IMG/VR virus record: IMGVR_UViG_3300020122_000238
Coordinates: 62,001-126,000 of that record
DNA: 64,000 bases
Direction: 5' to 3' (one strand)
Shown here: positions 1 through 64,000 of the stretch, piece after piece
Numbering within the stretch: the stretch's first letter is position 1
How the letters are laid out: each line of letters starts with the position of its first letter
The notes under the pieces: generated by a model
Seen by the model: the letters and a program-made list of their open reading frames with translations, nothing else
Databases searched by the model: none
What the model was told of the DNA's origin: nothing
Made by a program: the position numbers and the translations under genes

Positions 1-2
1 CG

Positions 3-62
3 GAAGGGTCTTCGGTCTCGGAAGCCTCGGCCGCCCTCAAGAAGAAGCGTCAGGGTAACTGA
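3..62 (+). CDS. 3' end of a gene entering from outside the window (...EGSSVSEASAALKKKRQGN*)
   Basis: Open frame with genome-like codon usage ending at TGA 60-62; partial. Confidence 0.5.
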   Translation, partial: EGSSVSEASAALKKKRQGN

Positions 63-98
63 TAACCTTCTTTCGTAGCATCACAGTGAGGAGTTAGC

Positions 99-1061
99 AT
101 GCACCCCCGACAAGCCAATATTTTGAATGATGCCAACGAGTTGCGCGAAAAGCTCGCGGCCAAAACTGATCCCAAGCCCGGGGGTCCTGCTATCCTTTGG
201 AAGTACACGGATCCGGAAGGGCGTGTCTTCTACCTGGAGGAACGCCTCACTTCGATCAAGTCTCCCTACAACGGCAAGACCTTCGCGGCCAAGCCGAAGC
301 GCTTCACGCCGGCTCAGGTCGGACAGGAGATGCGCGAGGAGGGGCAGGAAGCCAAGAAGGCTCCCAAGGCTCCCAAGGCCCCCAAGGGGCCGAAGACCGC
401 AGCCGATTGGGCTGTGACGGCTCTCGACTCGCGCAGTGAGGGCAAGTTCGATCGCCTGAACCGGGAAGGGGAGAAGATGGCAAAGGCCATCGCCTCATCT
501 GTGGAAGATTACCAGTACGTCCTGGAGCAGCTCTCCGAGATCCCTGCTCTCCCTCCTGCTGTCATTTCAACGGCCAAAGAAGCCATGAAAGAAGCTGGGA
601 AGGACCTTTCTCGATGGAAGGGCCTGATGGGGAGTTACTTTCCACTCATGGATCGCCAACTGGAGAAGGGCGAGTCCAAGGATCCTGATCTCAGCCAAAT
701 GAATCGCAACCATATCATGGTTGCCAAGAAGGACCCTTGGGCCGCCTCGACTACCAAGACGGCTGAGGACTGGGTCTCGGATGGAAGCCCGGAAGAGAAT
801 GAAAGCGAAGGTCTAGACACCAAGGAGTGGGAGAGCTTCCAGGCCAAGCACGAGCGAATTACGGTTTCTATCAGTCAGGACATCGAACAGTATTACTTCC
901 TGATGGAGAACGTGCAGGACTACAAGTTCGCCCCCCCAAAGGTGAAGGCGTTCGCCAAGAAGTGCGAGGACATGGGACGGAAGGAAGAGAAGGTGTGGAA
1001 GGACACCTTCGATGATTTCAAGGTCATGGAGAGCCTCTTCGAGGAATCGCACAAGGAGTAG
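99..1061 (+). CDS. Hypothetical protein, possibly head/virion-internal; KAP repeats and two KTA-x-DW motifs
   Basis: 320-aa ORF, SD GAGGAG upstream; internal repeat units after KTAADWAV and KTAEDWVS. Confidence 0.8.
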   Translation: MHPRQANILNDANELREKLAAKTDPKPGGPAILWKYTDPEGRVFYLEERLTSIKSPYNGKTFAAKPKRFTPAQVGQEMREEGQEAKKAPKAPKAPKGPKTAADWAVTALDSRSEGKFDRLNREGEKMAKAIASSVEDYQYVLEQLSEIPALPPAVISTAKEAMKEAGKDLSRWKGLMGSYFPLMDRQLEKGESKDPDLSQMNRNHIMVAKKDPWAASTTKTAEDWVSDGSPEENESEGLDTKEWESFQAKHERITVSISQDIEQYYFLMENVQDYKFAPPKVKAFAKKCEDMGRKEEKVWKDTFDDFKVMESLFEESHKE

Positions 1062-1070
1062 GGTCCAGAG

Positions 1071-1787
1071 ATGCGTCAAGGAGATCCGGAGCTACCTGAG
1101 CGAGAAGAGAGCGAACATGCGGAGGGGATCTTTGCAATGTGGCACGACCCCACGATGTATGATCCCTTCCAACACGGGCCTCCCTATCTTCCTGAGTCAA
1201 AGTCTCGAACGCCTGTGACCGCGGGGCAGAAGGAGGCGGATGCTCCGCTCATCATTCTGTCCCAGATCCTCCAGAAATTCGCAGCCGATTACGGGGGTGC
1301 GCCTCTTTCGGAGCTGGCGGCGATTCTCGCGTTCCTTCGAGCAGAGGCCATGGTTCACCAGTCTCACCACTGGCAGACCCGAGGGACGACGTTCTATGGG
1401 GATCATCTCCTCTACGACCGGCTTTATGACGACATCCAGAAGCTCATCGATCGCGTGGCAGAGCGGGCCGTTGGAGCTGGGCATCACGTTCTCGCCCACC
1501 CCATGTTGCATGCCTACCATGCGGCGGTTCTCGTTCGAGTCATGTATGAGGGGGCTCCCCTCGACCCTTCTCCGAGCGACTACGCTCTCCTCAGCTTGAG
1601 GATGGTGCATCGGTTTCTCGCTTTTGAGAAGATGGTCTACGCCATCCTCGAAGAACGCGGCCAGCTTTCCCACGGGACCGACAATCTCCTCCAGGAGATC
1701 GCCGACAAGCACGAGGAGCACATCTACGTTCTGAAACAACGAACCCGAACAGCGTCGTACGACCGTCGGGATATGGCAGTCAAATGA
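1071..1787 (+). CDS. Dps/ferritin-like four-helix-bundle protein
   Basis: HQSHHWQTRGTTFYGDHLLYDRLY and GTDNLLQEIADKHEEHIY match the Dps ferroxidase pattern HW..G..F...H....LY. Confidence 0.75.
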   Translation: MRQGDPELPEREESEHAEGIFAMWHDPTMYDPFQHGPPYLPESKSRTPVTAGQKEADAPLIILSQILQKFAADYGGAPLSELAAILAFLRAEAMVHQSHHWQTRGTTFYGDHLLYDRLYDDIQKLIDRVAERAVGAGHHVLAHPMLHAYHAAVLVRVMYEGAPLDPSPSDYALLSLRMVHRFLAFEKMVYAILEERGQLSHGTDNLLQEIADKHEEHIYVLKQRTRTASYDRRDMAVK

Positions 1788-2821
1788 GAAAGAAGGATCA
1801 GATGGGACAGGATCGCACGGGATACAAGCCGGGGGTTGGGCTCGACATCGGCACGATGAACATCGTCAGCGCCCGTATGGCTGGCAACGACATCAAGACC
1901 AAGAGGATGCGGGACGCCTTCATCGACCTCGACTTGGAGGCCAAGAAGCAGCTCCGGCTCTCGAAGGTCAACTACGTCGAGAAGGACGGCAACCTGCTCG
2001 TTCTCGGGGACTCGGCCATGGTCATGGCAAACCTCTTCAAGAGGGAAGTTCGCCGGCCTCTCAGCCGCGGGGTGATTTCCTCGGGGGAGCTGGACGCTCA
2101 GCAGATCCTCAGCCTGCTCATCTACCATGTCCTGGAAGACCCCACGATTCCTGATGAGCACTGCTACTACTCGGTGCCGGCGTCTCCGATCGATGACCAG
2201 GAGCAGGACGTCGTCTATCACACGGAGATCTTCCGGAAGATCGTCGCGGAACACGGCTACACGCCGCACCCGATGAACGAGGCCATGGCCATCATCTACA
2301 GCCAGTGTGCTGCCGAGGGCTTCTCGGGGCTCTCTGTTTCGTTCGGCTCGGGTATGTGCAACATCGCCCTCGCTTACCAGACGGTGATGGGGATGGACTT
2401 CGCGCTCGCTCGGGGTGGTGACTGGATCGACAGTCACGCTGCAAAGGCCACGGGCTCGACGGCTTCTCGCATGTGTTCGATCAAGGAGCGAGGGATCGAC
2501 ATCTCGAAGCCGAAGGGCCGTGAGGAAGAGGCACTCGCCCTCTACATCCGTACTCTCATTCGCTACTGCCTGGAGAACATCGCAGTGCAGTTCCGTCGGG
2601 TTCAGAACACGCTCAGCCTTCAGGAGCCGATTCCCTTCGTGGTCTCGGGAGGCACGAGCCGAGCGGGGGGCTTCCTCGACATCTTCCGTGAGGAGTTCGA
2701 GAACGTCAAGAAGAAGGGCTTCCCGATCCAGATCAGCGAGATCCGGTCCGCTGTCGATCCCATGACCGCGGTGGCAGAGGGTCTTTTGGTTCTGGCGATG
2801 GAAGAGCACAACGACCAGTAG
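1784..2821 (+). CDS. Actin-like ATPase (MreB/MamK/FtsA superfamily)
   Basis: Phosphate-1 GLDIGTMNI, connect NEAMA, phosphate-2 SFGSGMCNI, RGGDWID, adenosine VSGGTS, C-terminal TAVAEG. Confidence 0.8.
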   Translation: MRKKDQMGQDRTGYKPGVGLDIGTMNIVSARMAGNDIKTKRMRDAFIDLDLEAKKQLRLSKVNYVEKDGNLLVLGDSAMVMANLFKREVRRPLSRGVISSGELDAQQILSLLIYHVLEDPTIPDEHCYYSVPASPIDDQEQDVVYHTEIFRKIVAEHGYTPHPMNEAMAIIYSQCAAEGFSGLSVSFGSGMCNIALAYQTVMGMDFALARGGDWIDSHAAKATGSTASRMCSIKERGIDISKPKGREEEALALYIRTLIRYCLENIAVQFRRVQNTLSLQEPIPFVVSGGTSRAGGFLDIFREEFENVKKKGFPIQISEIRSAVDPMTAVAEGLLVLAMEEHNDQ

Positions 2822-2827
2822 GTTCCC

Positions 2828-3082
2828 ATGGTCTGCATACGTTGTGGCATTGAGCACGGAAGCCATGAAGAGAGAGAAAAACTCTTCGTGGCTTCCAGAG
2901 CTGAGAGTCTGGAGAACGACGAAATTCATTCTCTTCTTGCCAGGGGGAAAGATGATGGACGCCGAAGCTCGATCGCCCACAACTTGAGGTTGACTCGGGT
3001 GATCATGTGTTGGACCTCGGAGGTCCAACACATGATCACCCCAACAGCATGGGATGTGCTCTTGGGGGACGAGGCGATCTGA
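2828..3082 (+). CDS. Small hypothetical protein with C-terminal TAWDVLLGDE motif
   Basis: 84-aa ORF filling the gap between flanking genes; N-terminal CxxC. Confidence 0.55.
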   Translation: MVCIRCGIEHGSHEEREKLFVASRAESLENDEIHSLLARGKDDGRRSSIAHNLRLTRVIMCWTSEVQHMITPTAWDVLLGDEAI

Positions 3083-3083
3083 T

Positions 3084-4253
3084 ATGTACTACTACTTGGT
3101 CTCTTCTCTCAAGCGTCGGCTCATTGAGGAGTTGAAAGACTCTTTCAAAGACCATCCCATTTACGAGAAGGTTGTCCCGTACATTCAAAATAAATACGGT
3201 TTCCCGGAGAGGCCCCAATACGGGATCGTCGTCAAGGGGTCGAGCGCCAACAAGGTCCAGCTTTCCGGCGACAACTACATGGGGGTCATCGAGGGCCACG
3301 CGATGTTGGCGTACGCTGGGAACAAGCCGGCGTACCCTCTTGAATGGATCCGAGAAGACCAAAACGCGGTGCGGGCGAGTGGGGATCATTTTCCCACACA
3401 GCCAGGCATCTACTACATGGAGATCTTGGCGGTTCCCACCAATGCGACCACGCCGGGCCTATTCATCATCGACCCCTTGGTGACGGTGTCGGATGAGCCC
3501 GTGCTCATGTTCCGTTCGGGCATCGAGCATGAGGCGCAACTTCAGGGAGTCCCCGTCCGAGGGACGCTGAGGTTGTGGGAGAACGGGCGTGTCCTCTTCG
3601 AGGAGGGCACGGACTACACGATCAACTGGATGACGGGTGCCCTCAACATCCTGACTCGCTCAGGCCCGGGATCCACCCTCGTGGCGGACTACAGGGTTGC
3701 AGCTCCTTCCTCGGAGCCCACCCAGTTCTCCTGGAACGTCTCGGACTCGAAGACCATCCCGGGGGTCGTGCTCGCGTTCGGCAAGCGGGCGAAGGTGGGG
3801 GACAAGGTCGCAATCGTCATCTACAAGGATCGCGTGGACACGGCGAACGCCTACGGGGGCAAGTTCGAGGTGACTTTCGAACTTGATGTCATTGCCCGCG
3901 ACCCAAACCAGATGGAGGAGATGGCGGACCTCGTTATCATGTACCTCTGGGGGCACAAGAAGCCTGCTTTGGAGTTCGAGGGCATCGAGATCATCGACAT
4001 CTCGATGGGAGGGGAGACCGAGGAGATATACGATGAGACGACGGAGGAGCCCTACTTTAACGCCTCCATCTCGATCCAGCTTCGAGCTGATTGGGAGATC
4101 CATCTTCCTCTGCCGTTGACCATCAGCAAGGCCACGGCAGAGAACCCCACGACCAAGGAATCGGATATCGTAGGGGGTCTCAATAACTCCCTATTTTTTG
4201 CCACGGCTCCTGTTCTTCCAGGTCGTAATAGTAACTACGAAAAGATTGGATAA
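3084..4253 (+). CDS. Putative tail terminator / head-tail completion protein
   Basis: Start reassigned to ATG 3084 (MYYYLVSSLKRRL); position just upstream of sheath; C-terminal FEVTFELDVIARDPNQMEEMADLV resembles tail-completion proteins. Confidence 0.55.
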   Translation: MYYYLVSSLKRRLIEELKDSFKDHPIYEKVVPYIQNKYGFPERPQYGIVVKGSSANKVQLSGDNYMGVIEGHAMLAYAGNKPAYPLEWIREDQNAVRASGDHFPTQPGIYYMEILAVPTNATTPGLFIIDPLVTVSDEPVLMFRSGIEHEAQLQGVPVRGTLRLWENGRVLFEEGTDYTINWMTGALNILTRSGPGSTLVADYRVAAPSSEPTQFSWNVSDSKTIPGVVLAFGKRAKVGDKVAIVIYKDRVDTANAYGGKFEVTFELDVIARDPNQMEEMADLVIMYLWGHKKPALEFEGIEIIDISMGGETEEIYDETTEEPYFNASISIQLRADWEIHLPLPLTISKATAENPTTKESDIVGGLNNSLFFATAPVLPGRNSNYEKIG

Positions 4254-4257
4254 ATCA

Positions 4258-4698
4258 GTGCCCAAGTACGCTTTTCAATGCACTTGTAATCTTCGTTTCG
4301 AGCGGACCTTGCCGATGAACAACTATATCGTTCATCCTTGCCCTTCTTGTGGGGATTTGGCTCCACGTTATCTTGAGGGAGAGGGGTTCTCGTTCGGCTT
4401 CACGGGGACCTCTGTGGGAGCCACGGCCAACACAGGGGTCCACAAGGAGGACTACCCCACGGCGGATCATGCCGTGGGGAAAGACGCCGAGTCTCGTTGG
4501 GGGGTGGTCCAAGCTCGGGAGAAGGTGAAGGAAGGGGCTCGGGAACAGGGAGGGACATACCCCCTGATTCGACACACGACCAGGGGGCACATCGACTACG
4601 AGCCCATGAGCGATGGGGGTCGAGTGGCTCGTCGGAACTTGACGAAGAAGGCCATCGATACGTTCCGAGCTGCCGCTGAATCGAAGCGTTCGCGCTAG
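4258..4698 (+). CDS. FmdB-like zinc-ribbon protein
   Basis: GTG start; MPKYAFQCTCNLRFE...CPSCG matches MP.Y.Y.C..C...FE...CP.CG. Confidence 0.7.
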   Translation: MPKYAFQCTCNLRFERTLPMNNYIVHPCPSCGDLAPRYLEGEGFSFGFTGTSVGATANTGVHKEDYPTADHAVGKDAESRWGVVQAREKVKEGAREQGGTYPLIRHTTRGHIDYEPMSDGGRVARRNLTKKAIDTFRAAAESKRSR

Positions 4699-4713
4699 TC
4701 CTCTTATCTCGGC
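4693..4713 (+). promoter_or_regulatory. Putative late promoter (CGCTAGTCCTCTTATCTCGGC) upstream of tail sheath
   Basis: 21-bp exact copy at 23867-23887; related motifs precede other late-type genes. Confidence 0.55.
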
Positions 4714-4714
4714 G

Positions 4715-4860
4715 CGAAAGGTGACACTCTGGCGAGCGTCACCTTTCGTCGGAGCCCTCCTCGGGCAGATTAAAATCCGAATCAAATCAGAATCTGGTGG
4801 TTCGTTCCACCCATCCCCAAAAATATAAATCGGATTCTACGTCCCTTTGAGGAGACTCTA
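4715..4860 (+). promoter_or_regulatory. Structured 5' leader of tail sheath gene
   Basis: 11-bp stem 4715-4725/4738-4748, further stems 4754-4766, 4766-4771/4791-4796, 4796-4811; SD GAGGAG 4849-4854. Confidence 0.5.
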
Positions 4861-7800
4861 ATGGCCACTGGACCGTTCCAAACGTTCACCCCCACGCCGG
4901 AAATGAACCCCGGCGTCTACACCCAGACGTTCGCAGACGCGAACGTGACCAACATCCTGGGTGGCTTGCGGATTCCCGCGATCATCGGGGTGGGTCAAGA
5001 AGAACTGGTGCAAGACGACCTGGAAATGGTCCGTGGGAGCAGCGCTTCCATCGATCAGCAGATCGTCAGTGAGGACCCTAGCCTGGCATGGGTCGTCGAT
5101 GCGACGAACCCCCAGAACCTCATCCTCGGGGCGCAGGATGGGACCCGGACTCAGTTCCGCGTCCGAAACTTCCCCATCGTCGATGGCAGCGGCCTCGGTC
5201 GGGTCTCGAACGCCACCAAGGACATCTCCTCGATCACGGTCAACGGGTTGCCGGTCGCCCTCGGGGCAGTCCAGGGTGCCAAGGGCCTCATCACGCTTCA
5301 GATTCCGCCTCAACCGACGGACGTCGTTCGAGTGACCTACTTCTTCCACCGGGGAGATACGGCATTCACGGATGATGTCTCGGATCAGGTGACGAACCTG
5401 GACGCCATTTTGATGTCCCCTGGCTACGAGCCCTTCCTCGTCACGACCGGCTCGAATGACACCTTCGTCGTCAAGGTCGGTGGAACGTCGTACACGGTCA
5501 CGCTCACCGCGGGCTCCCTCACGGCGTCCAACGTCAAGAGCCAGATCGATGCCTCGGTCATCCCCAACCTCCAGACAGCGGTGTCGACGGACAACCAAGG
5601 GCTCAAGCACATTGCGCTCACCTCGACGGTCTCGCTGGAGATCGGGGCTGGTTCGGCCAATGGTCCCCTCGGCTTCTTGGCGAACACGAAGACGGCGAGG
5701 AACACGAGCTTCCGTGTCTTCCAGCGCCCCATTGTCGATGGGACGAGCGGCGGCATCACCACGACGGACCCCTCCAAGGTGGTCGTCAAGGTCAACGGTG
5801 CTCAGGTCATCCCGACGTCTGTAGATGGGACCAACGGTGTCGTGATGCTCGCCACTCCGCCCGCTCGCGGAGCTGTGGTCACGGTCCAATACTGGGCCAA
5901 CACCTGGCAGGACACGTTCGACTACCTTCCCAACACATTCGTCACCACGGTTGCCCGTTGTGGTATCTCGAACGGCCGTTCGGATTTCATTCAGGGGCAG
6001 GACTTCATTGTCTCGAATCCTTCGGCGGATGTCTCGATCATACACTGGGGGACGAGCTTCGTGGTCGCTTCCACGAAGACTTCCCCCGGGTCCACGCCGT
6101 TCAACGATTCGCAAATCGTCGGGTCGCTCGTCGATGAGAAGCTCTACCTCGCGACTTGCGCGAGGGTGACCGATACGGCGGTTATCCCGGCGAAGGTCTC
6201 GACGACGGACTTCCGTCTCCCCGAGATCCCCACCACAGGTAACGGTCGCTCGACACCTCTGGGCAACTCGCTCTACGCCTCGATCACCAACAACCGCCAG
6301 GACCTCATCACGAATCGCCCGGATCTGATCCAGGTCTACGTGGGCCGGACTCTCCGGGATGCCTTGGGTCGAGCGGCCGTGAAGGTTCTCACGGTGGACG
6401 GTGCCTCGCGTCTGCTTCGTCTTCGGGATGCAGTTCCCCCGGACTGGAACGCCTTCGCAACGTTCAACTACAACCGGATCGTGGACGACACTTACATCCT
6501 CACCTGCACGGTTCCTGGAGCCGTCGGGATGGGGCAGTACGAAGTCTTCTCGGTTCAGCAGAACGCGAACCTCTACCAGGTCCGCTTCGGCTCGAAGTCG
6601 GCTCTCAGCGAAACGGTTCAGTGGCCCCGTGGGGTCGAGACGGTCCCGGATGCGTTCCACTCGGGGACGGGGACTCCGGTTGTCGAGACGGTCACGGTGA
6701 CCTTTGGGTCCGCTGCGGCAACGAACGCGGCTTACACGAACAACCTTGCGGAGCCCTACTCCTTCTACGACCCCTCCTCGTCCACTTGGTCGATGGACCT
6801 CAACGGGAACACCCTGACGACGGATCTCTCGGGGGCTGCACAGGCCATCATGGTCTCGGGTCCGGTCACGCCGATTCAGACGGGCGGCAACGTGGGGACG
6901 ATCCTCATCCCTGTTTCTCCTGGGAACGTCCTCAACTTCGAGGTGGACGGGGTTCCTATCAGTGCGGCCCTCACCACTGGTTACATGAATCCGAATCAGA
7001 TCTTGTCGGACATCAACTCCGCCATTGATGCTGATGCTGCATTCTCCGGCACGGCTCCTAACTTCATGGTGAGCTATGTTCAGGTTGGGGGTGTTTCAAC
7101 GGGTGACATCTTCTTCGTCATCCAGAGCCCCACGGTGCCCGGTGCTCTCCCTGGCGGTTTTGACGACGTCTCCTCCGTGTTGATCACGCAGGGAACGGTG
7201 GAAGCCGTTCTTGGTTTCACGGCGTTCAAGTCTGCGCAAGGGACGACGGGAGCCATCAACAAGCCCGCAACGCTCCTCGGGTCTCTTGTCGGTCCGTTCA
7301 ACATCACCGCTGGCGTGAACGACTCGTTCAAGTTCCGCGTCAATGGGGCGCAGTACATGGTGACGCTCCCCGCGGGAGCGACGGTGGCGACATCCGCGAT
7401 CGTCACGGCAATCGATGCTGTGATTTCGGGCGTGGCTTCGGCGGGGACGGTGGGTAACTTCGACCAGCTCCGCCTCACTTCTCTGACGAACGACCCGCAG
7501 TCGTCTGTTCTCATCCTCGATGGGACGGCCAACGCGGCCCTCGGGTTCGCGCAGAATGCTCAGGGTTCTCAGACCCTCGTGTTGGCTCAGGAAGTCGTGG
7601 ACGCGCTTCTTGCCACCTCGGGCTTCCTCACCGATGGTGTCGCCTACGTCGACACCATCAACGGCTCGAACTACATCACCTTCGAGTCGCTGACGACCGG
7701 AGCGGCAACGAGCAGCATCGTCTTCAACACGGTGGCCAACTCCGCTTTCAACGCGACGACGGGCATTGGGCTCACGCCGGGTGTGGGTGGAGACAACGGG

Positions 7801-9153
7801 GAGGACGCGCAGGACAACTTCGAGGTCACCTCGAACAATGCTTCTGGTTCGGCTGGTTTGGGCATCCCCGGCCAGACGTACACGGACGCACAGACGGGGC
7901 TTCGCTTCACGGTCCTGCCCGCAACGACGGGTGGGTACGATGGGGCTGGGGCTTTCACGCTCCTTGTCACCTCGACGTTCGCGGTTGACCCCTCACGCCC
8001 CTTCCTGGCAATCGCTGGGTTGGAGCTGGGAGTCGCCAACACGGTCGGCGTTGCGGTGAACGACACGGCCACGGTTCAGACGTTCAACCCGGGTGGTGTT
8101 GAACCGAAGGTGGGTGACTTCTACTACATCACCTACAACTTCCTCAAGCGGGACTTCTCGACCCGCATCTTCCGCACGATCAAGACGATCGAGCAGAACT
8201 TCGGGCTGGTGTCGGCGGAGAACCGGGTGAGCCTCGCGGCCTACCTCGCGATCACCAACGGGGCTCTTCTCGTCGGGATCAAGCAGGTCATGAAGGCGGC
8301 GAACACCGCTCAGGCAACGGACGTCTCCTTCCTCGACGCGATCGACGAGCTGAAGACGCCTCTGCCTGGCAACGTCAAGCCCGACATCCTTGTGCCTCTG
8401 GCGACCTCGACGGCGGTCTACTCGCGGCTCACCCAGCATGTCGAGACCCAGTCGCACATCCGCAACCAGGCGGAGCGTATGGGCTTCTGTGGCTTTGCCT
8501 CTGGAACGAGCCCGACCAACGCGCAGACCATTGCCCGGAGCCTGAACTCGAATCGGATGGCCATGTTCTACCCGGACTCGGCCGTCATCACGCTCTCGGA
8601 TGCTCTGGGGCAGACGTTCGATTCCCTCGTGGACGGGACGTTCTTCGCAGCGGCCGTCGCTGGAGCCGTCGTGTCCCCCTCGGTCGATGTGGCGACGCCC
8701 TGGACTCGGCGTCGCATCGTCAACTTCACGCGCATCCCGCGCATCATGGATCCCGTCGAGGCCAACCAGACGGCCGCCGCAGGGATCACGCTCTTGGAGG
8801 ACCTCCAGCCGCTTGTTCGCATCCGGCAGGGGCTCACCACCAACATGTCGTCTCCGCTGACGCGCCTCCCGACGGTCACTCAGATCGCCGACTACGTGCA
8901 ACAGCAGTCCCGCATCGTCCTCGATTCCTTTGTCGGTTCCAAGTTCCTCGCTAGCCGGACCAACGAGGTCAACGTCTCGATGACGGGGCTCTTCAAGCAG
9001 CTCGTCCAGGCGGAGATCGTGGGCGCCTTCTCGGGCATCGCATCGGCCATCGATCCGAACGACCCCACGATTTTGAGGTTCCAAGCCTTTTATCAACCCG
9101 TTTTCCCCCTACTTTTTTTGGTTCTCACATTTAACCTTCGCGCTCGGATATAG
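4861..9153 (+). CDS. Contractile tail sheath protein (1430 aa, with inserted beta-rich domains)
   Basis: N-terminal PGVYTQT; C-terminal sheath core ERMGFCG...AAAVAG...IRQGLTT...QIADYV...YQPVFPLLFLVLTF. Confidence 0.88.
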   Translation: MATGPFQTFTPTPEMNPGVYTQTFADANVTNILGGLRIPAIIGVGQEELVQDDLEMVRGSSASIDQQIVSEDPSLAWVVDATNPQNLILGAQDGTRTQFRVRNFPIVDGSGLGRVSNATKDISSITVNGLPVALGAVQGAKGLITLQIPPQPTDVVRVTYFFHRGDTAFTDDVSDQVTNLDAILMSPGYEPFLVTTGSNDTFVVKVGGTSYTVTLTAGSLTASNVKSQIDASVIPNLQTAVSTDNQGLKHIALTSTVSLEIGAGSANGPLGFLANTKTARNTSFRVFQRPIVDGTSGGITTTDPSKVVVKVNGAQVIPTSVDGTNGVVMLATPPARGAVVTVQYWANTWQDTFDYLPNTFVTTVARCGISNGRSDFIQGQDFIVSNPSADVSIIHWGTSFVVASTKTSPGSTPFNDSQIVGSLVDEKLYLATCARVTDTAVIPAKVSTTDFRLPEIPTTGNGRSTPLGNSLYASITNNRQDLITNRPDLIQVYVGRTLRDALGRAAVKVLTVDGASRLLRLRDAVPPDWNAFATFNYNRIVDDTYILTCTVPGAVGMGQYEVFSVQQNANLYQVRFGSKSALSETVQWPRGVETVPDAFHSGTGTPVVETVTVTFGSAAATNAAYTNNLAEPYSFYDPSSSTWSMDLNGNTLTTDLSGAAQAIMVSGPVTPIQTGGNVGTILIPVSPGNVLNFEVDGVPISAALTTGYMNPNQILSDINSAIDADAAFSGTAPNFMVSYVQVGGVSTGDIFFVIQSPTVPGALPGGFDDVSSVLITQGTVEAVLGFTAFKSAQGTTGAINKPATLLGSLVGPFNITAGVNDSFKFRVNGAQYMVTLPAGATVATSAIVTAIDAVISGVASAGTVGNFDQLRLTSLTNDPQSSVLILDGTANAALGFAQNAQGSQTLVLAQEVVDALLATSGFLTDGVAYVDTINGSNYITFESLTTGAATSSIVFNTVANSAFNATTGIGLTPGVGGDNGEDAQDNFEVTSNNASGSAGLGIPGQTYTDAQTGLRFTVLPATTGGYDGAGAFTLLVTSTFAVDPSRPFLAIAGLELGVANTVGVAVNDTATVQTFNPGGVEPKVGDFYYITYNFLKRDFSTRIFRTIKTIEQNFGLVSAENRVSLAAYLAITNGALLVGIKQVMKAANTAQATDVSFLDAIDELKTPLPGNVKPDILVPLATSTAVYSRLTQHVETQSHIRNQAERMGFCGFASGTSPTNAQTIARSLNSNRMAMFYPDSAVITLSDALGQTFDSLVDGTFFAAAVAGAVVSPSVDVATPWTRRRIVNFTRIPRIMDPVEANQTAAAGITLLEDLQPLVRIRQGLTTNMSSPLTRLPTVTQIADYVQQQSRIVLDSFVGSKFLASRTNEVNVSMTGLFKQLVQAEIVGAFSGIASAIDPNDPTILRFQAFYQPVFPLLFLVLTFNLRARI

Positions 9154-9169
9154 CAGGCACACGCATCTC

Positions 9170-9219
9170 GATAATCCTCTAATCAGTCGGCTCTATTGCC
9201 GGTGTAAGAGAGGATTATC
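9170..9219 (+). promoter_or_regulatory. Hairpin sequestering the RBS of the downstream homing endonuclease
   Basis: GATAATCCTCT 9170-9180 is the reverse complement of AGAGGATTATC 9209-9219; GGTGTA lies in the loop. Confidence 0.6.
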
Positions 9220-9222
9220 CTG

Positions 9223-10956
9223 ATGCCGAAGAAGCCGAACGCCCCCCGCCCTGAAGAGACCTATTCTCTCTTCACCACTCAAGAACCCTTCAAAGCCACT
9301 TCGAAGCGTCTCGGTATCTCGCCGAACACGCTTCGTGGTTGGTGGATCGAGCACTTCGGGCAGGAAGCCTTTGAAGCTCGGGGAAAGCTTATTCAGGCGA
9401 AGGGGGCAGCTCTTTCAAATGAGAGCCGGGTGGGCAAAGCTCATCAAATCCGAGAAGTGGTTGTCCCCTGCTCTTCTTGTGGGGGCGATGTCACGGTCAA
9501 CCTTCTTCAGAAGGCCCGAAGCAAGACCATCGTGTGTGTCCCCTGTGAGGAGTCGTCACGAGGGGTCGACCAGCATTGCCCTGTCTGCGGGGTGGGCTGT
9601 GTTGGGGAGAAGGGGCTTGCTTCCCACATGGTCCGCCCGGAGAAGGGTGACGTGGCTGCTCATGCGCAGCACCTCTCGGCGCAAGAGGCGGCTCTGTGGG
9701 AGGGCAAGGAAGAGGGGCGAGACTTCGTGGTCTGTCGGCTCTGTGGGGTGAAGGAGACGACGCTGGGGCGGCATCTCAAGGCTGCCCATGGGGTCACGGC
9801 GGAACAGTACCGGATGCAGTTCCCTGGAATACGAATCGTCTCCGAGGGCATCACACAGAAGCGGTCGCAGAGCGTGACGAAGGCTCATCGGGATTACCCC
9901 CGGAAGACTTTCACGAGAATCGTTCGGAAGGCTCCTCGTGAAAAAGGTCCTCCCATGGCTCGGGAGGTCCGGGTCTCTTCTCTCAAGGGCCGGACCCTCT
10001 CTCCTGAAACTAGGGCGAAGATGTCCGCCAATGCCGGTCGATGGGCCAAGGGCCTCACCAAGGAAACTGATCCTCGGCTGGCAGCCATGGCAGAAAAAAG
10101 GATGGGGCAACCCTCCTGGTCGAAGGGGTTGACCAAGGCCAATCACCCGAGCCTTCAGCAGGCATCCGAGAAGCAGTCCGCCATTCGATTGGGGGTTCCG
10201 AATGATGCTGCCAGGCTCGACCTCAGCCCAGAGGTTTTTCTCCCCTACCTGGATGAGACAGGTGCGATCGACCGTCGGATGATGGCGGAGGAGCTGGATA
10301 TCTGCGAGCCGACCCTTACGAAGTACATGGAGCTGCATGGGCTCCGGCTGTCGACGAAGTACATGGCTGCGCGGATAGCCCGGGATACGGAGGCTGGCCG
10401 GTTCCATGAGATGAGCCGCAAGAGTGCGGAGTTGACGACCATTCGGCTCACCATTGAGCAGCTTGAGCCCTACAAGCTCAAGAACGGGAAGGTCTTCCTG
10501 GCTCGTGCAATGAGGGGGTTGGGGCACGTCTACCAGGTCATCAAGCGAGAGTGCGATCGTCACGGGATCCCCACGCACACGCATCTGGTGAAGCAAGCTC
10601 TCTGTCTTGAAGCCGTCGCGAAGGTTCTTGGGGGTGCTTCATACCATCAAGAATGGCGCTTCCGTAAATTCACGAATCCGGTGACAAACCACATGTTTCG
10701 GTTCGACGGGTACTTCCCCGATTTGAAACTCTTGGCGGAGTTTCAGGGCTACCATCACTACACGTTCCCCAACGTCTTCCACAAGGACGAGGCTGCCTAT
10801 GATGCCAGCGTGGAGCGGGACCGTCAGAAAGCTCTTCAGGTTCGAGCCTCGGGGGAGTTTAAGTTCCTCGTTGTCCGAGAAGACGAGCCGTACGCCGACG
10901 AAGGCTATCTTCGGGGCCGGCTCATCGACGAGGGTGTTCTGTCCCCTGGCAAGTGA
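9223..10956 (+). CDS. Putative free-standing homing endonuclease (Zn fingers, NUMOD3-like and WxKGLTK repeats, C-terminal Vsr/PD-(D/E)XK-like nuclease)
   Basis: CxxC/C2H2 motifs, KGRTLSPETRAKMS, WAKGLTKETD/WSKGLTKANH, FRFDGYFPDLKLLAEFQGYHHY. Confidence 0.75.
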   Translation: MPKKPNAPRPEETYSLFTTQEPFKATSKRLGISPNTLRGWWIEHFGQEAFEARGKLIQAKGAALSNESRVGKAHQIREVVVPCSSCGGDVTVNLLQKARSKTIVCVPCEESSRGVDQHCPVCGVGCVGEKGLASHMVRPEKGDVAAHAQHLSAQEAALWEGKEEGRDFVVCRLCGVKETTLGRHLKAAHGVTAEQYRMQFPGIRIVSEGITQKRSQSVTKAHRDYPRKTFTRIVRKAPREKGPPMAREVRVSSLKGRTLSPETRAKMSANAGRWAKGLTKETDPRLAAMAEKRMGQPSWSKGLTKANHPSLQQASEKQSAIRLGVPNDAARLDLSPEVFLPYLDETGAIDRRMMAEELDICEPTLTKYMELHGLRLSTKYMAARIARDTEAGRFHEMSRKSAELTTIRLTIEQLEPYKLKNGKVFLARAMRGLGHVYQVIKRECDRHGIPTHTHLVKQALCLEAVAKVLGGASYHQEWRFRKFTNPVTNHMFRFDGYFPDLKLLAEFQGYHHYTFPNVFHKDEAAYDASVERDRQKALQVRASGEFKFLVVREDEPYADEGYLRGRLIDEGVLSPGK

Positions 10957-10978
10957 CGGAGCTGGTGTAGAGTCCCCC

Positions 10979-11701
10979 ATGACGACCCGACGCAACTTCA
11001 TCTCTGCTCTCGCCGGCTTACCCATCGTTGGGCTGGCGCTCCACACCACTGAAGCTTCCGAAGCAGCACCCAGCCGGTTGCTCTCCCACTGGAAGAAGGT
11101 CCCTTTCAACCCCGAGCGGCCCTACCTCGTTGAACAGTGGGTTCGTGAGCGAGGTGGGAAACAACTTGCTACGCAAGTCTCTCCAGCGGCTGACTTGGAC
11201 GCCAACTTGAACGTTCTTCGACGTGGTTGGGGATGGTGGGTTCAGATGGCTGTAGAGGGAGATCCCGAAGAACAAGCTGGCGAGCCCTACGCGAAACGGG
11301 GTCATCGTCGCGTGACCCCCCAACTGAGTGTTGACATGGGCCAGCCTGATGTCAGCGGAGGGCATTGTTACGCCACCCGCGAAGAGGCTCAGGATGTCGC
11401 TGATGCTTGCTTGAGGGGCATCGGGTGGGATCTGGAAACGGGAAAGCCCTCTGGATACGGAAACGGTATCAATTGTGCCCTTTCGTTTTCCGATGAGTTT
11501 ACTTCGAGGCAACATCGGACATCGGACATTGGGCTGACTCATCCTGAGACTCCCTTGTGGGAAAGGAAGTGTTCGGTGTGTGGGTGTGCCCTGTCCGCGA
11601 CATGTTGGATCAATCCGAATTGGGTCCTCGCCAATAGGACCCATTGTGGTCTGGGCACGGATTGGAAGTACGCGGGCGTCCGTAGTTCCGACTTGGTGTA
11701 A
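10979..11701 (+). CDS. Hypothetical protein with twin-arginine (Tat) signal-like N-terminus
   Basis: MTTRRNFISALAGLPIVGLAL...ASEA; start at 10979 follows TGGTGTA motif by 9 nt. Confidence 0.6.
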   Translation: MTTRRNFISALAGLPIVGLALHTTEASEAAPSRLLSHWKKVPFNPERPYLVEQWVRERGGKQLATQVSPAADLDANLNVLRRGWGWWVQMAVEGDPEEQAGEPYAKRGHRRVTPQLSVDMGQPDVSGGHCYATREEAQDVADACLRGIGWDLETGKPSGYGNGINCALSFSDEFTSRQHRTSDIGLTHPETPLWERKCSVCGCALSATCWINPNWVLANRTHCGLGTDWKYAGVRSSDLV

Positions 11702-11757
11702 GCCGGCGTACTTCCCCCTCGGTGTAGTTTCTATTCGTGCCCATATCCGAGGCACGA

Positions 11758-12390
11758 ATGGATAAGATCGCTTCCCCCCGACAGTTCATCGCCGCAGTGC
11801 AAGGTCTCCTCGACTACGCACACTCCGCGGGCCCTTCTCGCGAAGTCATGGCAGCTCGTCTCGCAGACCTCGCGAACCGAGTGGCGGGTCGAATGCTCGT
11901 CGCGAGTCACACCCCTCTCTACGGGCACGACAGCGAGGCAAATGCCTACGTGGTCGACGATTACCCGTACGGGTTCAAGCTGCGCACCAAGATCCGGTAT
12001 TGGCTGGAGATGAAGCCTGGCAAGGGGTTTCGATTCATGAGCCAGACGCTCAACCCCAAGACTCAGCGCTGGAATGCGGCCAAGAAAGAGACCTACGTTT
12101 CGATCGCAGCGTCCATGTACCTGAACGAAAAAGAGCACGTTGACTGGGACGTACTCACCGAATACTCGAAGCCGAGCGAAGCTTTGGAATTCGTCAAGAA
12201 GTACCCCCAAGCAGACCTGTCCATCCTCAAGAGGTGGACGAAGGCCAAGCTTCAACACCTCGAAGAGATGATCTCGGGGAAGCGGTACATGACGATGAAT
12301 GGGGAGAAGGTCGTCAACACTGAGGAGGACGTCGGTCGGATGACGGATGACCTCAAGCAGTGGGGTGACGTGGCAACCCATCTGCACTGA
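11758..12390 (+). CDS. Hypothetical protein with MDKIAS...RVA N-terminal leader and YVVDDYPYGF domain
   Basis: GAGG SD before ATG 11758; late-type motif TAGTTTCTATTC upstream. Confidence 0.75.
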   Translation: MDKIASPRQFIAAVQGLLDYAHSAGPSREVMAARLADLANRVAGRMLVASHTPLYGHDSEANAYVVDDYPYGFKLRTKIRYWLEMKPGKGFRFMSQTLNPKTQRWNAAKKETYVSIAASMYLNEKEHVDWDVLTEYSKPSEALEFVKKYPQADLSILKRWTKAKLQHLEEMISGKRYMTMNGEKVVNTEEDVGRMTDDLKQWGDVATHLH

Positions 12391-12396
12391 GCTGTA

Positions 12397-12699
12397 TCAC
12401 ATGGCGTAGAATTCGAGACGGCCATCTCGTTCTTGAGCCATCCTCCAAGCCTGTCCCAATCTCCGACGCTCGCCCTTCACCCATGCCCAGGCTTCTTGCA
12501 CCACATATACATTGGTGCTCTTCAGGTCGCGCTCTGCCTGTTTCCTGACCCACGCGAGGTAGTCCTTGGCGATGTCCTGCCAAGGGCGGCCAGAGTAGCC
12601 AAGAAGCTCATACGTGACGACTGAGGGGGTCTGCACAAGGTCAACTTCCCACAACGTGAGGGAACCTACCTTGACGAAACAGTGGAGGTTCATCGACAT
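12397..12699 (-). CDS. Hypothetical protein
   Basis: 100-aa ORF filling the gap, convergent with 11758..12390. Confidence 0.6.
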   Translation of the reverse strand: MSMNLHCFVKVGSLTLWEVDLVQTPSVVTYELLGYSGRPWQDIAKDYLAWVRKQAERDLKSTNVYVVQEAWAWVKGERRRLGQAWRMAQERDGRLEFYAM

Positions 12700-12710
12700 G
12701 GTATGCTCTT

Positions 12711-12730
12711 GTGTCCACTATTGTGGACAC
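12711..12730. promoter_or_regulatory. Perfect inverted repeat GTGTCCAC-TATT-GTGGACAC between divergent genes (operator-like)
   Basis: 8-bp arms, 4-nt spacer, intergenic. Confidence 0.45.
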
Positions 12731-12760
12731 TCGATTTCTATCTATTGTGGTTGCACGTAT

Positions 12761-13300
12761 ATGCGTCATTACGAATACGACCGTCGAGTTGCTTCCACAT
12801 ACCTGTACGATCGGACGGCATCGAGTGTCCGTGAGGTCTATCAAGAGACTTCTGGACAGAGGAACTTCTTCGTGGACGGGAAGAAGGTTGGCAACCCCAA
12901 AGATCCTATTGCCAATTGGAAAATCTCTACAAAAGCAAGCAAAGTTCCTGGGGGCGCCAAGTTTATGGCGTTGTGGCCGGAGTCTTCGGGAGCTGCGCAA
13001 GCTCTCTTGAAGAGTCGTGATTGCTCGTTGATTCTTCTGTCCGATAATGCCTTCAAGCATTACGGGTTTAATGGGTGGGTGCAATTTAAAGAAGTGGCGG
13101 GGTCATGGACTGCCAGGTACTACATGGCACGATCCAAAGAGAAGGAATTGCAGGGGTTTGAAGCAGCCTTTCTTCAGAGCCCTGGCGATGATGACGTCGT
13201 CAAGTTCAATAGGGATTGCCCTGAGCCCTATATTGTTATCTTGGACCCTTCTTGGGTGTCCAGTATCGCCTCCAGCCTCAATGCGAAGGCGTGGTACTGA
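12761..13300 (+). CDS. Hypothetical protein with N-terminal YDRRVA/YDRTA motifs
   Basis: ATG 12761 after GATTTCTATCTATT motif; AT-richer body. Confidence 0.65.
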   Translation: MRHYEYDRRVASTYLYDRTASSVREVYQETSGQRNFFVDGKKVGNPKDPIANWKISTKASKVPGGAKFMALWPESSGAAQALLKSRDCSLILLSDNAFKHYGFNGWVQFKEVAGSWTARYYMARSKEKELQGFEAAFLQSPGDDDVVKFNRDCPEPYIVILDPSWVSSIASSLNAKAWY

Positions 13301-13546
13301 TTAGCTCTTTCTTTTCAGAATCTCCCTCAAGGACTCCCGCTCCTCGGGGGTGAGCGGAGGGAATTCCACTAATCCCATCCTTCGATGCATTTTCTTGATC
13401 CGCGGGTCGTCTGCGGATCGGCCAGCAGCCCGCATCATCCAGCACCTCATTGCCAGGACGGCGAACCCAGGGGCAAGCCTTTGGGCACGGCGGCGTCTGT
13501 GTTGACGTCCTCCGATGCCATTTCGAGGAGAGACGGGGATGCTCAT
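13301..13546 (-). CDS. Small basic hypothetical protein
   Basis: 81-aa ORF; ATGA overlap with upstream 31-codon ORF 13543..13638(-), which follows a minus-strand GGTGTA at 13661-13666. Confidence 0.45.
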   Translation of the reverse strand: MSIPVSPRNGIGGRQHRRRRAQRLAPGFAVLAMRCWMMRAAGRSADDPRIKKMHRRMGLVEFPPLTPEERESLREILKRKS

Positions 13547-13779
13547 CGGCGATGCCTCGAAGCATTGGCCGCGGGACGGCTAACGCAAGCGAAGTCACCA
13601 TCAGCGCGTGGGATTTCTTTGGCGTTGGGTTTGATCATGGGGTATGCCTCGTGAAGAACCTACACCCAAAAGGGGCCCGCGATCAACCGCGCCCAGAAAT
13701 CGACCCCATGGCGAAAAGCTTGGTGTAAGGGGCTCGGGTCATCAGCATCAGCAAATCGAATCAGAAGAGGGTTTCCATC

Positions 13780-14514
13780 ATGGGCAAGCTTTGCCAGATC
13801 ATCGCGGTCGAAAAGGGTCTCAAGTCGAAGGCGTACGACGAGCTGAAGACCTACCACAAGGAGCTGAAGAAGCCGGCGCAGCTCGAAGGGTTCTCGCGGA
13901 CTTACGCGCCCTTCTCGGACACGCAGGAAGAGCGGCTTCCGCCGGAGCTGAAGCACGTCCAGCTCAAGGCCGCGGATGCCATCGAGCACACGGTGAAGGT
14001 CCTCACGGAGGCCTTCGACATCACGGCCACGAAGGAGTGGGGCAACACCATTGCGCGGGCGGACATCATCGTGGATGGCAAGCTTCTCCTTGCGGATGTC
14101 CCCGTCGGCGTGCTTCTCTTTCTGGAGCACCAGCTCGACGACCTCACCACGTTCATCGGCTCGCTCCCGACCCTCGACCCGGCCGAGTCGTGGACATATG
14201 ACGAGAACCAGGCCTGCTTCGCCACGGCCCCGGCCACCACGCAGCGGACGCGGAAGACGCCCACTGTCATCACGAAGGCGGAGCCCACCCAGTTCCACCC
14301 GGCCCAGACCGAGATTTTCATGGAGGACAAGGCGATCGGCCAGTTCACCGTCGTCAAGCGCTCGGGGGCCCTCACGGCGACGCGGGTCAACGTGCTGAAG
14401 GACCGCGTCACGAAGCTCCGGATCGCCGTGAAGTTCGCGCGTGAGGAAGCCAACACCATCGAGGTTGAGAACCGTCACATCGGGGCGACGATTCTCAACA
14501 ATCTCTTCGCATAA
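13780..14514 (+). CDS. Uncharacterised 244-aa protein (MGKLCQIIAVEKG...AVKFAREEAN; recalled as DUF7873-like, unverified), candidate partner of the downstream ncRNA
   Basis: Very strong GC3 codon bias, SD AGAGG, TGGTGTA motif at 13721-13727; sequence resembles a widespread bacterial/phage family of unknown function. Confidence 0.8.
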   Translation: MGKLCQIIAVEKGLKSKAYDELKTYHKELKKPAQLEGFSRTYAPFSDTQEERLPPELKHVQLKAADAIEHTVKVLTEAFDITATKEWGNTIARADIIVDGKLLLADVPVGVLLFLEHQLDDLTTFIGSLPTLDPAESWTYDENQACFATAPATTQRTRKTPTVITKAEPTQFHPAQTEIFMEDKAIGQFTVVKRSGALTATRVNVLKDRVTKLRIAVKFAREEANTIEVENRHIGATILNNLFA

Positions 14515-14540
14515 CGTCGAGATCTGGTGTACTAAATATT

Positions 14541-14975
14541 TGAGTGCAGTCTCAGAGTAAGAGTCAGCTTCAGTAACTCTCTCTCCGAAAAGGGCAGGTT
14601 CGATTCCTGCCCCCCCTACCAAGCCGTCCAGTATCCGATTGTGGCTCCTTTGTTGGAGCTTTGCAATTGCACGGGACGGCTTGGTAGGGGGGTAGCCCAG
14701 ATGGCAGAGGCATAGGCGAGGGGCCCGATTCTTCTTCTCACTCCAGACTCAGCAGAACCGATACGACATCAATCTAAGGGTCAGGTCAATACGCCAAAAC
14801 GCTGGTTCAAATCCAGCCCTCCCAGCAGGGCGCTCGTACATTGGTCGAGCTTCGTGCTGGGAGGTGGTCTAGCGGTAGGACGTGGTGTCTAAGCTTGAAT
14901 CTGATCCAACGCTGTGGTGCCGTGTAAAAAGCGGAACTAGAGGACCCCCTAGAAGGCTATCTTGGGGGTCTTCGT
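14541..14975 (+). ncRNA. Structured ncRNA with two tandem circularly permuted tRNA-like (YrlA/Y-RNA-like) domains
   Basis: T-arms GCAGG-TTCGATT-CCTGC 14594-14610 and GCTGG-TTCAAAT-CCAGC 14801-14817, each followed by a loop-closed acceptor stem (19 bp and 10 bp) and then a D-arm (14693-14712, 14865-14881); own TGGTGTA motif at 14525-14531 and downstream hairpin. Confidence 0.8.
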
Positions 14976-14981
14976 CTATTT
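14940..14981 (+). terminator. Putative intrinsic terminator of the ncRNA
   Basis: GAGGACCCCC 14940-14949 pairs with GGGGGTCTTC 14964-14973, followed by GTCTATTT (weak U tract). Confidence 0.55.
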
Positions 14982-15003
14982 GGGGGTCTTCGTCTATTTG
15001 GGG
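14962..15003 (+). repeat. 18-bp tandem duplication TTGGGGGTCTTCGTCTAT x2.3
   Basis: Exact copies 14962-14979 and 14980-14997, plus partial copy. Confidence 0.9.
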
Positions 15004-15035
15004 TGTGTGATTTTGATCATGGTGTAATAACCCCC

Positions 15036-15647
15036 ATGGCGAACTACAGCTACATCGATCTCCTTGGCGAGCTGACGGAAGAGGCCTTCGAGGCGGCCCT
15101 CACGGCTGCGGCTGCTCGGACGTTGAACCCGGACTGGAAAGTCGAGCGAGCATCCTTCGAGGATGGGGGTCCCGTCTGGATGGTTACTCTCCCGGGCACG
15201 GCTCCGGAGCCCACGGAAGAGACTCGCAAGCTCCCTTTCTTCTGCCAGGATGAGGATGTGGGGTTCATGGTAGCGCTCCAGCCCAGCCGGGTGGCCTTCC
15301 GCCATGGACCGATCACCCCGTTTGAACGGTGGGCGCAGGGTCGCATCGAGGAAGAGCTGGCAGACTTCTTCAACGTCGGCGTGTTCTACGATGCGACCGA
15401 CAGGATTGCTCCGCCGGGGACTCGGGAATACCGAACGGGGACGACATACGAGGACTATGTGTTCCGTAAGTGGACGCCGACCCCTGCCGAGCTGGAGTCA
15501 GTGAAACACGACTTCGAGAGATGGATCCCCAAAGGACAATCCAGGGAGGATCGTGTTCGCAAGTTCCAGAAAATGGTCCAGGGGTTGCCTGATGTCCCCG
15601 TTGTGGACATTTTCGAGAGGCCTGGTGTAAGGGAAGACCATGACTGA
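15036..15647 (+). CDS. Hypothetical protein
   Basis: ATG 15036 lies 9 nt after TGGTGTA. Confidence 0.7.
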   Translation: MANYSYIDLLGELTEEAFEAALTAAAARTLNPDWKVERASFEDGGPVWMVTLPGTAPEPTEETRKLPFFCQDEDVGFMVALQPSRVAFRHGPITPFERWAQGRIEEELADFFNVGVFYDATDRIAPPGTREYRTGTTYEDYVFRKWTPTPAELESVKHDFERWIPKGQSREDRVRKFQKMVQGLPDVPVVDIFERPGVREDHD

Positions 15648-15996
15648 CCTCGCAACCACCTCGATGCACCAATTTGCCATCATGGGCAAGGCGGGCGACA
15701 CCAAGCATTCGTGGGACCCGACCAACCCGGAAGAGGTCGAGACCGCTCGGGCGCTCTTCGTCGACCTGACGGGCAAGGGCTACCTCGCCTTCCGTCTCGT
15801 GAGCTTCACGAAGGACGAGAAGAAGATGGTCCGCAAGGGGGAAGAGCTGGAGGACTTCGACGCTGCCGCCGGTCGTATGCGGTTCGTCAAGCCGAAGAAC
15901 GCCGAAGAGGTCCCGGCGACCGAGGGCGAGCAGATCAATGAGTTCGACGCCACGGCTCCCCAGGTTCTCCTCGTTCCGCCGATGCAGGGGGGTTAA
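15640..15996 (+). CDS. Small protein ending in di-glycine (...LLVPPMQGG), possible ubiquitin-like modifier
   Basis: 118 aa, strong codon bias, C-terminal GG; internal duplication GEELEDFDAAA / GEQINEFDATA. Confidence 0.7.
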   Translation: MTDLATTSMHQFAIMGKAGDTKHSWDPTNPEEVETARALFVDLTGKGYLAFRLVSFTKDEKKMVRKGEELEDFDAAAGRMRFVKPKNAEEVPATEGEQINEFDATAPQVLLVPPMQGG

Positions 15997-16001
15997 TAAG
16001 G

Positions 16002-16844
16002 ATGATCACCTCCCTCTTGATTCATTATTTGGGGGATGGGGAGATTCCGATCTACGACACAGAGGTCGGAGGGCAATACTTCACCCTCAACTACAATGAC
16101 GAGGATCCCCCCACATCTCACTGGGAGCCTCGAAGAGCACATTCAGCTCGCGTTATCATCCCCCTCAGCGTAGACCTCACCGTACGATATCTCGCGGGAC
16201 TTCTGCCGGATTGGCTTCTCGGCCTTGATGACTTAGGGGTGGACGGGAGCCTCATTTTCTCTATCCGCTCTCTCTGCGACTTGCCGCCTTTTGGGCTGTG
16301 GACTTGTTCTGGCTTGGGCTTTTTGCCTGGGAATAACTGCCGAAACGCCTATCCTCTTGATGGGTCACGAGCTGAAGATCTGATCCTCCATGTGTGCAGG
16401 GAACCTCGGGGTGAGAACTTCAATGGCTTGCACCCTGTGATTCGAGCCATGTTCGCAGATCGGATCGCAAACCGTGAGGCTCTGGAGCTGGAGAGACAAC
16501 AGGAGACCGAAGCTCTCGCCAAATCTCGGGTTCTCCTGGAGCAGTTCCTCACGGATGATCAACAGGAAGAGCTGACGATGACGGGAGCATTCCACGTTCG
16601 AGGGGAAGACAGAAGGATCTACCGGGTTCGGAAGGGGTACGCCCACAACGTGGACTTGATCGAGAATGGGGAGCCTACGCGGAGGTATTGCATCATCTCT
16701 AAGGAGTCGATGCCTATCTACGACCAGATGCTCGGACAGAAGCTTCTCCTGGAGAAGAACGTGGGTGAGTTCTTGAGGCTCGCGAACTTCACGGATCGTG
16801 CTCCTGCACAGGGCGCATGGTTGGCACATCAGGCTGATCTTTGA
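16002..16844 (+). CDS. Hypothetical protein, putative partner of the GG protein (C-terminal RRYCI...PIYDQMLGQKLLL domain)
   Basis: 280-aa ORF 5 nt downstream of the GG protein. Confidence 0.7.
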   Translation: MITSLLIHYLGDGEIPIYDTEVGGQYFTLNYNDEDPPTSHWEPRRAHSARVIIPLSVDLTVRYLAGLLPDWLLGLDDLGVDGSLIFSIRSLCDLPPFGLWTCSGLGFLPGNNCRNAYPLDGSRAEDLILHVCREPRGENFNGLHPVIRAMFADRIANREALELERQQETEALAKSRVLLEQFLTDDQQEELTMTGAFHVRGEDRRIYRVRKGYAHNVDLIENGEPTRRYCIISKESMPIYDQMLGQKLLLEKNVGEFLRLANFTDRAPAQGAWLAHQADL

Positions 16845-16872
16845 TGTAGTTTCTATCCCCTGAGCAGGATGT

Positions 16873-19800
16873 ATGCACGACACCCAGATGATCTACGACC
16901 GTCGTCAGGCCGCCGATGAAGAGGTTGTCGAGGTCGACAAGACGTTCGGCGAACTCCAGATCGCCGAATACGTGGTCTTCCTTTTCGCCCTCGATACCTA
17001 CATGAGATACATGGAGGAGGTTGGGCTCCCCCATGACGAGATGACGGCCAACGGGCTGAAGCTGCTCCGAATGGCGGACATGCTTCACGGCGAGGTCATT
17101 GCTGGCTACATGAAGGCCAACCTCCCGTCGGACACCCACAAGAAGATGCTGGAGAAGGCTCTCCGGCTGAGGCCAACCCCTGATGGGGCTGCTCGCCGGG
17201 CTCTCCAGATCCGCACCCTGCTCTCTCGGGGTGGTGCCTCGACAATGCGAGCGGTGTTCAGCACGAACAAGGCCCTCCAAGAGGTTCGAGCGGCCATCGC
17301 GGCATCCATGGTGGACGATGCTGATGCCGCTCTTGACAAGTTCGCGGTCATCCCCGTCAAGAACATCCGGATTCGTAACTGGATCGACGAAGCTGCCAAA
17401 TTGGCAGGGTCGGGAGTTCCTCCGACACCGGTGACTGCGGTGAGCCAATCTGGCGGTCGAGTCGACGCGTCCAGGGAGCTGACCGTCGAGCGCATGAAGG
17501 CGGAAGCTGCCGACCCAGCTTCTGAGGAGACGAAGGGCACCTCGGACCGTCAAGACAAGATCATCTCTCGGGTCCAAGAAGAAGCTCAGGCGACGGCCTT
17601 GAAGTCCCTGGACGCCAAAAACGAGCCCGATGCCCCTGTCACGAAGTCTCAGGTTGTTGGCATCGCGGCTGCAACTGTAGCAGCCGCGATGGCGGACCCC
17701 GAAGACCTGAAGAACGTCCCGGAGCCCCTCCGTACTCTCGACCCGGAGCAACGGGGAGCGGCTCTCACGGACGGCAAGGTTCTCATTGCTGCGGGAGCCG
17801 GTGCTGGGAAGTCGACGACCCTTGTCGCTCGAATTCAGTACCTCATCAAGGATCGTGGGGTCAAGCCCGGCCGCATCCTGGCTTGTTCGTTCAACCGTAA
17901 GGCGGCGAACGAGCTGAGGGACAAAATCGCCAAGAAGTGTGGCGAGAACGAGATGAAGCAGATGTCCGTGGGGACGATGCACTCGCTCTTCATGCGCTTC
18001 ATCGTGGGTGATCGGGGATCCAACATCCCGGCCTTCGGCACCCCCGCAGAACAGAAGCTTTTCTCCGAGGAGCGACTCATCGCCAACCCTGAGCCGGGTC
18101 AGAAATTCAAGAAGGGCCCGAAGCCCATCAACCACACACTGGCGATTCAGGGCGTAATAAAGGAATGCGGACCGATCGCGCTCGCTTCCTACTACAAGGT
18201 CGATCCGAAGACGTTGGAGGACGGTAGTTCCAGCGCTAAGAAGGCGAACCTCCATATCAATGTGTGGAAGGGCAACGATGTCTCCCCCGAGCAAGCGCTT
18301 GCCAATGCAAAATCAAAAGCAGAAATCTTTGCTGCGATTTGGTATCATATCGGATCGGGGCTCAAGGGAGACATTCCGGGCTGGCGTCCGCCGTGCTCTC
18401 AGAGCAAGACCGCCGACAAGTGGATGGACACATTCCGTCCCGGCAAGGAGCGACTCGGGGACCTTGACGACATGGTCAAGGTCTACCGGGACATCCTCGT
18501 GCGTGACCCCAAGGCCCGCGCCTTGGTTCAGAACATGTTCGATCACATCCTCGTGGACGAGTGCCAGGACCTCAACACGGTTCAGCACCAAGTCTTCGAT
18601 CTGATGTCTCAGCACATCACGGACGGCAAGGACGGCAAGTCCCTCTGGATGGTCGGTGACGACAAGCAGGCCATCTACCAGTTCCGCGGGGCTCGCCCGG
18701 ACCTTTTCACGGCCCTCAACGGCAAGGAGGGCTGGAAGACTCGGATGATCAAGACGAACTACCGCTGCGCTCCGGAGATCGTCGAGTGCGCCAACAAGCT
18801 CGTCGCCCACAACACGAACCAGATCCCGATGGAGGCTCGTGCGAACCCGAAGAAGGCTCGCAAGGAAGCTTCGATCGAGGTCACGGTGCCGGGGGACAAC
18901 GCTTCTGGGGCCATCTATACCCTTCAGCGGATCACGAAGGAGCTTCGTGCGAATCCGACGAGCGAGGAGAAGGACTACGCTGTTCTCGCTCGTACGAACA
19001 ACGAGCTGAATGACTATGAGACGGCCTGCATCATCGAGGGCATCCCGTACACCCGCGTGGGTGGTTCGAGCTTCCTGGAAGCCCCTGAGTCCAAGGCCGT
19101 GCTCGGCTACCTCGACCTCGCGGGCGGGACCAACTTCGAGAAGATGCAGCTCTCGTTGGCTTCGAGCCTGACGAAGCCGGATCGCGGTCTCTACCTCTCG
19201 ACTGACAAGGTGGCCGAGATCGTCAAGGAGGCTCTCCAGGACATCGCTCGCGGGGACGGGATGGACGTGAAGTCTCTCAACCCCTTTGAGGTGATCACCA
19301 AGAGGGTCTACGCCCGCCAGCTCGCCGAAGCCCTCAAGCAGCCCTACAAGAACAAGCTGATGGCCACGGGGGATTGGCTCTGGCGGAAGTCTGTCGATGA
19401 GATGACAGAGACCCTTCTCGAAATGGGGACTCAGGTCGCGAAGCTCAAGAAGACGATCAACGACACGTCGATGCCCGTCGAGGATGTCTTCAAAATCATC
19501 CTCGACGACGTCAAGGCAACGACGGGCTACCGCAACAACCGGACGGGGGAGGACACCCGGAAGACCGTTACTCTTCGAGAGCAGATCTCGAACGACATGT
19601 CCCTCTACTCGGATGGGAGTGAGGACGCCGAGGAAGAGGAAGAGCCGGACTCCGTCAAGCCTGTCGTTGATGACGAGGGCAACCTCATGCTCCCCAAGAC
19701 GGAGGGAGAGCCTGGAGTTCCTTCGGCACCTCCCGCTCCGGAGAACCCTGCCAAAGGGCTTGGAGCTGTGCAGTTCCTCTACCAGATCGCACAGCCGAAT

Positions 19801-20382
19801 GCGCAGGACCACGACTTGGGGCATGACCCGACGACGGCTCTGGGCTTCATTAAGAAGCTGGAGCGCTACTCGGATGCCTCGAAGACGCTTCGAGTCGACC
19901 TCAAGAAGTGGGCCCTGGATCAGAAGAAGCTCCCGCCGGAGCAGCGGGAAGAGCGTCCGCGGTGCATGGTACTTTCCACGGTCCATTCGGTCAAGGGAGC
20001 CGAGTGGCCAAATGTGTTCGTATGTATGCCGGCGGGTATCTTCCCGGTCGAGAAGAAGCCCAAGAAGGATGAGCCCCCGCCCGACCCAGAAGAGGAGCTG
20101 AGGAAGCTCGAAGCGGAGCGGAACCTCGCCTACGTCGCTCTTACCCGGGCCGCAAAGAACCTCACCGTGGTCTGTGCCAAAGCTCCTTCACGGTTCGTCT
20201 TCGAGGCAGGCCTCAAGCCGGGGGAGAACGTCGAGAAGGACGTTCCTCTGGTTACAGAAGAGGGTACTCCGAAAACGGCTGAGGAGGACTTCGGAGACCA
20301 CGGGCCCCCGCCCTTCGAGGACATGGCTTCTTACTTCATGACAGCCGGCGGGGTTGACTCCTCGTACGATCGGAGGGCGTGA
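16873..20382 (+). CDS. UvrD/PcrA-family SF1A DNA helicase with ~270-aa N-terminal extension
   Basis: Motifs LDPEQ, AGAGAGKST, FNRKAANEL, VDECQD, VGDDKQAIYQFRGA, NYRC, LARTN, STVHSVKGAEW, AYVALTRA. Confidence 0.93.
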   Translation: MHDTQMIYDRRQAADEEVVEVDKTFGELQIAEYVVFLFALDTYMRYMEEVGLPHDEMTANGLKLLRMADMLHGEVIAGYMKANLPSDTHKKMLEKALRLRPTPDGAARRALQIRTLLSRGGASTMRAVFSTNKALQEVRAAIAASMVDDADAALDKFAVIPVKNIRIRNWIDEAAKLAGSGVPPTPVTAVSQSGGRVDASRELTVERMKAEAADPASEETKGTSDRQDKIISRVQEEAQATALKSLDAKNEPDAPVTKSQVVGIAAATVAAAMADPEDLKNVPEPLRTLDPEQRGAALTDGKVLIAAGAGAGKSTTLVARIQYLIKDRGVKPGRILACSFNRKAANELRDKIAKKCGENEMKQMSVGTMHSLFMRFIVGDRGSNIPAFGTPAEQKLFSEERLIANPEPGQKFKKGPKPINHTLAIQGVIKECGPIALASYYKVDPKTLEDGSSSAKKANLHINVWKGNDVSPEQALANAKSKAEIFAAIWYHIGSGLKGDIPGWRPPCSQSKTADKWMDTFRPGKERLGDLDDMVKVYRDILVRDPKARALVQNMFDHILVDECQDLNTVQHQVFDLMSQHITDGKDGKSLWMVGDDKQAIYQFRGARPDLFTALNGKEGWKTRMIKTNYRCAPEIVECANKLVAHNTNQIPMEARANPKKARKEASIEVTVPGDNASGAIYTLQRITKELRANPTSEEKDYAVLARTNNELNDYETACIIEGIPYTRVGGSSFLEAPESKAVLGYLDLAGGTNFEKMQLSLASSLTKPDRGLYLSTDKVAEIVKEALQDIARGDGMDVKSLNPFEVITKRVYARQLAEALKQPYKNKLMATGDWLWRKSVDEMTETLLEMGTQVAKLKKTINDTSMPVEDVFKIILDDVKATTGYRNNRTGEDTRKTVTLREQISNDMSLYSDGSEDAEEEEEPDSVKPVVDDEGNLMLPKTEGEPGVPSAPPAPENPAKGLGAVQFLYQIAQPNAQDHDLGHDPTTALGFIKKLERYSDASKTLRVDLKKWALDQKKLPPEQREERPRCMVLSTVHSVKGAEWPNVFVCMPAGIFPVEKKPKKDEPPPDPEEELRKLEAERNLAYVALTRAAKNLTVVCAKAPSRFVFEAGLKPGENVEKDVPLVTEEGTPKTAEEDFGDHGPPPFEDMASYFMTAGGVDSSYDRRA

Positions 20383-20774
20383 TGGCCGCTCAATTCACGC
20401 AGATCACGTTGCCCGAGATGGAGACGTACCTCAAGCGAGCCTTCCGCGCGCTCCGACCTCAGCATGGGGCCAGCCGGGGGGAGGTCGTCATCAACCTCTT
20501 CCTCAACGAGACGAAGACGATCGGGATTCGAATCTGGACCTCGATTCAACCTGGCTCGGGGATGGGTGCCGGCCAAGGGGAGGATGCGATCCGCGTCCAG
20601 TTCTACAATTTCGGCAAGGACCGGCCGATGGTACCCGACAAGGCGCCCATCGTGAAGCGGACCCAGAACTGGCGGGACAACCTCAAGGATCGTATCGAGG
20701 ACATCCTTGAACTCTATGCCGAAAAAGAAGAATACTGGGAGAGTAGAACAGGGAGTTACACGCGTTGCGGATAA
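20382..20774 (+). CDS. Hypothetical protein
   Basis: ORF coupled to the helicase stop (TGATG); genome-like codon usage. Confidence 0.75.
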   Translation: MAAQFTQITLPEMETYLKRAFRALRPQHGASRGEVVINLFLNETKTIGIRIWTSIQPGSGMGAGQGEDAIRVQFYNFGKDRPMVPDKAPIVKRTQNWRDNLKDRIEDILELYAEKEEYWESRTGSYTRCG

Positions 20775-20836
20775 GATCCGGTGGGCCCGAGAAATTATGG
20801 AGCTGTACGAGTCGAAGGACGAGTACTGGGAAAGCC

Positions 20837-20992
20837 GTGTTTGAACTTGATGAGGCTGCGATGGCTCAGGCGTGGGCTTCCGCATGCGCTTTGATGCTCG
20901 CTGACGGAGAAAAACCCGATGTTGTCCTGAAGGAAGCATCGGAGATGTTGGCCAAATTGCAAGAGCAGGTACAAACCTCTCCTGAAGGTTGA
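20837..20992 (+). CDS. Small hypothetical protein
   Basis: GTG-start 51-aa helical ORF filling the gap. Confidence 0.4.
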   Translation: MFELDEAAMAQAWASACALMLADGEKPDVVLKEASEMLAKLQEQVQTSPEG

Positions 20993-21037
20993 TCTCTTGG
21001 GGGTCTCGTTTTGTAGAAAGACCAGAAGGAGATTCAC

Positions 21038-21214
21038 ATGCAAATCAAGTATCAGGTGATCTGTACTGAAAAATACATCGCAGACGATTTGAAGCCTTTC
21101 GACTCGAAGGACGAGGCTGTGGAGTGGGTTCGTATTTGTTTCGAAAAGATGCCGAAGGATCTTATGTGTTCCTCCTTCCACTTCTGGATCCGTGAGATTT
21201 ACGTCGCTGGCTGA
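21038..21214 (+). CDS. Small hypothetical protein (MQIKYQVIC...)
   Basis: 58 codons, SD AAGGAG; below the ORF-track cutoff. Confidence 0.6.
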   Translation: MQIKYQVICTEKYIADDLKPFDSKDEAVEWVRICFEKMPKDLMCSSFHFWIREIYVAG

Positions 21215-21250
21215 GGTTGATCGACTGGTAGTTCGAGCTGTAGGACTCCC

Positions 21251-21571
21251 ATGGGTATCGATCCGCGTTTCCTCATCCTCGATCTCTCTTCCGCGGCCTT
21301 CGGTTATTACCTGGAGGGTCGCGCGTCCTTCGAGGAAACGATCACGCCCATCTATGGGGATGACATCACGGCCTTCATCGAGGAAGAGATCGATCTGATC
21401 TGGGGGGAATCCTACTATGAGTGTTCCGATTCTTTTCGGTTTGCGGTCGTTGGAAACCCCGCGGATCGTCTCGCGTTTGAGCTTTCGCACTCGTGCTGTG
21501 GGCAGGCGGACTTCGAGTTTCGTCATTCTTCGGGGGTGACGTTCCTGTACGGATTCAACTACGGCCACTGA
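21251..21571 (+). CDS. Hypothetical protein (...CCGQADF...GFNYGH)
   Basis: 106-aa ORF preceded by CTGTA-N8-ATG. Confidence 0.65.
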   Translation: MGIDPRFLILDLSSAAFGYYLEGRASFEETITPIYGDDITAFIEEEIDLIWGESYYECSDSFRFAVVGNPADRLAFELSHSCCGQADFEFRHSSGVTFLYGFNYGH

Positions 21572-21592
21572 GGTTGGTGTAGGCATCTTGGG

Positions 21593-22444
21593 ATGTCTCT
21601 CATCACGTTCAACGCCCGCGTAGATCCGACGCTCCCCGTCATCGTTCCGGATGCTGTTTCGTTCGAGACAGGGGCAAGTCGTGAGCAAGCGGGCGACCCG
21701 AGCCTTTTCGTCTACGAGCATCATGGGGCAGGGTTCGGACAAGCGGACCCTGGCGCCTTGACGAGCTTCTTCGAGGATCTCATCCTTGGGAGGCCTTTCC
21801 CGCTTTTGTTCGCCACCCACAGAATCCGCGATCTCGACACCATCTTCGCGATGGCTCTTTTTTTCGATCGGACCCTGGCGATCCACCCGGCGATGCCTGG
21901 GGTGGTGGCGGCGGTGGACATCATACATCGGCGGGGCTTGTCGATGTTGGGGCACATCGAACCCGAGCGGGGGCGCTTCTTCCGGCTCCTCCGGTCGTTC
22001 TTTCCTGAAGAGGGGCTCTCGAAGCGCGAGCTGGGGGAGCGTCTCACAACGGTCGTGGGGTGGATCCGGGATCATCTTGACGGCGGTGGACCTGTGGTCG
22101 GGTCGTGGCCCAAGGTGAAGGTTCTCGACGTCGGGTCCAACGGGTTCGTGCTCGCGGAGACCCATGACCAGCTCCTTGGAGGGTGGGTCGAGCTGTACCG
22201 GATGGGGTACTTGCGGGGGCTTCTCGTCAGCGAGGAGGTCGACAGCCGGCGGAAGGTCTTGGTGTCCCGCAAGAGCGCCTACCTGGATTTCAACCTTTTC
22301 ACGGCCGCCAGCGTCTTCAACGACATGGAAAGAGCCATGGGGGAGCTTCCGGAGTGGCACACGGATGGGGTATGGCTCTGGGGGCCCGAACAGGGTACGC
22401 TGATCCTCGTCACGCACATGATCGAGCTTCTCCGGCGCGTCTGA
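21593..22444 (+). CDS. Hypothetical protein, possibly DHH-like phosphoesterase
   Basis: YEHHG and HRIRDLDT motifs; TGGTGTA 11 nt upstream; function tentative. Confidence 0.55.
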   Translation: MSLITFNARVDPTLPVIVPDAVSFETGASREQAGDPSLFVYEHHGAGFGQADPGALTSFFEDLILGRPFPLLFATHRIRDLDTIFAMALFFDRTLAIHPAMPGVVAAVDIIHRRGLSMLGHIEPERGRFFRLLRSFFPEEGLSKRELGERLTTVVGWIRDHLDGGGPVVGSWPKVKVLDVGSNGFVLAETHDQLLGGWVELYRMGYLRGLLVSEEVDSRRKVLVSRKSAYLDFNLFTAASVFNDMERAMGELPEWHTDGVWLWGPEQGTLILVTHMIELLRRV

Positions 22445-22479
22445 GTTGATCGGCCTCGCCAGGGCCCTGTAGAACAACC

Positions 22480-22752
22480 ATGCCGATCTACGACATTTTG
22501 GGAAACGACGAATCCTGCAACGAGATGGGGGACGTGCATACTACGGATTACTCCAAGTATTACGCGCCCTTCCCCAAGGACCCGTCCGCCCCGTCGGACC
22601 GATTTTACGACAAGCCATCGATCGAGGAGACTATTCCCGACGATCCGGATCGTCAGCTTCAGATCGTCGAGCTGGAGATCGAGCGGGCTCCTCTGGAAGA
22701 CCACAGCGTGTTCCAACGCATTCTGGAGCAGCTCGGCGATTTCCCCTACTGA
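22480..22752 (+). CDS. Acidic hypothetical protein
   Basis: 90-aa ORF preceded by CTGTA-N8-ATG. Confidence 0.6.
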   Translation: MPIYDILGNDESCNEMGDVHTTDYSKYYAPFPKDPSAPSDRFYDKPSIEETIPDDPDRQLQIVELEIERAPLEDHSVFQRILEQLGDFPY

Positions 22753-22814
22753 GGTTGATCACCAAGAGGCCCTCCATGTTGAACTTCCCGCTCCGGTTGT
22801 CCGAAACGAAAATC

Positions 22815-22952
22815 ATGGGTTCGTGGCTTCAGAGCCTCGATGAAGACCGAGACGAAGAGCCAGTCACCCGCCGCGAACCCTGTGTTCCACGCGACCCCGC
22901 CATTAATCGCGAGGCGCGGTACATGAAGCCCGAGACGCAGCTTCCCTTCTGA
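22815..22952 (+). CDS. Small hypothetical protein
   Basis: Short ORF filling the gap; start uncertain. Confidence 0.4.
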   Translation: MGSWLQSLDEDRDEEPVTRREPCVPRDPAINREARYMKPETQLPF

Positions 22953-22957
22953 GCCCA

Positions 22958-23281
22958 ATGACCTGGAGACTTTGGCTTGACGACCAGCTCGCGGATCCCG
23001 ACCCGGACCTTCGGGCTCGGTGGACTCCCGAGGGGTTCCTTGGGGCGACTTCCTCGGAGGAAGCATGTCTCATGGTCGAGGCTCATGGGCCTCCGATGTT
23101 CATGGATCTCGACCATGATCTTGGGGGTGATGACACCGCGATGCGATTCTTGAACTGGCTCTTCTACGAGTACGGATGCGTCAATCCGCCAGAGTTCGAG
23201 ATCCATTCCGAGAACTGTGTCGGACGAGAAAACATCAGGGTTTTCATGTCTTCTTGGGGGCGGTCTTTGCTTTTGGTGTAA
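22958..23281 (+). CDS. Cyclic-phosphate-processing receiver-domain protein
   Basis: LWLDD...DLDHDLG...IHSENCVGRENI matches the family signature LxLDD, xDHDLG, HSxNxxG. Confidence 0.8.
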   Translation: MTWRLWLDDQLADPDPDLRARWTPEGFLGATSSEEACLMVEAHGPPMFMDLDHDLGGDDTAMRFLNWLFYEYGCVNPPEFEIHSENCVGRENIRVFMSSWGRSLLLV

Positions 23282-23290
23282 AGGTTGATC

Positions 23291-23581
23291 ATGGATCCCT
23301 ACCGAGAACCACAAAAAGATATAGATACGTCCCGAAAGTACAGAATGCAGCTCATTGCTGTACGTATTTTTCAGGTGGTTGCTATCTCCCTCGGCGTGTA
23401 CGTGGGTTGGTCTTACAAGCCGTTCCGCCCTTATTATCTGGCTCCTACCTGCATCGAAATGGGACGAATCACGAAGTGGCATGACTCCTATTTCGAATGT
23501 CCGCACCCCAACCAAATTTTGTCCTTTGAGCAGCAGAACACGAATCCAGCTACTTGGCTGGTCATGTGCAAATGCAGGTAG
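23291..23581 (+). CDS. Small membrane protein with Cys-containing C-terminus
   Basis: One hydrophobic segment; ATG 10 nt after TGGTGTA. Confidence 0.6.
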   Translation: MDPYREPQKDIDTSRKYRMQLIAVRIFQVVAISLGVYVGWSYKPFRPYYLAPTCIEMGRITKWHDSYFECPHPNQILSFEQQNTNPATWLVMCKCR

Positions 23582-23615
23582 AGCCCTGAGATTCCTTTCG
23601 TACCCTGGCTAGTAT

Positions 23616-24476
23616 GTGCCGGTACGACGACAGCTCACGACGGTGACGATTGGGACCGATGGTCCCACGAACTACGTCCAAATCCCTGATGGGTCCCGAT
23701 ACAACCTCGGGACCCTTTCTGTTTTGAAATTCGTTGCAGCTCTTGTCTCGGGCCGTGGGCTCGCAAGGCAGGCGCTCGATCGATTCAATGCAGAGGGGCA
23801 GGCGATGATCCCCATCGACCTGGACGCTATGGAGGCGCTCTTTGTACCTCGACGAGCGAGGTGGGCCGCTAGTCCTCTTATCTCGGCACACGATCATCAT
23901 CCCATGCCGGGAAAGGACGCGAGCAGCCCCATGGCGGACGACACTCTCAACCCCAATACCCTTCCGCAGCACTTGGACCAGATCGAGCACCAAGTGGCTG
24001 CGATCACCCATCTGGCGGCGGCCGGCAAGGTCCCCGCTGAGGCTCTCAAAGGCCTTCGGGCGATGGTTGCGGCCATCAGCCTCCCCAACTTCGGCGACCA
24101 GTCGAGCAACTCGGCCTTCAACTCCATGGGGGCACCCCGGGTCGACACGGTCAATCCGGAGGCTCCTCAGAAGCTCCCGACGGACCTCACGCACCCCAAG
24201 GTCGCTTCTCACGAAACCCTCGTGGAGAACTCCAAGCTGGCTGGGGAGATCCTTCAGACGGTCATGGTGACGGAGGATCGCATCGATCGTCTGGTGGCGG
24301 CTGGACGCAAGTTCAATGCAGCCAAGGCCAAGGGGGATCTCCTCACGGTCACCTCGAAGATCAGCTCTCTTCTTCAGGAAGTGGATCTGGCTCACACCTG
24401 GGTGAAGAACGATCTTCACGCGCTCTCGAAGCAGGCGTCTCGCATTCACGATCTCTTCGCAACCGCCAAGATCTGA
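23616..24476 (+). CDS. Hypothetical (probably virion) protein; possible shorter isoform from ATG 23904
   Basis: 286-aa ORF; contains internal copy of the late motif at 23867-23887. Confidence 0.75.
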   Translation: MPVRRQLTTVTIGTDGPTNYVQIPDGSRYNLGTLSVLKFVAALVSGRGLARQALDRFNAEGQAMIPIDLDAMEALFVPRRARWAASPLISAHDHHPMPGKDASSPMADDTLNPNTLPQHLDQIEHQVAAITHLAAAGKVPAEALKGLRAMVAAISLPNFGDQSSNSAFNSMGAPRVDTVNPEAPQKLPTDLTHPKVASHETLVENSKLAGEILQTVMVTEDRIDRLVAAGRKFNAAKAKGDLLTVTSKISSLLQEVDLAHTWVKNDLHALSKQASRIHDLFATAKI

Positions 24477-24479
24477 AAC

Positions 24480-25148
24480 ATGCTCGAAGCAGTTCGTACA
24501 TGCATCGGTTGTGGGGGTGATCTGCCAAGCGGGTCATCTCCCAAGCGTTTGCGTTGTGAACGCTGCAAAAAGGCTGTGATCGTTCAGCGTACGGCAGCTT
24601 GGCGTGATCGTAACCCAGAGAAGCTCTATCTACAACGAGAACGGCAGCTTCCCCAAGCTAGGGTTCGTGCGCTAGCGCGATACAAGCGAGAGCCCGAAAA
24701 AGTTCTCGCTTCCAACAAGAAATGGGCAGAGGCACATCCTGAAAAGATGCGTTTTTACCATGCACGTTGGTTGGAGCAGCCCGAGAACCAGGCCAAAGCC
24801 AAAGGCTGGGTCAAGGCTTGGATGAAGGCGCACCCTGAAAAGATGCGTGCGTATTACCAGCGTTGGTACGTTGAAAATCAGGATCTCCTTCGGACTTCAA
24901 GTCTTCGTCGAAGAAGCATCTATGCAAGCTCTCCCTTTCAATATGAGGAATGGCTTGAGATTCTATATGTATTCGATCAGAAGTGCGGTTACTGCCTTGT
25001 CGAGTGTGATTCTCTGACGATGGATCACATGACCCCCATTTCTCGCGGGGGTCCTCACACGGCAGAGAACATCATTCCTTCATGTAGGTCGTGTAATTCC
25101 CAGAAAAGGGACCGAACGATTTTCTACATGCTCAACACCCAAAGGTGA
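24480..25148 (+). CDS. HNH homing endonuclease
   Basis: CGYC...TMDHMTPISRGGPHTAENIIPSCRSCNSQK; N-terminal W...PEK repeats. Confidence 0.88.
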   Translation: MLEAVRTCIGCGGDLPSGSSPKRLRCERCKKAVIVQRTAAWRDRNPEKLYLQRERQLPQARVRALARYKREPEKVLASNKKWAEAHPEKMRFYHARWLEQPENQAKAKGWVKAWMKAHPEKMRAYYQRWYVENQDLLRTSSLRRRSIYASSPFQYEEWLEILYVFDQKCGYCLVECDSLTMDHMTPISRGGPHTAENIIPSCRSCNSQKRDRTIFYMLNTQR

Positions 25149-25151
25149 GTC

Positions 25152-25862
25152 ATGCCCGTCCCGAATACATCGTACATCTACCGCACGGGTACGGCTCCGA
25201 ATACCAGGGCTGTTTCTTCGCAGAAGAACAAGATCTTTGGATACTCCATTGGTGCGTCTCAGGGGTTCACCCAGATCGGAGCCGTCTCGGAGTTCGGCTT
25301 TGATGAGTCGCGGACCATCGAGCCCGTACGTGGAGTCGGCTTTGGTGACATGGTCGCTGAGCTGGTTCCTTCCGTGACGGAGCCGATGACCCTCACCATC
25401 AACCGCACGCTCCTGTACATTCAGAACGTCTTTCAGGCGGTTGGGTACAAGAGCGGGATCGACGGGATGGTTCGGAGCCTACGGCACCACCGTTGGCCGT
25501 TCGACATCAAGCAAGAGATCGTCTTCAGCGAGATCGCGAACCTCGACGGCGTGAACACCCCTCAGCCGGCGGACGTGAACGTGGGCCCGGCTGTCTCGGG
25601 GATCGTCCCGGGAGCCATTCAGGCGCTCTTCACGTACTATGAGGGGTGCTGGTTCAACAGCTACAGCGCTTCGTTTACCTCGGACGCGGCTCTCGTGGCT
25701 GAGAACTCATCGGTGACGGTGACGGACATCCTCGACGGGATCAGCCAGTACGGCGAATTTATCGATACGGGTCTGGCCCCCATCTCCGAGAACGGCGCAG
25801 CCGGCAAGGGTTTCTCGCTCCGCTTCGCGGGTGGGAGCCAGGCTCCCCAGGTCACCCTCTGA
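25152..25862 (+). CDS. Tail tube protein
   Basis: IGAVSEF...ESRTIEPVRGVGFGD..AELVP..TEPMTLTINR...YEGCWFNSYS; upstream of chaperones and tape measure. Confidence 0.75.
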   Translation: MPVPNTSYIYRTGTAPNTRAVSSQKNKIFGYSIGASQGFTQIGAVSEFGFDESRTIEPVRGVGFGDMVAELVPSVTEPMTLTINRTLLYIQNVFQAVGYKSGIDGMVRSLRHHRWPFDIKQEIVFSEIANLDGVNTPQPADVNVGPAVSGIVPGAIQALFTYYEGCWFNSYSASFTSDAALVAENSSVTVTDILDGISQYGEFIDTGLAPISENGAAGKGFSLRFAGGSQAPQVTL

Positions 25863-25887
25863 TCGATTCGTAGCTCTCGGCGTCAAC

Positions 25888-25922
25888 GTGAAGGTAAGCT
25901 TCAAAGAGAGGCTTACCTTCAC
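25888..25922 (+). terminator. Hairpin after tail tube gene (terminator/stabiliser)
   Basis: GTGAAGGTAAGC 25888-25899 pairs with GCTTACCTTCAC 25911-25922, followed by CCTTATTT. Confidence 0.55.
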
Positions 25923-25945
25923 CCTTATTTAGACCGGATGGGATT

Positions 25946-26944
25946 ATGGGAAGCAGCATCTCCGCCAAGAAGCTCACTTTGGCCCTTGAAAAGGCCAAGA
26001 ACATCAGCATCGTCGAGGAGGAGGTGGCCATTGGGGGATCCCTCATCGTGGTCCGGAGCCTTCGGCCCAGTGAGTACGAGGACATCAACAAGTCTCTCGC
26101 GGGGATCACGGACGAGGTCGAGTACCTCAACACCTGGCAACGTGGTCAAGTGTCCCGGGCCATCGTCGAGGTCAACGGGGTCAGTCTGCGTGGTGTCCAA
26201 TTCATCGAGGATGAAGAGACAGATGCCAAGGGCAATGTCCAGACGGTCAAGCTGGAGCTGCACAGCTATCTCCTGAAGAACCTCATCTCGACGTGGGGGA
26301 AGGAAGCGGTATATACCGTCTGGCGCAAGGTGGGGGATGCCATCTCGCGGGCGGAGACCGAGACCAACGCCTCTGTCAGGTTCCTCATCCCCGAAGAGAC
26401 CCCCGAAGAGCGCTTCCGGCGTATTCTCGGGGATCTGAAGGAGATTGAGGACGAAGTCCCCAACGCTCTTGTCGATTCGATCCTCGCCGATGTGGGGCTC
26501 ATGCGAAAGTCGACCGCCGAAGAGATCAAGCTCGCCATGGAGCGGGAAGGCGAGCTTGCTTTCGCGGAGATCGAGCGCCAAAGGAAGCTTGCGGAGGCCA
26601 CCGAGGTTGCAGCGCGACCGGAGCCTGCTCCGCCCGTCGCCCCGGTGAGGCGAGTGCCTCTCAACCAGGTGGCGGTGGTTGTTCCTCCCCCGCCTGTGGC
26701 CCAACGGACGGAGACGGTGCCTGCATCCCGAGTCCCCACCAAGGCGGAGAAGTACGCCGCCTTGGAGGCCGATGCGGACCAGATCGGGGCTTTGGGGCAA
26801 GGTCCCCTTGGCGTCGAGATGCCTACCGAGGTCGCGATCCTGGAGGGCCGGCAACAGGGAATCAACCCGAGCAAGGCTGGAGAGATCCTGGAGCGCCCCC
26901 CAACCGTGGGGTTGAACCCGAAGTTTCGCCCCCCGCCGAGGTAG
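25946..26944 (+). CDS. Putative tail assembly chaperone
   Basis: Position between tube and tape measure; IVVRSLRPSEY...RAIVEVNG pattern. Confidence 0.6.
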   Translation: MGSSISAKKLTLALEKAKNISIVEEEVAIGGSLIVVRSLRPSEYEDINKSLAGITDEVEYLNTWQRGQVSRAIVEVNGVSLRGVQFIEDEETDAKGNVQTVKLELHSYLLKNLISTWGKEAVYTVWRKVGDAISRAETETNASVRFLIPEETPEERFRRILGDLKEIEDEVPNALVDSILADVGLMRKSTAEEIKLAMEREGELAFAEIERQRKLAEATEVAARPEPAPPVAPVRRVPLNQVAVVVPPPPVAQRTETVPASRVPTKAEKYAALEADADQIGALGQGPLGVEMPTEVAILEGRQQGINPSKAGEILERPPTVGLNPKFRPPPR

Positions 26945-26947
26945 CAC

Positions 26948-28192
26948 ATGGAGGGCCGTGACTACGGGCAAGAACAGGCACGCCTCCAGAAGCAACAAGA
27001 AGGGGTCCGCGACGACATCCCTATTCCCAAGGACCCCGAAGTCAATCCGGAGGTTTACAGGGATGTCGAGCCGTTGATCTTCCGCGGGTTCCTGACCGTC
27101 AGTGCGGAGATCAACGAGACCCACATCGTCTTCAAAAGTCTGAACCATCATGAGTTCGGGCTCGTGAGGATGATGGGCAATATCCGTGAAGGGGTATCCC
27201 CGCCTCAGAAGTTCTGGGACCTCTTCTTGGCGTACGGCGTCTTCATGGTCGACGGGCAGAACGTCTTGCCTGAAAGGGAGCGCTGGATCTCCGATATCGC
27301 CAAGCTGTTCGGTGCTCTGCCTCTCAAGACCAAGAACAATATCATCCGCCACCTCTCCGAGCTGAATCGGCGAAGTGCGAACGCGGTGATCCTCACCGAA
27401 GCCTACGCCTCCGAGAACTACTCCAGGTTCCGGTGGGCGCAGCTTCGCTCTATCGACCCCACGTTCCCCGCTTCAACTGGAGTGCCGGGGACCGAACGCA
27501 TTGGGTTGAACTGGGCCCAGCTCTTGTGGCGAGCCCTCAACTACTACGAGGACCTGCATACGCAAATCGAGCGTGACTGGGAGAACGCCAAGTTCATCGG
27601 CTCCTGTTCAGCCGGCAAGGGGATCCAGAAAGTCTATGCTCAGGATGAGCGGAGACGGAAGACCGAGCGGGAGACATCTGCGGCTAGGAAGGATCGCTTG
27701 CTCAAGCACGTCATCCTTGGGGAGGCCTTGGACGAGAAAGGGTCTGGAGCCAAGGGCGTGATGAATGTGGCTCGCAGTGTCGAGGAGCTGGCGACGCAGC
27801 TCAAGAACGACCTCGGGGGCGAGAAGGACTGGCACGATCAGGTGGTGGCAGCCTTCGAGGAACGTACACGCGCAGAGGCGAAGAAGCGGAAGGACGACAT
27901 CGAGGCTCTTGTGGCCACGAACGAGGCCGAGTTCAGCGGCCGTGGTGTTCAGGGGAGCACGGACTTTGCAGGCCTCTCCCCTGAGGATGTTCGTCAGCGG
28001 ATTCTACGGAATCACCAGATCGAAGCTCAGAGTGCTGCATCGAGGATCCTTCATCCGGAATTGTATGATGAGAAGTATGTCGCCCACGCTCAGAAGTGGG
28101 GCATGCCTGGGGAGGAGACGTCCGATCAGGATCCGTCAACTGCTCTACCTCTACCGAAGATGCGTGACGGCAAGCCGTTCAGGAGTGGCTGA
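26948..28192 (+). CDS. Putative tail assembly chaperone-like protein 2
   Basis: Immediately upstream of tape measure; IVFKSLNHHEF...GVFMVDG echoes the preceding protein. Confidence 0.5.
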   Translation: MEGRDYGQEQARLQKQQEGVRDDIPIPKDPEVNPEVYRDVEPLIFRGFLTVSAEINETHIVFKSLNHHEFGLVRMMGNIREGVSPPQKFWDLFLAYGVFMVDGQNVLPERERWISDIAKLFGALPLKTKNNIIRHLSELNRRSANAVILTEAYASENYSRFRWAQLRSIDPTFPASTGVPGTERIGLNWAQLLWRALNYYEDLHTQIERDWENAKFIGSCSAGKGIQKVYAQDERRRKTERETSAARKDRLLKHVILGEALDEKGSGAKGVMNVARSVEELATQLKNDLGGEKDWHDQVVAAFEERTRAEAKKRKDDIEALVATNEAEFSGRGVQGSTDFAGLSPEDVRQRILRNHQIEAQSAASRILHPELYDEKYVAHAQKWGMPGEETSDQDPSTALPLPKMRDGKPFRSG

Positions 28193-31100
28193 TGGCAACG
28201 AGCTTGGAAGTTCTTGGGCTTCGAGTAGACCTCGATACCAAAGACGCAAAACGCGACATGGACCGCCTGGAGAAGGCGATCTCGGCGCGAACTACCGACC
28301 TCGACAAGGGCGCGAAGAAGCTCAATAAGGGCATCGAGAAATTCGCACACCAGTACGTCACTGTTCGACGTACTGCCATCCCGATGCTCAAGGACGTCAC
28401 GAAATCCTACAACAAGCTGGAGCGTTCGATCGCGGACATCAACCACGAGCTTGAGCGGAGCCGAGGGAAGTTGGCCGCATCCTCGGGGGAAAGCCGCAAG
28501 AACGTCGAGAAGGAAATCAAGGACTGGGAGAAGCTGCGCGATGCTCGGGAGAAGGCTCTCGACACCATGACCCGGGTCAAAGAGGACCTGGAGACGCGAA
28601 TCGTTTTTGACAAGGATGAATTCGTCGATGCGATGAAGGAAGCTGGTCAAGAGCTGTACGAGCCCATCGACAAGCTCATCTCGAAGGACCTGCCCGGGGC
28701 TTTCGAGTCTGGCGGGAAGCTCTTGGGGAAGGGTGTCGAGGGCGTCTTCAAGGGCGGGTCCTGGCTTGCCAAGGTGGGTGGCAAGTTCGGCGAGCGTGCA
28801 GGCGCATCCATGATGTCCAAGGGCAAGATGTCCATGGCTCGTGGCGGCATCATGGGCAAGCTCGGGGGTGCGGCCCAAGTGGCGGGCGGCGGGGCCATGC
28901 AAGGGGTCGGAAAGCTGGCCAGCGGCCTCGCTCCACTCCTCGATATCATCTCGAAGATCGGCCCCATGATTGGGATGGTGAGCGGCCTTATGGTCGGGCT
29001 CGTCAAGCTTTTCATTGACGCTGAAGCAGCGGCGAAAGACTTCAACAAAGAAATCCTAGCCACGTCGGGATCGGCCTCGTTCCTTCACTCGAACTTTGAC
29101 AACGTCAATGCTGGAGCGGAGGATCTTGGGGACACCCTCAAGAAGATTCGCGACCAGGCGTCGAGTCTCGACAACATGTCGTGGGGTATCAACAAGGATA
29201 CCCACAAGGCTGTTCTCAGTTCTCTCACAGCCGAGGGTGTTTCTTTACGTCGCCTCAACGATGACTTCGAGGCGACGTCGAAGTCATCGAAAGAAGCAGC
29301 CGGATACGCGAAGAGCTTTGGCTCGACGGTCCAGATGGCTGTGGCCTACTCGCGGAACCTCGGCGTGAGCCTCTCTGACATTGGCAATCTCCAAGCAGAG
29401 ATGATGACGGACATGGGGATGGGGCTCAAGAGCGTCGAGTTGAACTTCACGCAGATGAGCCGAGCAGCGGAGGACGGGGGGATCGCGAGCAACAAGTTCT
29501 TCGGAATCATCCGAGGTGTCTCCGCGGATCTGGCTCTCTACAACACTCGGATGGAAGACGCTGTCAAGATCCTTGGCCTCTTGGGCAAGGTGATGAGCCC
29601 AAGGAACGCCCAGAAGTTCATGCAGACGGCGACGCAGGCCCTCAAGGGGATGGGTCGTGTCGAGCGTCTCAAGACGAACCTCCTCGGTGGCGGCAAGATG
29701 GGCGGCATGGTCGAGAAGGACCTTGACCGCAAGTCCAAGGACGTCAGTGGGAAGATCGCGGAAGCCGGCGGAAAGGCCGGGTATTCCCGCGAGGACCTCA
29801 TGACGAAGCCCATAAAGGAACTCATGCAGGGGGTCTCCAAGGAAGCACAAGGGACTCTCCATGAGGCCATCTCCGAGATGCGTATGGACGCCAAAGCCAA
29901 CAAGAAGGGGGTTTTCGGATCCTCCGTGGCGGGACGCAACCTTGGGCCTGGCGCAGCCCTTCAGTCGATGAAGTCTGCGCTCAACATTGGAGGCTCGGGG
30001 AAGCTCCGGGACCGGCGTGGGGACCTCGGAACCGAGATGCTCGCTGATGCAAACGGGATCAGCGAGGACCAGCTCGCCCAGATGGCCAAGTTCGAAGAGG
30101 CCATCGATGAGCAGCGGGATGAGCTGAAGGCGGACCTCAAGGCTGGCGGGGACAAGCAGGCCGCTGCCATGAAGCGCCTCGACAAGGCTGGGGTGGCAGC
30201 GTCCGATATCGACACGGCGGGCTATGACGACATCTTGGCGACTCTGGACCAGTCGGAGCAGGACGCCCTCAAGGACGGTGCGAAGCAGATCGATTACGCC
30301 AAGGAAACCGGCAAATTCCAGAGCAGCTTGATTGACAAGATGGGAAACATTGCTGAGTTTCTCATGAATCAGATTTACACGGTTTTGACTGGGATTTGGG
30401 ATGTCTTGGTAGACTCCGTCTTTGGAAGCGATGCCAAGAGGAAGGAACGCGACCTCGCGAAAAACGTCAAGGATTCAAAGGACAGTGATATGTCCAATGC
30501 TCTTGGCGCCGCTGGCGGAGACGCCTACAAATTCCGTGGTTCGCTGATGCAGTCCGAGGGGATGAAGAAGCTCCTCTCTGCAATGAGTGGCGGAACTCAG
30601 GCAGGGCAAGCAGCCAAGACCACACTGATCAATGCCGCGAGTCAGGAAGAGCTTGCAGCCGCTCTGAAGGATGCTGGCATCAGCATGGACAAGATGGGGG
30701 ATGCGTATCAGGACGCCCTCTATGGTGGTGCTGAGAAGCGGTCTGCTCTTCTTGAGAGAACAAAGGGAATGTCCGGGGGAGGCCGTGACCTGGAGTACAA
30801 GAAGGCACGGGAGGCTGCGGGCACCACAGGGTGGCGTTCAGGGGCGGACAACGATCTTGGCGATCCTGAAATGAAAGCAGCTCTTGGCCAACTCTCTCAG
30901 GAGGATCTGACCAATGTCTTGGGCAAGCTCGGGTGGGAGCTTGATCCTGCCAAGCTCGCCAAGTTGTTTCCCGAGTTGAAAACGCAGGCTGGGGTTGGGT
31001 TGTCCGATAAGGGCTCATCTTCGTCCGCAGAAACCACCGCGGAAACGCCTTCTTCCGCGGTCATTGGGCCTCCTGTTGTTCCGGGAGCCCCGGGTGTTGT

Positions 31101-31680
31101 GGGGGGTGCTGCTCCTGTGGCTCCTCCGCTGCCGAAAGATGCACCTACGGCCAGCCAGCAAGACCAGGTGATCAAGGGTCTCGACGGTACTCAGGACACG
31201 CTGCGTAAGCAGGGCATCGTCATCGACAAGTCCTTCTTGAAGAACAAGATGGGACAGCAGATGGAGGATTCGACACTTGAAGCGCTTCGTCAGGGGCTCT
31301 ACGAGTATTACCTCTACAAGGACCTGAAGCAGGAATCTGTGAGCAAGGCTGTCCAGGGGGGCATCTCCGGACGGGGGCTTGGAGCTGCTCTCGCCGACAA
31401 GCTCGGGCAGGGCATCACGGCAGACACGGCCATCACCCAGCTTTCGGCTAACGCCACGGGAGGCGTTGTCTCGGCCGTGGCCAACGGTATGGCACAACTT
31501 CGCCCTGCTCCTGGGGAAGGCCTGGCGTCGATCGGCGTTGGGGAGAAGATCGTCCCCGCGGGCAGCGGGACGGGGACGCAGAAGATCGTCCTGGAGCTGC
31601 GCGGCGATCTGAAGCGATTTGTTCGAGCAGAGGCCTCGAACACCTTCTATGAGAACGAAGGCGCGAAGAAGAACCGCTGA
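28192..31680 (+). CDS. Tape measure protein
   Basis: 1162 aa, helical and Ala/Gly/Lys-rich; C-terminal NATGGVV...GEG...GEKIVP motif; synteny. Confidence 0.8.
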   Translation: MATSLEVLGLRVDLDTKDAKRDMDRLEKAISARTTDLDKGAKKLNKGIEKFAHQYVTVRRTAIPMLKDVTKSYNKLERSIADINHELERSRGKLAASSGESRKNVEKEIKDWEKLRDAREKALDTMTRVKEDLETRIVFDKDEFVDAMKEAGQELYEPIDKLISKDLPGAFESGGKLLGKGVEGVFKGGSWLAKVGGKFGERAGASMMSKGKMSMARGGIMGKLGGAAQVAGGGAMQGVGKLASGLAPLLDIISKIGPMIGMVSGLMVGLVKLFIDAEAAAKDFNKEILATSGSASFLHSNFDNVNAGAEDLGDTLKKIRDQASSLDNMSWGINKDTHKAVLSSLTAEGVSLRRLNDDFEATSKSSKEAAGYAKSFGSTVQMAVAYSRNLGVSLSDIGNLQAEMMTDMGMGLKSVELNFTQMSRAAEDGGIASNKFFGIIRGVSADLALYNTRMEDAVKILGLLGKVMSPRNAQKFMQTATQALKGMGRVERLKTNLLGGGKMGGMVEKDLDRKSKDVSGKIAEAGGKAGYSREDLMTKPIKELMQGVSKEAQGTLHEAISEMRMDAKANKKGVFGSSVAGRNLGPGAALQSMKSALNIGGSGKLRDRRGDLGTEMLADANGISEDQLAQMAKFEEAIDEQRDELKADLKAGGDKQAAAMKRLDKAGVAASDIDTAGYDDILATLDQSEQDALKDGAKQIDYAKETGKFQSSLIDKMGNIAEFLMNQIYTVLTGIWDVLVDSVFGSDAKRKERDLAKNVKDSKDSDMSNALGAAGGDAYKFRGSLMQSEGMKKLLSAMSGGTQAGQAAKTTLINAASQEELAAALKDAGISMDKMGDAYQDALYGGAEKRSALLERTKGMSGGGRDLEYKKAREAAGTTGWRSGADNDLGDPEMKAALGQLSQEDLTNVLGKLGWELDPAKLAKLFPELKTQAGVGLSDKGSSSSAETTAETPSSAVIGPPVVPGAPGVVGGAAPVAPPLPKDAPTASQQDQVIKGLDGTQDTLRKQGIVIDKSFLKNKMGQQMEDSTLEALRQGLYEYYLYKDLKQESVSKAVQGGISGRGLGAALADKLGQGITADTAITQLSANATGGVVSAVANGMAQLRPAPGEGLASIGVGEKIVPAGSGTGTQKIVLELRGDLKRFVRAEASNTFYENEGAKKNR

Positions 31681-31923
31681 TCAGGAATCTTCACGATCAA
31701 CAACCGGGAAGTCAGGCACACTTTCGACAAGGAACGTCCTCTGGGGCCCCGCGTAATAATCCCTTCTGTTTCGAAGAGGCCACGTAGGGGGTACCCGGCG
31801 CTGGATCCCCAACGAAGGCAGCGTGAAGGCTGCTATTGCACGCGAGATTGTATCTTGTGGAGTCTCTTTGGGCCGAGGAGGGAAGACCCACAAGGCCCAG
31901 TAGGATTCCAGGTCATCATCCAT
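31681..31923 (-). CDS. Small hypothetical protein inserted antisense in the tail operon
   Basis: ATG 31923 lies 10 nt after minus-strand TGGTGTA (31934-31940). Confidence 0.55.
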   Translation of the reverse strand: MDDDLESYWALWVFPPRPKETPQDTISRAIAAFTLPSLGIQRRVPPTWPLRNRRDYYAGPQRTFLVESVPDFPVVDREDS

Positions 31924-31951
31924 GGGGCACCTATACACCAACTAGGGGTAG

Positions 31952-32599
31952 ATGCCTCGGATCCCGTCCGCCAACATCACCGACCTCCCGCTCCTCGATG
32001 CTCCGAGCGAGAACGTTGGCTACAGCCATCCAGCGGAGAAGCGCAAGGGGTCGATCCCCATGGCCTTCCAGGTGACGAGCCCGTTCAACCGTCACCTGGC
32101 GCTGCTCCCCCATGCGCTGGTCCTCCACGTCAACCCCGCGAACATGGCCTTCACCCACAACAAGAAGGTCGAGAAGATCCAAACGCGAGGGGGGTACGTC
32201 GAGCAACACTGGGGGGATGAGCTGGAGGAAATCTCCTGTGATGGCTCGACGGGGGCCTTCATGAATCTCTACACGGGGCTCTCCAGCGTCGTCCGGCAAC
32301 AGACCATTGCCTGGGATCGCTACCGGGACCTCTACGACCTCTACCACAACAACGGGTCGGTCTATGACCCGGCGGGCAACATCGTCCTCCAGGGCAACAT
32401 CATGCTCCTCTTTGATCGAGGGGTCTACATCGGCAGCTTTCGATCTTTCGATGTGGAAGAGACCGATGCCGCTCCGTTCTCCTTCGCCTTGAACTGGACC
32501 TTCAAAGTGGAAGAGACCTTGCTCCAGATTCCCACGGGGCAAGTACCTCGAATGGGAGGATCCTTCTTCCAGAGTCAAAACTCTGCTCGGGGGCAATGA
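31952..32599 (+). CDS. Baseplate/tail-tube initiator-like protein
   Basis: LHVNP...KIQTRGGYVEQHWGDEL...YIGSFRSFDVEE...PFSFALNWTF; follows tape measure. Confidence 0.65.
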   Translation: MPRIPSANITDLPLLDAPSENVGYSHPAEKRKGSIPMAFQVTSPFNRHLALLPHALVLHVNPANMAFTHNKKVEKIQTRGGYVEQHWGDELEEISCDGSTGAFMNLYTGLSSVVRQQTIAWDRYRDLYDLYHNNGSVYDPAGNIVLQGNIMLLFDRGVYIGSFRSFDVEETDAAPFSFALNWTFKVEETLLQIPTGQVPRMGGSFFQSQNSARGQ

Positions 32600-34263
32600 C
32601 CATGGCAAACGAGAACAGCATTGCGAAGCAGATTGAGCAGTCGGCGGACTATCACCCGCCGAACATCTACAACCTGCTTTCCTGGTTCTCCTCGCTCAGC
32701 ACCACATCAGACTACCTGTCCGCGGAGTACATTCCTCTCTCGCAGATCCCTTTTGCTGCGAAGAACCTGAAGCCCTTCATCATCGGAGTCCTACCCCCTT
32801 CGGCGAACGTGACGGGTAGGAACCTAGATCGATCCTCCTCTCTTTCTTCGATTCTAGGGACGCCCGCGGGGTCTCCAAGTACAACAGGGGGCTCCAATGC
32901 GGGCTTCAACCAGGATGCCAGAGCTAGGGCCCTGGAGCGAGCACAGGGGTACGTGGGACTCAACACGAGTGCTACAAATAGTGAACGCTATCTGAATCTC
33001 CTCGCAGATCCCGCCATTGACCCTCATTCAACGGCGGTTGCTCTTTCGGAACAAGCTTCTTGTGCTCCGACGGTGCGAGGATGGCTACGAGAATTGGGTC
33101 TCACAGAGCCTGAGTTGACGAACCCTTACAAGTGGAGCATGGCTCCAGCCGACGTTCTGGCAATCGCTGGTCGGAAGGGCGCTCGTATAGACATGAATGG
33201 GAAGTTCTCCACAATGCCAAAACCTGGAGATATTTTCTACGTTACGGGTAAAAGTCAACACATGGCCATCATCGAGAACATCATCTCGGGGGATGTCGCA
33301 TCAGGGAAGTTCACGGCTCAAGATATCAGTGGGGGACAAACTGTGGGTGGTTTGCCTGGTATCGATCGAGCAACTCGGACGTGGATTCGACAGGAAGACG
33401 GATCTTGGACTGTCCAGCGTAGTGGGGGCAAGGACATTGTAGGGGGTGAGGGCCTACATCTGTTCGCCCTCGTCAACCTGGACAAAATGCTTTCGGGAGT
33501 GGAAGTCGATGCTTCAGCTCGTCCTGTCAATTCTGACTTTGTAGTGAATTGGCAAGGGCCTGGTAGTGCATCGGCACAGGTGGCGTCCAAGGAGACCTCG
33601 AAGACTGCGAACACGTCTCTCGATACGTCGGGCTTGGGGCAGAAGTTCCAAGACGTGCAGAGAGCCGCTGCCAAAGCAGTCAAGCTGGCCATCGACCAGA
33701 TGGCCAACACACCTCCCCTACGGATGTTGGTCAACCCAGCATCCTTCAAGGTCTCTTCTGAAAAGGTTGTCTCAGACGGGAACTGGGGTAGGAACGGGCC
33801 CATCATCGAGCACTGGGGGGAGCAGCAAGACAAGGTCGAGGGCTCCGGGAAGCTCGCGGGGTTCTACGCAATCGATGCGAACGGGGGATCCCTTGGGAGC
33901 GTGAGCAACAGTCCCGGGCTCACTCGCATGGCTCGGAACTTCTCTCTCTCCTACCAGAACTTCCTATCCCTCTGGCTCTTGTACCGCAACAATGGGGGGG
34001 TGTGGCTTCCGGATGCTACGTCTACCCAGACGCAGAAGACCACCAATCTTGCCCTTGTGGGGTCGATCTACGTCTTCTACGACAACATCATCTACATCGG
34101 GTCGTTCGATTCCTTCAACGTCACCGAGTCCGATCTGAGCCCCTTCACGCTGGAGTACAGCTTCTCGTTCAGCGTGAGAGCCACCTACCTCCTCGATCAA
34201 ACAGACCCCCACTTCACGTACGGGGCCCCGAAGTCATTTCCCTTGGGGACGCCTTCGGTGTAG
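32596..34263 (+). CDS. Tube-initiator-like protein with inserted CHAP/NlpC-P60-like peptidoglycan hydrolase domain
   Basis: C-terminus paralogous to 31952..32599 (LVNP...EHWGEQ...YIGSFDSF); middle ASCAPTV...PKPGDIFYV...QHMAIIE. Confidence 0.65.
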   Translation: MTMANENSIAKQIEQSADYHPPNIYNLLSWFSSLSTTSDYLSAEYIPLSQIPFAAKNLKPFIIGVLPPSANVTGRNLDRSSSLSSILGTPAGSPSTTGGSNAGFNQDARARALERAQGYVGLNTSATNSERYLNLLADPAIDPHSTAVALSEQASCAPTVRGWLRELGLTEPELTNPYKWSMAPADVLAIAGRKGARIDMNGKFSTMPKPGDIFYVTGKSQHMAIIENIISGDVASGKFTAQDISGGQTVGGLPGIDRATRTWIRQEDGSWTVQRSGGKDIVGGEGLHLFALVNLDKMLSGVEVDASARPVNSDFVVNWQGPGSASAQVASKETSKTANTSLDTSGLGQKFQDVQRAAAKAVKLAIDQMANTPPLRMLVNPASFKVSSEKVVSDGNWGRNGPIIEHWGEQQDKVEGSGKLAGFYAIDANGGSLGSVSNSPGLTRMARNFSLSYQNFLSLWLLYRNNGGVWLPDATSTQTQKTTNLALVGSIYVFYDNIIYIGSFDSFNVTESDLSPFTLEYSFSFSVRATYLLDQTDPHFTYGAPKSFPLGTPSV

Positions 34264-34272
34264 GAAGAAGAA

Positions 34273-37200
34273 ATGCCGCGAGGTCCTTTTCAGGGTACGT
34301 ACCAGGGGGGAGTTCGACCCACCGTTGTGATGGGGCCCGATGCGGTCGTCTACATCAACGGTGAGACGGATATCGTCGGCTGCCCGAGTTGTCGGAAGAG
34401 ATTCGACTGGAACAAGTACATCACGTCAATTCAGACCGATTTGAGTGTTGACGGCGCTCCTGGATCGGCGACGATCTCCCTCTCGATTCCTCGGCACTCG
34501 GTCGACGACTTCTACTTCGACGGCAACCCCATCATCACGGAAATGATGGAGGTCGAGATTTACAAGAAGGGATTCTATCTCGTTGAGGGGGTACCTCAGT
34601 ACTACCCGACCTTCTGGGGGATCATCACAGAGGTCTCCGATTCGTATTCCGGCGGCGAGCACACCGTAAGTCTACACTGCTCCGATATCCTCAAGTGGTG
34701 GGAGCTGTGTAAGATGAACATCAACCCGGCGTTCACGGCCGCTGCCGGGCAGTCGGGCCGGTCTCTTTTCGGCAACGTCTTCTTCGGGATGAATCCCTAC
34801 GACGTCATCTGGACGTTGGCGCAGTCCTCCTTTGGGGACGTCGTCATCGGGACAGGGTCTCTGATCAGCCTCTACAAGGAGCAAGGAGGGCAGAAGCAAG
34901 TCTTCGATTCAGCTCTCTCGGACATCATGCTCTACTGGGAGGAGCGCTTCTCCAGGATCCGCTCGAAGCTGGTTCTCTACGGAGTCAACGGAGTCGCTGT
35001 TCGAGGGGACTCCCTCTATGAGGCCTACCGGGCTGGCAAGAAGGGTACGGTGGGCAAGCCCTTCGCCTCACAGGCTGTCCGGACAGCCAACGGCGGGGCT
35101 GACGGTGGGCAGATGGTCTTTGACCCGACGGACCCCAGCGTCGTGGCTTTCCGTACGCAATTCCAGAATGCAGGGCAGGTCAACTTCTGGCAGTCCGAAT
35201 ACCAGACGAAGTTGGAGCTGGCGACCGCGGCGAAAGAAGCGATTGGCTTCGAGTTCTACATGGACTCGGATGGATCCATCGTCTTCAAACCCCCCTTCTA
35301 CAACCTTGATGTCTTGAGCAACAAGCCTCTGTCCTGGATCCAGGACATTGATATCATCGATTGGGACCTATCTGACTCTGAATCTGAGGTGATCACCCAG
35401 GTTCAGATGCAGGGTGCTTTTGGGGGTTCCGTCGATTACGGGATGCCTCAAGAGGTGACCCCGTTCACCTCTGTCACGGACTACCACCTTCTCCGGAAGT
35501 ACGGTTGGCGTACGCACACGTACAATTCGGAGTTTTTGGGGGATCCTCAGCTCATGTTCTACCATGGGCTCGATATCCTCGATCGCCTTAATTCAAAGAG
35601 GCATCGAGCATCCGTGACTATCCCTATGCGGCCTGAGCTGCGTTTGGGGTTCCCTATCTATCTTGCCCCCAAGGATCAGATTTGGTATATCACAGGCATC
35701 TCGCACAATATTCAATTTGGGGGTCGAGCCACAACAACTCTCACGCTGACTGCGAAGAGGGGTAAGTTCTTCGCTCCGAGGGGTATTGGCTCGATTGAGA
35801 TGACGGGGTGGAAGGACTCTAGCGGTGGGAAAAATCCGCCTGCTGTTGGCAAAACGATCCTGCCCTACACCTCGAAGCAGCTCTCGAAGGGTGGCGCCTT
35901 CAACCTCAAGATTGGGGAAGCCGCACAGCTTCCGCCCAATGTCGCTTCAGCACAAGGGGTCACGAAAGACAATCCCTACGCAATTCTGGAGTTGTTTCAC
36001 CCCAAGACCCATCGACGGGTTGGTTACCCCAACGTGATCATGGCGTACACCCGCCCGTTCTCTCCGTCGCCTGACGACCTGACGAAGAACAAGGGGCAGA
36101 AGAAGGCGGGGTACAACCCGTACACGGACAAGAGCGTCAAGCCGAAGATCGAGCAGACGGCGAAAGCTCTCTCGGACTACCTCGACAAGGCCTTGGTGAA
36201 TGGCGACGAGGACCGGCTTCGGGAGAAGCACCTGACGAACCGATACCAGTATGGGCTCAACTCGGCTGGCGTCTACGTCTACGCGCACGACAAGAGCAAG
36301 GTGATCGGGGAGATTGTCCTTCTTCCCACGAAGAACTTGACGGTTTCCCCCGAATCCAAGACGAAGACCTTCCCTGGCTCGACGGCGATGATTCGTCCTG
36401 TGTCCGATGAGCGCGGTTTCGAGGTCATCGGACACTTCAGGTATGGGCGTGGGGTGTCTCTTCGGGATGGGAGCTTGGTCGCTTCTGGGGGCGTAAATGA
36501 GAAGGCCAACGTGGACCTTCAGCTTGCGCTCTCGGGGGACCTCTTCGCGTCCTTGAATGCCCAATCCCAGGGGCTCACTTCAGTCGTTACGGTATACGCC
36601 AGTCCGGCTGATGCAGTAGCGAGGCTTCAGCCTGAAGACCTTCAGACTTCGGGCATCGTGAACCCGGACACCAAGCAGGCGGAGTTCACGAACACGGGGA
36701 CCAACTTCGTGGACTCCGCTCCCTTGGGCTCCCCCGAGCAGGTTGGTGTGCCCGCCAGTGTCGAAGCTGGCCAGCTCTCCAAGGCGCTCACCTTGGCAGA
36801 GCTGACGCTGTCCAAAGACGTGACGCTCCCTGATGACAAGTGCGCTTGTGTCCTCGGGCGATCTGACCTTGCATTCATTGCTGTGGGCTACCAGGTCAAG
36901 ATCCTGAATGGGGCGGCACCTGACAACAACAGCCTTCTCCAACCGGGAACGGATGGAGTGTCTTTCTTCGGGGACCAGGGGCTCACGAATCTGGGAGGTC
37001 CTGTGTCTACCGACTTGGCTGTCCAGAGTCCTGCGGAAGTGGCAACCAAGGTCGACACGTTCCTCTACACGCTCTACCAAGCTCTCGATGCTCCCCACCA
37101 AGAATACGAGAAGGCCCTCCGGGGGGACATCCTCACCGAACAGCAAGATTCAGGGTTGGGGCCTTTCGGTCCCAACCCTATCTCGGATTTCAACCCACCC

Positions 37201-37512
37201 TTCTCCAGTCCGAATCGTGCTGAGCTGGGTGACCCGGAAGCCATTGCCAACCAGGTCAACTCGTCTTCGGCGAGCCTTGCATCGAACTGGCAGAATTTCG
37301 GGGACAAGCTCCGTGCTGGGGCGGAGAAAGCGCAGCTCCAGGGGGATATTCAGAGGGCCAAGGGCGAGATCGCCAATCTAAAGGCAGAGCTTGGGGCTTT
37401 GCCTTCGGGCACGCCTCAAATCATGATCCAACAGATCCAAGACCAGATCGGGAAGCTCCAGCAAGAAATCATGCAGGACCAGCTCAAGATCGCTTCTCTT
37501 GCGGCAGTGTGA
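34273..37512 (+). CDS. Baseplate hub protein (gp27/gp44-like)
   Basis: GFEFYMDSDGSIVFKPPFYN, LRKYGWR, ASVTIPMRPELRLGFPIY...WYITGISHNI. Confidence 0.75.
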   Translation: MPRGPFQGTYQGGVRPTVVMGPDAVVYINGETDIVGCPSCRKRFDWNKYITSIQTDLSVDGAPGSATISLSIPRHSVDDFYFDGNPIITEMMEVEIYKKGFYLVEGVPQYYPTFWGIITEVSDSYSGGEHTVSLHCSDILKWWELCKMNINPAFTAAAGQSGRSLFGNVFFGMNPYDVIWTLAQSSFGDVVIGTGSLISLYKEQGGQKQVFDSALSDIMLYWEERFSRIRSKLVLYGVNGVAVRGDSLYEAYRAGKKGTVGKPFASQAVRTANGGADGGQMVFDPTDPSVVAFRTQFQNAGQVNFWQSEYQTKLELATAAKEAIGFEFYMDSDGSIVFKPPFYNLDVLSNKPLSWIQDIDIIDWDLSDSESEVITQVQMQGAFGGSVDYGMPQEVTPFTSVTDYHLLRKYGWRTHTYNSEFLGDPQLMFYHGLDILDRLNSKRHRASVTIPMRPELRLGFPIYLAPKDQIWYITGISHNIQFGGRATTTLTLTAKRGKFFAPRGIGSIEMTGWKDSSGGKNPPAVGKTILPYTSKQLSKGGAFNLKIGEAAQLPPNVASAQGVTKDNPYAILELFHPKTHRRVGYPNVIMAYTRPFSPSPDDLTKNKGQKKAGYNPYTDKSVKPKIEQTAKALSDYLDKALVNGDEDRLREKHLTNRYQYGLNSAGVYVYAHDKSKVIGEIVLLPTKNLTVSPESKTKTFPGSTAMIRPVSDERGFEVIGHFRYGRGVSLRDGSLVASGGVNEKANVDLQLALSGDLFASLNAQSQGLTSVVTVYASPADAVARLQPEDLQTSGIVNPDTKQAEFTNTGTNFVDSAPLGSPEQVGVPASVEAGQLSKALTLAELTLSKDVTLPDDKCACVLGRSDLAFIAVGYQVKILNGAAPDNNSLLQPGTDGVSFFGDQGLTNLGGPVSTDLAVQSPAEVATKVDTFLYTLYQALDAPHQEYEKALRGDILTEQQDSGLGPFGPNPISDFNPPFSSPNRAELGDPEAIANQVNSSSASLASNWQNFGDKLRAGAEKAQLQGDIQRAKGEIANLKAELGALPSGTPQIMIQQIQDQIGKLQQEIMQDQLKIASLAAV

Positions 37513-37515
37513 TCC

Positions 37516-39699
37516 ATGGGAAACGGCGACTACAACCCCAAGCGGCCTATCGGCTCAACCCCTGGCATGGGGTTCGCGGACAAGGCCAACCCGCTCGGCC
37601 TCAAGGTGGGCATCATCACTCGTGTCGACGAGCTGAACCTGAAGGCCGATGTGAAGATTCTCACGGGGGGAGGGGACCGCTTCGAGGTGGACCTTACCCA
37701 GGCTATGGCGGGCCCGCGGAGCTTCTGGGGGGGCATTCCTGAGCTGAACTCCTTGGTGGTCATCGGCTACCGGCAGAAGCACAAGCAGCTCACAGAAGCG
37801 ATGATCCTCGGCTACATCCCGGTGGGGAATCGTAGCGGTCTGAGGTTCGATCCGTTCGCCCCCGAGGACCCTTCCAACATCGCTCCGGAGGATGCGGCTC
37901 TCTACAAGAAAGTCATCGGGAACACCATTCGGCACAAGCGCCTGAAGATGAGCCCTGGCGATGTGGGCGGTATGAGTTCCGAGGGCGCGGAGCTGGTTCT
38001 CTCTCGGGACATCCGGATGTCCAATCGAGCAGGGGACCTCTTCGAGCTTCGAGACGCGGAACGCTCGATCGTGGCTCAGTCGATTCACAGGGTTGAGAGC
38101 GAAGCGGGTGTCAAGAGGCTCTCGGGACCTATCCGAAGGGGCGCCTTCTTCTTGCCTCCGGACATCTTCCAATCGGGGGGCAACATCCTCAAGAGCGAGA
38201 CGGATCGTTACTTCGGGCGGGACGAGCTGCAAGCTGCGGGACCCGGAACGGCTGGCTTCGCGACGAAGTATTCCAACGCCAGCGGGCAGGTCCTCGACGT
38301 CTTCAACAACACGGCCGAGTTCCCTCCGGTCATGTACACGAACGGCCGCCAGGTCCACTACGCGGCCACCATCCCCGCGACGAGCGTCGAGGACTCCGAG
38401 GAAGGAGCCCCCGAGGCCTTCACGGAGTATCGCATCGAGATGGCACACACGTCAGATCTCTCCCAGGATGTCTTGGGTGAGATCGACGGGTTCGCAATGA
38501 ATCCCCGTCGGATCTACATCGAGCAGGTCTTGGGTACGACGGTGGGCAACGATCCTTCCGACGGGATGGGGATGCGGCAGTACGCGCGGATCCTTCGTCC
38601 CAAGCTCTTCGACGACTTCGGGCAGACCGGGCCGGGGACGTTCGCCATGGAGGCTATCCCGCGTTCCCCATTGGAGCCGGATGTCGAGTCGCTGACGACC
38701 GCGGGTGCCTACCTCTTCAAGATCCAACCGCCTATTTCGGATACCGAGGGAGACCCCTTTGCCCTTGCGATCCAGAAACAGGGAAAGGTGCTGCTCAACA
38801 TCCCGGGAAGTCGGGTCGATCGCTACCCCCGCGAGAAGAACATCTCGGCGGAGGTCAACATGGGTGGGGCCCTCAAGATGTTCTTGGGCTCCTCGGCTCC
38901 CGACAACGTCTCGCTCTACCTCTCAGCTCAAGGGGGCATCAAGGCCGACCTTGGGCACAACAGCGATTCGGGGAACGCGATCGACGTCACCTATCACTGC
39001 GGCGTAAACCAGACGTTCTTGGGGTCTCAGAACGAGGACAACCTAGCCACCCAGCAAGACATTCAAGGCAATGCCTCGATCGTCTGCTCAGGAGACTACA
39101 TCCTGAGCACGAAGGGGTCGATCAACGCGACATCTAACGGGGCTTGGGCTATACAGGCCGACCAGGTCAACATCAACGGAATCAACGGCGCGACTCTGAA
39201 CTGTGGGGGCTACAACGTCCTCGTCTCGGGGAAGACGCAGTACAACTACGCGCTCGCAGTGCTGGAGACCGTTGTTCTTGGGGGGTACGTCAAAACTGTC
39301 CTGGCGGGGGCTCTGATTCAGAACGTGGCTGCGGGTGCTGTCACCTACAACACTCTGGCTGGGGCCACCCTCTTCAACAACCCCGCAGGAGCTTTCAGCA
39401 TCACTGTGGGAACGGGGGCTGTGGCCATCACCACGGCGAGCGGGGCAGTCACCTTGTCGACGGGAGCTGGGGCTATCGCGCTCACCGCGGGAGCTGGGGC
39501 TATCGCCATCACTGCCGGGCTGGCCATCAACTTGACGGCTACCATCATCTCGCTGATCTCCCCTCAGATTCTACTTGGGGGTCCACCCGCTGTTTTGGGG
39601 GTCTCCCGAGGGATTCCGATGATGCCACCAGGGGTTCCGTCTCTCGACTGGATTACAGGGATCCCTCTTCAGGGCAGCGCCATGGTCAGGTCCATCTAG
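37516..39699 (+). CDS. Central spike protein (gp5/gpV/VgrG-like)
   Basis: N-terminal OB fold GIITRVD...IPELNSLVVIGY; C-terminal ~9-aa beta-helix repeats (GAVAITTAS/GAVTLSTGA/GAIALTAGA). Confidence 0.75.
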   Translation: MGNGDYNPKRPIGSTPGMGFADKANPLGLKVGIITRVDELNLKADVKILTGGGDRFEVDLTQAMAGPRSFWGGIPELNSLVVIGYRQKHKQLTEAMILGYIPVGNRSGLRFDPFAPEDPSNIAPEDAALYKKVIGNTIRHKRLKMSPGDVGGMSSEGAELVLSRDIRMSNRAGDLFELRDAERSIVAQSIHRVESEAGVKRLSGPIRRGAFFLPPDIFQSGGNILKSETDRYFGRDELQAAGPGTAGFATKYSNASGQVLDVFNNTAEFPPVMYTNGRQVHYAATIPATSVEDSEEGAPEAFTEYRIEMAHTSDLSQDVLGEIDGFAMNPRRIYIEQVLGTTVGNDPSDGMGMRQYARILRPKLFDDFGQTGPGTFAMEAIPRSPLEPDVESLTTAGAYLFKIQPPISDTEGDPFALAIQKQGKVLLNIPGSRVDRYPREKNISAEVNMGGALKMFLGSSAPDNVSLYLSAQGGIKADLGHNSDSGNAIDVTYHCGVNQTFLGSQNEDNLATQQDIQGNASIVCSGDYILSTKGSINATSNGAWAIQADQVNINGINGATLNCGGYNVLVSGKTQYNYALAVLETVVLGGYVKTVLAGALIQNVAAGAVTYNTLAGATLFNNPAGAFSITVGTGAVAITTASGAVTLSTGAGAIALTAGAGAIAITAGLAINLTATIISLISPQILLGGPPAVLGVSRGIPMMPPGVPSLDWITGIPLQGSAMVRSI

Positions 39700-40269
39700 A
39701 TGCCTTTTCCAATGCCTGTGGTTGTAGGCTTGGTGGCGGCGAATCTCCTGTCAGGGGGGATCATTGGACCAGCCGTTCCCGTTCTAGCAAACGGTATTGC
39801 TACGGGCATCATTACCTGGGTGCCCACAGTCTTGGTCGTCACAGTGGATGTAGGGGCATCGGGGGTGGGTTCGGGTCAACTTCCATTTGTGGCTCCCTTG
39901 GGAGTGTTGATTCCTGCAATGCTCGCGAGCTTTGCGGCGAACCAGATGCTCGGACCTATGGCTCCCCTGGAAGCTTTGGCTTTGGCCAAAGGGGTCAGTG
40001 CTGCCCTTTCTCTTGGAATCTTGAAGACAACGCATGCTGGTGTAGGGTCAGGGACAGGAGTCGTACGTCTCATTGCCCCCCCCGCGTTCCCTTTTCTCTC
40101 GTCGGCGTTCAAGTCTTCGGGTATGAAGGGGGTCACCGCTGAGAAAAAGGCGAAAGCCATCTCGGACGCACTTCTGATTGCATTCGCTATTTTCACGGTC
40201 CCCATTCCAATTGTAGGCCCCGTCGGGCCTACTCCCGGGTCTGGTTCAGGGATCGGCAATATTATCTGA
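39700..40269 (+). CDS. Hydrophobic Gly/Ala-rich protein, candidate spike tip
   Basis: Abuts the spike gene; almost uncharged. Confidence 0.6.
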   Translation: MPFPMPVVVGLVAANLLSGGIIGPAVPVLANGIATGIITWVPTVLVVTVDVGASGVGSGQLPFVAPLGVLIPAMLASFAANQMLGPMAPLEALALAKGVSAALSLGILKTTHAGVGSGTGVVRLIAPPAFPFLSSAFKSSGMKGVTAEKKAKAISDALLIAFAIFTVPIPIVGPVGPTPGSGSGIGNII

Positions 40270-40278
40270 ACATACATC

Positions 40279-40665
40279 ATGCCAACCCATATCAACACAA
40301 CCGAATTGATTAACGATCTTCGGATTTTCATTCTCGAATATCCGGAAGTTGAAGCGGGCGAAGATTTGACCGCCTGTGGGGAAGGGTTACTTCGTTTTTG
40401 GGTGGGGCCCATTGGGGGTCACCCTCAGTGGAATGAGACTCCTCGGGAGTTTATCATTCGATCAGACAATCTTCGGCGAACTCCTCCTCAAGATACACAA
40501 TATTACAATTTAATCCGTACAAGACAGGGCCGAGCGGAATTAATCCGCTTATTCCGCTCCTACACACCACCGCCCCCTCAATTACCCAGCACGTCTTTTA
40601 ATTTTGAAGCTCATTCCCAACGCTTGACTGCTTGGTCCTTTGTTTTGGAAAACGAAGAACTTTGA
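40279..40665 (+). CDS. AT-rich hypothetical protein with C-terminal TAWSFVLENE motif
   Basis: 128-aa ORF of low GC inserted in the baseplate operon. Confidence 0.6.
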   Translation: MPTHINTTELINDLRIFILEYPEVEAGEDLTACGEGLLRFWVGPIGGHPQWNETPREFIIRSDNLRRTPPQDTQYYNLIRTRQGRAELIRLFRSYTPPPPQLPSTSFNFEAHSQRLTAWSFVLENEEL

Positions 40666-40696
40666 TTCATTGTAATGTGAGTACAAGGGTATAGTT

Positions 40697-43600
40697 ATGG
40701 GCTTTTCATTTAAGGGGTACGTCCTCGAACCCCCGCGTGTTGGACAGGCGAACTCCTCCTTCACGTCGTCTCCGAACAACTTCGTTTCGGATGATGTGGC
40801 GTTCGCTGCGATCTATCCTTTGGGGTCAGAGCCATCTCCCCGAGCTGAGTACCTGGTTCTCGTGCTCGGAGACGGCTCTTTGGCTGACGGAACCTTCGGG
40901 TGGACCAAGAACGAGGTCCTTCGGCGATTTGATTACGATGGTCGAGACCAAACTTTCAAACCCCTTCCTGGGGGAGCACTGATCGATGTGGGGGTCGTTG
41001 ATTCGACGATCAACACCCTCGCGACTCGACTCAAAGTCCCTCCGCCTGTTGTGGTTGCTTCCCCCGCGGCAGCCGCACCTTATCGTCTTTCGGTGGGGTC
41101 GGGGTCGGGGACTCAGCTCGCAACTTCGTTGGTGCTGGCGTTTGGATCTCCTTCGGTGGGGACCGTCGAGATCCTCCGCACGACGGGGCAGCTCAACTGG
41201 AACCCGGCCGATCTCGTGACCTACGTTGGCCAGCATGTGCGCTTCCAGCGCCAGAGCTTCTATGGGTTTGCGGAATCGAGTGGGCTTCTTGATCTTTCGT
41301 CTGACGCCCTATTGCTGAACCCCCTCCCGGCAACAGGTCAAGTGCCTCTCATTCGGGCTGGTTTCAGCTTGCACCTCATCGCAGATGAGGTCCCGAACGA
41401 GGGGTCTTTTTCGGGTAACCCCCCTTCTGGACATGTCGAGTGGGCTCGGACGACGGGACGTCTCAAGTTCAATTCAACCCTTCCGCTCAACTCGATCTAC
41501 TACGATGGCGTGCTGATGGCCACGGGGCTTCAATTGCCCCGTCAGACTATCGGGACCATCACAAGTCCTGACCCTATCGTTGGGCTCCCTGTCGATGGGG
41601 GAGACATCATCTTCCGTGTTCCTGGCGTCGTTCAGTTCCCACAACAGGAACGTGTGTCGCAGTTCAACCCCAATGGGAAGTTCGGCGTTGTCCAGATCCA
41701 ACCCGTCGGTAGCACGGGTCTTGTCGAGTTCTCTTTCATCGACAAGATCCTGTACGCAGGACAGCCCGTCGAGGTGATCTTCGGGGACCTCCTCATCGAG
41801 CGTGGAGTCTCGATGAGGTTCTTCCGGACGCCCGTGAATCTCAACGGTGCCGACCCGACGATCAAGGACATCACCAACGTCTACACAACCACGAATGCCA
41901 CGTTGGCCGATCCTATCATTGGGTCCCCCCAGGTCTTCCTCCCTGCGATCCCCATCGATGACCCTGTCTACCCCATCACTGTGCATGTGGAGCAGGGAAC
42001 GGGGCTCTTTCCTCCGGGGGTATTTCCGCGCCTCGATGTCCTACCCCTGCCCACGGGTCCTGGACCGACATACGGCTACATCCTCGACCTCCCGAAGCGG
42101 ATCTTCCAGTACGCCCAGCGGAAGAACAACGTTCTCGTCACCATCCCTCAGCTTGCCGGGGCTATCGCTCTTCCTGACCCTCTCGTCTTGACGACGAACT
42201 TCCTGGTCTCCCTGGAGACGGGGGTGGGGACGGGCATCTATACCCCGTTGACTCTCGGCCTTGACGCCATCCTCGAAGCAACCAGCGGGGTCGTCAACTT
42301 CACCACCACGCAGGGGACGAGCATCACCTCGGGCTCGACGGCGTCGTTCTCTGGGACCACGTTCACGGATACTGCGGGAGACTTCTCCGCTGTCCATGTG
42401 GGGGACACCCTCTCGATTCTCTCCGGCATCAACACCGTGTATACGGTCGCTGCCTTGATCTCCGGGACGTCCTTCAGAACGGATCTACCCGGCTCCGGTT
42501 CGGGTCTGAGCTACGAGATTCATCGTAGCCGTGAGGTTCTCGCCGATCGTTTCTTTCAAGAGGCGGTGCTCATCGACCCCAACACGAAGGTTGAGCGGGT
42601 GCGTTCTCTTGGGCCGATCCAGAACCTCCTCTCCTTCAACCTCGTTGGGCTAGCTCTGGGCACTTTCCCTGACCTCAGCACGTTCGAGGACCTGACTACG
42701 GACTTCATCAATATTGGGGTCCAGCCGGGGTACACCCTCACTTTGGCCTCTGGTCCCGATGCGGGGAGTCGCCGCATTGTTCGAGCTGTATCCCAGTTCC
42801 AGCTCACGGTTGAAGTTGATTTCATCTCAGTCACGGCAGCCTCCTACGGACTTGGTCGTAGGCTACACATTCCGCGATCGGCTGTTCAGAACGCTCGTTT
42901 TCGATTCGGCGCCAACACGTTCTCGACCTCGGTTGTCTTGGTTCCGAAGGACAGCAATTTCACGGACCCGTCGTTGATCCCTCAAGGACAGGTGGAAATC
43001 TCCCAGGAGACGGGCAACCTGAACTTCAGCGATGTGGACATCGCCGCTGGTCAAGATGTCTACTGGGTCAACCTTCTGACCCAAGGGCGGGACTACAAGA
43101 TCCAATCGGGCTTCGGGCTCGTCGAGTTCACGGATCGTTTCCTGGCTCTCGAAGAAGCCCTCATCACGTACACGCCGCTTACGGGAGATGGCCCCGCGCC
43201 GTCTTCAATCACGGAGAGGGCGACCTTCCTCGTGCGGAAGGAGATTGCACAGGATCACCCATCTCCGGTGTCGACCGTCTTCTTCAACCCTCTCGGGCGC
43301 TCTGTTGCCTCGAATCCTGTGCCGGGGGTTTACCGGGGTGGACGCCCTCAAAAGATCGGGACACAGGTCCTTGTCGATGTGGCAGCTTCCTCGGTCACCT
43401 TCCTGGCAGATGAACAGGTGACTGAAGCTCTTCCGCACGGCTCTGTGTTGGAACCCGACGAGCGGGTCTACGTCGACTACTTCGTCTACGAGGCTATTGG
43501 AGGCGAGAAGTCCGTTACGGTTCTCCAGCCTCCGATGTTCGTGGTTCAGGTGTCGTTGGAGGATGGGGCGACTTCGTTCGATGTCATCGGAGATCAGACG

Positions 43601-46600
43601 ACGGTCTTCCCGGCGGGGTATCTCCTTCGTGTTGAGACGGAGCGGGTCTTCCTCCTTGAGAGTTCGACTTACAATGCTCCGACCAACCTCACGACGGTCA
43701 CCCTGTCGTCGGGCTCGGACTTCCAAGAGACCTTGACGGGGCCCAAGCTTTACGTCTCCTCTGGCCCCATTCGTGTCCAACCCGCTGTCCTCTTCAGCTC
43801 GTACTTCGTCACGGAGTTGACTCCCTACGAGCCGGTCGCGCGAGGGATGAACAAGGTCTACATCCCTGGGGATCGAGCGGGGTCCTATCGAACGGGCTCA
43901 ATCCTTCTCTTCACGGATGGTCTGAGCAGTTTCCTCGACTTCTACCAGGTGACGGGGGCACTCTTGAACGAGTTCGGGAAGACGGAGATCACCCTCTCCT
44001 CGAACGTCCTCCGTCAGTACACGCCAGGGATCCATGCCCTCAAGGTCTCTGCACGGCCCATCCTGGAGGCCTCTGCAAAGAAGACCCTGACGAGCCGGTC
44101 TCCTGTGTTGACGCAGCCCTACTCGGTCTACCGTCGCATTGAAGGGCAAGTGGGGCACCTTCTCACGCAGTTGGTGGATTACACCCTCGATGAATCTGGG
44201 CAGATCACCTTCTCCCCTCCGTTGCAGGCTCGGGAAGAGATCACCTTGTTCTACACGGGGTATCGTCTCGTTCAGGCAGGGCTCCGGCTCCAGGCATCCT
44301 ATACGACCGTCATTGCTCCTGACGACGTTGTGAATGGGCTCGTGAACCAGAGCCTCCAGATGGATTACTCGATCTACTCGGCGGACTCCTTCTACTATCG
44401 GGTCGAGACGAGGACGAACTTTCGAATCGAGGTGGCGAAATCGATCTCCGATGATGCGAAGGCCGCCTCTCCTTCGGGAGGGCCCAACCTCTCGAACACG
44501 GCGGCCTCGAAGCTCTACGATCAAGGGCGGGAGTCGGTCTTCTTCTCCGAGGGGCACATCGCCAACGAAGACCTCGTCGCTCAGGTCATGCTCAAGCACT
44601 ACAACGACGCGACCAACTACCTGGAGGATGTCCTTCGGGATCTTGATGGTCGAGTCATTGGCTGCGCTGACGGGCGGTTCATCTTCGATGGAAAGCTCGA
44701 TAACCCGTTGGTGCCCTTGCCGCCGTTGGCCCAAGTCCCCCCGGGGCCGTTGCCTCAGCCTCCCAAGACTCTCTCGGCCTCGACGAATCAGATCGACGAC
44801 CAGGTTCTTCTCACACCGTTTCCCCTTGACCTGTCTGGGGGGCTCATTCCGTTCACGTTCACCGGGACGTGGGTGCCTGTCTTCAACCCTGGGCCTCTCA
44901 GTCGCTTCTACCCCACCGTGAAGTCCACGTTCGGGATCACGATCTCGGGGAAGGACACGAACGCTCAAGTCCAAGACGAGATCCTGGACCTGGGGGCAAA
45001 AAACCTGACGGGAGTCCAACAGATTCGCCGAAGGAGCCCGCGAGCCCGGATCCTCAAGCCGGCTCAAACGGGCTCCTCGACGTTCTACACGACAGACCCG
45101 AACGCGACCGACACGTTGTTGAGGCCCGCGTTCGTTGTCGGGCAAGCTGTTGATATCATTGCAGAAGATGGGACCCCTCTGCACGTCAACATTCCGCCTA
45201 ACGGCCTGGTACCCCCGCTCATCGTGATCACGAGCATTGGATCAAGCCCCGATACGATCACCATCGGTTTCCCGACCACGGTTGACATTCCGGCGGGAGC
45301 AACGATCACGGCCCCTCTTCTGGAGCCTGGGTATCCGAATCCCCCATATACGCCTGTGGGGAAGATTTACACGATTGGGCTTGAGTTCCTCGTCAACTTC
45401 GAGAAGGGGACGTTGCTATACCCCTTTGATATGTCTCTCTTCGGGATCCCATCGACTCCCCCCAACGCCAATGAGAGGATCCAGGCGGCGATCACCTTGA
45501 GCAACTCGTTGACGGAGCCCTTGCGATTCCCGGCTCTCGACGGGATTGCCTTGGACGATGACGGTGACGAATCGATCCCGCTCGTGAGTCCTTCGTTCGA
45601 GAGCGAGCTAGGTTTGCTCGGTTTCGAGCAAGACTATGTGGGGACGGGGAGTCCCTCTGTGGGGGGGATCCTCCAGAATCCCCTCACAACGCCGCCCTAT
45701 GTGGGGACGGGGAGCTTGAACGTCGCCAAGACCATCATTACGGCCGCCGTCAACTTCCCTAGCCCTGTCCCCCAGATGTACGACCTCGTGCGTATCACGG
45801 GTGGGCTCAATGGCTCGACCAGCTACCGACGAATCACGGCCGTTGGAGCCAACACGGTGACTGTGGACACGGCGTTCACTACCCAGGATGCAGGTTTCCC
45901 GTTCACCATCACGGTGAGCAACCGGACCACGGTATCTGGTTTCTTGGTGAGCAGCGTGGGGAATGTCATGACGGACACGACCGCGGACTTCACCACGGGT
46001 GGTGTTCGAGCGGGGTATACGGTTGTGATCACGTCAGGGGTGTCCGCTGGAGATCGCCGGCAGATCGTCTCCTTCACGACAAATGACTTGGCGGTGGACC
46101 ATCCCTTCACAACTGACGGAGTCATTCTCCAGTATCGTATCGACGATGCGCTCAACACCTTCAGTGACCTTGCGCATCTCACCTCGTCCTTGACGGCTGC
46201 GAAAGCTCTCATTCTCACCAATGTGGCTCCAGCTCTCCCTGCAATCACTCCCGTCAACTCGGAGAAGATCGCAATCGAGGCGTTCTTTGAGTACGTGTTG
46301 ACCGACCTCCTTTCGCCCATCACCCAGGTGGGTACGGCTGCGGGAACGGTGTTGACGGGAACCACGGACTTCGTTGCAGCCGGGGTACAAGCTGGGGACC
46401 TCGTCTACATCCCTACGGATGGCAACGGGAATGACGGCTTCTACAAGGTCGTGAATCCCCCTCCGACGACAACCACCCTCAACGTTGATGTGGCTTTCGC
46501 CACCAATGCCGCGGTCTCTTTCCGCGTGACGCGGGCATTTGGGGTGACGATCAAGAAGAGCTTCTCTGACCTCTTCACCATCCTCAAGAACTCTGTGGCT

Positions 46601-46972
46601 TACGCTGCGGGGTTCGATACTTTCAACGCTCTCGTGCAGGCGACGGTTCCTGTCGTGGTTCCGGGCCCGGTCGTCGACCCCAACATGTACGCCAACAGCA
46701 TCCTACCTTCCGACGTGCTCGCTCGGGGAGCTGTGGTAGACGCTCGACTCACGGGGTTGACGGACCCCTCGGGCCCCATCAACACGATCCAGAACATCCT
46801 CAAGAGCATCGAGAAGCTCTACGACAAGAGGTACGCTTGGCTCGATGCTCGGCTCAACCTCACGAAGGGCTACCTTCCAAAGAAGGCCCGAGCAGTGACC
46901 GATCGGCAAAAGACGCAACTAGAGCTTGTGAAACAGCTCTATAAGATCCTGGCAACGCAAGGAGGCGGCTGA
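40697..46972 (+). CDS. Very large baseplate/structural protein (2091 aa)
   Basis: Beta-rich repeated domains (GV..GD/GY.L.I..G.....R.I), C-terminal helix; baseplate context. Confidence 0.7.
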   Translation: MGFSFKGYVLEPPRVGQANSSFTSSPNNFVSDDVAFAAIYPLGSEPSPRAEYLVLVLGDGSLADGTFGWTKNEVLRRFDYDGRDQTFKPLPGGALIDVGVVDSTINTLATRLKVPPPVVVASPAAAAPYRLSVGSGSGTQLATSLVLAFGSPSVGTVEILRTTGQLNWNPADLVTYVGQHVRFQRQSFYGFAESSGLLDLSSDALLLNPLPATGQVPLIRAGFSLHLIADEVPNEGSFSGNPPSGHVEWARTTGRLKFNSTLPLNSIYYDGVLMATGLQLPRQTIGTITSPDPIVGLPVDGGDIIFRVPGVVQFPQQERVSQFNPNGKFGVVQIQPVGSTGLVEFSFIDKILYAGQPVEVIFGDLLIERGVSMRFFRTPVNLNGADPTIKDITNVYTTTNATLADPIIGSPQVFLPAIPIDDPVYPITVHVEQGTGLFPPGVFPRLDVLPLPTGPGPTYGYILDLPKRIFQYAQRKNNVLVTIPQLAGAIALPDPLVLTTNFLVSLETGVGTGIYTPLTLGLDAILEATSGVVNFTTTQGTSITSGSTASFSGTTFTDTAGDFSAVHVGDTLSILSGINTVYTVAALISGTSFRTDLPGSGSGLSYEIHRSREVLADRFFQEAVLIDPNTKVERVRSLGPIQNLLSFNLVGLALGTFPDLSTFEDLTTDFINIGVQPGYTLTLASGPDAGSRRIVRAVSQFQLTVEVDFISVTAASYGLGRRLHIPRSAVQNARFRFGANTFSTSVVLVPKDSNFTDPSLIPQGQVEISQETGNLNFSDVDIAAGQDVYWVNLLTQGRDYKIQSGFGLVEFTDRFLALEEALITYTPLTGDGPAPSSITERATFLVRKEIAQDHPSPVSTVFFNPLGRSVASNPVPGVYRGGRPQKIGTQVLVDVAASSVTFLADEQVTEALPHGSVLEPDERVYVDYFVYEAIGGEKSVTVLQPPMFVVQVSLEDGATSFDVIGDQTTVFPAGYLLRVETERVFLLESSTYNAPTNLTTVTLSSGSDFQETLTGPKLYVSSGPIRVQPAVLFSSYFVTELTPYEPVARGMNKVYIPGDRAGSYRTGSILLFTDGLSSFLDFYQVTGALLNEFGKTEITLSSNVLRQYTPGIHALKVSARPILEASAKKTLTSRSPVLTQPYSVYRRIEGQVGHLLTQLVDYTLDESGQITFSPPLQAREEITLFYTGYRLVQAGLRLQASYTTVIAPDDVVNGLVNQSLQMDYSIYSADSFYYRVETRTNFRIEVAKSISDDAKAASPSGGPNLSNTAASKLYDQGRESVFFSEGHIANEDLVAQVMLKHYNDATNYLEDVLRDLDGRVIGCADGRFIFDGKLDNPLVPLPPLAQVPPGPLPQPPKTLSASTNQIDDQVLLTPFPLDLSGGLIPFTFTGTWVPVFNPGPLSRFYPTVKSTFGITISGKDTNAQVQDEILDLGAKNLTGVQQIRRRSPRARILKPAQTGSSTFYTTDPNATDTLLRPAFVVGQAVDIIAEDGTPLHVNIPPNGLVPPLIVITSIGSSPDTITIGFPTTVDIPAGATITAPLLEPGYPNPPYTPVGKIYTIGLEFLVNFEKGTLLYPFDMSLFGIPSTPPNANERIQAAITLSNSLTEPLRFPALDGIALDDDGDESIPLVSPSFESELGLLGFEQDYVGTGSPSVGGILQNPLTTPPYVGTGSLNVAKTIITAAVNFPSPVPQMYDLVRITGGLNGSTSYRRITAVGANTVTVDTAFTTQDAGFPFTITVSNRTTVSGFLVSSVGNVMTDTTADFTTGGVRAGYTVVITSGVSAGDRRQIVSFTTNDLAVDHPFTTDGVILQYRIDDALNTFSDLAHLTSSLTAAKALILTNVAPALPAITPVNSEKIAIEAFFEYVLTDLLSPITQVGTAAGTVLTGTTDFVAAGVQAGDLVYIPTDGNGNDGFYKVVNPPPTTTTLNVDVAFATNAAVSFRVTRAFGVTIKKSFSDLFTILKNSVAYAAGFDTFNALVQATVPVVVPGPVVDPNMYANSILPSDVLARGAVVDARLTGLTDPSGPINTIQNILKSIEKLYDKRYAWLDARLNLTKGYLPKKARAVTDRQKTQLELVKQLYKILATQGGG

Positions 46973-47148
46973 TGTCGGACGAAAAAGCACCGGAAGAGAC
47001 TCCCGCTCCGGCTCCTGGCTGGGAGCACCGTCAAGAGCTTGGGATCCAGAAGCACATGCGAGAGGTCATCAAGTTGACCATCGAGGCTTCCGAGAAGGAG
47101 CTGTCGGCTCTGCAACGTAAGGTTCGACGCCTGACGTACGGGAGCTGA
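46972..47148 (+). CDS. Small coiled-coil protein (MSDEKAPEE...)
   Basis: 58 codons, TGATG coupling, SD GGAGG. Confidence 0.65.
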   Translation: MSDEKAPEETPAPAPGWEHRQELGIQKHMREVIKLTIEASEKELSALQRKVRRLTYGS

Positions 47149-47149
47149 T

Positions 47150-49321
47150 ATGGCTGCTCAGGCTAACTGGAAATCGTTCAAGCTACAGGTGCCCGGCGAG
47201 CCCCTACTGAAGAAAATTAGTACGGCGCTGGAGACGCTCGTCACCCTCTTGGACGTTCTCAAGGCCATTCTGGAGACAGTCAAGGTCTTTCTGATCGACT
47301 TCGGGAACCCCATCAAGGCCATCGTTCAAGCCCTGATCGACCTCGTCACGAAGCTCTTCAAGACGCTACAACGGTCGGGCTTCTACCTCTACCTGGACAT
47401 CCCGGACCCTTCGAAGGACCCGAGCTTCAAGAGGCAAGTTGGGGGCTATCGTGGGTTCGCCCAGCGCTTCAAGTCTTCCCTCGTCGACAGCAAGGACCCC
47501 AACCGCCCTCAGCCCACCTCGGGTTTCTTGACGGGAGGCTACGTCGTCCTCCTCGTTGACGTGGATGGACCGGTTCAGTTGTTGACGCGGATCCAGGTTC
47601 TTCTTCGCCTCTTCGGACAGGAGTTCCTGAACCCCCATTACGCAGCTCCGTCGAACGTGAGGGTCCTCCCTGTGGGCGCAAAGGGAGACCCCATTTTGGC
47701 GATCTCCAAAATCTTCACGACGCCTCCGACGGCCCTTGCCATCGAGTGGTCTCTTCCTTCCACGACCCCGGGACCGGACCCGGGCTTCTCTGGGATCACA
47801 TCCCAGATCAGCACGGAGTTCTACCCCCCGAAGTGGCTCATCGAGAAGAGCACGACCCCTCCGGTTCAAGAAGTCCCGGATGATCAGCTCGGCGACAACT
47901 CCCTTGCTGGCTACGTCACGACGCAAATCGAGTCCAACTATATCGACCCCCGAAACAACAATCTGCCGATCAAGAGGAAGATCAAGCTCAAGGATGAGTA
48001 TGGGGACCCCTTCGTCAAGATGCAGGAATACATCGTAGTTGACGCTTCGGTCAACTCCATGTCTTTCTTTCTCGGGCAACTAGGCACCTTCCGGTATATC
48101 GACAAGAACGTTGAGCCCGATAAGGCCTACTTCTACAGGGTTAGGGCCTTTTCTGGCGAACTGGCTATCTCCGGCAAGACTATCACCTTCGAGAAGCCCT
48201 CTCAGAACTTGAACGATGGTGGGAAGTACTTCCTACGTTGGCCTGGCAAAAGCGCTACAAATCCACCCATCGTTGGCCGGGGGTCATCTATCCTTCGGGG
48301 GAGGATTCCAAAACTCCCGCCCAACTTCGATGTCATTGGGGTTTTGAAGGCCGTCTATCTCACGGCCTTCTCCCTCGACTTCCACTTGCCGGCGGCGCCT
48401 GGAGACAAGTTCAACTCCCAGGGGCTCCCGCTCGATGATTCAACTTTGACGAGTCACATCGGGATGGGGTCGCTCACGAGTCAGGCTGGATCTCTTGCAG
48501 CATTCTCCTCTGTCCCGATTCTGAACCTGCTCAGCCAAGCAACGTCTCTGACGACCAGCTCGAACCCCGTCACGGGGAATCCTCTGTCGATGCCATGGCA
48601 GCGGAAGGCGGTTCGTTTTCAGTCTTCCCGGCTGACGATCGCGATCACGTCGGCGATGCTTGATGCAGGGGGATCCTTCGTCGAGGGCTTCCGAGGCTTC
48701 ATGCAGGGGCCTCTTCCCAAGGGGACAATCAACATCTCGTGGCCGACTCCCACGGACACGTTGGAGAAGCTCGTCCTGGCGTTCACGAGGGTCGACCAGG
48801 GGCATGTGAGCGATGACACGGCAAAAGCCTGGAAGCTGGCTTTTGCCAACCCCCAGGTGCGCCTTAACGTCCTGGCAGTGGTCAACTATTTGAGGACCTT
48901 CACGTTGGGGGGTTCACGTCCCGACTGGATCCAGGTCTCTCTTCTACGAGACATCATCCCATGGGCGGGGCAGTTCCTCTATGACATCATTGCCAAGATC
49001 CAGGCTCTTGTGGACGCCTTCCGAGGGGTGGTCGACGAGATCAAGGCCTTCATCGACCTGCTCATCCGCAAGATCGACACCTTGGAGAAATTCATCAAGT
49101 TCCTTCTGTCGATTCTCGATTTCATCGAGAGCCTCCAGATCGACTTCGCCGTCCTCTTCATCCCGTCAGTCTCGGGTGATGTTGGAGATTGGATCGCGGC
49201 GTTTGATGGGGCTCAGAACCAGCCAACGAGCGGACCTCAAGGGTATGCAGCGGGGATCGCTTTGGCCTATCTCGCACCGGATGTTGCGGATCTCGTTTCA
49301 GCTCTCCAGCTCATCTTCTAG
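47150..49321 (+). CDS. Structural protein with terminal amphipathic helices and FN3-like middle
   Basis: YIDKNVEPDKAYFYRVRAF is FN3-like; operon context. Confidence 0.65.
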   Translation: MAAQANWKSFKLQVPGEPLLKKISTALETLVTLLDVLKAILETVKVFLIDFGNPIKAIVQALIDLVTKLFKTLQRSGFYLYLDIPDPSKDPSFKRQVGGYRGFAQRFKSSLVDSKDPNRPQPTSGFLTGGYVVLLVDVDGPVQLLTRIQVLLRLFGQEFLNPHYAAPSNVRVLPVGAKGDPILAISKIFTTPPTALAIEWSLPSTTPGPDPGFSGITSQISTEFYPPKWLIEKSTTPPVQEVPDDQLGDNSLAGYVTTQIESNYIDPRNNNLPIKRKIKLKDEYGDPFVKMQEYIVVDASVNSMSFFLGQLGTFRYIDKNVEPDKAYFYRVRAFSGELAISGKTITFEKPSQNLNDGGKYFLRWPGKSATNPPIVGRGSSILRGRIPKLPPNFDVIGVLKAVYLTAFSLDFHLPAAPGDKFNSQGLPLDDSTLTSHIGMGSLTSQAGSLAAFSSVPILNLLSQATSLTTSSNPVTGNPLSMPWQRKAVRFQSSRLTIAITSAMLDAGGSFVEGFRGFMQGPLPKGTINISWPTPTDTLEKLVLAFTRVDQGHVSDDTAKAWKLAFANPQVRLNVLAVVNYLRTFTLGGSRPDWIQVSLLRDIIPWAGQFLYDIIAKIQALVDAFRGVVDEIKAFIDLLIRKIDTLEKFIKFLLSILDFIESLQIDFAVLFIPSVSGDVGDWIAAFDGAQNQPTSGPQGYAAGIALAYLAPDVADLVSALQLIF

Positions 49322-49671
49322 CGCTTGTTTTTGGGTCGGATCTTGTCTCCGCGAGGAACGATTCGGACGAGCTTGTAGCGCCATCGATCCGGACGGGGTT
49401 TGGCTCGTCGTCCAAATTGCCAGCCCACATGACTGCGGGTCTTGAGCTTGTTCCAAATGATGTTTCGGGCCTCCTCCCAAGTAAACTTGGACGCGAGCGA
49501 TTGCATCCCCACCCAACTCCACTTGTGGCCATCAACAAGGATCCAATGTAGCGGATACTTCGGGTCCTTGTATCGTTCCACAAGCTTGGCCGCCCCTCCC
49601 GCAGGTTCGGTCCCCTTTTCGACCCACGTCAGGTACTCGTCACCACTTTTGATGAAATAGTCTCGATCCAT
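49318..49671 (-). CDS. Hypothetical protein inserted antisense
   Basis: ATG 49671 lies 10 nt after minus-strand TGGTGTA (49682-49688). Confidence 0.6.
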   Translation of the reverse strand: MDRDYFIKSGDEYLTWVEKGTEPAGGAAKLVERYKDPKYPLHWILVDGHKWSWVGMQSLASKFTWEEARNIIWNKLKTRSHVGWQFGRRAKPRPDRWRYKLVRIVPRGDKIRPKNKR

Positions 49672-49734
49672 CTGGTAGAAGTACACCAGAAGGGGAGCAT
49701 CTTCTAAAGTTCTCCCCCTTGTAGGAGAAGAACT

Positions 49735-50042
49735 TTGGCCAAGGTACTCACACCCGAACAGGAGGCGGCGCTTGTGTTGGCGTACCTCGGCGGTTCCTCA
49801 GGGGTTGGACCTCGGGTCACTTCGAAGCCATGTGGCAGATACAAGCTGGGAAGTGTGCAATCTGCCACATTGAGATGGCCAAAAAAGGTCGAAGCAGCAC
49901 GGCAGTACATGCCGACCACGACCATCTCACGGGGAAGGTTCGAGCCCTGCTGTGCTCAAATTGCAACAGGGGTCTCGGCAACTTCAGGGACTCGCCGGAA
50001 TTTCTCTTGTCGTCTGCGGCCTATTTGGGGGTTCACAAGTGA
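49735..50042 (+). pseudogene. Decayed endonuclease-VII-type homing endonuclease
   Basis: N-terminal HTH-like start (49735) out of frame with QAGKCAIC...DHDHLTGKVRALLCSNCNRGLG (49830-50042). Confidence 0.7.
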
Positions 50043-50782
50043 GTTTCGAGTTCAAAGGCACTTTTAATAGGAGCCAGTTCCAACGCTTCGTGGCGTTCGC
50101 TCGAAGCCAGCTCACGGTTGTCGACGCCAGAATCGTCCATCTCTCGGCGGAGCAGGGGCGAGTGGGGGCGCTCCTGTTTTCCTACGATGCAGGAGGCGTC
50201 CCTGTGGGGTTCGTTGCGGAGCCGGCGGACTCCTACATCGGAAAGCTTGTGGGGGTCTACGAAGTCTTTGGGGGGGACGTGCTCTTCGACCTCCATGTTC
50301 GGTCGATGAACCAGCCGGTCTTCCTAATGAAGACCGACGAAACGACGCCTGCCCAGCTCATGAGCAACGGAGAGGTTGTGGGGGCTCCAGGGCTCGCCGA
50401 TGGGGAATCCGCGGAGCTGATGTCTCAAGCGCGCGAATGGGTTCGCCCGGTCCTCGATTACCGCCTGGACCACCTGGAGCGGAAGATTCGTCGAGCCATC
50501 GACTACTCCGATTCTCTCCAAGGGGAGATCAACCTTCTGTCCCTTATCAAGGCGGACAAGGACATCGAGGACTCCTTCGAGTATATAGCTGACAGGGTCG
50601 AGCAGCTCTTCGGGGATCCCTCGTTCCGTGCCATTTGGGATGACCAAGGCAAGGACAAGTTCGGCAAGCTCATCTACGCCCCCTTCTTGCCCTTCTCCAG
50701 TGGGACGGCACGGGAGGCCAACAGCGTCTACGGCCGCGACGAGCGGGGGGCTACCACGCCTGGAGAGAAGCAAGGGTCATGA
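50039..50782 (+). CDS. Hypothetical structural protein
   Basis: GTG start overlapping the preceding TGA (MSFEFKGTF...); operon context. Confidence 0.7.
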   Translation: MSFEFKGTFNRSQFQRFVAFARSQLTVVDARIVHLSAEQGRVGALLFSYDAGGVPVGFVAEPADSYIGKLVGVYEVFGGDVLFDLHVRSMNQPVFLMKTDETTPAQLMSNGEVVGAPGLADGESAELMSQAREWVRPVLDYRLDHLERKIRRAIDYSDSLQGEINLLSLIKADKDIEDSFEYIADRVEQLFGDPSFRAIWDDQGKDKFGKLIYAPFLPFSSGTAREANSVYGRDERGATTPGEKQGS

Positions 50783-51912
50783 GTTACGACCGGCAAATTG
50801 ACCAGGTCTGCCCACATCTTGTTGCGGAGGAAGCGCTCTACATCGGAGCGGATCGCCGGGCTATTCGACCGATGCGTCCTATTGCTTCGGCGGACTCTGT
50901 CTTGGTGCGGTTCAACGGAGAAGCTCTGATTCCTTCGTCGGGGTTGCAACTCCCGGGTGCCGCAACGGGTAACAAGGAAGGCCCGTTCACCATCCTCGCA
51001 GGGGTGAACGACAAGCTCGCGGTTCGAGTCGACCAGGGGGCAATGCAGACGGTCGTTCTGTCGCCAGCTTCCGCTCTTGTCCCGGAGCGTCTTGCCTACC
51101 AGCTCAACCGCCAGCTCACCGGGGTCACCTTCCGAGGGGTGGGCAATCGGCTACAGTTCAGGACCGCCTCGGAAGGCCTAGGGGCAAGTGTTCTCTTCGA
51201 TGCAACCAGCACGATGACGCGGCTCATTGGGGTTCTGACCCCCCGAGAGTTTCGAGGACAGACGAGCATCCCTGGTTGGACCCTCGTACGGGATCTCAAG
51301 TCTCTTTCGGATCGGCCTACTCGGCTCATCATCTTCGATGAGCCCCTTCGGAGCTTCGGGGACTTCGTCGAGATCAGCTACACGACCGTCAAGCAGGATT
51401 GCCGGCGTTGTGGGGGTATCGGCGTCGAAAACGACTGGCGATACGGGCAGACAGGGGAGGTTGCTCAGGTTCGAGATGAGGCTCTTCTCATTCAGGAGCT
51501 ACAGAAGAATTTCCTCACCGTCCGGGGGAGCAACAGCTTCCACCCATTTTACGGATCGACCCTCATCGAGGCCATAGGCAAGAAGATCGTCTCGGGAGGT
51601 CTTATGCAAAGTCTCCTAGAGACGGACATCTACCAGACTTTCAAGGCGTGGAACGACATCAAGCGAGGGCAGGAAGAGAAAGTCGGGCAGTACGTGTCGG
51701 ACTCCGAGTTCCCCTACCGAATGTTGGGGGTCAACATCGTTCCGAGTAAACAAGACGTCACCGTGGTCTTCCTTCGGATTACGGTTCAGAATCGTTCGCA
51801 GAAACCTATTGTGTTGGAACGAGGTCTTCGTTTGCCCCAAGCATTCGATATCAAGTCCTTCCAACAGGGCAACATTCGACAGTCCCTCCTCAACCCTGTT
51901 TTTGCTGGGTAA
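50779..51912 (+). CDS. Baseplate wedge / sheath initiator (gp25-like C-terminus)
   Basis: LIQELQKNFLTVRGSNSFHPFYGSTL matches gp25 T..G....P.YGS; precedes the J-like gene. Confidence 0.7.
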   Translation: MSYDRQIDQVCPHLVAEEALYIGADRRAIRPMRPIASADSVLVRFNGEALIPSSGLQLPGAATGNKEGPFTILAGVNDKLAVRVDQGAMQTVVLSPASALVPERLAYQLNRQLTGVTFRGVGNRLQFRTASEGLGASVLFDATSTMTRLIGVLTPREFRGQTSIPGWTLVRDLKSLSDRPTRLIIFDEPLRSFGDFVEISYTTVKQDCRRCGGIGVENDWRYGQTGEVAQVRDEALLIQELQKNFLTVRGSNSFHPFYGSTLIEAIGKKIVSGGLMQSLLETDIYQTFKAWNDIKRGQEEKVGQYVSDSEFPYRMLGVNIVPSKQDVTVVFLRITVQNRSQKPIVLERGLRLPQAFDIKSFQQGNIRQSLLNPVFAG

Positions 51913-51915
51913 TCG

Positions 51916-54900
51916 ATGGCCACGGCACCCAAATTCGAGAGTCGCGATAGCCTTGGGTTCACTCAGAACCTCGTTTTCACGACAAACCAAGGATCGGTTG
52001 TCCTCTCGGGGACGATCGATGTCAACACGTCTGCGGTTCAGGTCTCGATTAACGGGGGGCCTTTCGTTTCAGACCCGACGCTTGTCAAGATCGACCTCGG
52101 GACCTTCACCATCCCGAACCTGACGACGTACCCCTCGGGGCTCCTTCTGGAGTTCGGGGACAACGTCATACAGGTTCGGGCGATCGACATCATCGGCGGG
52201 GTGAGCGGTGCCTCAACGGCCACCATCTCGCGTGTCCAGGCGATCGACCTTGTTGGGACTCGAATCCCGTCGGGCATCAGGCTTCGGCGTATGCGGAATG
52301 CCGTGACCATCCTCGCTGCAACCCCCGACGCGGATATCATCGAGCAGTCCGAGGATACGGGTCTTCCGATCGTCTACCCGGTCAAGTTCCTCGGGTTCCA
52401 CATCTACGCCTCGACAAGTCCCGCTGGCGTCTCGGGGCTCTTCAGGATCAACGAGAAGATCATTCAGCCGGTCGTGACTGCCGTTGAAGAGGATGTCCTG
52501 ATCCAGGATGACGTCATTGCTTCATGGCCGGACTCAGCACGGAAATTCGTGCGGATTCGAGTCACCGAGGAGGACGAGTTTGGTAACGAGCTTAACCTTC
52601 GGCTTGATGTTCGCCGAGACGTCAACACCGTTTTCCATCGCGTGCGTCTTCGGGGCTCTCTGGAGCAGTACCGTTTGACCAAGTTCGTGTCGTTCCGGCA
52701 CAATCGAGCTGGCGGGGCGGGGCTCATCAACTCGGAGCAGTTCGCAGGAATCTCGAACAACGACCCCCTCTACTATGTGGTGTCGGCGATCTACTACAAC
52801 AACTTGACGGGCGAGGAAGTGGAAACCCCGACGAGCCAAGAGGTTGTGGGGGCTCCTCTCATCATCGACACGGCGATCAAAGACTTGCCTGGTCGCGTCG
52901 AGCAACAGATCCTTGTCGACTACGTTCGAGCCGTGCAGCGGGTCAACTCGGAGATCTCCCTCATCCCGGGCTCGACGACGCGAGATGTCTCGATCGACCC
53001 GTTCACCTCGGAAGCGGAGCGCATCTGGTTCCTTTTGGACTTCGTCCACAGGAGCCAGAGCTTCCTCACGTTACTCCAGATCGATGATGCCAACGGCGAT
53101 GGTATCTCGGATGATGTCGCCTCCTCCGCCTACAAGACGGCGCTGAGGGATGCGCTCGGGTTTGCGACGGATGCCGCAGTCCAACAGCTTCTCGATACAC
53201 AGTTCGACAAGCTGGCGAGGAACCACGGGAAGACCCGGCTCCCGGGGCGGCCCGCCGTTGGGCAGGCGGTCATCTACACGCCGACGAAGCCCCTCAAGAA
53301 CATCCCTGTCCCCGCGGGCACCTTCGTCTCGACGGACACGGATAGCAGCACCAACACGCCTTCTGTGCGCTTCCGCGTGGGAGGCACCTTCGTTCTCCCG
53401 GCGGCCAATGCCGATGCCTATTTCAATTTCGACACCAAGCAATATGAGCTGACGGTCGACATCATCGCAGAGACGATCGGCACGGACGGGAACCGCTCGG
53501 CAACGGCCATCAAAAACATACAGGGGGTCCCTGGCGTTCGCGTGACGAACCGTGCAGCCACAACCTTCGGCACCAACCAAGAGTCGAATGCGGGGCTTGC
53601 AGAGCGCACCATGTTGGGGCCTTCCTCGGTCGACACGGGAACCGAAGGTGGGTACGCGGCTACGGCGGCGGAAGAGGTCGGCATCGTCAAGTCCAAGATC
53701 GTGAAATCGGGGGATGCCCTGATGATGCGCGACTACGACCCGGTCCGTCACAAGCATATCGGAGGCAAGGTCGACATCTGGGTGCAAGGCATTCGCGAGC
53801 GCGAAGTGACGGAGAAGTTCGCCTTCACCTTCGAGGTTGCCAGGGATGTTCTTGTCCAGATCATCGATCTCTCGACGCTCACCTTCCGCGTGCTCGACTC
53901 ACGGGTGACGCTCTCTACCCCCATCGTCGAGATCCTCAACAACCCCATTCAGGGGTTGGGGGTTCACAACGTCTCGGCGGGTCAGGACTACGACCTCACG
54001 GGGGTCGTGATTCTCGATTACCAGACGTTCAGGATCGACAGCACCATCCCACAGCCCATCACGCATCTCGATGACTCGATCGTCGCGGACTATCGTTTCC
54101 GCGTCGTCAACCAGTTCCGGTTCTCACTCCAGCCGGTGCGTCGGGTTGTCTCGGTGGTGGGGGAGGTTGCGGGGCCTCTCGACCCCTCCGTGAACTACCT
54201 CCTCTACAAGAACGACGACCCTCTTCTGACGGGCGAAAGCACGATCGCGAAGGATTACCTCTCGATCCTCCAAGCGAATGGCAAGCCCTCGGGGAACACC
54301 ATTCAGATCAACAATGAGGATCACGTCCTCATTGGTTTCGTCCAGGAGCCTTTGAACACCATCGGGGTCAACACCAAGACCATCCGAGTCTTCAACCAGG
54401 CTCGGACGGTGGAATACGATGGTCCGGGGACGCCTCTCCCGGACTTCGAGATCATCTTGGGAACTCCCACGTCTCCCGCCAAGATCGTTCGGACGGCCTC
54501 CTCGCTGATCAAGAATGGGCAGTCTGTGAGCGTCGACTACACGCACGACGAGAATTTCACGGTCACCTATGTGATCAACGACCTGCTTCAGGATTTGCAG
54601 CATGTGGTGAACAACCGCCGGCACACCACGGCAGATGTTCTCGTGAAGCAGGCAGTTCTGAACCAGATCGACATCGAGACCACGGTACAGCTCAAGCGAG
54701 GGGCGACCAAGGACACGACGGATCCGGCCATTCACACCTCTGTGAGCCTGGAGCTGAACCAGAAGCTCATTGGGCAGGGTTCCGCCCAAAGCGACATCAT
54801 CAACGCGGTCGACTCGACGCAAGGGGTTGACTACCAGATCGTGCCTCTCGCCAAGATGGCCTACGCAGATGGGTCCCGAAAGCTGCGGGAGACCATTCTC

Positions 54901-55386
54901 TCGGACTTCGTCCCCCTCCCGGTCCTCGATATCGGGGGCAACATCGTGTACATGCTTCTCAACCCCCTCCAGTCACCCACGACGGATGGCGGCGGGCTCG
55001 ACACGGAACACCGTGGGGTCTTCCAGGACGATGAGAGCATGACGCTCTCATCGTCCCTCCTCATGGTCGGGGGCGCTTCCAACCAGGCGTACATCATCGG
55101 CGCGACGGGGGCTGACATCACGGGCTACTCGGACGACGCCACCCTGACGGCAGCCGGCTTCCTCACGGCAGATGCCAGGACGACCGAACGGCTTCGGAGG
55201 ACAGCAAATCATGTTGTTGTCTCCCTCCTTGGAGCGAGTCTTCCCACGGACGACCCTGGGAAGCACACCTACTCCGCAAGCTACGTCATTCGAGGCGACA
55301 AGAACGCACACGACATCTTCACGACTCAGGTCGAGTACATCGATCTGGGCAGCTTCACCATCACCTACAGGCAGGCAACCACATGA
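51916..55386 (+). CDS. Baseplate J/gp6-like wedge protein
   Basis: IPGSTTRD...FDKLARNHGKTR...VPAGT...GTDGN...GTNQESNAGLAER...GGKVDIWV. Confidence 0.8.
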   Translation: MATAPKFESRDSLGFTQNLVFTTNQGSVVLSGTIDVNTSAVQVSINGGPFVSDPTLVKIDLGTFTIPNLTTYPSGLLLEFGDNVIQVRAIDIIGGVSGASTATISRVQAIDLVGTRIPSGIRLRRMRNAVTILAATPDADIIEQSEDTGLPIVYPVKFLGFHIYASTSPAGVSGLFRINEKIIQPVVTAVEEDVLIQDDVIASWPDSARKFVRIRVTEEDEFGNELNLRLDVRRDVNTVFHRVRLRGSLEQYRLTKFVSFRHNRAGGAGLINSEQFAGISNNDPLYYVVSAIYYNNLTGEEVETPTSQEVVGAPLIIDTAIKDLPGRVEQQILVDYVRAVQRVNSEISLIPGSTTRDVSIDPFTSEAERIWFLLDFVHRSQSFLTLLQIDDANGDGISDDVASSAYKTALRDALGFATDAAVQQLLDTQFDKLARNHGKTRLPGRPAVGQAVIYTPTKPLKNIPVPAGTFVSTDTDSSTNTPSVRFRVGGTFVLPAANADAYFNFDTKQYELTVDIIAETIGTDGNRSATAIKNIQGVPGVRVTNRAATTFGTNQESNAGLAERTMLGPSSVDTGTEGGYAATAAEEVGIVKSKIVKSGDALMMRDYDPVRHKHIGGKVDIWVQGIREREVTEKFAFTFEVARDVLVQIIDLSTLTFRVLDSRVTLSTPIVEILNNPIQGLGVHNVSAGQDYDLTGVVILDYQTFRIDSTIPQPITHLDDSIVADYRFRVVNQFRFSLQPVRRVVSVVGEVAGPLDPSVNYLLYKNDDPLLTGESTIAKDYLSILQANGKPSGNTIQINNEDHVLIGFVQEPLNTIGVNTKTIRVFNQARTVEYDGPGTPLPDFEIILGTPTSPAKIVRTASSLIKNGQSVSVDYTHDENFTVTYVINDLLQDLQHVVNNRRHTTADVLVKQAVLNQIDIETTVQLKRGATKDTTDPAIHTSVSLELNQKLIGQGSAQSDIINAVDSTQGVDYQIVPLAKMAYADGSRKLRETILSDFVPLPVLDIGGNIVYMLLNPLQSPTTDGGGLDTEHRGVFQDDESMTLSSSLLMVGGASNQAYIIGATGADITGYSDDATLTAAGFLTADARTTERLRRTANHVVVSLLGASLPTDDPGKHTYSASYVIRGDKNAHDIFTTQVEYIDLGSFTITYRQATT

Positions 55387-55565
55387 GCAAACGACTTGTT
55401 CGCAAGAAGAAGTTTCTGGAGTCGAAACTGAGTACCCCTACTCCGGTTCCTGTTCCACAGGCTGAGAGGGTGTACCCGTTTGCGGCAATGACTCGTGAAC
55501 AAAAGAAGCTTCTGGCCTCTCAGATGATTGCCCCCATTCGATGTGGGGGGAAGGATTACAAATGA
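55383..55565 (+). CDS. Small hypothetical protein
   Basis: ATGA overlap with the J-like gene. Confidence 0.45.
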   Translation: MSKRLVRKKKFLESKLSTPTPVPVPQAERVYPFAAMTREQKKLLASQMIAPIRCGGKDYK

Positions 55566-55699
55566 AACTGTATCGGAGCTTCGTTCATAATGTCCTGATC
55601 CACCCGCTGTGCTTCGTGGCGGATCTCCTAGAAACTTTTGGGGTCAAGCGATTCTCCAAGAAGATCGACGAACTCCACGACACGTCGGCTCCAATTTGA
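55562..55699 (+). CDS. Small hypothetical protein (MKLYRSFVHNVLIHPL...)
   Basis: 45 codons, ATGA overlap. Confidence 0.5.
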   Translation: MKLYRSFVHNVLIHPLCFVADLLETFGVKRFSKKIDELHDTSAPI

Positions 55700-55702
55700 C
55701 CC

Positions 55703-55999
55703 ATGCCTCGTTTTACTCCTGACCCCAATAGGCCTTTTGGCGTCGTCTATGGTCTATATGATCCCGTAACCGGAGAACTTCGGTACATTGGACAGACCAC
55801 AAGATCGCTGAAGATGCGTCTATGGGCACACCTTACCCCATCGAATCTTAGGGGGTCCAGGTATGTGGATCGTTATGATATCGCAACAGAAGATATCATA
55901 ACGATGATCCGACAGGGGGTCTCAAGACGCGAAATTGCTAAGCGATTGGGAGTTGGGGTGCGATTTGTTGGGAAGAGACTCCAGAAGGCGGGCATCTGA
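55703..55999 (+). pseudogene. Internally deleted GIY-YIG homing endonuclease (partial nuclease fused to C-terminal HTH)
   Basis: GVVYGLYDP...RYIGQTTRSLKMRL..H followed directly by SRREIAKRLGV; only 98 aa, catalytic Glu helix apparently missing. Confidence 0.65.
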
Positions 56000-56817
56000 T
56001 GGCTCGGTTTACAAAAGATCCAAACCGTGTGAATCTCACCGTCAGTCAAACTGGACGGGAGTACAATTTGCGTCTTCAACAAAGAGCGCAAAGTATATTC
56101 ACCACCTTATTGAATCTTTTGCCTTCTTCGTACATAAGTGCCATTCAAGGCCCGAATTATTCCATCGAACTCAAGGCGGTGGCCGTAGAGCTGGCTCGGA
56201 TCGAGCTAGCTTTGGAAGACGTCAACACGGATAGCTCCGTCGACACGACACGGCCCGACTTCCTCTACTCGATCGTCGGCTACCTCCTCTTCTTGAACGG
56301 CCGGCTCCCGCCCATGGACTTCTCTGACGAGGAGTTCCGGCAGTTCGTCATCAACCTCATCCGGATCTACTTTCAGGGGTCGATCCCCAAATCGATTTCG
56401 GACTTGACGAAGCTTCTCCTTTCGGGGGACGTACGAACGACGGAGAACTTCCTCCTCGTCCGTCAAGGGGCTTCGGGGTTAGATATCTCGGACCAGTTCG
56501 GTTTTGGTGTTGACGTGGTCATCCCTGTTGGTGGCCAGCTTCCGACGAACATGTTCCAGGTTGATGCCACGCTAAGGATGCTCCTCGACATCATTCGGCC
56601 GGCGCACACCCTCTTCAGGATCCGGTACATCTTCCAGGATCCGATTATCCCCAATGGGGATACCACGGGCACCATCATTGACAGCATGCGTTGGGCTCTC
56701 GCGAACTACTACTACGAGGATTTCCGGTCCTATTGGGGTGGGGTTCGGAATCGTGACCGGCTTGGGATGAAGCAAAATCAAGCCGTGTCCGCTGAAGATC
56801 ATTCGAAGGATTTCTGA
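55999..56817 (+). CDS. Baseplate wedge protein (P2 gpI/gp7-like)
   Basis: DFLYSIVG...DEEFRQFV..LIRIYFQGS...LLDIIRPAHT. Confidence 0.65.
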   Translation: MARFTKDPNRVNLTVSQTGREYNLRLQQRAQSIFTTLLNLLPSSYISAIQGPNYSIELKAVAVELARIELALEDVNTDSSVDTTRPDFLYSIVGYLLFLNGRLPPMDFSDEEFRQFVINLIRIYFQGSIPKSISDLTKLLLSGDVRTTENFLLVRQGASGLDISDQFGFGVDVVIPVGGQLPTNMFQVDATLRMLLDIIRPAHTLFRIRYIFQDPIIPNGDTTGTIIDSMRWALANYYYEDFRSYWGGVRNRDRLGMKQNQAVSAEDHSKDF

Positions 56818-56822
56818 CCTTC

Positions 56823-59800
56823 ATGTCTACGACCTTGAACCAGGTTCTCTACACGTCTTCGTCAGGGATTGACGCGCAGAGCATCTTCACGGACCGGGGA
56901 CCCATCTCCAAGCCCCCGCTTGTCCTTGCGACGGGGACAGGGGCCACCCTCGATTCGTACACCACCGTGACGTTGCCGGGGGCCAATGTCCTCCCCGCCT
57001 ATGTCGGCCTCGAAGTCAAGCTGACGTCGGCGTTGAATGGCGGGTCGTATCGTATCGCAGCAAGACTCAGCGCCACCAAGGTCCGCCTCCAGGTGTGCTT
57101 CATGCTGCCTGATGTGGAGACGGGGACGATTGCCTGGCAGATCATCGACCCCCGAGATGGCCAGATTGCAGATGACCCGAGTGATGTGACCGTGCTGGTC
57201 AACGGCTCTCCCGTCATCCCCGACGCGGTTGCTGGGCTCCTCGGGCAGATTGTTCTCCCCTTCGTCCCTACCCACGGAGATGATGTCAAGGTCGACTACT
57301 CGTGGATCCACAACCCTACGGTCGAGATTCGGGGGCTCAACTCCAAGGAGTTCAAGCTTAACAACTGGAATCGAGACAACGGGCAGCCTCCCATGGGGAA
57401 TGGGCACAAGTACCGTTACAACAACGTGCTTCTTGTCCCGGGCGACTACGTGGCAGCGGACATGCAGGCGGTGTTGGATCAGCCTCTCCAGCGGGACCTC
57501 AAATACCGAGCGTTCGAGCGAGCCTACACGCCGGTCCTGAACGATCCCAACCTGCTTCTCCTGAACTCCCCGACGCACAAGATCGCATTCCCTCCGCTTC
57601 AACGGGTGATCAACTCGACGTTCATCCCCTACCAGGCGCTTGTCCTCCCGGAGAACGACGTCAACCCTTGGGCTCGGATGGGTTCGGGGACGGCGGCCGT
57701 CGTTGCCCATGAGCTGATCGTCGGCGACACCTTGGGTGATGTCTTCCCTGGGGGACAGCCTCTTTTCTGGACGCGCTCGATTGACTTGACGTTCCCCCAC
57801 GTCTTCGCTGTGACGTGGCAGATGTACATCAACGCGACCCCCACGTTGGAAGGCGTGTTCTCGGGGGTGGTTGCGGGCTACTCAGACTTCGAGCGGGTGA
57901 TGGTCGTGGGCTACCTGAATGATGCAGGAACTCTCAAGATCGGATTCCTCATTGATGAGGAGGACCCGAGCCTCATCACGTCATGGTCTGGGGGCCTGGA
58001 TGGGAACGGAAACCCGACGGGCAGCCCGACTGTGTTCGACTGGACGGTGCTTCACTCCTACCGCATCTTCCGGGGGAAGGACCAAATCGTCCGCCTCTTC
58101 GTTGATGGTGCTGTGCTGGAGACGTTGAAGCTCGGGGAAGGGAGCTTCCCGTTCCTGAGTAGCCTTCCTGCACCGTTCGTGAGCTTGGAGGGGGTGTTCT
58201 TCGGGTCTCTGTCGATCGTGGCTACGAGCACGTCAACCTGGGATTTCGTCCGCTACTTGATTCTCCCGACGAACCCTGTTCAGACGGCTCCTTCGATTTT
58301 CGTCTCCTACGAGGGAACGAAGATCCCCGAAGTGGCTCCTGGAGCGTGGACGCCTGTGGGGGCGCACGGGACGGAGACGATTCTTGGGGGAGACTTCCTG
58401 CTTCTTGACTCCACAAGCGCGACAACGCCGTCTGTGGAAGCGCTCGCTGGGCTCATTGACGGAGACTTCCGAGGGTTCGTCCGGATCGAGCCTCTCCTTT
58501 CGTCGGCCGCTGATGTGGTCCTCGATGTGAACGTGCAACTCAGGACGTTCACCCACGGGGTCACCCCCAACGCTTTGATGGCAGCCATCGACGATGGGGA
58601 TCGTCTCGTCCAGCTCTGCTTCTTCTCGGATGTGGCCGCACCGAAGTTGAGCTACGGCGGCCGGACCTATCCGGACCAAGCGCAGCCCGTCTCGTGGACT
58701 TCGATGGGTACGGCGCCCGTACGGATGGTGGGACAGGTTCTTCGGATCTCAGACGCAGACACGAACGATGCTCGGGTCTACTTCGTTGACGACACGGCTC
58801 CCACGGGATCCCCCGATCGGGTCGTGGACGCATCGACGGACTTCATCCTTGAGTCTCGCCTCAAGGTCATCTCCTTCGTCCCCGATGGGGGAGGATTCGC
58901 TGGGGCGACGGCTCAGGTCTACGACGGCTCTCGTTCCCTTGGGTTTTTCCTTCAGGAATCGAGTGGGATCCGCTACGTCACGCTTCACTCGGATGGCGCT
59001 CCTGTGGTGGGAGGGCAGTTCGCTTTCGAGTGGAAGGATGGGGCGTTCCACACCTACCGGCTTGTCAAGAGTTTTGGGGGTGATCTTGTCACTCTGTTCG
59101 TCGATGGGATCTTCACAGGCACCGTCGCATACAGCGCGTGCCCTGTGGCTGTGGGGCCTCCCGTTACAGACGGCACCATCTCTTTCGGGTCGTCAACCCC
59201 GGCGTCAATGCAGTCCACCTCCGTGGTTGACTGGGTATACACGAATGCCTGGCGGGTGCTCTCCAGCTTCCGTCGCTATGTGGGGATCTGGAAGGGGTTT
59301 GATTCGGACGCCTTGACGGGCTACCACCTCCCCCTCAAAGGCTTGGGAAGGGATGTCCACGTCGTCGGGAACGTCATCACGGATTCCCTCACGGACTTCT
59401 TTGCTTTGGGGGTGGTGGCTGGAGATCGCTTCATCATCGACGCAGGTCCCAACAAGGGGGTCTACACGATTCAGGCCGTGCCGAATTCCACAACCCTCAC
59501 CTTGGCCTCGATCATCGTCAACCAGCCCTCGACGGCTAGTTACCGGATCCCCAAGGAAACGGATTGGGCGGTCGCCAGCAAGTACCGAATCATGCGCAGC
59601 CCAGCTGGGGACGTTGAAGTTTACCAGGGGATGACCCAGCTCATCGAGCTGGGGTACAACACGATCGACCTTCCCTCGACCTCCGTTGGAATCCCCAGGA
59701 TTCTGGCCGGAGGTCTTCCGTCTATCGTTTTTGGGGCCTTCGACCCGACGAACATCTCCCAATCTGCCTGGGATTTCGTTCGCTATGGGATCACCCGCTC

Positions 59801-60743
59801 TCCTACAGAGCTGCGGATCGTCCCCCATCACCAAGTCTCGAACCAGCGGAACGTCATGGCCTCCCCGGAGCACTTGACGACGAGCCTTCCGCACTCCCAC
59901 ACGGACTTCTGGAGCAGCTCGACGGGCATTCCTCCGGCGATCGACCCTGACTTCCTCCAGAATGCGGGGCTCATTGCCTTCACCCTGCTGAACGAGAAGA
60001 CCCCGCTGGTTCCCTCGACACAGACTGCGGAGGTCCGGCACCCCGTGACCATCATGGAACCCATCACAGGGCTCAACAAGCCGGAGGACGTGCTCAACAC
60101 AGACTCCGACTTCAAGCTCAACGATGGGGCATTCCGGTTCCGCTACGCTGTCCCGGATGACGTGCTGTACAACTCTCTCCAGGTCATCGAGACCACCACA
60201 GGGCTCCCGAACCTCATCGCCCCCGTGGACGACCTTCTTTCGGACATCGGGGCCTTCAACTGGCAAGACGAGGTGTGTCTGGTGTACACGGGGGATGTCC
60301 TTCCCGAGCTGGACGCAACAGCTTCTACTCCGTGGGTTTTCGCCTCCGATGATGCCTCCCATGTCACCCGGTCATCCTTCTCCGGGATTCTCACCTACGG
60401 GACCGATGGGACTGGGACCCGGACCCTCTATCGGAACGCCACGCCTCTTCCGGACTCCCCGAGCTTGGAGACCGAGTTCAAGTTCCGCTTCAAGGTTCTC
60501 AGCGACTCGACTGGCGGAACGGGGGACTCCCAGATTCGAGTGGGCTTCTCAGCTCCCGGGATGACCATCTCGTTGGCCTTCGTCACCTCTTCCCTCGGAG
60601 AGCGGTACATCCTGGTCAAGGATGTGAGATCCGATACGGTGGTCGGCGGGGCTCCTTTCGACTTCCTCGATGGGGAGTTCCATACGTACCGGCTCGTCCG
60701 TAGTCCAGGCGAGGGTACGGTCACCATCTACATCGACGGGTAA
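56823..60743 (+). CDS. Large baseplate/receptor-binding protein with repeated lectin/LamG-like beta-sandwich domains
   Basis: Repeated units ending F(D/E)W..FH(S/T)YR(I/L)......V.LFVDG. Confidence 0.65.
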   Translation: MSTTLNQVLYTSSSGIDAQSIFTDRGPISKPPLVLATGTGATLDSYTTVTLPGANVLPAYVGLEVKLTSALNGGSYRIAARLSATKVRLQVCFMLPDVETGTIAWQIIDPRDGQIADDPSDVTVLVNGSPVIPDAVAGLLGQIVLPFVPTHGDDVKVDYSWIHNPTVEIRGLNSKEFKLNNWNRDNGQPPMGNGHKYRYNNVLLVPGDYVAADMQAVLDQPLQRDLKYRAFERAYTPVLNDPNLLLLNSPTHKIAFPPLQRVINSTFIPYQALVLPENDVNPWARMGSGTAAVVAHELIVGDTLGDVFPGGQPLFWTRSIDLTFPHVFAVTWQMYINATPTLEGVFSGVVAGYSDFERVMVVGYLNDAGTLKIGFLIDEEDPSLITSWSGGLDGNGNPTGSPTVFDWTVLHSYRIFRGKDQIVRLFVDGAVLETLKLGEGSFPFLSSLPAPFVSLEGVFFGSLSIVATSTSTWDFVRYLILPTNPVQTAPSIFVSYEGTKIPEVAPGAWTPVGAHGTETILGGDFLLLDSTSATTPSVEALAGLIDGDFRGFVRIEPLLSSAADVVLDVNVQLRTFTHGVTPNALMAAIDDGDRLVQLCFFSDVAAPKLSYGGRTYPDQAQPVSWTSMGTAPVRMVGQVLRISDADTNDARVYFVDDTAPTGSPDRVVDASTDFILESRLKVISFVPDGGGFAGATAQVYDGSRSLGFFLQESSGIRYVTLHSDGAPVVGGQFAFEWKDGAFHTYRLVKSFGGDLVTLFVDGIFTGTVAYSACPVAVGPPVTDGTISFGSSTPASMQSTSVVDWVYTNAWRVLSSFRRYVGIWKGFDSDALTGYHLPLKGLGRDVHVVGNVITDSLTDFFALGVVAGDRFIIDAGPNKGVYTIQAVPNSTTLTLASIIVNQPSTASYRIPKETDWAVASKYRIMRSPAGDVEVYQGMTQLIELGYNTIDLPSTSVGIPRILAGGLPSIVFGAFDPTNISQSAWDFVRYGITRSPTELRIVPHHQVSNQRNVMASPEHLTTSLPHSHTDFWSSSTGIPPAIDPDFLQNAGLIAFTLLNEKTPLVPSTQTAEVRHPVTIMEPITGLNKPEDVLNTDSDFKLNDGAFRFRYAVPDDVLYNSLQVIETTTGLPNLIAPVDDLLSDIGAFNWQDEVCLVYTGDVLPELDATASTPWVFASDDASHVTRSSFSGILTYGTDGTGTRTLYRNATPLPDSPSLETEFKFRFKVLSDSTGGTGDSQIRVGFSAPGMTISLAFVTSSLGERYILVKDVRSDTVVGGAPFDFLDGEFHTYRLVRSPGEGTVTIYIDG

Positions 60744-60748
60744 AGCGC

Positions 60749-61270
60749 ATGAGAACCCCGATCATTGTCAAGCTGAGCAGCTTCTCGGGGGTTGCTCAAG
60801 GGTTATTTTACGGGGCATCTCAGGGGCGAGTCTTCTTCTCGCCGGCCATGGAAACTGCGGCTGCGAACTCGGTCATTCAGATCGAAGAGGTCGACGTCTG
60901 CACGAAGGCGTACGACACCTACAAGTTCCCTGCCCTGGTTGACCCTGTCCCCCTATTCACGTACCCCCTGAACCCTGGGGTGACGTTCAGCCCGTCGCTG
61001 CTTGGGGCGGGTTCTGTTCTCTGGGCAAAGGCATCGAGGCTCTCGGAGGCCACCTTCGACTTCGGTTACGAGAACCCCGACACCTACGGCGGAGCAACCA
61101 GCTCCCGCGCAATTGCGACCATTTCCGAGCCCATCGACCCGACCAAGGTTTCATTGTTGAACAACGTCTACTGGACGTTGTTCGACGGCATCGGTCACCC
61201 ATTTATCACAGCGGCCAACCTATCTCCCATCGGTCCGGGGTCGACGACTGTTGTGACTCTCGAACCATAG
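60749..61270 (+). CDS. Hypothetical structural protein
   Basis: 173-aa ORF in operon. Confidence 0.65.
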   Translation: MRTPIIVKLSSFSGVAQGLFYGASQGRVFFSPAMETAAANSVIQIEEVDVCTKAYDTYKFPALVDPVPLFTYPLNPGVTFSPSLLGAGSVLWAKASRLSEATFDFGYENPDTYGGATSSRAIATISEPIDPTKVSLLNNVYWTLFDGIGHPFITAANLSPIGPGSTTVVTLEP

Positions 61271-61296
61271 ATTTCTCTTATCAGTGGGGACGAGTG

Positions 61297-61962
61297 ATGA
61301 CACTAAATGTGGACGTGTTCCCTTCTCCTATCTGGTCCGCTCCGCAGACCTCTGCTGTGAATCAGCTATGCGAGACGTTCGCGAATCCAGCTGAAAAAGG
61401 GCACTGGATCCGAGGCGATGTTTTCATCACCCTCCGTGACGGAGAGACCGACGAGATCCAAGACCAGCGAGAAGTTCGGAACCTCGTCGTTTTCGACGCT
61501 TCGATCCTGATTGCGAGGCTCCTCAAGAACAGCCAGGAGCCTCCCACGGGCATCTTCGCTCTTGCGGTTGGGACAGGGGACGTCGGCTGGAACCCGATGA
61601 GCCCGCCCGCTGCAACGAACACCCAACGGGCGCTCTTCTCTGAGCTGACGAGGAAGACGTTCACGACGACGACCTACATCGACGCCGGGGGTCTTCCTTC
61701 CTCCATCCCCACCAAGGTGGTCGACTACACGACCACCTACACGCAGTCGGAGGCAGTCGGCCCCCTTGTCGAGATGGGCCTCATCGGAGGGAACGTTTCC
61801 TCGAACCTCGCGATCAAGAACCCCGTCTCACCCCCCAATGGTGCGTACGACCCGACAGTGGACCTTTCTGGGAAGGAAACGTTGATTAACTATTTGTGCT
61901 TCCCAGTTATTAACAAACCTGCAACGTCAACCATGACGATTGTCTGGAGGTTGACGACCTGA
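61297..61962 (+). CDS. Tail fibre attachment/collar-like protein
   Basis: RNLVV...ALAVGTG...TQRALFSEL...EAVGPLVEMGLIG...INKP...IVWRL; late motif at 61268-61282. Confidence 0.65.
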   Translation: MTLNVDVFPSPIWSAPQTSAVNQLCETFANPAEKGHWIRGDVFITLRDGETDEIQDQREVRNLVVFDASILIARLLKNSQEPPTGIFALAVGTGDVGWNPMSPPAATNTQRALFSELTRKTFTTTTYIDAGGLPSSIPTKVVDYTTTYTQSEAVGPLVEMGLIGGNVSSNLAIKNPVSPPNGAYDPTVDLSGKETLINYLCFPVINKPATSTMTIVWRLTT

Positions 61963-61969
61963 GCGCACA

Positions 61970-62785
61970 ATGCCCTACAAAACCCCCATCGCTCGGAATG
62001 CCTACAGCAAAGCGTACTACCAGGATCACAAGGGCGTGATCAACGACCGTATGGTGGCCATCAACCGTCGCCGCCGTCACGATCGCTACGAGGAGATCCA
62101 GAAGCTCAAGGCCATGCCATGCACCGATTGTGAGCGGAGCTATGACGCCTACGTGATGGACTTCGACCACCGAGATCCGACACAGAAGACGATGGATGTG
62201 TCCCTCATGGTCAAGCGGATGTTTGCTTGGAAGACTGTTCTTGCCGAGATCGTCAAATGCGACATCGTTTGCGCGTGTTGCCATCGGAAGCGGACGTACC
62301 ACGGAGACAACAACTACCGCACACATCGCCATCTATTTAACATGGCGATCCTCAACGAGCTGAAGGCCACAACTCCATGCCTCGACTGTGGGGGCACTTT
62401 TCTCGCTTGCCAAATGGACTTCGACCACCTCGGCGCAAAGGTCTCCAATGTCGCCCGCCTGGTTCCTGGTCCACAGGAACCGCTTCTCGCTGAGATCCGG
62501 AAGTGCCACCTCGTCTGCGCCAATTGTCACCGCATTCGAGGCTTTACAGGCGTTCGTAAGGATGCCCCCGAGCACCCCGAGATGTTGATTGCTACTTTTC
62601 TGGAGATCGCTGCCCGCACCCCCTACCCCCAGGATGGACGACGAGCTGACTTCCCTTGGGCTCCTCTTGTAGGGACTATGCCTGACAAGGAGATTGCCAA
62701 AAATTCAGGAGTCTCGCAAGCCATGGTTGCATGGGTTCGTAGAAAGCGAAGGGTTCAACCCTTCAAGAGAGTGGCACCATGGTGA
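61970..62785 (+). CDS. HNH homing endonuclease with two tandem HNH domains and C-terminal HTH
   Basis: PCTDC...MDFDH...EIVKCDIVCACCHRKRT and PCLDC...MDFDH...EIRKCHLVCANCHRIR. Confidence 0.85.
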   Translation: MPYKTPIARNAYSKAYYQDHKGVINDRMVAINRRRRHDRYEEIQKLKAMPCTDCERSYDAYVMDFDHRDPTQKTMDVSLMVKRMFAWKTVLAEIVKCDIVCACCHRKRTYHGDNNYRTHRHLFNMAILNELKATTPCLDCGGTFLACQMDFDHLGAKVSNVARLVPGPQEPLLAEIRKCHLVCANCHRIRGFTGVRKDAPEHPEMLIATFLEIAARTPYPQDGRRADFPWAPLVGTMPDKEIAKNSGVSQAMVAWVRRKRRVQPFKRVAPW

Positions 62786-64000
62786 AGTACTTCGGAGCCG
62801 CGGTGAGCGGCTATCTGGATCCGTCAGGACGCAACTTCGAGTCGACCGTGAGCCAGGCCGGGAAGCCGGTTCTCGACAAGGAGCTGAACCTCGCAGAGGA
62901 CATCGCAGAGGGCTTTTCGCAAGGGCTCGCTCAGCGCATGCCTTCGGGCTGGCTTGCGGATGACTTTTTGGGGACGAGTAGCGCCTCCTCGGGCATCTTC
63001 ACGGCGAGCGTGGTCGCCAACCAGCTCGCGATGCCCAACAACCTCGTTGCACAGGTCAACGGCTGGACGTTCCTCATCGCCCATACCAACGCGAACGGGT
63101 CCAACAAGCTAGATATGGGAGCGGCTCCCGCTGGAGCTGGGGCCAACCGAACGGATCTCGTTGTCCTGGAAGTCTGGAGGGCTCTCATCTCGGCCTCCCC
63201 CAACGCAACGAACAAGAGCCCCGCGGGTCGCATCTGGAAAAACGGCAACGTCAAGGTCACCTCTGGCAACGACTTGGCGTTGAACTACGCCGACGACATT
63301 TTGGACGTCAACGTGGGGTTGGAGACCACCAAGAGGGTTCAGCTACAATACCGGCTGAGGGTCCTTCATGGGGTCGACCTTTTCGCAACCCCCTACGGGC
63401 TCGATGACCCGACTGTGGTCGCGAATTCAATCCCGACCAACGCGGCCACTCCGGATGGAGTGGCCACACTTTTCGCCTACGACAACCAATCACCGAGTGG
63501 CGACCCTGGTCTTTGGCTCGCCGGGGATGGGGACCCCACGAACACCTTGGGAACTGTGGATGGGTACATGTACGCCATCCCTCTCCTTGCGGTGTTCCGG
63601 CGGAACACCACGGCGTTTGCACGCAACACGAACCACAACGGAGGGGTCGCGAGCCCGGGGCCGAGTGATCGTCCGGATGGGCTTTTCCACGACATCTTTG
63701 CTGCAAAGGATGTCGCTGATCTCCGGCATGCTGTGAGTCCTTCAGGCTGGGACTACCGCGAACTCCTGGAGAAGAGCTTCAATGCGCTCCTCGATAACTC
63801 GATTCAGACGGATTGGACGTCGACCGTGATTGGTGGTGGATCCAATGGGCACACGGTCCTCTGGGCTGACTCGATTGGTATCTCGAACGCCAACGGCGGA
63901 GATGGGACAACGACTGGGTCGACACCTGGAGCAGCTTTCATTGGGGAGTTCGATGCTGCTCGGAGGTCGTTCTCGGATCGTGTGATCTACGAGATCATCA
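62779..64000 (+). CDS. Tail fibre/baseplate structural protein, 5' part (runs off the window)
   Basis: MVKYFGAAVSGYLDPSGRNFESTVSQAGKPVLDKELNL...RTDLVVLEVW...ETTKRVQLQYRLR; open to the end. Confidence 0.7.
   Translation, partial: MVKYFGAAVSGYLDPSGRNFESTVSQAGKPVLDKELNLAEDIAEGFSQGLAQRMPSGWLADDFLGTSSASSGIFTASVVANQLAMPNNLVAQVNGWTFLIAHTNANGSNKLDMGAAPAGAGANRTDLVVLEVWRALISASPNATNKSPAGRIWKNGNVKVTSGNDLALNYADDILDVNVGLETTKRVQLQYRLRVLHGVDLFATPYGLDDPTVVANSIPTNAATPDGVATLFAYDNQSPSGDPGLWLAGDGDPTNTLGTVDGYMYAIPLLAVFRRNTTAFARNTNHNGGVASPGPSDRPDGLFHDIFAAKDVADLRHAVSPSGWDYRELLEKSFNALLDNSIQTDWTSTVIGGGSNGHTVLWADSIGISNANGGDGTTTGSTPGAAFIGEFDAARRSFSDRVIYEII

What the first reader, a model, noticed from the sequence alone, without database searches (positions are those of the whole stretch)
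1740..20382. Shared terminal peptide tag YDRR-(x)-A on unrelated proteins: candidate capsid-packaging or maturation signal
Seen: YDRR or YDRT occurs at protein termini. Dps-like C-terminus RTASYDRRDMAVK (1758-1769). 12761 protein N-terminus YEYDRRVAS.YLYDRTAS (12776-12817). UvrD at BOTH ends: MIYDRRQAA (16894-16905) and SSYDRRA* (20365-20376). Codons differ synonymously (GAC CGT CG. vs GAT CGG AGG), pointing to protein-level selection. The 12761 and UvrD genes directly follow the late-type promoter motif rather than TGGTGTA. Known: T4 internal proteins carry a capsid-targeting sequence removed by the prohead protease. Inference: a helicase and a Dps-like protein are tagged for loading into the head and ejection into the host.
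Basis: partly seen in the sequence, partly recalled or inferred. Interest (0 to 1): 0.75.

Follow-up and report, generated by a model that had tools for sequence, protein, structure and literature searches.

The report
Portable terminal address tags in huge phages
A four-residue peptide (Tyr-Asp-Arg-Arg and lineage-specific variants) sits on floppy ends of unrelated proteins in this 275-kb phage and its uncultivated relatives, and most likely works as an address label that docks them on one shared partner, perhaps for loading into the virus particle.

Summary
All five YDRR in the called proteome of this 275,300-bp phage lie within 10 residues of a protein end. The sixth case (YDRT) is residue 16 of the 12761 protein. 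No shuffle (0 of 100) gave a word as terminal. A fifth tagged end lies outside the window.

Homologues at 34-97% identity support selection on the peptide. The UvrD-like helicase keeps Y[DE]R[RTSK] at the C-end in 37 of 120 and at the N-end in 17 of 120. The Dps-like protein keeps it at the C-end in 45 of 120. Flanking linkers do not align, codons vary, and AlphaFold2 models both helicase tails as disordered.

Related genomes have their own flavours: RF[DE]R on about 70 mostly unrelated small proteins in one, PTAW[ED]R[LI] in another, YDY/SRFD in a third. The tail-terminator homologue ends in an invariant N[FY]ERI.

Best reading (confidence about 0.4) is a portable docking peptide for a shared phage-encoded receptor, probably for virion loading, as with the T4 capsid-targeting sequence or P1 DarB. 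No virion data exist. The one docking prediction, against the capsid protein, gave no answer. Removal by the prohead protease is not supported. Rivals are a non-virion hub, a degron and tail or neck docking.

The parts
1137..1787 (+). Dps/ferritin-like protein (216 aa from this start; 238 aa if started at 1071)
   Evidence: Pfam Ferritin 25.4 bits against cut-off 24.5 and DUF5856. PHROG 3636 at 1.5e-11. 165 homologues found.
1758..1769 (+). YDRR tag, 5 residues from the C-terminus of the Dps-like protein
   Evidence: 45 of 120 homologues carry Y[DE]R[RTSK] in the last 24 residues, against 2 internal copies. The tag is absent from the G001 and G003 orthologues, so it is gained and lost.
3084..4253 (+). 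Tail-terminator homologue (389 aa) with a disordered C-terminal tail (residues 346-389)
   Evidence: AF2 model with pLDDT about 85 for residues 1-345 and below 50 for the tail. Foldseek and VIA matches to the phage 812 neck, lambda gpU and T4 gp15, Z 8.6-14.1.
4233..4250 (+). C-terminal peptide NYEKIG of the terminator; the family consensus is G-R-N-N-[ND]-[FY]-E-R-I-x*
   Evidence: 118 of 120 homologues have [FY][DE][RK] in the last 8 residues. It resembles the RF[DE]RI* tags of G001. Whether it is the same signal as YDRR is inferred, not shown.
12761..13300 (+). 179-aa protein of unknown function with two tandem N-terminal tags
   Evidence: No Pfam, PHROG or PDB match. The Atlas lead to ADP-ribosyltransferases scores 0.82, below the reliable range.
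12776..12787 (+). YDRR tag 1 (residues 6-9)
12806..12817 (+). YDRT tag 2 (residues 16-19)
16873..20382 (+). UvrD/PcrA-like helicase (1169 aa) with a clade-specific helical N-terminal domain (about residues 24-280) and disordered tails at both ends
   Evidence: Pfam. AF2 gives pLDDT below 50 for residues 1-23 and 1125-1169. 280 homologues found.
16894..16905 (+). N-terminal YDRR tag of the helicase
   Evidence: 17 of 120 homologues have the strict motif in the first 22 residues, and more carry YDYRR, YNRR, YERR or YDFR.
20365..20376 (+). C-terminal YDRR tag of the helicase (one residue before the stop)
   Evidence: 37 of 120 homologues have the motif at the C-end, against 10 internal copies in 145,158 residues.
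50779..51912 (+). Baseplate protein (377 aa), directly upstream of the gp6-like wedge gene and possibly the sheath initiator; its N-terminus MSYDR[QK]I is the same in all five genomes checked
   Evidence: PHROG 975 'baseplate protein' at 1.6e-4. Wedge gene identified. N-termini. The Atlas lead to Sheath_initiator is weak. It may be a structural arm rather than a tag.
15036..15647 (+). 203-aa protein ending ..DIFERPGVREDHD*; a weak candidate
   Evidence: No orthologue in G001, G003 or G004 to test it.
12736..12742 (+). TTCTATC motif about 20 nt upstream of the 12761 start, with no Shine-Dalgarno sequence
16851..16857 (+). TTCTATC motif about 17 nt upstream of the helicase start, with no Shine-Dalgarno sequence
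1802..2821 (+). Context: actin-like protein (Pfam Volactin), flanked by the C-tagged Dps-like gene and the terminator gene
   Evidence: Pfam 8.5e-76. Synteny is conserved in G003, G004, G001 and L109.
4861..9153 (+). Context: 1430-aa protein read as the tail sheath (N-terminal arm ..PGVY[ST][RQ]T..), between the terminator and the helicase in all relatives
   Evidence: Only a faint DUF2460 match. The sheath assignment rests on sequence features and gene order; it is an inference.

Best explanation
YDRR is one flavour of a short linear motif with the core aromatic-acidic-Arg ([FYW]-[DE]-R-x). It is displayed at the very end of a flexible tail, at either terminus, sometimes at both or in tandem. 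It works as a portable address label: unrelated proteins that carry it dock, through that peptide, on one common phage-encoded receptor that co-evolves with it.

The most likely purpose is to load these proteins into or onto the assembling virion, so that they travel with the DNA into the next host. The analogues are the T4 capsid-targeting sequence on its diverse internal proteins and the N-terminal packaging signal of the P1 helicase-like DarB.

Shown here: the motif is terminal, sits on disordered tails, is selected at the protein level, is gained and lost on orthologues, is shared by non-homologous proteins, and differs in flavour between lineages. Inferred: that a single receptor exists, that it is a virion or assembly component, and that the tagged proteins are packaged and ejected.
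For: 1. Terminal restriction: 5 of 5 YDRR and 6 of 6 YDR[RT] are terminal, and 0 of 100 shuffles match this.

2. Conservation against unalignable flanks: helicase C-end 37 of 120, N-end 17 of 120, only 10 internal copies. Dps-like C-end 45 of 120, 2 internal.

3. Portability: G000 p238 and G001 p236 share MYSYDRR but nothing else. The Dps tag is present in G000 and G005 and absent in G001 and G003.

4. Disorder: helicase residues 1-23 and 1125-1169 have pLDDT below 50, and G001 linkers are 20% proline against 7% in controls.

5. Codons vary, including CGN against AGR for Arg.

6. Lineage flavours with large tagged sets:
- G001: RFDR 40 of 43 terminal. [FWY][DE]R is terminal 103 times against 33 expected (p=4e-29), on 101 proteins. 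Of the 69 RF[DE]R-tagged proteins, 58 have no BLAST relative among the others.
- G007: WERL 12 of 15 terminal, PTAW 8 of 8.
- G002: SRFD 8 of 8, plus N-terminal YDYDFR.

7. Helicase and Dps tails co-vary within a contig: GYDWRAE* with GYDFRGK*, and YSYRRSS* with YSYDRSNS*. This points to a common receptor.

8. Virion link: the tagged helicase and Dps genes sit in conserved synteny inside the tail gene block, in the order Dps, actin-like, terminator, Zn-ribbon, sheath, helicase. The tail terminator, a virion protein, ends in an invariant [FY]ERI on a 44-residue disordered tail.

9. [quoted passage not shown] The N-terminal 30 residues of P1 DarB suffice for encapsidation (PMC9024508).

10. The capsid protein is 90-93% identical between genomes whose median orthologue identity is 47-50%, with 94 synonymous codon changes. 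That is what a hub under many constraints would look like, but it is circumstantial.
Against: There is no proteomic or structural evidence that any tagged protein is in a virion, and the clade has no cultured member.

The docking prediction of the helicase C-tail on two capsid-protein copies scored 0.00, which the tool itself calls no evidence either way.

The head maturation protease and the Gln-rich scaffold-like protein carry no tag.

In G001 most tagged genes are small ORFans in arrays at both genome ends, on the strand opposite to the structural genes. That looks more like accessory or early genes than late virion genes, and about 100 cargo species is many.

The terminator tail is constant while the helicase and Dps tags vary by lineage, so the two may address different receptors.

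The equivalence of YDRR, RF[DE]R and W[ED]R[LI] rests on pattern resemblance and one hybrid (RYDREDVL*).
Confidence: 0.4

Rival explanations
1. The tag is a recruitment motif for a hub that is not part of the virion. It would gather proteins at a replication or repair factory, on the filament of the phage's actin-like protein, or in some phage-built compartment, as clamp-binding or PIP-like motifs or the ParR tail on ParM gather partners.
For: The two annotated carriers act on DNA: a UvrD-like helicase and a Dps-like protein. A GapR-like 90-aa protein ending GYDKK*/SYDKR* sits next to a gene I read as a sliding clamp, from its N-terminal sequence only. The actin-like gene is flanked by two C-tagged genes in conserved order. 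Terminal position at either end and tandem copies are typical of hub-binding motifs (general knowledge).
Against: About 100 mostly tiny ORFans in G001 are hard to place in a replisome. The motif is polar and charged, unlike known clamp motifs (general knowledge). The helicase and Dps genes lie in the tail block, not in the replication block at genome 10-23 kb. No partner was tested.
Confidence: 0.2
2. The tag is a degradation or chaperone handle: a terminal peptide read by an AAA+ protease, an adaptor or a chaperone (phage or host) to time the removal or folding of accessory proteins.
For: Known degrons are short, terminal, work at either end and sit on unstructured tails (general knowledge). 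The G001 tagged set looks like arrays of accessory or early genes. E. coli Dps is a classical ClpXP substrate (general knowledge).
Against: A helicase tagged at both ends, kept so across 34-97% identity, is odd for a degron. The same core ends a stable structural protein, the tail terminator, in 118 of 120 homologues. Lineage-specific flavours suggest a fast-evolving phage receptor rather than a conserved host protease. The motif matches no published ClpX class (general knowledge).
Confidence: 0.12
3. The tag mimics the terminal arm of a tail protein and docks by strand addition on the sheath or neck. Carriers would be tail- or neck-associated rather than inside the head.
For: The terminator homologue ends in invariant N[FY]ERI on a long floppy tail. 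G001 tags RF[DE]RI* and RFERVG* are close to its terminator's SFERIG*. In four of five relatives the sheath N-arm reads PGVYSRT; the window's own reads PGVYTQT. The baseplate protein next to the wedge gene starts MSYDR[QK]I. In P1 the N- and C-termini of the terminator join the sheath 'handshake' sheet (PMC10304247), and the helicase is tagged at both ends.
Against: Only six such sites per tail are free, and the terminator should fill them. The terminator tail does not co-vary with the tags. The resemblance covers three or four residues.
Confidence: 0.12
4. The motif is the cleavage site of the prohead protease, as the reader's T4 analogy implies.
For: A head maturation protease is encoded at genome 42031-43518. 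T4 removes its targeting sequence by cleavage (PMC3012670).
Against: C-terminal copies lie 0-5 residues from the stop, so cleavage would remove almost nothing. Residues after the motif are not conserved.
Confidence: 0.03
5. Chance, a gene-calling artefact, or a DNA- or RNA-level element (promoter, ribosome-binding site, recombination box) that happens to be translated.
For: Four of the six sites share TACGACCG. In the UvrD C-tag the codons CGG AGG overlap the Shine-Dalgarno sequence of the next gene. Some G001 tails (..GAG GTG..) also look like ribosome-binding sites.
Against: 0 of 100 shuffles match the terminal restriction. Stop codons fix the C-terminal cases. Arg is encoded by both CGN and AGR, and Phe, Asp and Glu codons vary. 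N-terminal copies cannot be downstream ribosome-binding sites. The motif recurs in orthologues with unrelated flanking DNA.
Confidence: 0.02

Closest known systems
T4 capsid-targeting sequence (CTS) of internal proteins IPI-III and Alt
   Same: A short terminal peptide is the only thing shared by a diverse, fast-evolving set of proteins, and it addresses them to one destination (PMC3012670).
   Different: The T4 CTS is N-terminal only, about 10 residues, ends in a gp21 cleavage site and is removed. Here the core is 3-4 residues, works at either end or both, shows no cleavage signature, and its destination is unknown.
P1 DarB N-terminal packaging signal (Dar anti-restriction system)
   Same: A very large protein is addressed to the virion by a terminal peptide, and the cargo protects or acts on the incoming DNA (PMC9024508). 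That DarB is helicase-like is my own knowledge.
   Different: The DarB signal is 10-30 residues, N-terminal, and has no consensus with the other Dar proteins. Here a clear consensus is shared by many proteins.
Encapsulin cargo-loading peptides
   Same: Short N- or C-terminal peptides after a flexible linker. Ferritin-like proteins are typical cargo. The receptor is an HK97-fold shell protein (general knowledge). This phage has a small (293 aa) HK97-type capsid protein and a tagged ferritin-like protein.
   Different: The known consensus, hydrophobic Gly-Ser-Leu type (from memory), is unlike [FY][DE]R. Binding to the capsid protein was not supported or refuted.
N-terminal cargo signals of extracellular contractile injection systems (PVC, Afp)
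   Same: Disordered terminal segments that load unrelated payloads into a phage-tail-like machine (general knowledge, not checked in the library).
   Different: Those signals are about 50 residues, N-terminal and without a sharp motif. Here the signal is a 4-residue motif at either end.
Terminal arms of the tail terminator and sheath in contractile tails (the 'handshake')
   Same: Terminal peptides of the terminator add to a sheet formed by sheath termini (PMC10304247). This clade's terminator ends in the same aromatic-acidic-Arg core.
   Different: Those are structural contacts of virion proteins, not portable tags on enzymes and ORFans.
Hub-binding short linear motifs (clamp-binding and PIP boxes, SSB tail, FtsZ C-terminal peptide)
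   Same: Short, terminal, on disordered tails, convergently acquired (general knowledge).
   Different: Different chemistry, and the known hubs are cellular. Here the flavour changes between phage lineages.

Membership tests
Short linear motif (SLiM) on a disordered tail | 3-10 residues lying in an intrinsically disordered region | tested here: met
   AF2 gives pLDDT below 50 for helicase residues 1-23 and 1125-1169 and for terminator residues 346-389. G001 linkers are Pro-rich.
Short linear motif (SLiM) on a disordered tail | Conserved in orthologues while the flanks are not; gained and lost; present on non-homologous proteins | tested here: met
T4-type capsid-targeting sequence | N-terminal position | tested here: not met
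   About half the copies are C-terminal.
T4-type capsid-targeting sequence | Ends in a prohead-protease site and is cleaved off | tested here: not met
   No conserved residues follow the motif, and C-terminal copies lie 0-5 residues from the stop. Actual cleavage is not testable here.
T4-type capsid-targeting sequence | Carrier proteins are found inside the head | not testable with these tools
   No isolate and no virion proteome. The closest named phages are distant.
Encapsulin-type cargo-loading peptide | Terminal peptide after a flexible linker; ferritin-like cargo | tested here: met
   The Dps/ferritin-like protein carries a linker and the tag.
Encapsulin-type cargo-loading peptide | Peptide binds the inner face of the HK97-fold shell protein | tested here: inconclusive
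   Complex prediction scored 0.00, 'no answer'.
Encapsulin-type cargo-loading peptide | Known consensus motif | tested here: not met
   [FYW][DE]R is unlike the published hydrophobic consensus. The comparison is from memory.
UvrD/PcrA superfamily 1 helicase (carrier protein) | UvrD-helicase and UvrD_C domains | tested here: met
   Pfam 1.8e-46 and 8.1e-30.
Dps/ferritin-like (carrier protein) | Ferritin-like four-helix domain | tested here: met
   Pfam Ferritin 25.4 bits against cut-off 24.5; PHROG 3636 at 1.5e-11. Ferroxidase residues and the dodecamer were not tested.
Tail terminator (lambda gpU / T4 gp15) | Terminator fold | tested here: met
   VIA Z 14.1 to the phage 812 neck, 10.0 to lambda gpU and 8.6 to T4 gp15.
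Tail terminator (lambda gpU / T4 gp15) | Terminal arm joins the sheath handshake sheet | not testable with these tools
Precedent in P1.
ClpX/Lon-type degron | Match to a known degron class and recognition by the protease | not testable with these tools
   No resemblance to the classes I recall. The host is unknown.

The most novel reading that the evidence does not exclude
Huge phages of this uncultivated clade run a peptide 'postcode' system. Lineage-specific 3-6-residue labels (YDRR, YDYDFR, RF[DE]R, TAW[ED]R[LI]) at either protein end address from a handful to about 100 different proteins, up to 17% of the called genes, to a co-evolving phage receptor. The receptor would load them into the virion or onto a phage-built structure. 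This would be a general, re-programmable cargo code with no described counterpart in phages, and would give a 4-residue handle for protein delivery.
Probability: 0.3. Interest if true: 0.85.

Novelty: new variant of a known kind. Interest (0 to 1): 0.7.

Why it matters
Huge phages encode hundreds of proteins of unknown role, and how they sort them is unknown. A short label read at either end would define, from sequence alone, a functional class of proteins in each genome: cargo, or clients of one hub. It would make the helicase and the Dps-like protein candidates for DNA-protecting or DNA-processing proteins that travel with the genome, as P1 Dar proteins and T4 internal proteins do. It would also expose a receptor-peptide pair that co-evolves between lineages. 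If it is a loading signal, four to six residues that work at either terminus would be a much smaller and more flexible handle than the T4 or P1 signals used to put foreign proteins into phage particles. The claim can be tested directly with one isolate or with viral-fraction metaproteomics.

Tried and rejected
1. DNA-level element: rejected on codon variation and on N-terminal copies.

2. Prohead-protease site: rejected on position.

3. Intramolecular docking of the helicase tails on its own N-terminal domain: AF2 leaves both tails disordered.

4. Docking on the capsid protein: complex prediction with two capsid copies plus helicase residues 1140-1169 gave 0.00, 'no answer'. This used the only job, so the actin-like protein, sheath, portal and clamp could not be tried.

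5. Function of the 12761 protein, p238 and G001 p236:
- No hit in Pfam, PHROGs or PDB sequences.
- Atlas leads to ADP-ribosyltransferases score 0.82, below the reliable range.
- Ten G001 tagged proteins gave no significant Pfam match; the one hit was far below its cut-off.

6. Close relatives among deposited phages: none by megablast. TerL points only to an uncultured 485-kb phage (48%) and to Tunturiibacter phage Tunturi_5 (28%), whose UvrD is an ordinary 686-aa protein.

7. RF[DE]R enrichment in G002, G005, G007, G008 and G009: not above the reversed-pattern control, so that flavour is specific to G001.

8. WK-type tags in G000, G001, G003 and G004: no terminal enrichment.

9. Co-variation of the terminator's F/Y with tag flavour: none seen.

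10. The internal TPYDRRK in the G003 sheath is part of a conserved folded segment, not a tag.

11. Literature search for YDRR or comparable phage tags found nothing.


Full report
**What the window is.** The window is bases 62001-126000 of a single-contig virus record of 275,300 bp, 58% G+C. Nearly all genes are on the + strand. It encodes the following recognisable parts.
- Large terminase at genome 29680-33072.
- Portal at 35529-37181, head maturation protease at 42031-43518, and a small HK97-type major capsid protein at 45652-46533.
- A gp6-like baseplate wedge protein.

It has no near relative among deposited phages. The terminase points to an uncultured 485-kb phage (48%) and, distantly, to Tunturiibacter phage Tunturi_5. 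IMG/VR holds related contigs of 230-450 kb. I use G000 for this genome. G001, G002 and G007 are complete relatives of 435, 448 and 437 kb, and G003 and G004 are partial ones.

- The Dps/ferritin-like protein ends RTASYDRRDMAVK*.
- The 12761 protein starts MRHYEYDRRVASTYLYDRTAS.
- The UvrD-like helicase starts MHDTQMIYDRRQAA and ends SSYDRRA*.

Six-frame translation of the whole genome yields only nine YDR[RT]. Six are in real genes and all six are terminal. One is new: MYSYDRRANVK at genome 263932. In an unbiased scan of 50,143 tetrapeptides, YDRR is the most terminal word (5 of 5, p=1.6e-5). None of 100 within-protein shuffles produced a best word that good. Codons differ between sites.

**It is selected at the protein level.**
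- Sixteen IMG/VR loci encode helicase orthologues at 34-97% identity. Most keep the motif at both ends: MMTYDRRP with SYDRRSAR*, MTYSRRH with YGYDRRPL*, and RYERP with YTYDRTRN*.
- Among 120 helicase homologues, Y[DE]R[RTSK] occurs 17 times in the first 22 residues and 37 times in the last 24. It occurs only 10 times in the remaining roughly 140,000 residues.
- Among 120 Dps-like homologues it occurs 45 times at the C-end and twice inside, always after the end of the ferritin-like domain (..KHEEHVYLLKQR) and a short linker.
- Orthologues gain and lose it. The Dps tag is absent in G001 and G003 and present in G005.
- G000 p238 and G001 p236 share MYSYDRR and nothing else.
- AlphaFold2 with a 50-sequence alignment folds the helicase well (mean pLDDT 81.7) but leaves residues 1-23 and 1125-1169 below 50.

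These are the marks of a short linear motif on flexible tails.

**The motif has flavours, and some genomes use it massively.**
- G001: the same scan gives RFDR (40 of 43 terminal, p=1e-33) and RFER (27 of 31). There are 69 proteins with a terminal RF[DE]R, mostly PxRF[DE]R[DE]E[VP][LI]* or RF[DE]RI*, with a few N-terminal (MATRFDRI). Of the 69, 58 have no BLAST relative among the others once the tag is removed. A hybrid, RYDREDVL*, links the two flavours.
- Counting the core [FWY][DE]R, terminal against expected: G000 17 against 7.6 (p=8e-4); G001 103 against 33 (p=4e-29, on 101 proteins); G007 50 against 23 (p=3e-8); G003 12 against 7.2; G002 not enriched.
- G007 uses PTAW[ED]R[LI] (WERL 12 of 15, PTAW 8 of 8) plus DYDR (7 of 8). 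G002 uses SRFD (8 of 8) and N-terminal YDYDFR or NYDYR.
- Other lineages put W.P.H.EEY* or ..WK..* on the same helicase and Dps proteins.
- Within a contig the helicase and Dps tails co-vary: GYDWRAE* with GYDFRGK*, and YSYRRSS* with YSYDRSNS*. This argues for one co-evolving receptor.

**Link to the virion.** The tagged Dps and helicase genes lie in a conserved block. The order is Dps-like, actin-like (Pfam Volactin), a 389-aa protein, a Zn-ribbon protein, a 1430-aa sheath-like protein, and the helicase. The 389-aa protein is a core gene with 574 homologues. Its AF2 model matches tail terminators: phage 812 neck Z 14.1, lambda gpU 10.0, T4 gp15 8.6. Its last 44 residues are disordered, and it ends in G-R-N-N-[ND]-[FY]-E-R-I-x* in 118 of 120 homologues. 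That is close to the G001 tags RFERI* and RFERVG*.

The baseplate protein upstream of the wedge gene starts MSYDR[QK]I in all five genomes checked. In four of five relatives the sheath N-arm reads PGVYSRT; the window's own reads PGVYTQT. In P1 the terminator's N- and C-termini join the sheath handshake sheet (PMC10304247). So structural proteins of the tail carry the same core on terminal arms. Whether accessory proteins copy these arms is an inference. The terminator tail does not co-vary with the other tags.

**Mechanism.** I commit to this: the peptide is a portable docking label for a shared, phage-encoded, co-evolving receptor, most likely used to load the carriers into or onto the virion (confidence 0.4). 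The precedent is close. T4 internal proteins are described as a highly diverse set sharing only the capsid-targeting sequence (PMC3012670). P1 packs the 250-kDa DarB through its N-terminal 30 residues (PMC9024508).

Against this reading:
- There are no virion data.
- The single docking run on the capsid protein gave no answer.
- The protease and the scaffold-like protein are untagged.
- Most G001 tagged genes sit in arrays at the genome ends, on the strand opposite to the structural genes.

Rivals are a non-virion hub, including the actin-like filament (0.2), a degron or chaperone handle (0.12), tail or neck docking by arm mimicry (0.12), a protease site (0.03), and chance or a DNA element (0.02).

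**Comparison and novelty.** It works like a capsid-targeting or cargo-loading peptide, but it fails the defining tests of the T4 CTS. It is not N-terminal only, and it has no cleavage signature. It has the form but not the consensus of encapsulin peptides. I file it as a new variant of a known kind: a very short, bidirectional, lineage-variable terminal tag in uncultivated huge phages, with its receptor and destination still to be found. Literature searches found no earlier description.

Noticed in passing
genome 45652-46533 (locus L089:5652-6530), outside the window: The 293-aa HK97-type major capsid protein is 90-93% identical between G000, G001 and G003. The median orthologue is 47-50% identical and the next best about 70%. 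There are 94 synonymous codon differences, so this reflects strong purifying selection rather than recent transfer.
   Followed up: partly
G001 (IMGVR_UViG_3300037313_001869), e.g. loci L047-L049 and L065-L068: About 100 proteins (17% of called genes) carry a terminal [FWY][DE]R tag. They lie mostly in + strand arrays at 0-50 kb and 350-435 kb, on the strand opposite to the structural genes. One carrier is a truncated capsid-protein paralogue (43287-43859, 36% identical to the capsid protein) ending PSRFDRVLEMAA*.
   Followed up: partly
window 1137-1250 and Dps-like homologues P0121-P0240: The Dps-like family has a second conserved N-terminal motif, W.DP..YD....GPPYLP. Many members also carry a further terminal motif, D.RWK[ST][GK]*, or an N-terminal RWK. 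The helicase family has WK-type and W.P.H.EEY* tails in other lineages.
   Followed up: partly
window 1802-2821: An actin-family protein (Pfam Volactin, 8.5e-76) is a conserved gene of this phage clade (62-76% identity). It sits between the Dps-like gene and the tail-terminator gene. Its role in a phage is unknown.
   Followed up: no
whole genome; e.g. genome 207393 and 260844: A bipartite promoter-like motif, GGTTGATC ... [TC]GGTGTA[AG], is enriched upstream of at least 20 + strand genes (GGTGTAA in 20 of 269 upstream regions, p=2e-16). A rarer (GTAG)TTTCTAT[CT] motif lies 16-29 nt before six starts that lack a Shine-Dalgarno sequence. Those six include the 12761 gene, the helicase and the gene after the portal.
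   Followed up: partly
window 16942-17712 (helicase residues about 24-280): The helicase has a clade-specific, confidently folded all-helical N-terminal domain (pLDDT about 90) with no Pfam match. Several homologues (for example P0003, P0018, P0113) carry inteins (PF14890, PF14528).
   Followed up: no
genome 29680-33072 (L088:9680-13069): The large terminase is 1130 aa. Its N-terminal third (residues 148-462) matches a PHROG helicase family, while G001's best-matching ORF, at 660 aa, aligns over only 583 residues at 57%. This looks like a fusion or an extra domain.
   Followed up: no
window 9223-10956: A 577-aa protein with a Ros/MucR zinc-finger domain (29.7 bits against cut-off 25.4) lies inside the tail gene block, between the sheath and the helicase.
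   Followed up: no
G001 2852-3562 (L047): The 236-aa protein that shares only MYSYDRR with G000 p238 contains an HEATH (HExxH-like) motif, so it may be a metallopeptidase. Pfam gives no match.
   Followed up: partly
genome 14557-16132 (L087): A 90-aa coiled-coil protein with a weak GapR-like match ends GYDKK* (SYDKR* in G001). It lies directly upstream of a 426-aa gene that I read as a sliding clamp, from its N-terminal sequence only.
   Followed up: no

What the first reader, a model, noticed from the sequence alone, without database searches (positions are those of the whole stretch)
14541..14577. Exact 6-nt-periodic AG repeats at the ncRNA 5' end, echoed in the partner gene's leader
Seen: AG recurs at 14548, 14554, 14560, 14566 and 14572 (AGTCTC AGAGTA AGAGTC AGCTTC AGTAAC), and again at 14745 and 14751 (AGACTC AGCAGA). 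The ~43-nt leader of the adjacent protein gene has ATCAGC ATCAGC AAATCG AATCAG next to its SD (13741-13770). Inference: these are iterated sites for an oligomeric RNA-binding protein (TRAP/Hfq-like logic). The ncRNA could nucleate or titrate the protein, and excess protein could repress its own translation.
Basis: partly seen in the sequence, partly recalled or inferred. Interest (0 to 1): 0.62.

Follow-up and report, generated by a model that had tools for sequence, protein, structure and literature searches.

The report
Phased hexamer array in tRNA-mimic RNA
The 6-base repeats are real and conserved: they form a single-stranded U-N-A array at the 5' end of an undescribed ~440-nt RNA with two tRNA look-alike domains, always encoded next to an uncharacterised protein (DUF7873) in large phages and many bacteria, and most likely serve as iterated docking sites.

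Summary
AG sits at 14548/54/60/66/72 and at 14745/51. Within this window alone that is only weakly unusual, but the same positions are invariant in homologues from six bacterial phyla and about 80 phage contigs.

The conserved feature is not AG. It is U-N-A every 6 nt (unit A-R-R-Y-U-N, 4-5 copies).

The tract opens a ~440-nt structured RNA (about 14541-14980) that no Rfam family matches. Its order is:
- a 5-6 bp closing helix P1;
- the hexamer array;
- permuted tRNA-like module 1;
- a second array;
- permuted tRNA-like module 2 on a long stem;
- a terminator.

The helices covary strongly. The array columns covary with nothing, so the array behaves as sequence-constrained single strand.

The only conserved neighbour is the DUF7873 gene. 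That protein has no known fold, and self-association is predicted for it. In phages the pair often lies inside tRNA gene arrays.

Phage DUF7873 leaders are enriched for the same units next to the Shine-Dalgarno sequence. Leaders of the bacterial copies, mostly Streptomyces with GTG starts, are not.

No expression data could be obtained.

The parts
13721..13727 (+). TGGTGTA promoter-like motif upstream of the DUF7873 leader
   Evidence: 13 copies in the window against 1.66 expected. Copies lie just upstream of genes and of the ncRNA. A GGTGTA motif is kept at the same place in L165, L162, L164 and L166.
13741..13770 (+). DUF7873 leader: AUCAGC AUCAGC AAAUCG AAUCAG, then the Shine-Dalgarno-like AAGAGG (13765-13770)
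   Evidence: Sequence. The two AUCA(G/A)C units are conserved in L082 and L165. Phage leaders of the family are enriched for tract-like units.
13780..14514 (+). DUF7873 gene (244 aa)
   Evidence: Pfam PF25283, E 4e-90. 2402 homologues, all unnamed. No known fold. Self-association predicted: ipSAE 0.67 against a best control of 0.00.
14525..14531 (+). TGGTGTA promoter-like motif upstream of the ncRNA
   Evidence: A GGTGTA motif holds the same position before GGAGUGCAG in L165, L162, L164 and L166. In other lineages a -10-like box sits here instead.
14541..14980 (+). Whole ncRNA (approximate ends)
   Evidence: MFE z-score -7.0 for 14515-15030. Covarying helices throughout. Terminator-like hairpin with a T-rich tail at 14952-14973. 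No Rfam family and no tRNA or tmRNA call. The ends are inferred, not mapped.
14542..14546 (+). P1 5' strand (GAGUG), pairs with 14739-14743
   Evidence: P1 columns are 95-100% paired in 67 unique sequences, with CG 49, UA 9 and GC 1 at one pair. 5 of 6 pairs show double changes in A2.
14547..14573 (+). 5' hexamer array. Invariant A at 14548/54/60/66/72 and U at 14552/58/64/70. Unit A-R-R-Y-U-N.
   Evidence: No covariation with the 3' tract, within the tract, or between units.
14594..14610 (+). T-arm of tRNA-like module 1 (5 bp, loop UUCGAUU)
   Evidence: 96% paired, 3 pairs with double changes.
14611..14692 (+). Acceptor-like stem of module 1. The 7 bp 14611-14617:14686-14692 are closed by a hairpin (14618-14685) that starts with ACCA (14618-14621).
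   Evidence: 100% paired, and all 7 pairs show compensatory changes. N-CCA after the 7-bp stem is seen in many homologues.
14695..14711 (+). D-arm of module 1
   Evidence: 100% paired.
14726..14754 (+). 3' tract. U at 14730, 14736 and 14742 (6-nt steps). P1 3' strand CACUC at 14739-14743. Then one more unit, A14745..U14749-C-A14751.
   Evidence: HMM hit at 14726-14754. Column statistics. Same-sense units, not complementary to the 5' array.
14801..14817 (+). T-arm of tRNA-like module 2
14818..14864 (+). Acceptor-like stem of module 2 (14818-14824:14858-14864), closed by a hairpin
   Evidence: 7 pairs, each with 4-14 sequences carrying double changes. Coordinates.
14867..14881 (+). D-arm of module 2
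14778..14907 (+). Long stem carrying module 2. In the window GGGUCAG 14778-14784 pairs with CUGAUCC 14901-14907. An inner 5-bp stem is 14792-14796:14883-14887.
   Evidence: The family-level 9-bp stem has many compensatory changes. The window register was set by eye, because MAFFT mis-registered it.
14940..14973 (+). Terminator-like hairpin, followed by GUCUAUUU
   Evidence: 14952-14973 and 14963-14992. The equivalent GC-rich hairpin ends the RNA in homologues.

Best explanation
The repeats are an array of 4-5 phased single-stranded recognition units. Each unit is A-R-R-Y-U-N, with U and A fixed and a step of exactly 6 nt. The array sits in the large 5' internal loop of a ~440-nt RNA that carries two circularly permuted tRNA-like domains. 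The most likely ligand is the co-inherited DUF7873 protein, which would bind as several copies (dimers or a higher oligomer) with one unit per binding site. That would make a ribonucleoprotein in which the tRNA mimics are the working end, by analogy with Y RNA and Ro. In phage versions, similar units in the DUF7873 mRNA leader next to the Shine-Dalgarno sequence would let free protein repress its own translation. The RNA would then set the protein level. Shown: periodicity, conservation, RNA architecture, gene-RNA linkage, lack of base-pairing constraint, leader enrichment. Inferred: who binds, stoichiometry, autoregulation, biological role.
For: Periodic invariants hold across 67 unique sequences from six bacterial phyla and many phages. 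An alignment-free test gives 35/61 and 13/48 against about 1 expected. All surrounding helices covary: 92% paired against 75% in shuffles, covariation 0.47 against 0.15, and 0 of 500 shuffles reach it; 30 of 31 pairs in the second half show double changes. The array columns have observed canonical pairing equal to chance for every partner tried. DUF7873 is the only window gene conserved next to the RNA. The RNA follows the gene in 73 of 80 bacterial loci by HMM, in 4 more by eye, and in most phage loci by T-loop spacing. Four copies of DUF7873 give ipSAE 0.67 against a best control of 0.00; that mark was reached by 20 of 30 solved pairs of one chain and 1 of 23 single chains. The runs share at least 84% of contacts and the partner pLDDT is at least 82. 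This job held four copies and my own alignment, unlike the calibration. Phage leaders are enriched for the unit, and the window's two leader units are kept in L165.
Against: DUF7873 has no recognisable RNA-binding fold and a pI of 5.7-7.0. The predicted interface uses the same residues on both copies, which is a dimer contact and does not by itself give a 6-nt ruler. Bacterial leaders show no echo. The window's own leader scores poorly against the family unit (rank 48 of 66). L162, L164 and L166 keep the protein's invariant residues although their array has lost strict phase. The 3'-most unit may instead be part of the stem under module 1 (U33:A3 98%, N34:C2 79%).
Confidence: 0.45

Rival explanations
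1. RNA-only role. The phased units are tertiary-contact or self-assembly elements, for example docking sites for the two tRNA-like elbows or contacts between copies of the RNA, as in the phage RNAs ROOL and GOLLD. DUF7873 would act elsewhere.
For: Large phage RNAs near tRNA islands are known to form RNA-only homo-oligomers (PMC12286853). This RNA sits inside phage tRNA arrays. Fixed U and A with a free middle base fit U-turn-like (UNR) geometry; that point rests on my own knowledge and was not tested. The protein does not look like an RNA binder.
Against: Strict co-inheritance with DUF7873 needs another explanation. There is no covariation between units or with any other tract column. Tract-like units in the mRNA leaders have no reason to exist under a purely structural role.
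Confidence: 0.2
2. The units are read by another partner: a host protein, the ribosome, or tRNA anticodons. Each unit can be read as an N-U-N triplet followed by a fixed A, like a T-box specifier codon with its 3' purine. The RNA would then capture or sense tRNAs with A35 anticodons.
For: The module is embedded in same-strand tRNA arrays in many phages. The fixed U is the middle base of a triplet followed by an invariant A (PWM). The T-box analogy is from my own knowledge.
Against: Nothing here tests it. A 6-nt spacing of bound tRNAs is sterically demanding. The leader echo next to the Shine-Dalgarno sequence points to a regulator of DUF7873 synthesis rather than to tRNA capture.
Confidence: 0.15
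3. The tract is coding or tmRNA-like. A-R-R|Y-U-N reads as (Lys/Arg/Ser/Asn)(Leu/Phe/Val) dipeptide repeats. The order tract, T-arm, acceptor 3' strand with CCA, loop, acceptor 5' strand is that of two-piece tmRNA.
For: The codon-pair reading fits the base preferences. There is a weak hit of the T-arm and acceptor to the permuted beta_tmRNA model (17.8 bits against a gathering score of 84). N-CCA follows the 7-bp acceptor stem in many sequences.
Against: There is no conserved frame: the distance from the 5' array to the 3' array modulo 3 is 18/25/22. The first in-frame stop lies 8-158 codons away. No in-frame start exists in about half of the sequences, the window included. ARAGORN finds no tmRNA. 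The window acceptor stem is A1-U72, G2-C71, G3-C70, so it lacks the G3:U70 alanine identity pair. A full D-arm is present, unlike tmRNA.
Confidence: 0.05
4. Chance or low-complexity sequence with no function.
For: Within the window alone the pattern is only mildly unexpected.
Against: Phase and bases are conserved across phyla and phages.
Confidence: 0.01

Closest known systems
YrlA-type bacterial Y RNAs (partner Ro60/Rsr)
   Same: Both have a tRNA-like domain in permuted order (T-arm, closed acceptor stem-loop, D-arm) on top of a long stem formed by flanking sequence. Both are encoded beside a dedicated protein and occur in bacteria and phages. [quoted passage not shown] Here both modules have 7-bp stems, often followed by N-CCA.
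   Different: This RNA is about 440 nt rather than 80-130 nt. It has two modules and a phased hexamer array. Its partner is DUF7873, not a TROVE protein. No TROVE gene is in the phage record or near the bacterial loci. The GNCGAAN0-1G motif is only approximated (GYCGAWCR) in homologues and absent in the window. No Rfam family reaches threshold.
TRAP / HutP-type iterated triplet sites (and CsrA-RsmZ-type titration)
   Same: Short fixed triplets recur at a constant step in single-stranded RNA. A possible decoy RNA is paired with sites at the Shine-Dalgarno sequence of an mRNA. The logic is multivalent binding by an oligomer.
   Different: The triplet is U-N-A with a strict 6-nt step and only 4-5 copies, plus 2-3 in the second tract. 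The protein has no sequence or fold similarity to TRAP, HutP, CsrA or Hfq. The array is part of a large tRNA-mimic RNA. The regulated gene would be the binder itself.
ROOL and GOLLD (large phage ncRNAs near tRNA islands)
   Same: These are large, highly structured RNAs of unknown function encoded by phages and prophages, often next to or within tRNA gene clusters (PMC12286853; context here).
   Different: There is no Rfam match to either. This RNA has a dedicated protein neighbour, explicit tRNA-like modules and a hexamer array. It is also common in bacterial chromosomes (64 of 121 Streptomyces species genomes sampled).
Two-piece (permuted) tmRNA
   Same: The gene order is circularly permuted around the acceptor stem, with CCA encoded before the closing loop and a single-stranded tract upstream of the T-arm.
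   Different: There is no conserved tag frame or stop, no G3:U70, a full D-arm is present, and ARAGORN is negative.

Membership tests
YrlA / bacterial Y RNA | tRNA-like domain with T-arm, acceptor-like stem-loop and D-arm in that order | tested here: met
   Present twice, with strong covariation.
YrlA / bacterial Y RNA | Encoded within about 4 kb of a TROVE (Ro60/Rsr) gene on the same strand (PMC4201824) | tested here: not met
   No TROVE match in the 275-kb phage record, which is 58% complete. In 4 of 5 bacterial genomes a TROVE-like gene exists but not at the locus; for example it lies 146 kb away in G001. Co-occurrence in 121 Streptomyces genomes is weak: 40 have both against 34 expected.
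YrlA / bacterial Y RNA | GNCGAAN0-1G motif near the 5' end (presumed Rsr site) | tested here: inconclusive
   Upstream of the module 2 stem, L002 and L011 carry an exact match to this motif (GUCGAACG, GCCGAACG), while most other homologues only approximate it (GCCGAACA, GUCGAUCG). The window has CCGAUACG. This was checked by eye only.
YrlA / bacterial Y RNA | Length 80-130 nt; match to a curated model | tested here: not met
   About 440 nt. No Rfam family at gathering score or at E up to 10 other than noise.
TRAP/HutP-like iterated-site regulation | Fixed triplets at a constant step in unpaired RNA | tested here: met
   U-N-A every 6 nt with zero-entropy U and A columns and no covariation.
TRAP/HutP-like iterated-site regulation | Partner protein belongs to the TRAP or HutP family or forms a ring oligomer | tested here: not met
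   Pfam gives only DUF7873. No fold match. The predicted contact is a two-fold dimer interface. The true oligomeric state is unknown.
TRAP/HutP-like iterated-site regulation | Protein binds the sites and controls expression | not testable with these tools
   Needs EMSA, footprinting and reporter assays. Only the indirect leader enrichment is available.
Two-piece tmRNA | Tag reading frame with a conserved stop; G3:U70; detected by ARAGORN | tested here: not met
   The window acceptor pairs were read.
Cas7/RAMP backbone (6-nt periodic RNA binding) | RRM/RAMP fold with a thumb hairpin | tested here: not met
ROOL / GOLLD | Match to the Rfam covariance models | tested here: not met
   No gathering-score hit in the 64-kb window.

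The most novel reading that the evidence does not exclude
DUF7873 plus this RNA is a new class of ribonucleoprotein of phages and bacteria. RNase P and 3' trimming would cut at the two 7-bp acceptor stems to give a multi-piece RNA with free CCA ends, that is, split tRNA mimics held together by P1 and the long stem. The phased N-U-N-A array would act as a codon-like or ruler element that engages tRNAs, the ribosome or tRNA-targeting enzymes. The particle would work in tRNA supply, repair or decoying during phage-host conflict.
Probability: 0.1. Interest if true: 0.95.

Novelty: new variant of a known kind. Interest (0 to 1): 0.8.

Why it matters
If right, this defines an undescribed and very widespread RNA-protein pair. 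There are more than 2400 DUF7873 proteins. The gene is present in about half of the Streptomyces species sampled, in Chloroflexota, cyanobacteria, Acidobacteriota, Myxococcota and Armatimonadota, and in many large phages, where it sits among the phage's tRNA genes. It would add a third example, after Y RNA and tmRNA, of a tRNA mimic built by circular permutation. It would also add a rare natural case of a strictly phased 6-nt protein ruler on RNA. It gives a first testable handle on a domain of unknown function, on why phages place structured RNAs in tRNA islands, and on a possible self-limiting circuit with decoy RNA against mRNA leader.

Tried and rejected
- **Rfam and ARAGORN.** Rfam at gathering score on the whole window and at E up to 10 on 14400-15100 gave only noise and a weak permuted-tmRNA T-arm hit. 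ARAGORN found no tRNA or tmRNA.
- **Covariance model.** I used profile-HMM anchoring and MAFFT/RNAalifold instead. The HMM alignment could inflate invariance in a repetitive tract, so I added an alignment-free test.
- **Array paired with the 3' tract** (register sum 36). Rejected: the variable positions pair at 19-50%, as expected by chance.
- **Mini-hairpins with U-N-A-R tetraloops, and unit-unit AGCU self-pairing with tandem G.A.** Rejected: observed pairing equals expected.
- **Small ORF or tag frame.** Rejected.
- **Cas7-like fold.** A lead from weak Foldseek rows was not confirmed.
- **Other protein-level searches.** The PDB sequence search, NCBIfam and PADLOC and the protein-atlas features gave nothing.
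- **Link to Ro60/TROVE.** Not at the locus, and only weak co-occurrence.
- **Coupling of protein changes to array loss in L162, L164 and L166.** None seen.
- **Literature.** No paper holds "DUF7873". Three further searches found no description of this RNA.
- **Promoter spacing.** My first promoter-spacing pattern was mistyped and found nothing.

Full report
**1. What is at the coordinates**

The finding lies in a 515-nt gap (14515-15029). The gap separates a 244-aa gene (13780-14514, + strand) from the next ORF.

The leader 13741-13770 reads as reported and ends in AAGAGG, 9 nt before the ATG.

Within the window these patterns are only mildly unexpected:
- AG-N4 x5 occurs twice against 0.12 expected. 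The second hit is an unrelated coding site at 47973.
- The A/T version occurs once against 0.10 expected.

**2. The surroundings**

The window is part of a 275-kb IMG/VR virus record that is 58% complete, so it is a large phage.

The gene is a full-length member of Pfam DUF7873 (E 4e-90). NCBIfam and PADLOC give nothing for it.

The gap folds far better than shuffles (z = -7.0). Even so, no Rfam family and no tRNA or tmRNA is called in it.

By eye it holds two circularly permuted tRNA look-alikes. Each runs T-arm, then a 7-bp acceptor stem closed by a hairpin, then D-arm.

A motif TGGTGTA occurs 13 times in the window against 1.66 expected. It lies just upstream of genes, including 13721 (before the DUF7873 leader) and 14525 (10 nt before the start of P1 at 14542). 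This argues for a separate transcript starting near 14541. A terminator-like hairpin with a T-rich tail ends the region near 14973.

**3. Relatives**

DUF7873 is widespread:
- It is encoded in at least 592 stretches of the species-representative genome set. These include Streptomyces, Kitasatospora, Dactylosporangium, Chloroflexota, cyanobacteria, Blastocatellia, Polyangiales and Armatimonadota.
- It is in 89 IMG/VR contigs, many of them 100-430 kb.
- 2402 proteins match at E up to 1e-3, and all are unnamed.
- It is in 64 of 121 Streptomyces species genomes sampled.

None of the window's other neighbours has a homologue in the 80 bacterial loci. The conserved unit is the gene plus the roughly 400-450 nt after it.

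T-loop motifs follow the stop codon at about +100 and about +250 in nearly all loci. Short HMMs of the two tracts hit within 420 nt downstream in 73 of 80 bacterial loci, and four AT-rich ones are evident by eye.

In many phages the pair sits inside same-strand tRNA arrays. There are up to 19 tRNA genes within about 5.7 kb.

**4. RNA architecture**

*First half (A2, 28 diverse sequences).* T-arm 1, the 7-bp acceptor stem 1, D-arm 1 and an outer helix P1 (GGAGYG with CRCUCC) are 92% paired, against 75% in column shuffles. The covariation score is 0.47 against 0.15. No shuffle out of 500 reaches it, and slid registers score about 0.1.

*P1 in 67 unique sequences.* P1 is 95-100% paired at four of its five core positions. 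One pair shows CG 49, UA 9 and GC 1.

*Second half (A3).* T-arm 2, acceptor stem 2, D-arm 2, a 9-bp stem and an outer 6-bp stem are predicted. 30 of the 31 pairs show double changes.

*Overall order.* P1, 5' array, module 1, 3' tract (which contains the P1 3' strand), linker unit, long stem with module 2, conserved tail, terminator.

*Variation.* In a Streptomyces subgroup module 1 is replaced by a plain hairpin while both tracts stay.

*Window coordinates.* These are listed under parts. The outer stems of module 2 in the window were set by eye because MAFFT mis-registered them.

**5. The repeats themselves**

In A2 the invariant tract columns are window A14548, T14552, A14554, A14560, T14570 and A14572. 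T14558, T14564 and A14566 are at 90% or more.

In 67 unique HMM-anchored sequences the columns A11, U15, A17, U21, A23, A29, U33 and A35 have zero entropy, and U27 is 64 of 67. The columns between them carry 0.4-1.9 bits.

The unit is A, R (A .66, G .26), R (G .55, A .34), Y (C .74, U .17), U, N (G .64, C .26). The G is a window peculiarity, and a fixed U two bases upstream of each A was missed.

An HMM can flatter a repetitive tract, so I also counted without any alignment. Three or more consecutive U.A at exact 6-nt steps occur in the 72 nt before the first T-loop in 35 of 61 phage and 13 of 48 bacterial non-redundant sequences. Dinucleotide shuffles give 1.1 and 0.9.

The 3' tract carries same-sense units. 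U is fixed at window 14730 and 14736. P1's 3' strand follows. Then comes A14745..U14749-C-A14751-G, whose A, U, A and G are invariant or nearly so.

**6. Is the array base-paired?**

Mutual information over all tract columns finds P1 and nothing else.
- The antiparallel register that would pair the two tracts holds only where both sides are invariant. It fails at the variable positions, which are 19%, 30% and 50% paired.
- Three-bp hairpins with U-N-A-R loops show observed pairing equal to chance.
- AGCU-type pairing between any two units also shows observed pairing equal to chance.
- Only the last unit may extend the stem under module 1.

The array therefore behaves as a sequence-constrained single strand, set in an asymmetric internal loop between P1 and module 1.

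**7. Is it coding?**

The unit can be read as (Lys/Arg/Ser/Asn)(Leu/Phe/Val) codon pairs, so I tested this directly:
- The 5' and 3' tracts are in no fixed frame (distance modulo 3 is 18/25/22).
- The first in-frame stop lies 8 to 158 codons downstream.
- About half of the sequences, the window included, have no in-frame start.

The permuted order resembles two-piece tmRNA, and the beta_tmRNA model weakly hits the T-arm and acceptor (17.8 bits against a gathering score of 84). However, there is no tag frame, no G3:U70 in the window stem, and a full D-arm is present. ARAGORN is negative.

**8. The protein**

The AlphaFold2 model (pLDDT 75, pTM 0.60) shows a helical bundle with a sheet and a long hairpin.
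- Foldseek against the PDB finds nothing significant. Several weak rows are Cas7 chains of Cascade, an attractive lead because Cas7 binds RNA in 6-nt steps.
- The ESM Atlas returns only DUF7873 itself.

That lead is therefore not supported.

The protein is near neutral (pI 5.7-7.0).

Four copies folded together give ipSAE 0.67 against a best control of 0.00. That mark was reached by 20 of 30 proteins solved as pairs of one chain and by 1 of 23 solved as single chains. The runs share at least 84% of contacts and the partner pLDDT is at least 82. This job held four copies and used my own alignment, so the calibration counts hold only roughly.

The same residues appear on both sides of the interface, so it is a two-fold dimer contact. 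This supports self-association but shows neither a ring nor RNA binding.

**9. The leader "echo"**

Scoring 50-nt leaders with the unit matrix gives these results:
- Phage DUF7873 leaders exceed upstream controls and shuffles (p 5e-10 for two units, 2e-8 for three). Bacterial ones do not. By eye most of the bacterial ones are Streptomyces genes with a GTG start and no obvious Shine-Dalgarno sequence, possibly leaderless.
- With the Shine-Dalgarno region removed (-60 to -14) and 509 other-gene leaders from the same loci as controls, the shift persists (p about 3e-8 and 2e-8). Scores of 8 bits or more occur in 13% against 2%.
- Clear cases are L153, L084, L101, L137 and L150, where units abut the Shine-Dalgarno sequence.
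- The window's own leader scores low with the family matrix (rank 48 of 66). Its own array is also atypical (5.3 bits against a median of 17.9).
- Its two AUCA(G/A)C units are kept in L165 (73% protein identity) while the flanks differ.
- In L162, L164 and L166 both the array phase and the leader units are different, yet the protein keeps the family's invariant residues.

**10. Interpretation**

The best reading is that the array is a set of phased docking sites. DUF7873 is the likeliest ligand because it is the only co-inherited component, because self-association is predicted for it, and because its own phage leaders carry similar units next to the ribosome-binding site.

It does not match the named families.

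The tRNA-like modules make the RNA a relative in design of YrlA Y RNAs (PMC4201824). The 7-bp acceptor stems followed by N-CCA invite RNase P cleavage, as shown for M. smegmatis YrlA. Membership fails, however, on partner, size and motif.

The genomic setting recalls ROOL and GOLLD (PMC12286853).

The rivals cannot be excluded without experiments. They are RNA-only tertiary or assembly contacts, another ligand including tRNA anticodons, and a tmRNA-like template.

**11. Limits**
- No expression or end-mapping evidence exists.
- No covariance model could be built.
- RNA ends, processing, binding, stoichiometry and function are all inferred.
- Sequence sets were thinned by k-mer similarity but remain phylogenetically related, so the p-values are indicative.

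Noticed in passing
window 10963, 11694, 13721, 14525, 15020, 15623, 21575, 23274, 40038, 60280 (+); 31934, 49682, 56958 (-): TGGTGTA occurs 13 times against 1.66 expected, typically just upstream of ORF starts and of the ncRNA. It is probably a phage-specific promoter or regulatory motif. A GGTGTA motif is also found before both the gene and the RNA in the related contigs L165, L162, L164 and L166.
   Followed up: partly
window 14964-14999: An 18-nt unit (GGGGGTCTTCGTCTATTT) is directly repeated twice. It overlaps the terminator-like hairpin and lies just before the next TGGTGTA at 15020.
   Followed up: no
window 14618-14621; homologous loops in L002, L004, L011, L014, L038, L099, L129 (module 1) and L005, L024, L038, L070, L100, L110, L118 (module 2): The 7-bp acceptor-like stems are followed by N-CCA (ACCA in module 1, UCCA in module 2) before the closing loop. 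RNase P cleavage plus trimming could therefore release CCA-ended split tRNA mimics, as reported for M. smegmatis YrlA.
   Followed up: partly
L013, L018, L030, L036, L040, L041, L048, L053, L054, L062-L064, L080: In this Streptomyces subgroup tRNA-like module 1 is replaced by a simple hairpin. The hexamer array, P1, the 3' tract and module 2 are kept.
   Followed up: partly
A1; loci L001-L080 compared with L084-L161: Bacterial DUF7873 proteins from six phyla are unusually alike. Mean column identity is 82% in A1, with the window copy as the outlier in that alignment. Phage copies are 35-51% identical to the window copy. This suggests recent horizontal spread or very strong constraint in the chromosomal form.
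   Followed up: no
L113, L118, L145, L116, L156, L161, L090, L129, L099 and others: In phages the DUF7873-RNA pair is embedded in same-strand tRNA gene arrays. Suppressor-like tRNA calls (anticodons tta, cta) lie nearby in L136, L149 and L092.
   Followed up: partly
window 16873-20382 (+): A 1169-aa UvrD/PcrA-like helicase with an extra N-terminal region of about 290 aa. Its best PADLOC matches are GajB-type helicases (E 4e-53). It is not conserved next to DUF7873 elsewhere.
   Followed up: no
G001, G010, G011, G024, G041, G044, G064, G071, G092, G097, G104, G111 (Streptomyces genomes): A TROVE-like gene (partial Pfam match over about 60 residues in ORFs of about 550 aa) lies 65-146 kb from DUF7873 on the same contig in many Streptomyces genomes. 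This is probably chromosomal synteny, not an operon. Co-occurrence is 40 with both, 24 and 25 with one only, and 32 with neither.
   Followed up: partly
L164 6089-6967: This relative has an 880-nt gene-free gap after DUF7873, about twice the usual length. The RNA occupies the first roughly 450 nt and the rest is unexplained.
   Followed up: no
homologues, tail after module 2 (A3 columns 219-260); window 14908-14935: A conserved tail motif follows the long stem: UUAAACG, then GYCGGYGUGCGCAAAUGGGCGGCA in bacteria. Its UUAAA resembles one more array unit. The window version is divergent.
   Followed up: no
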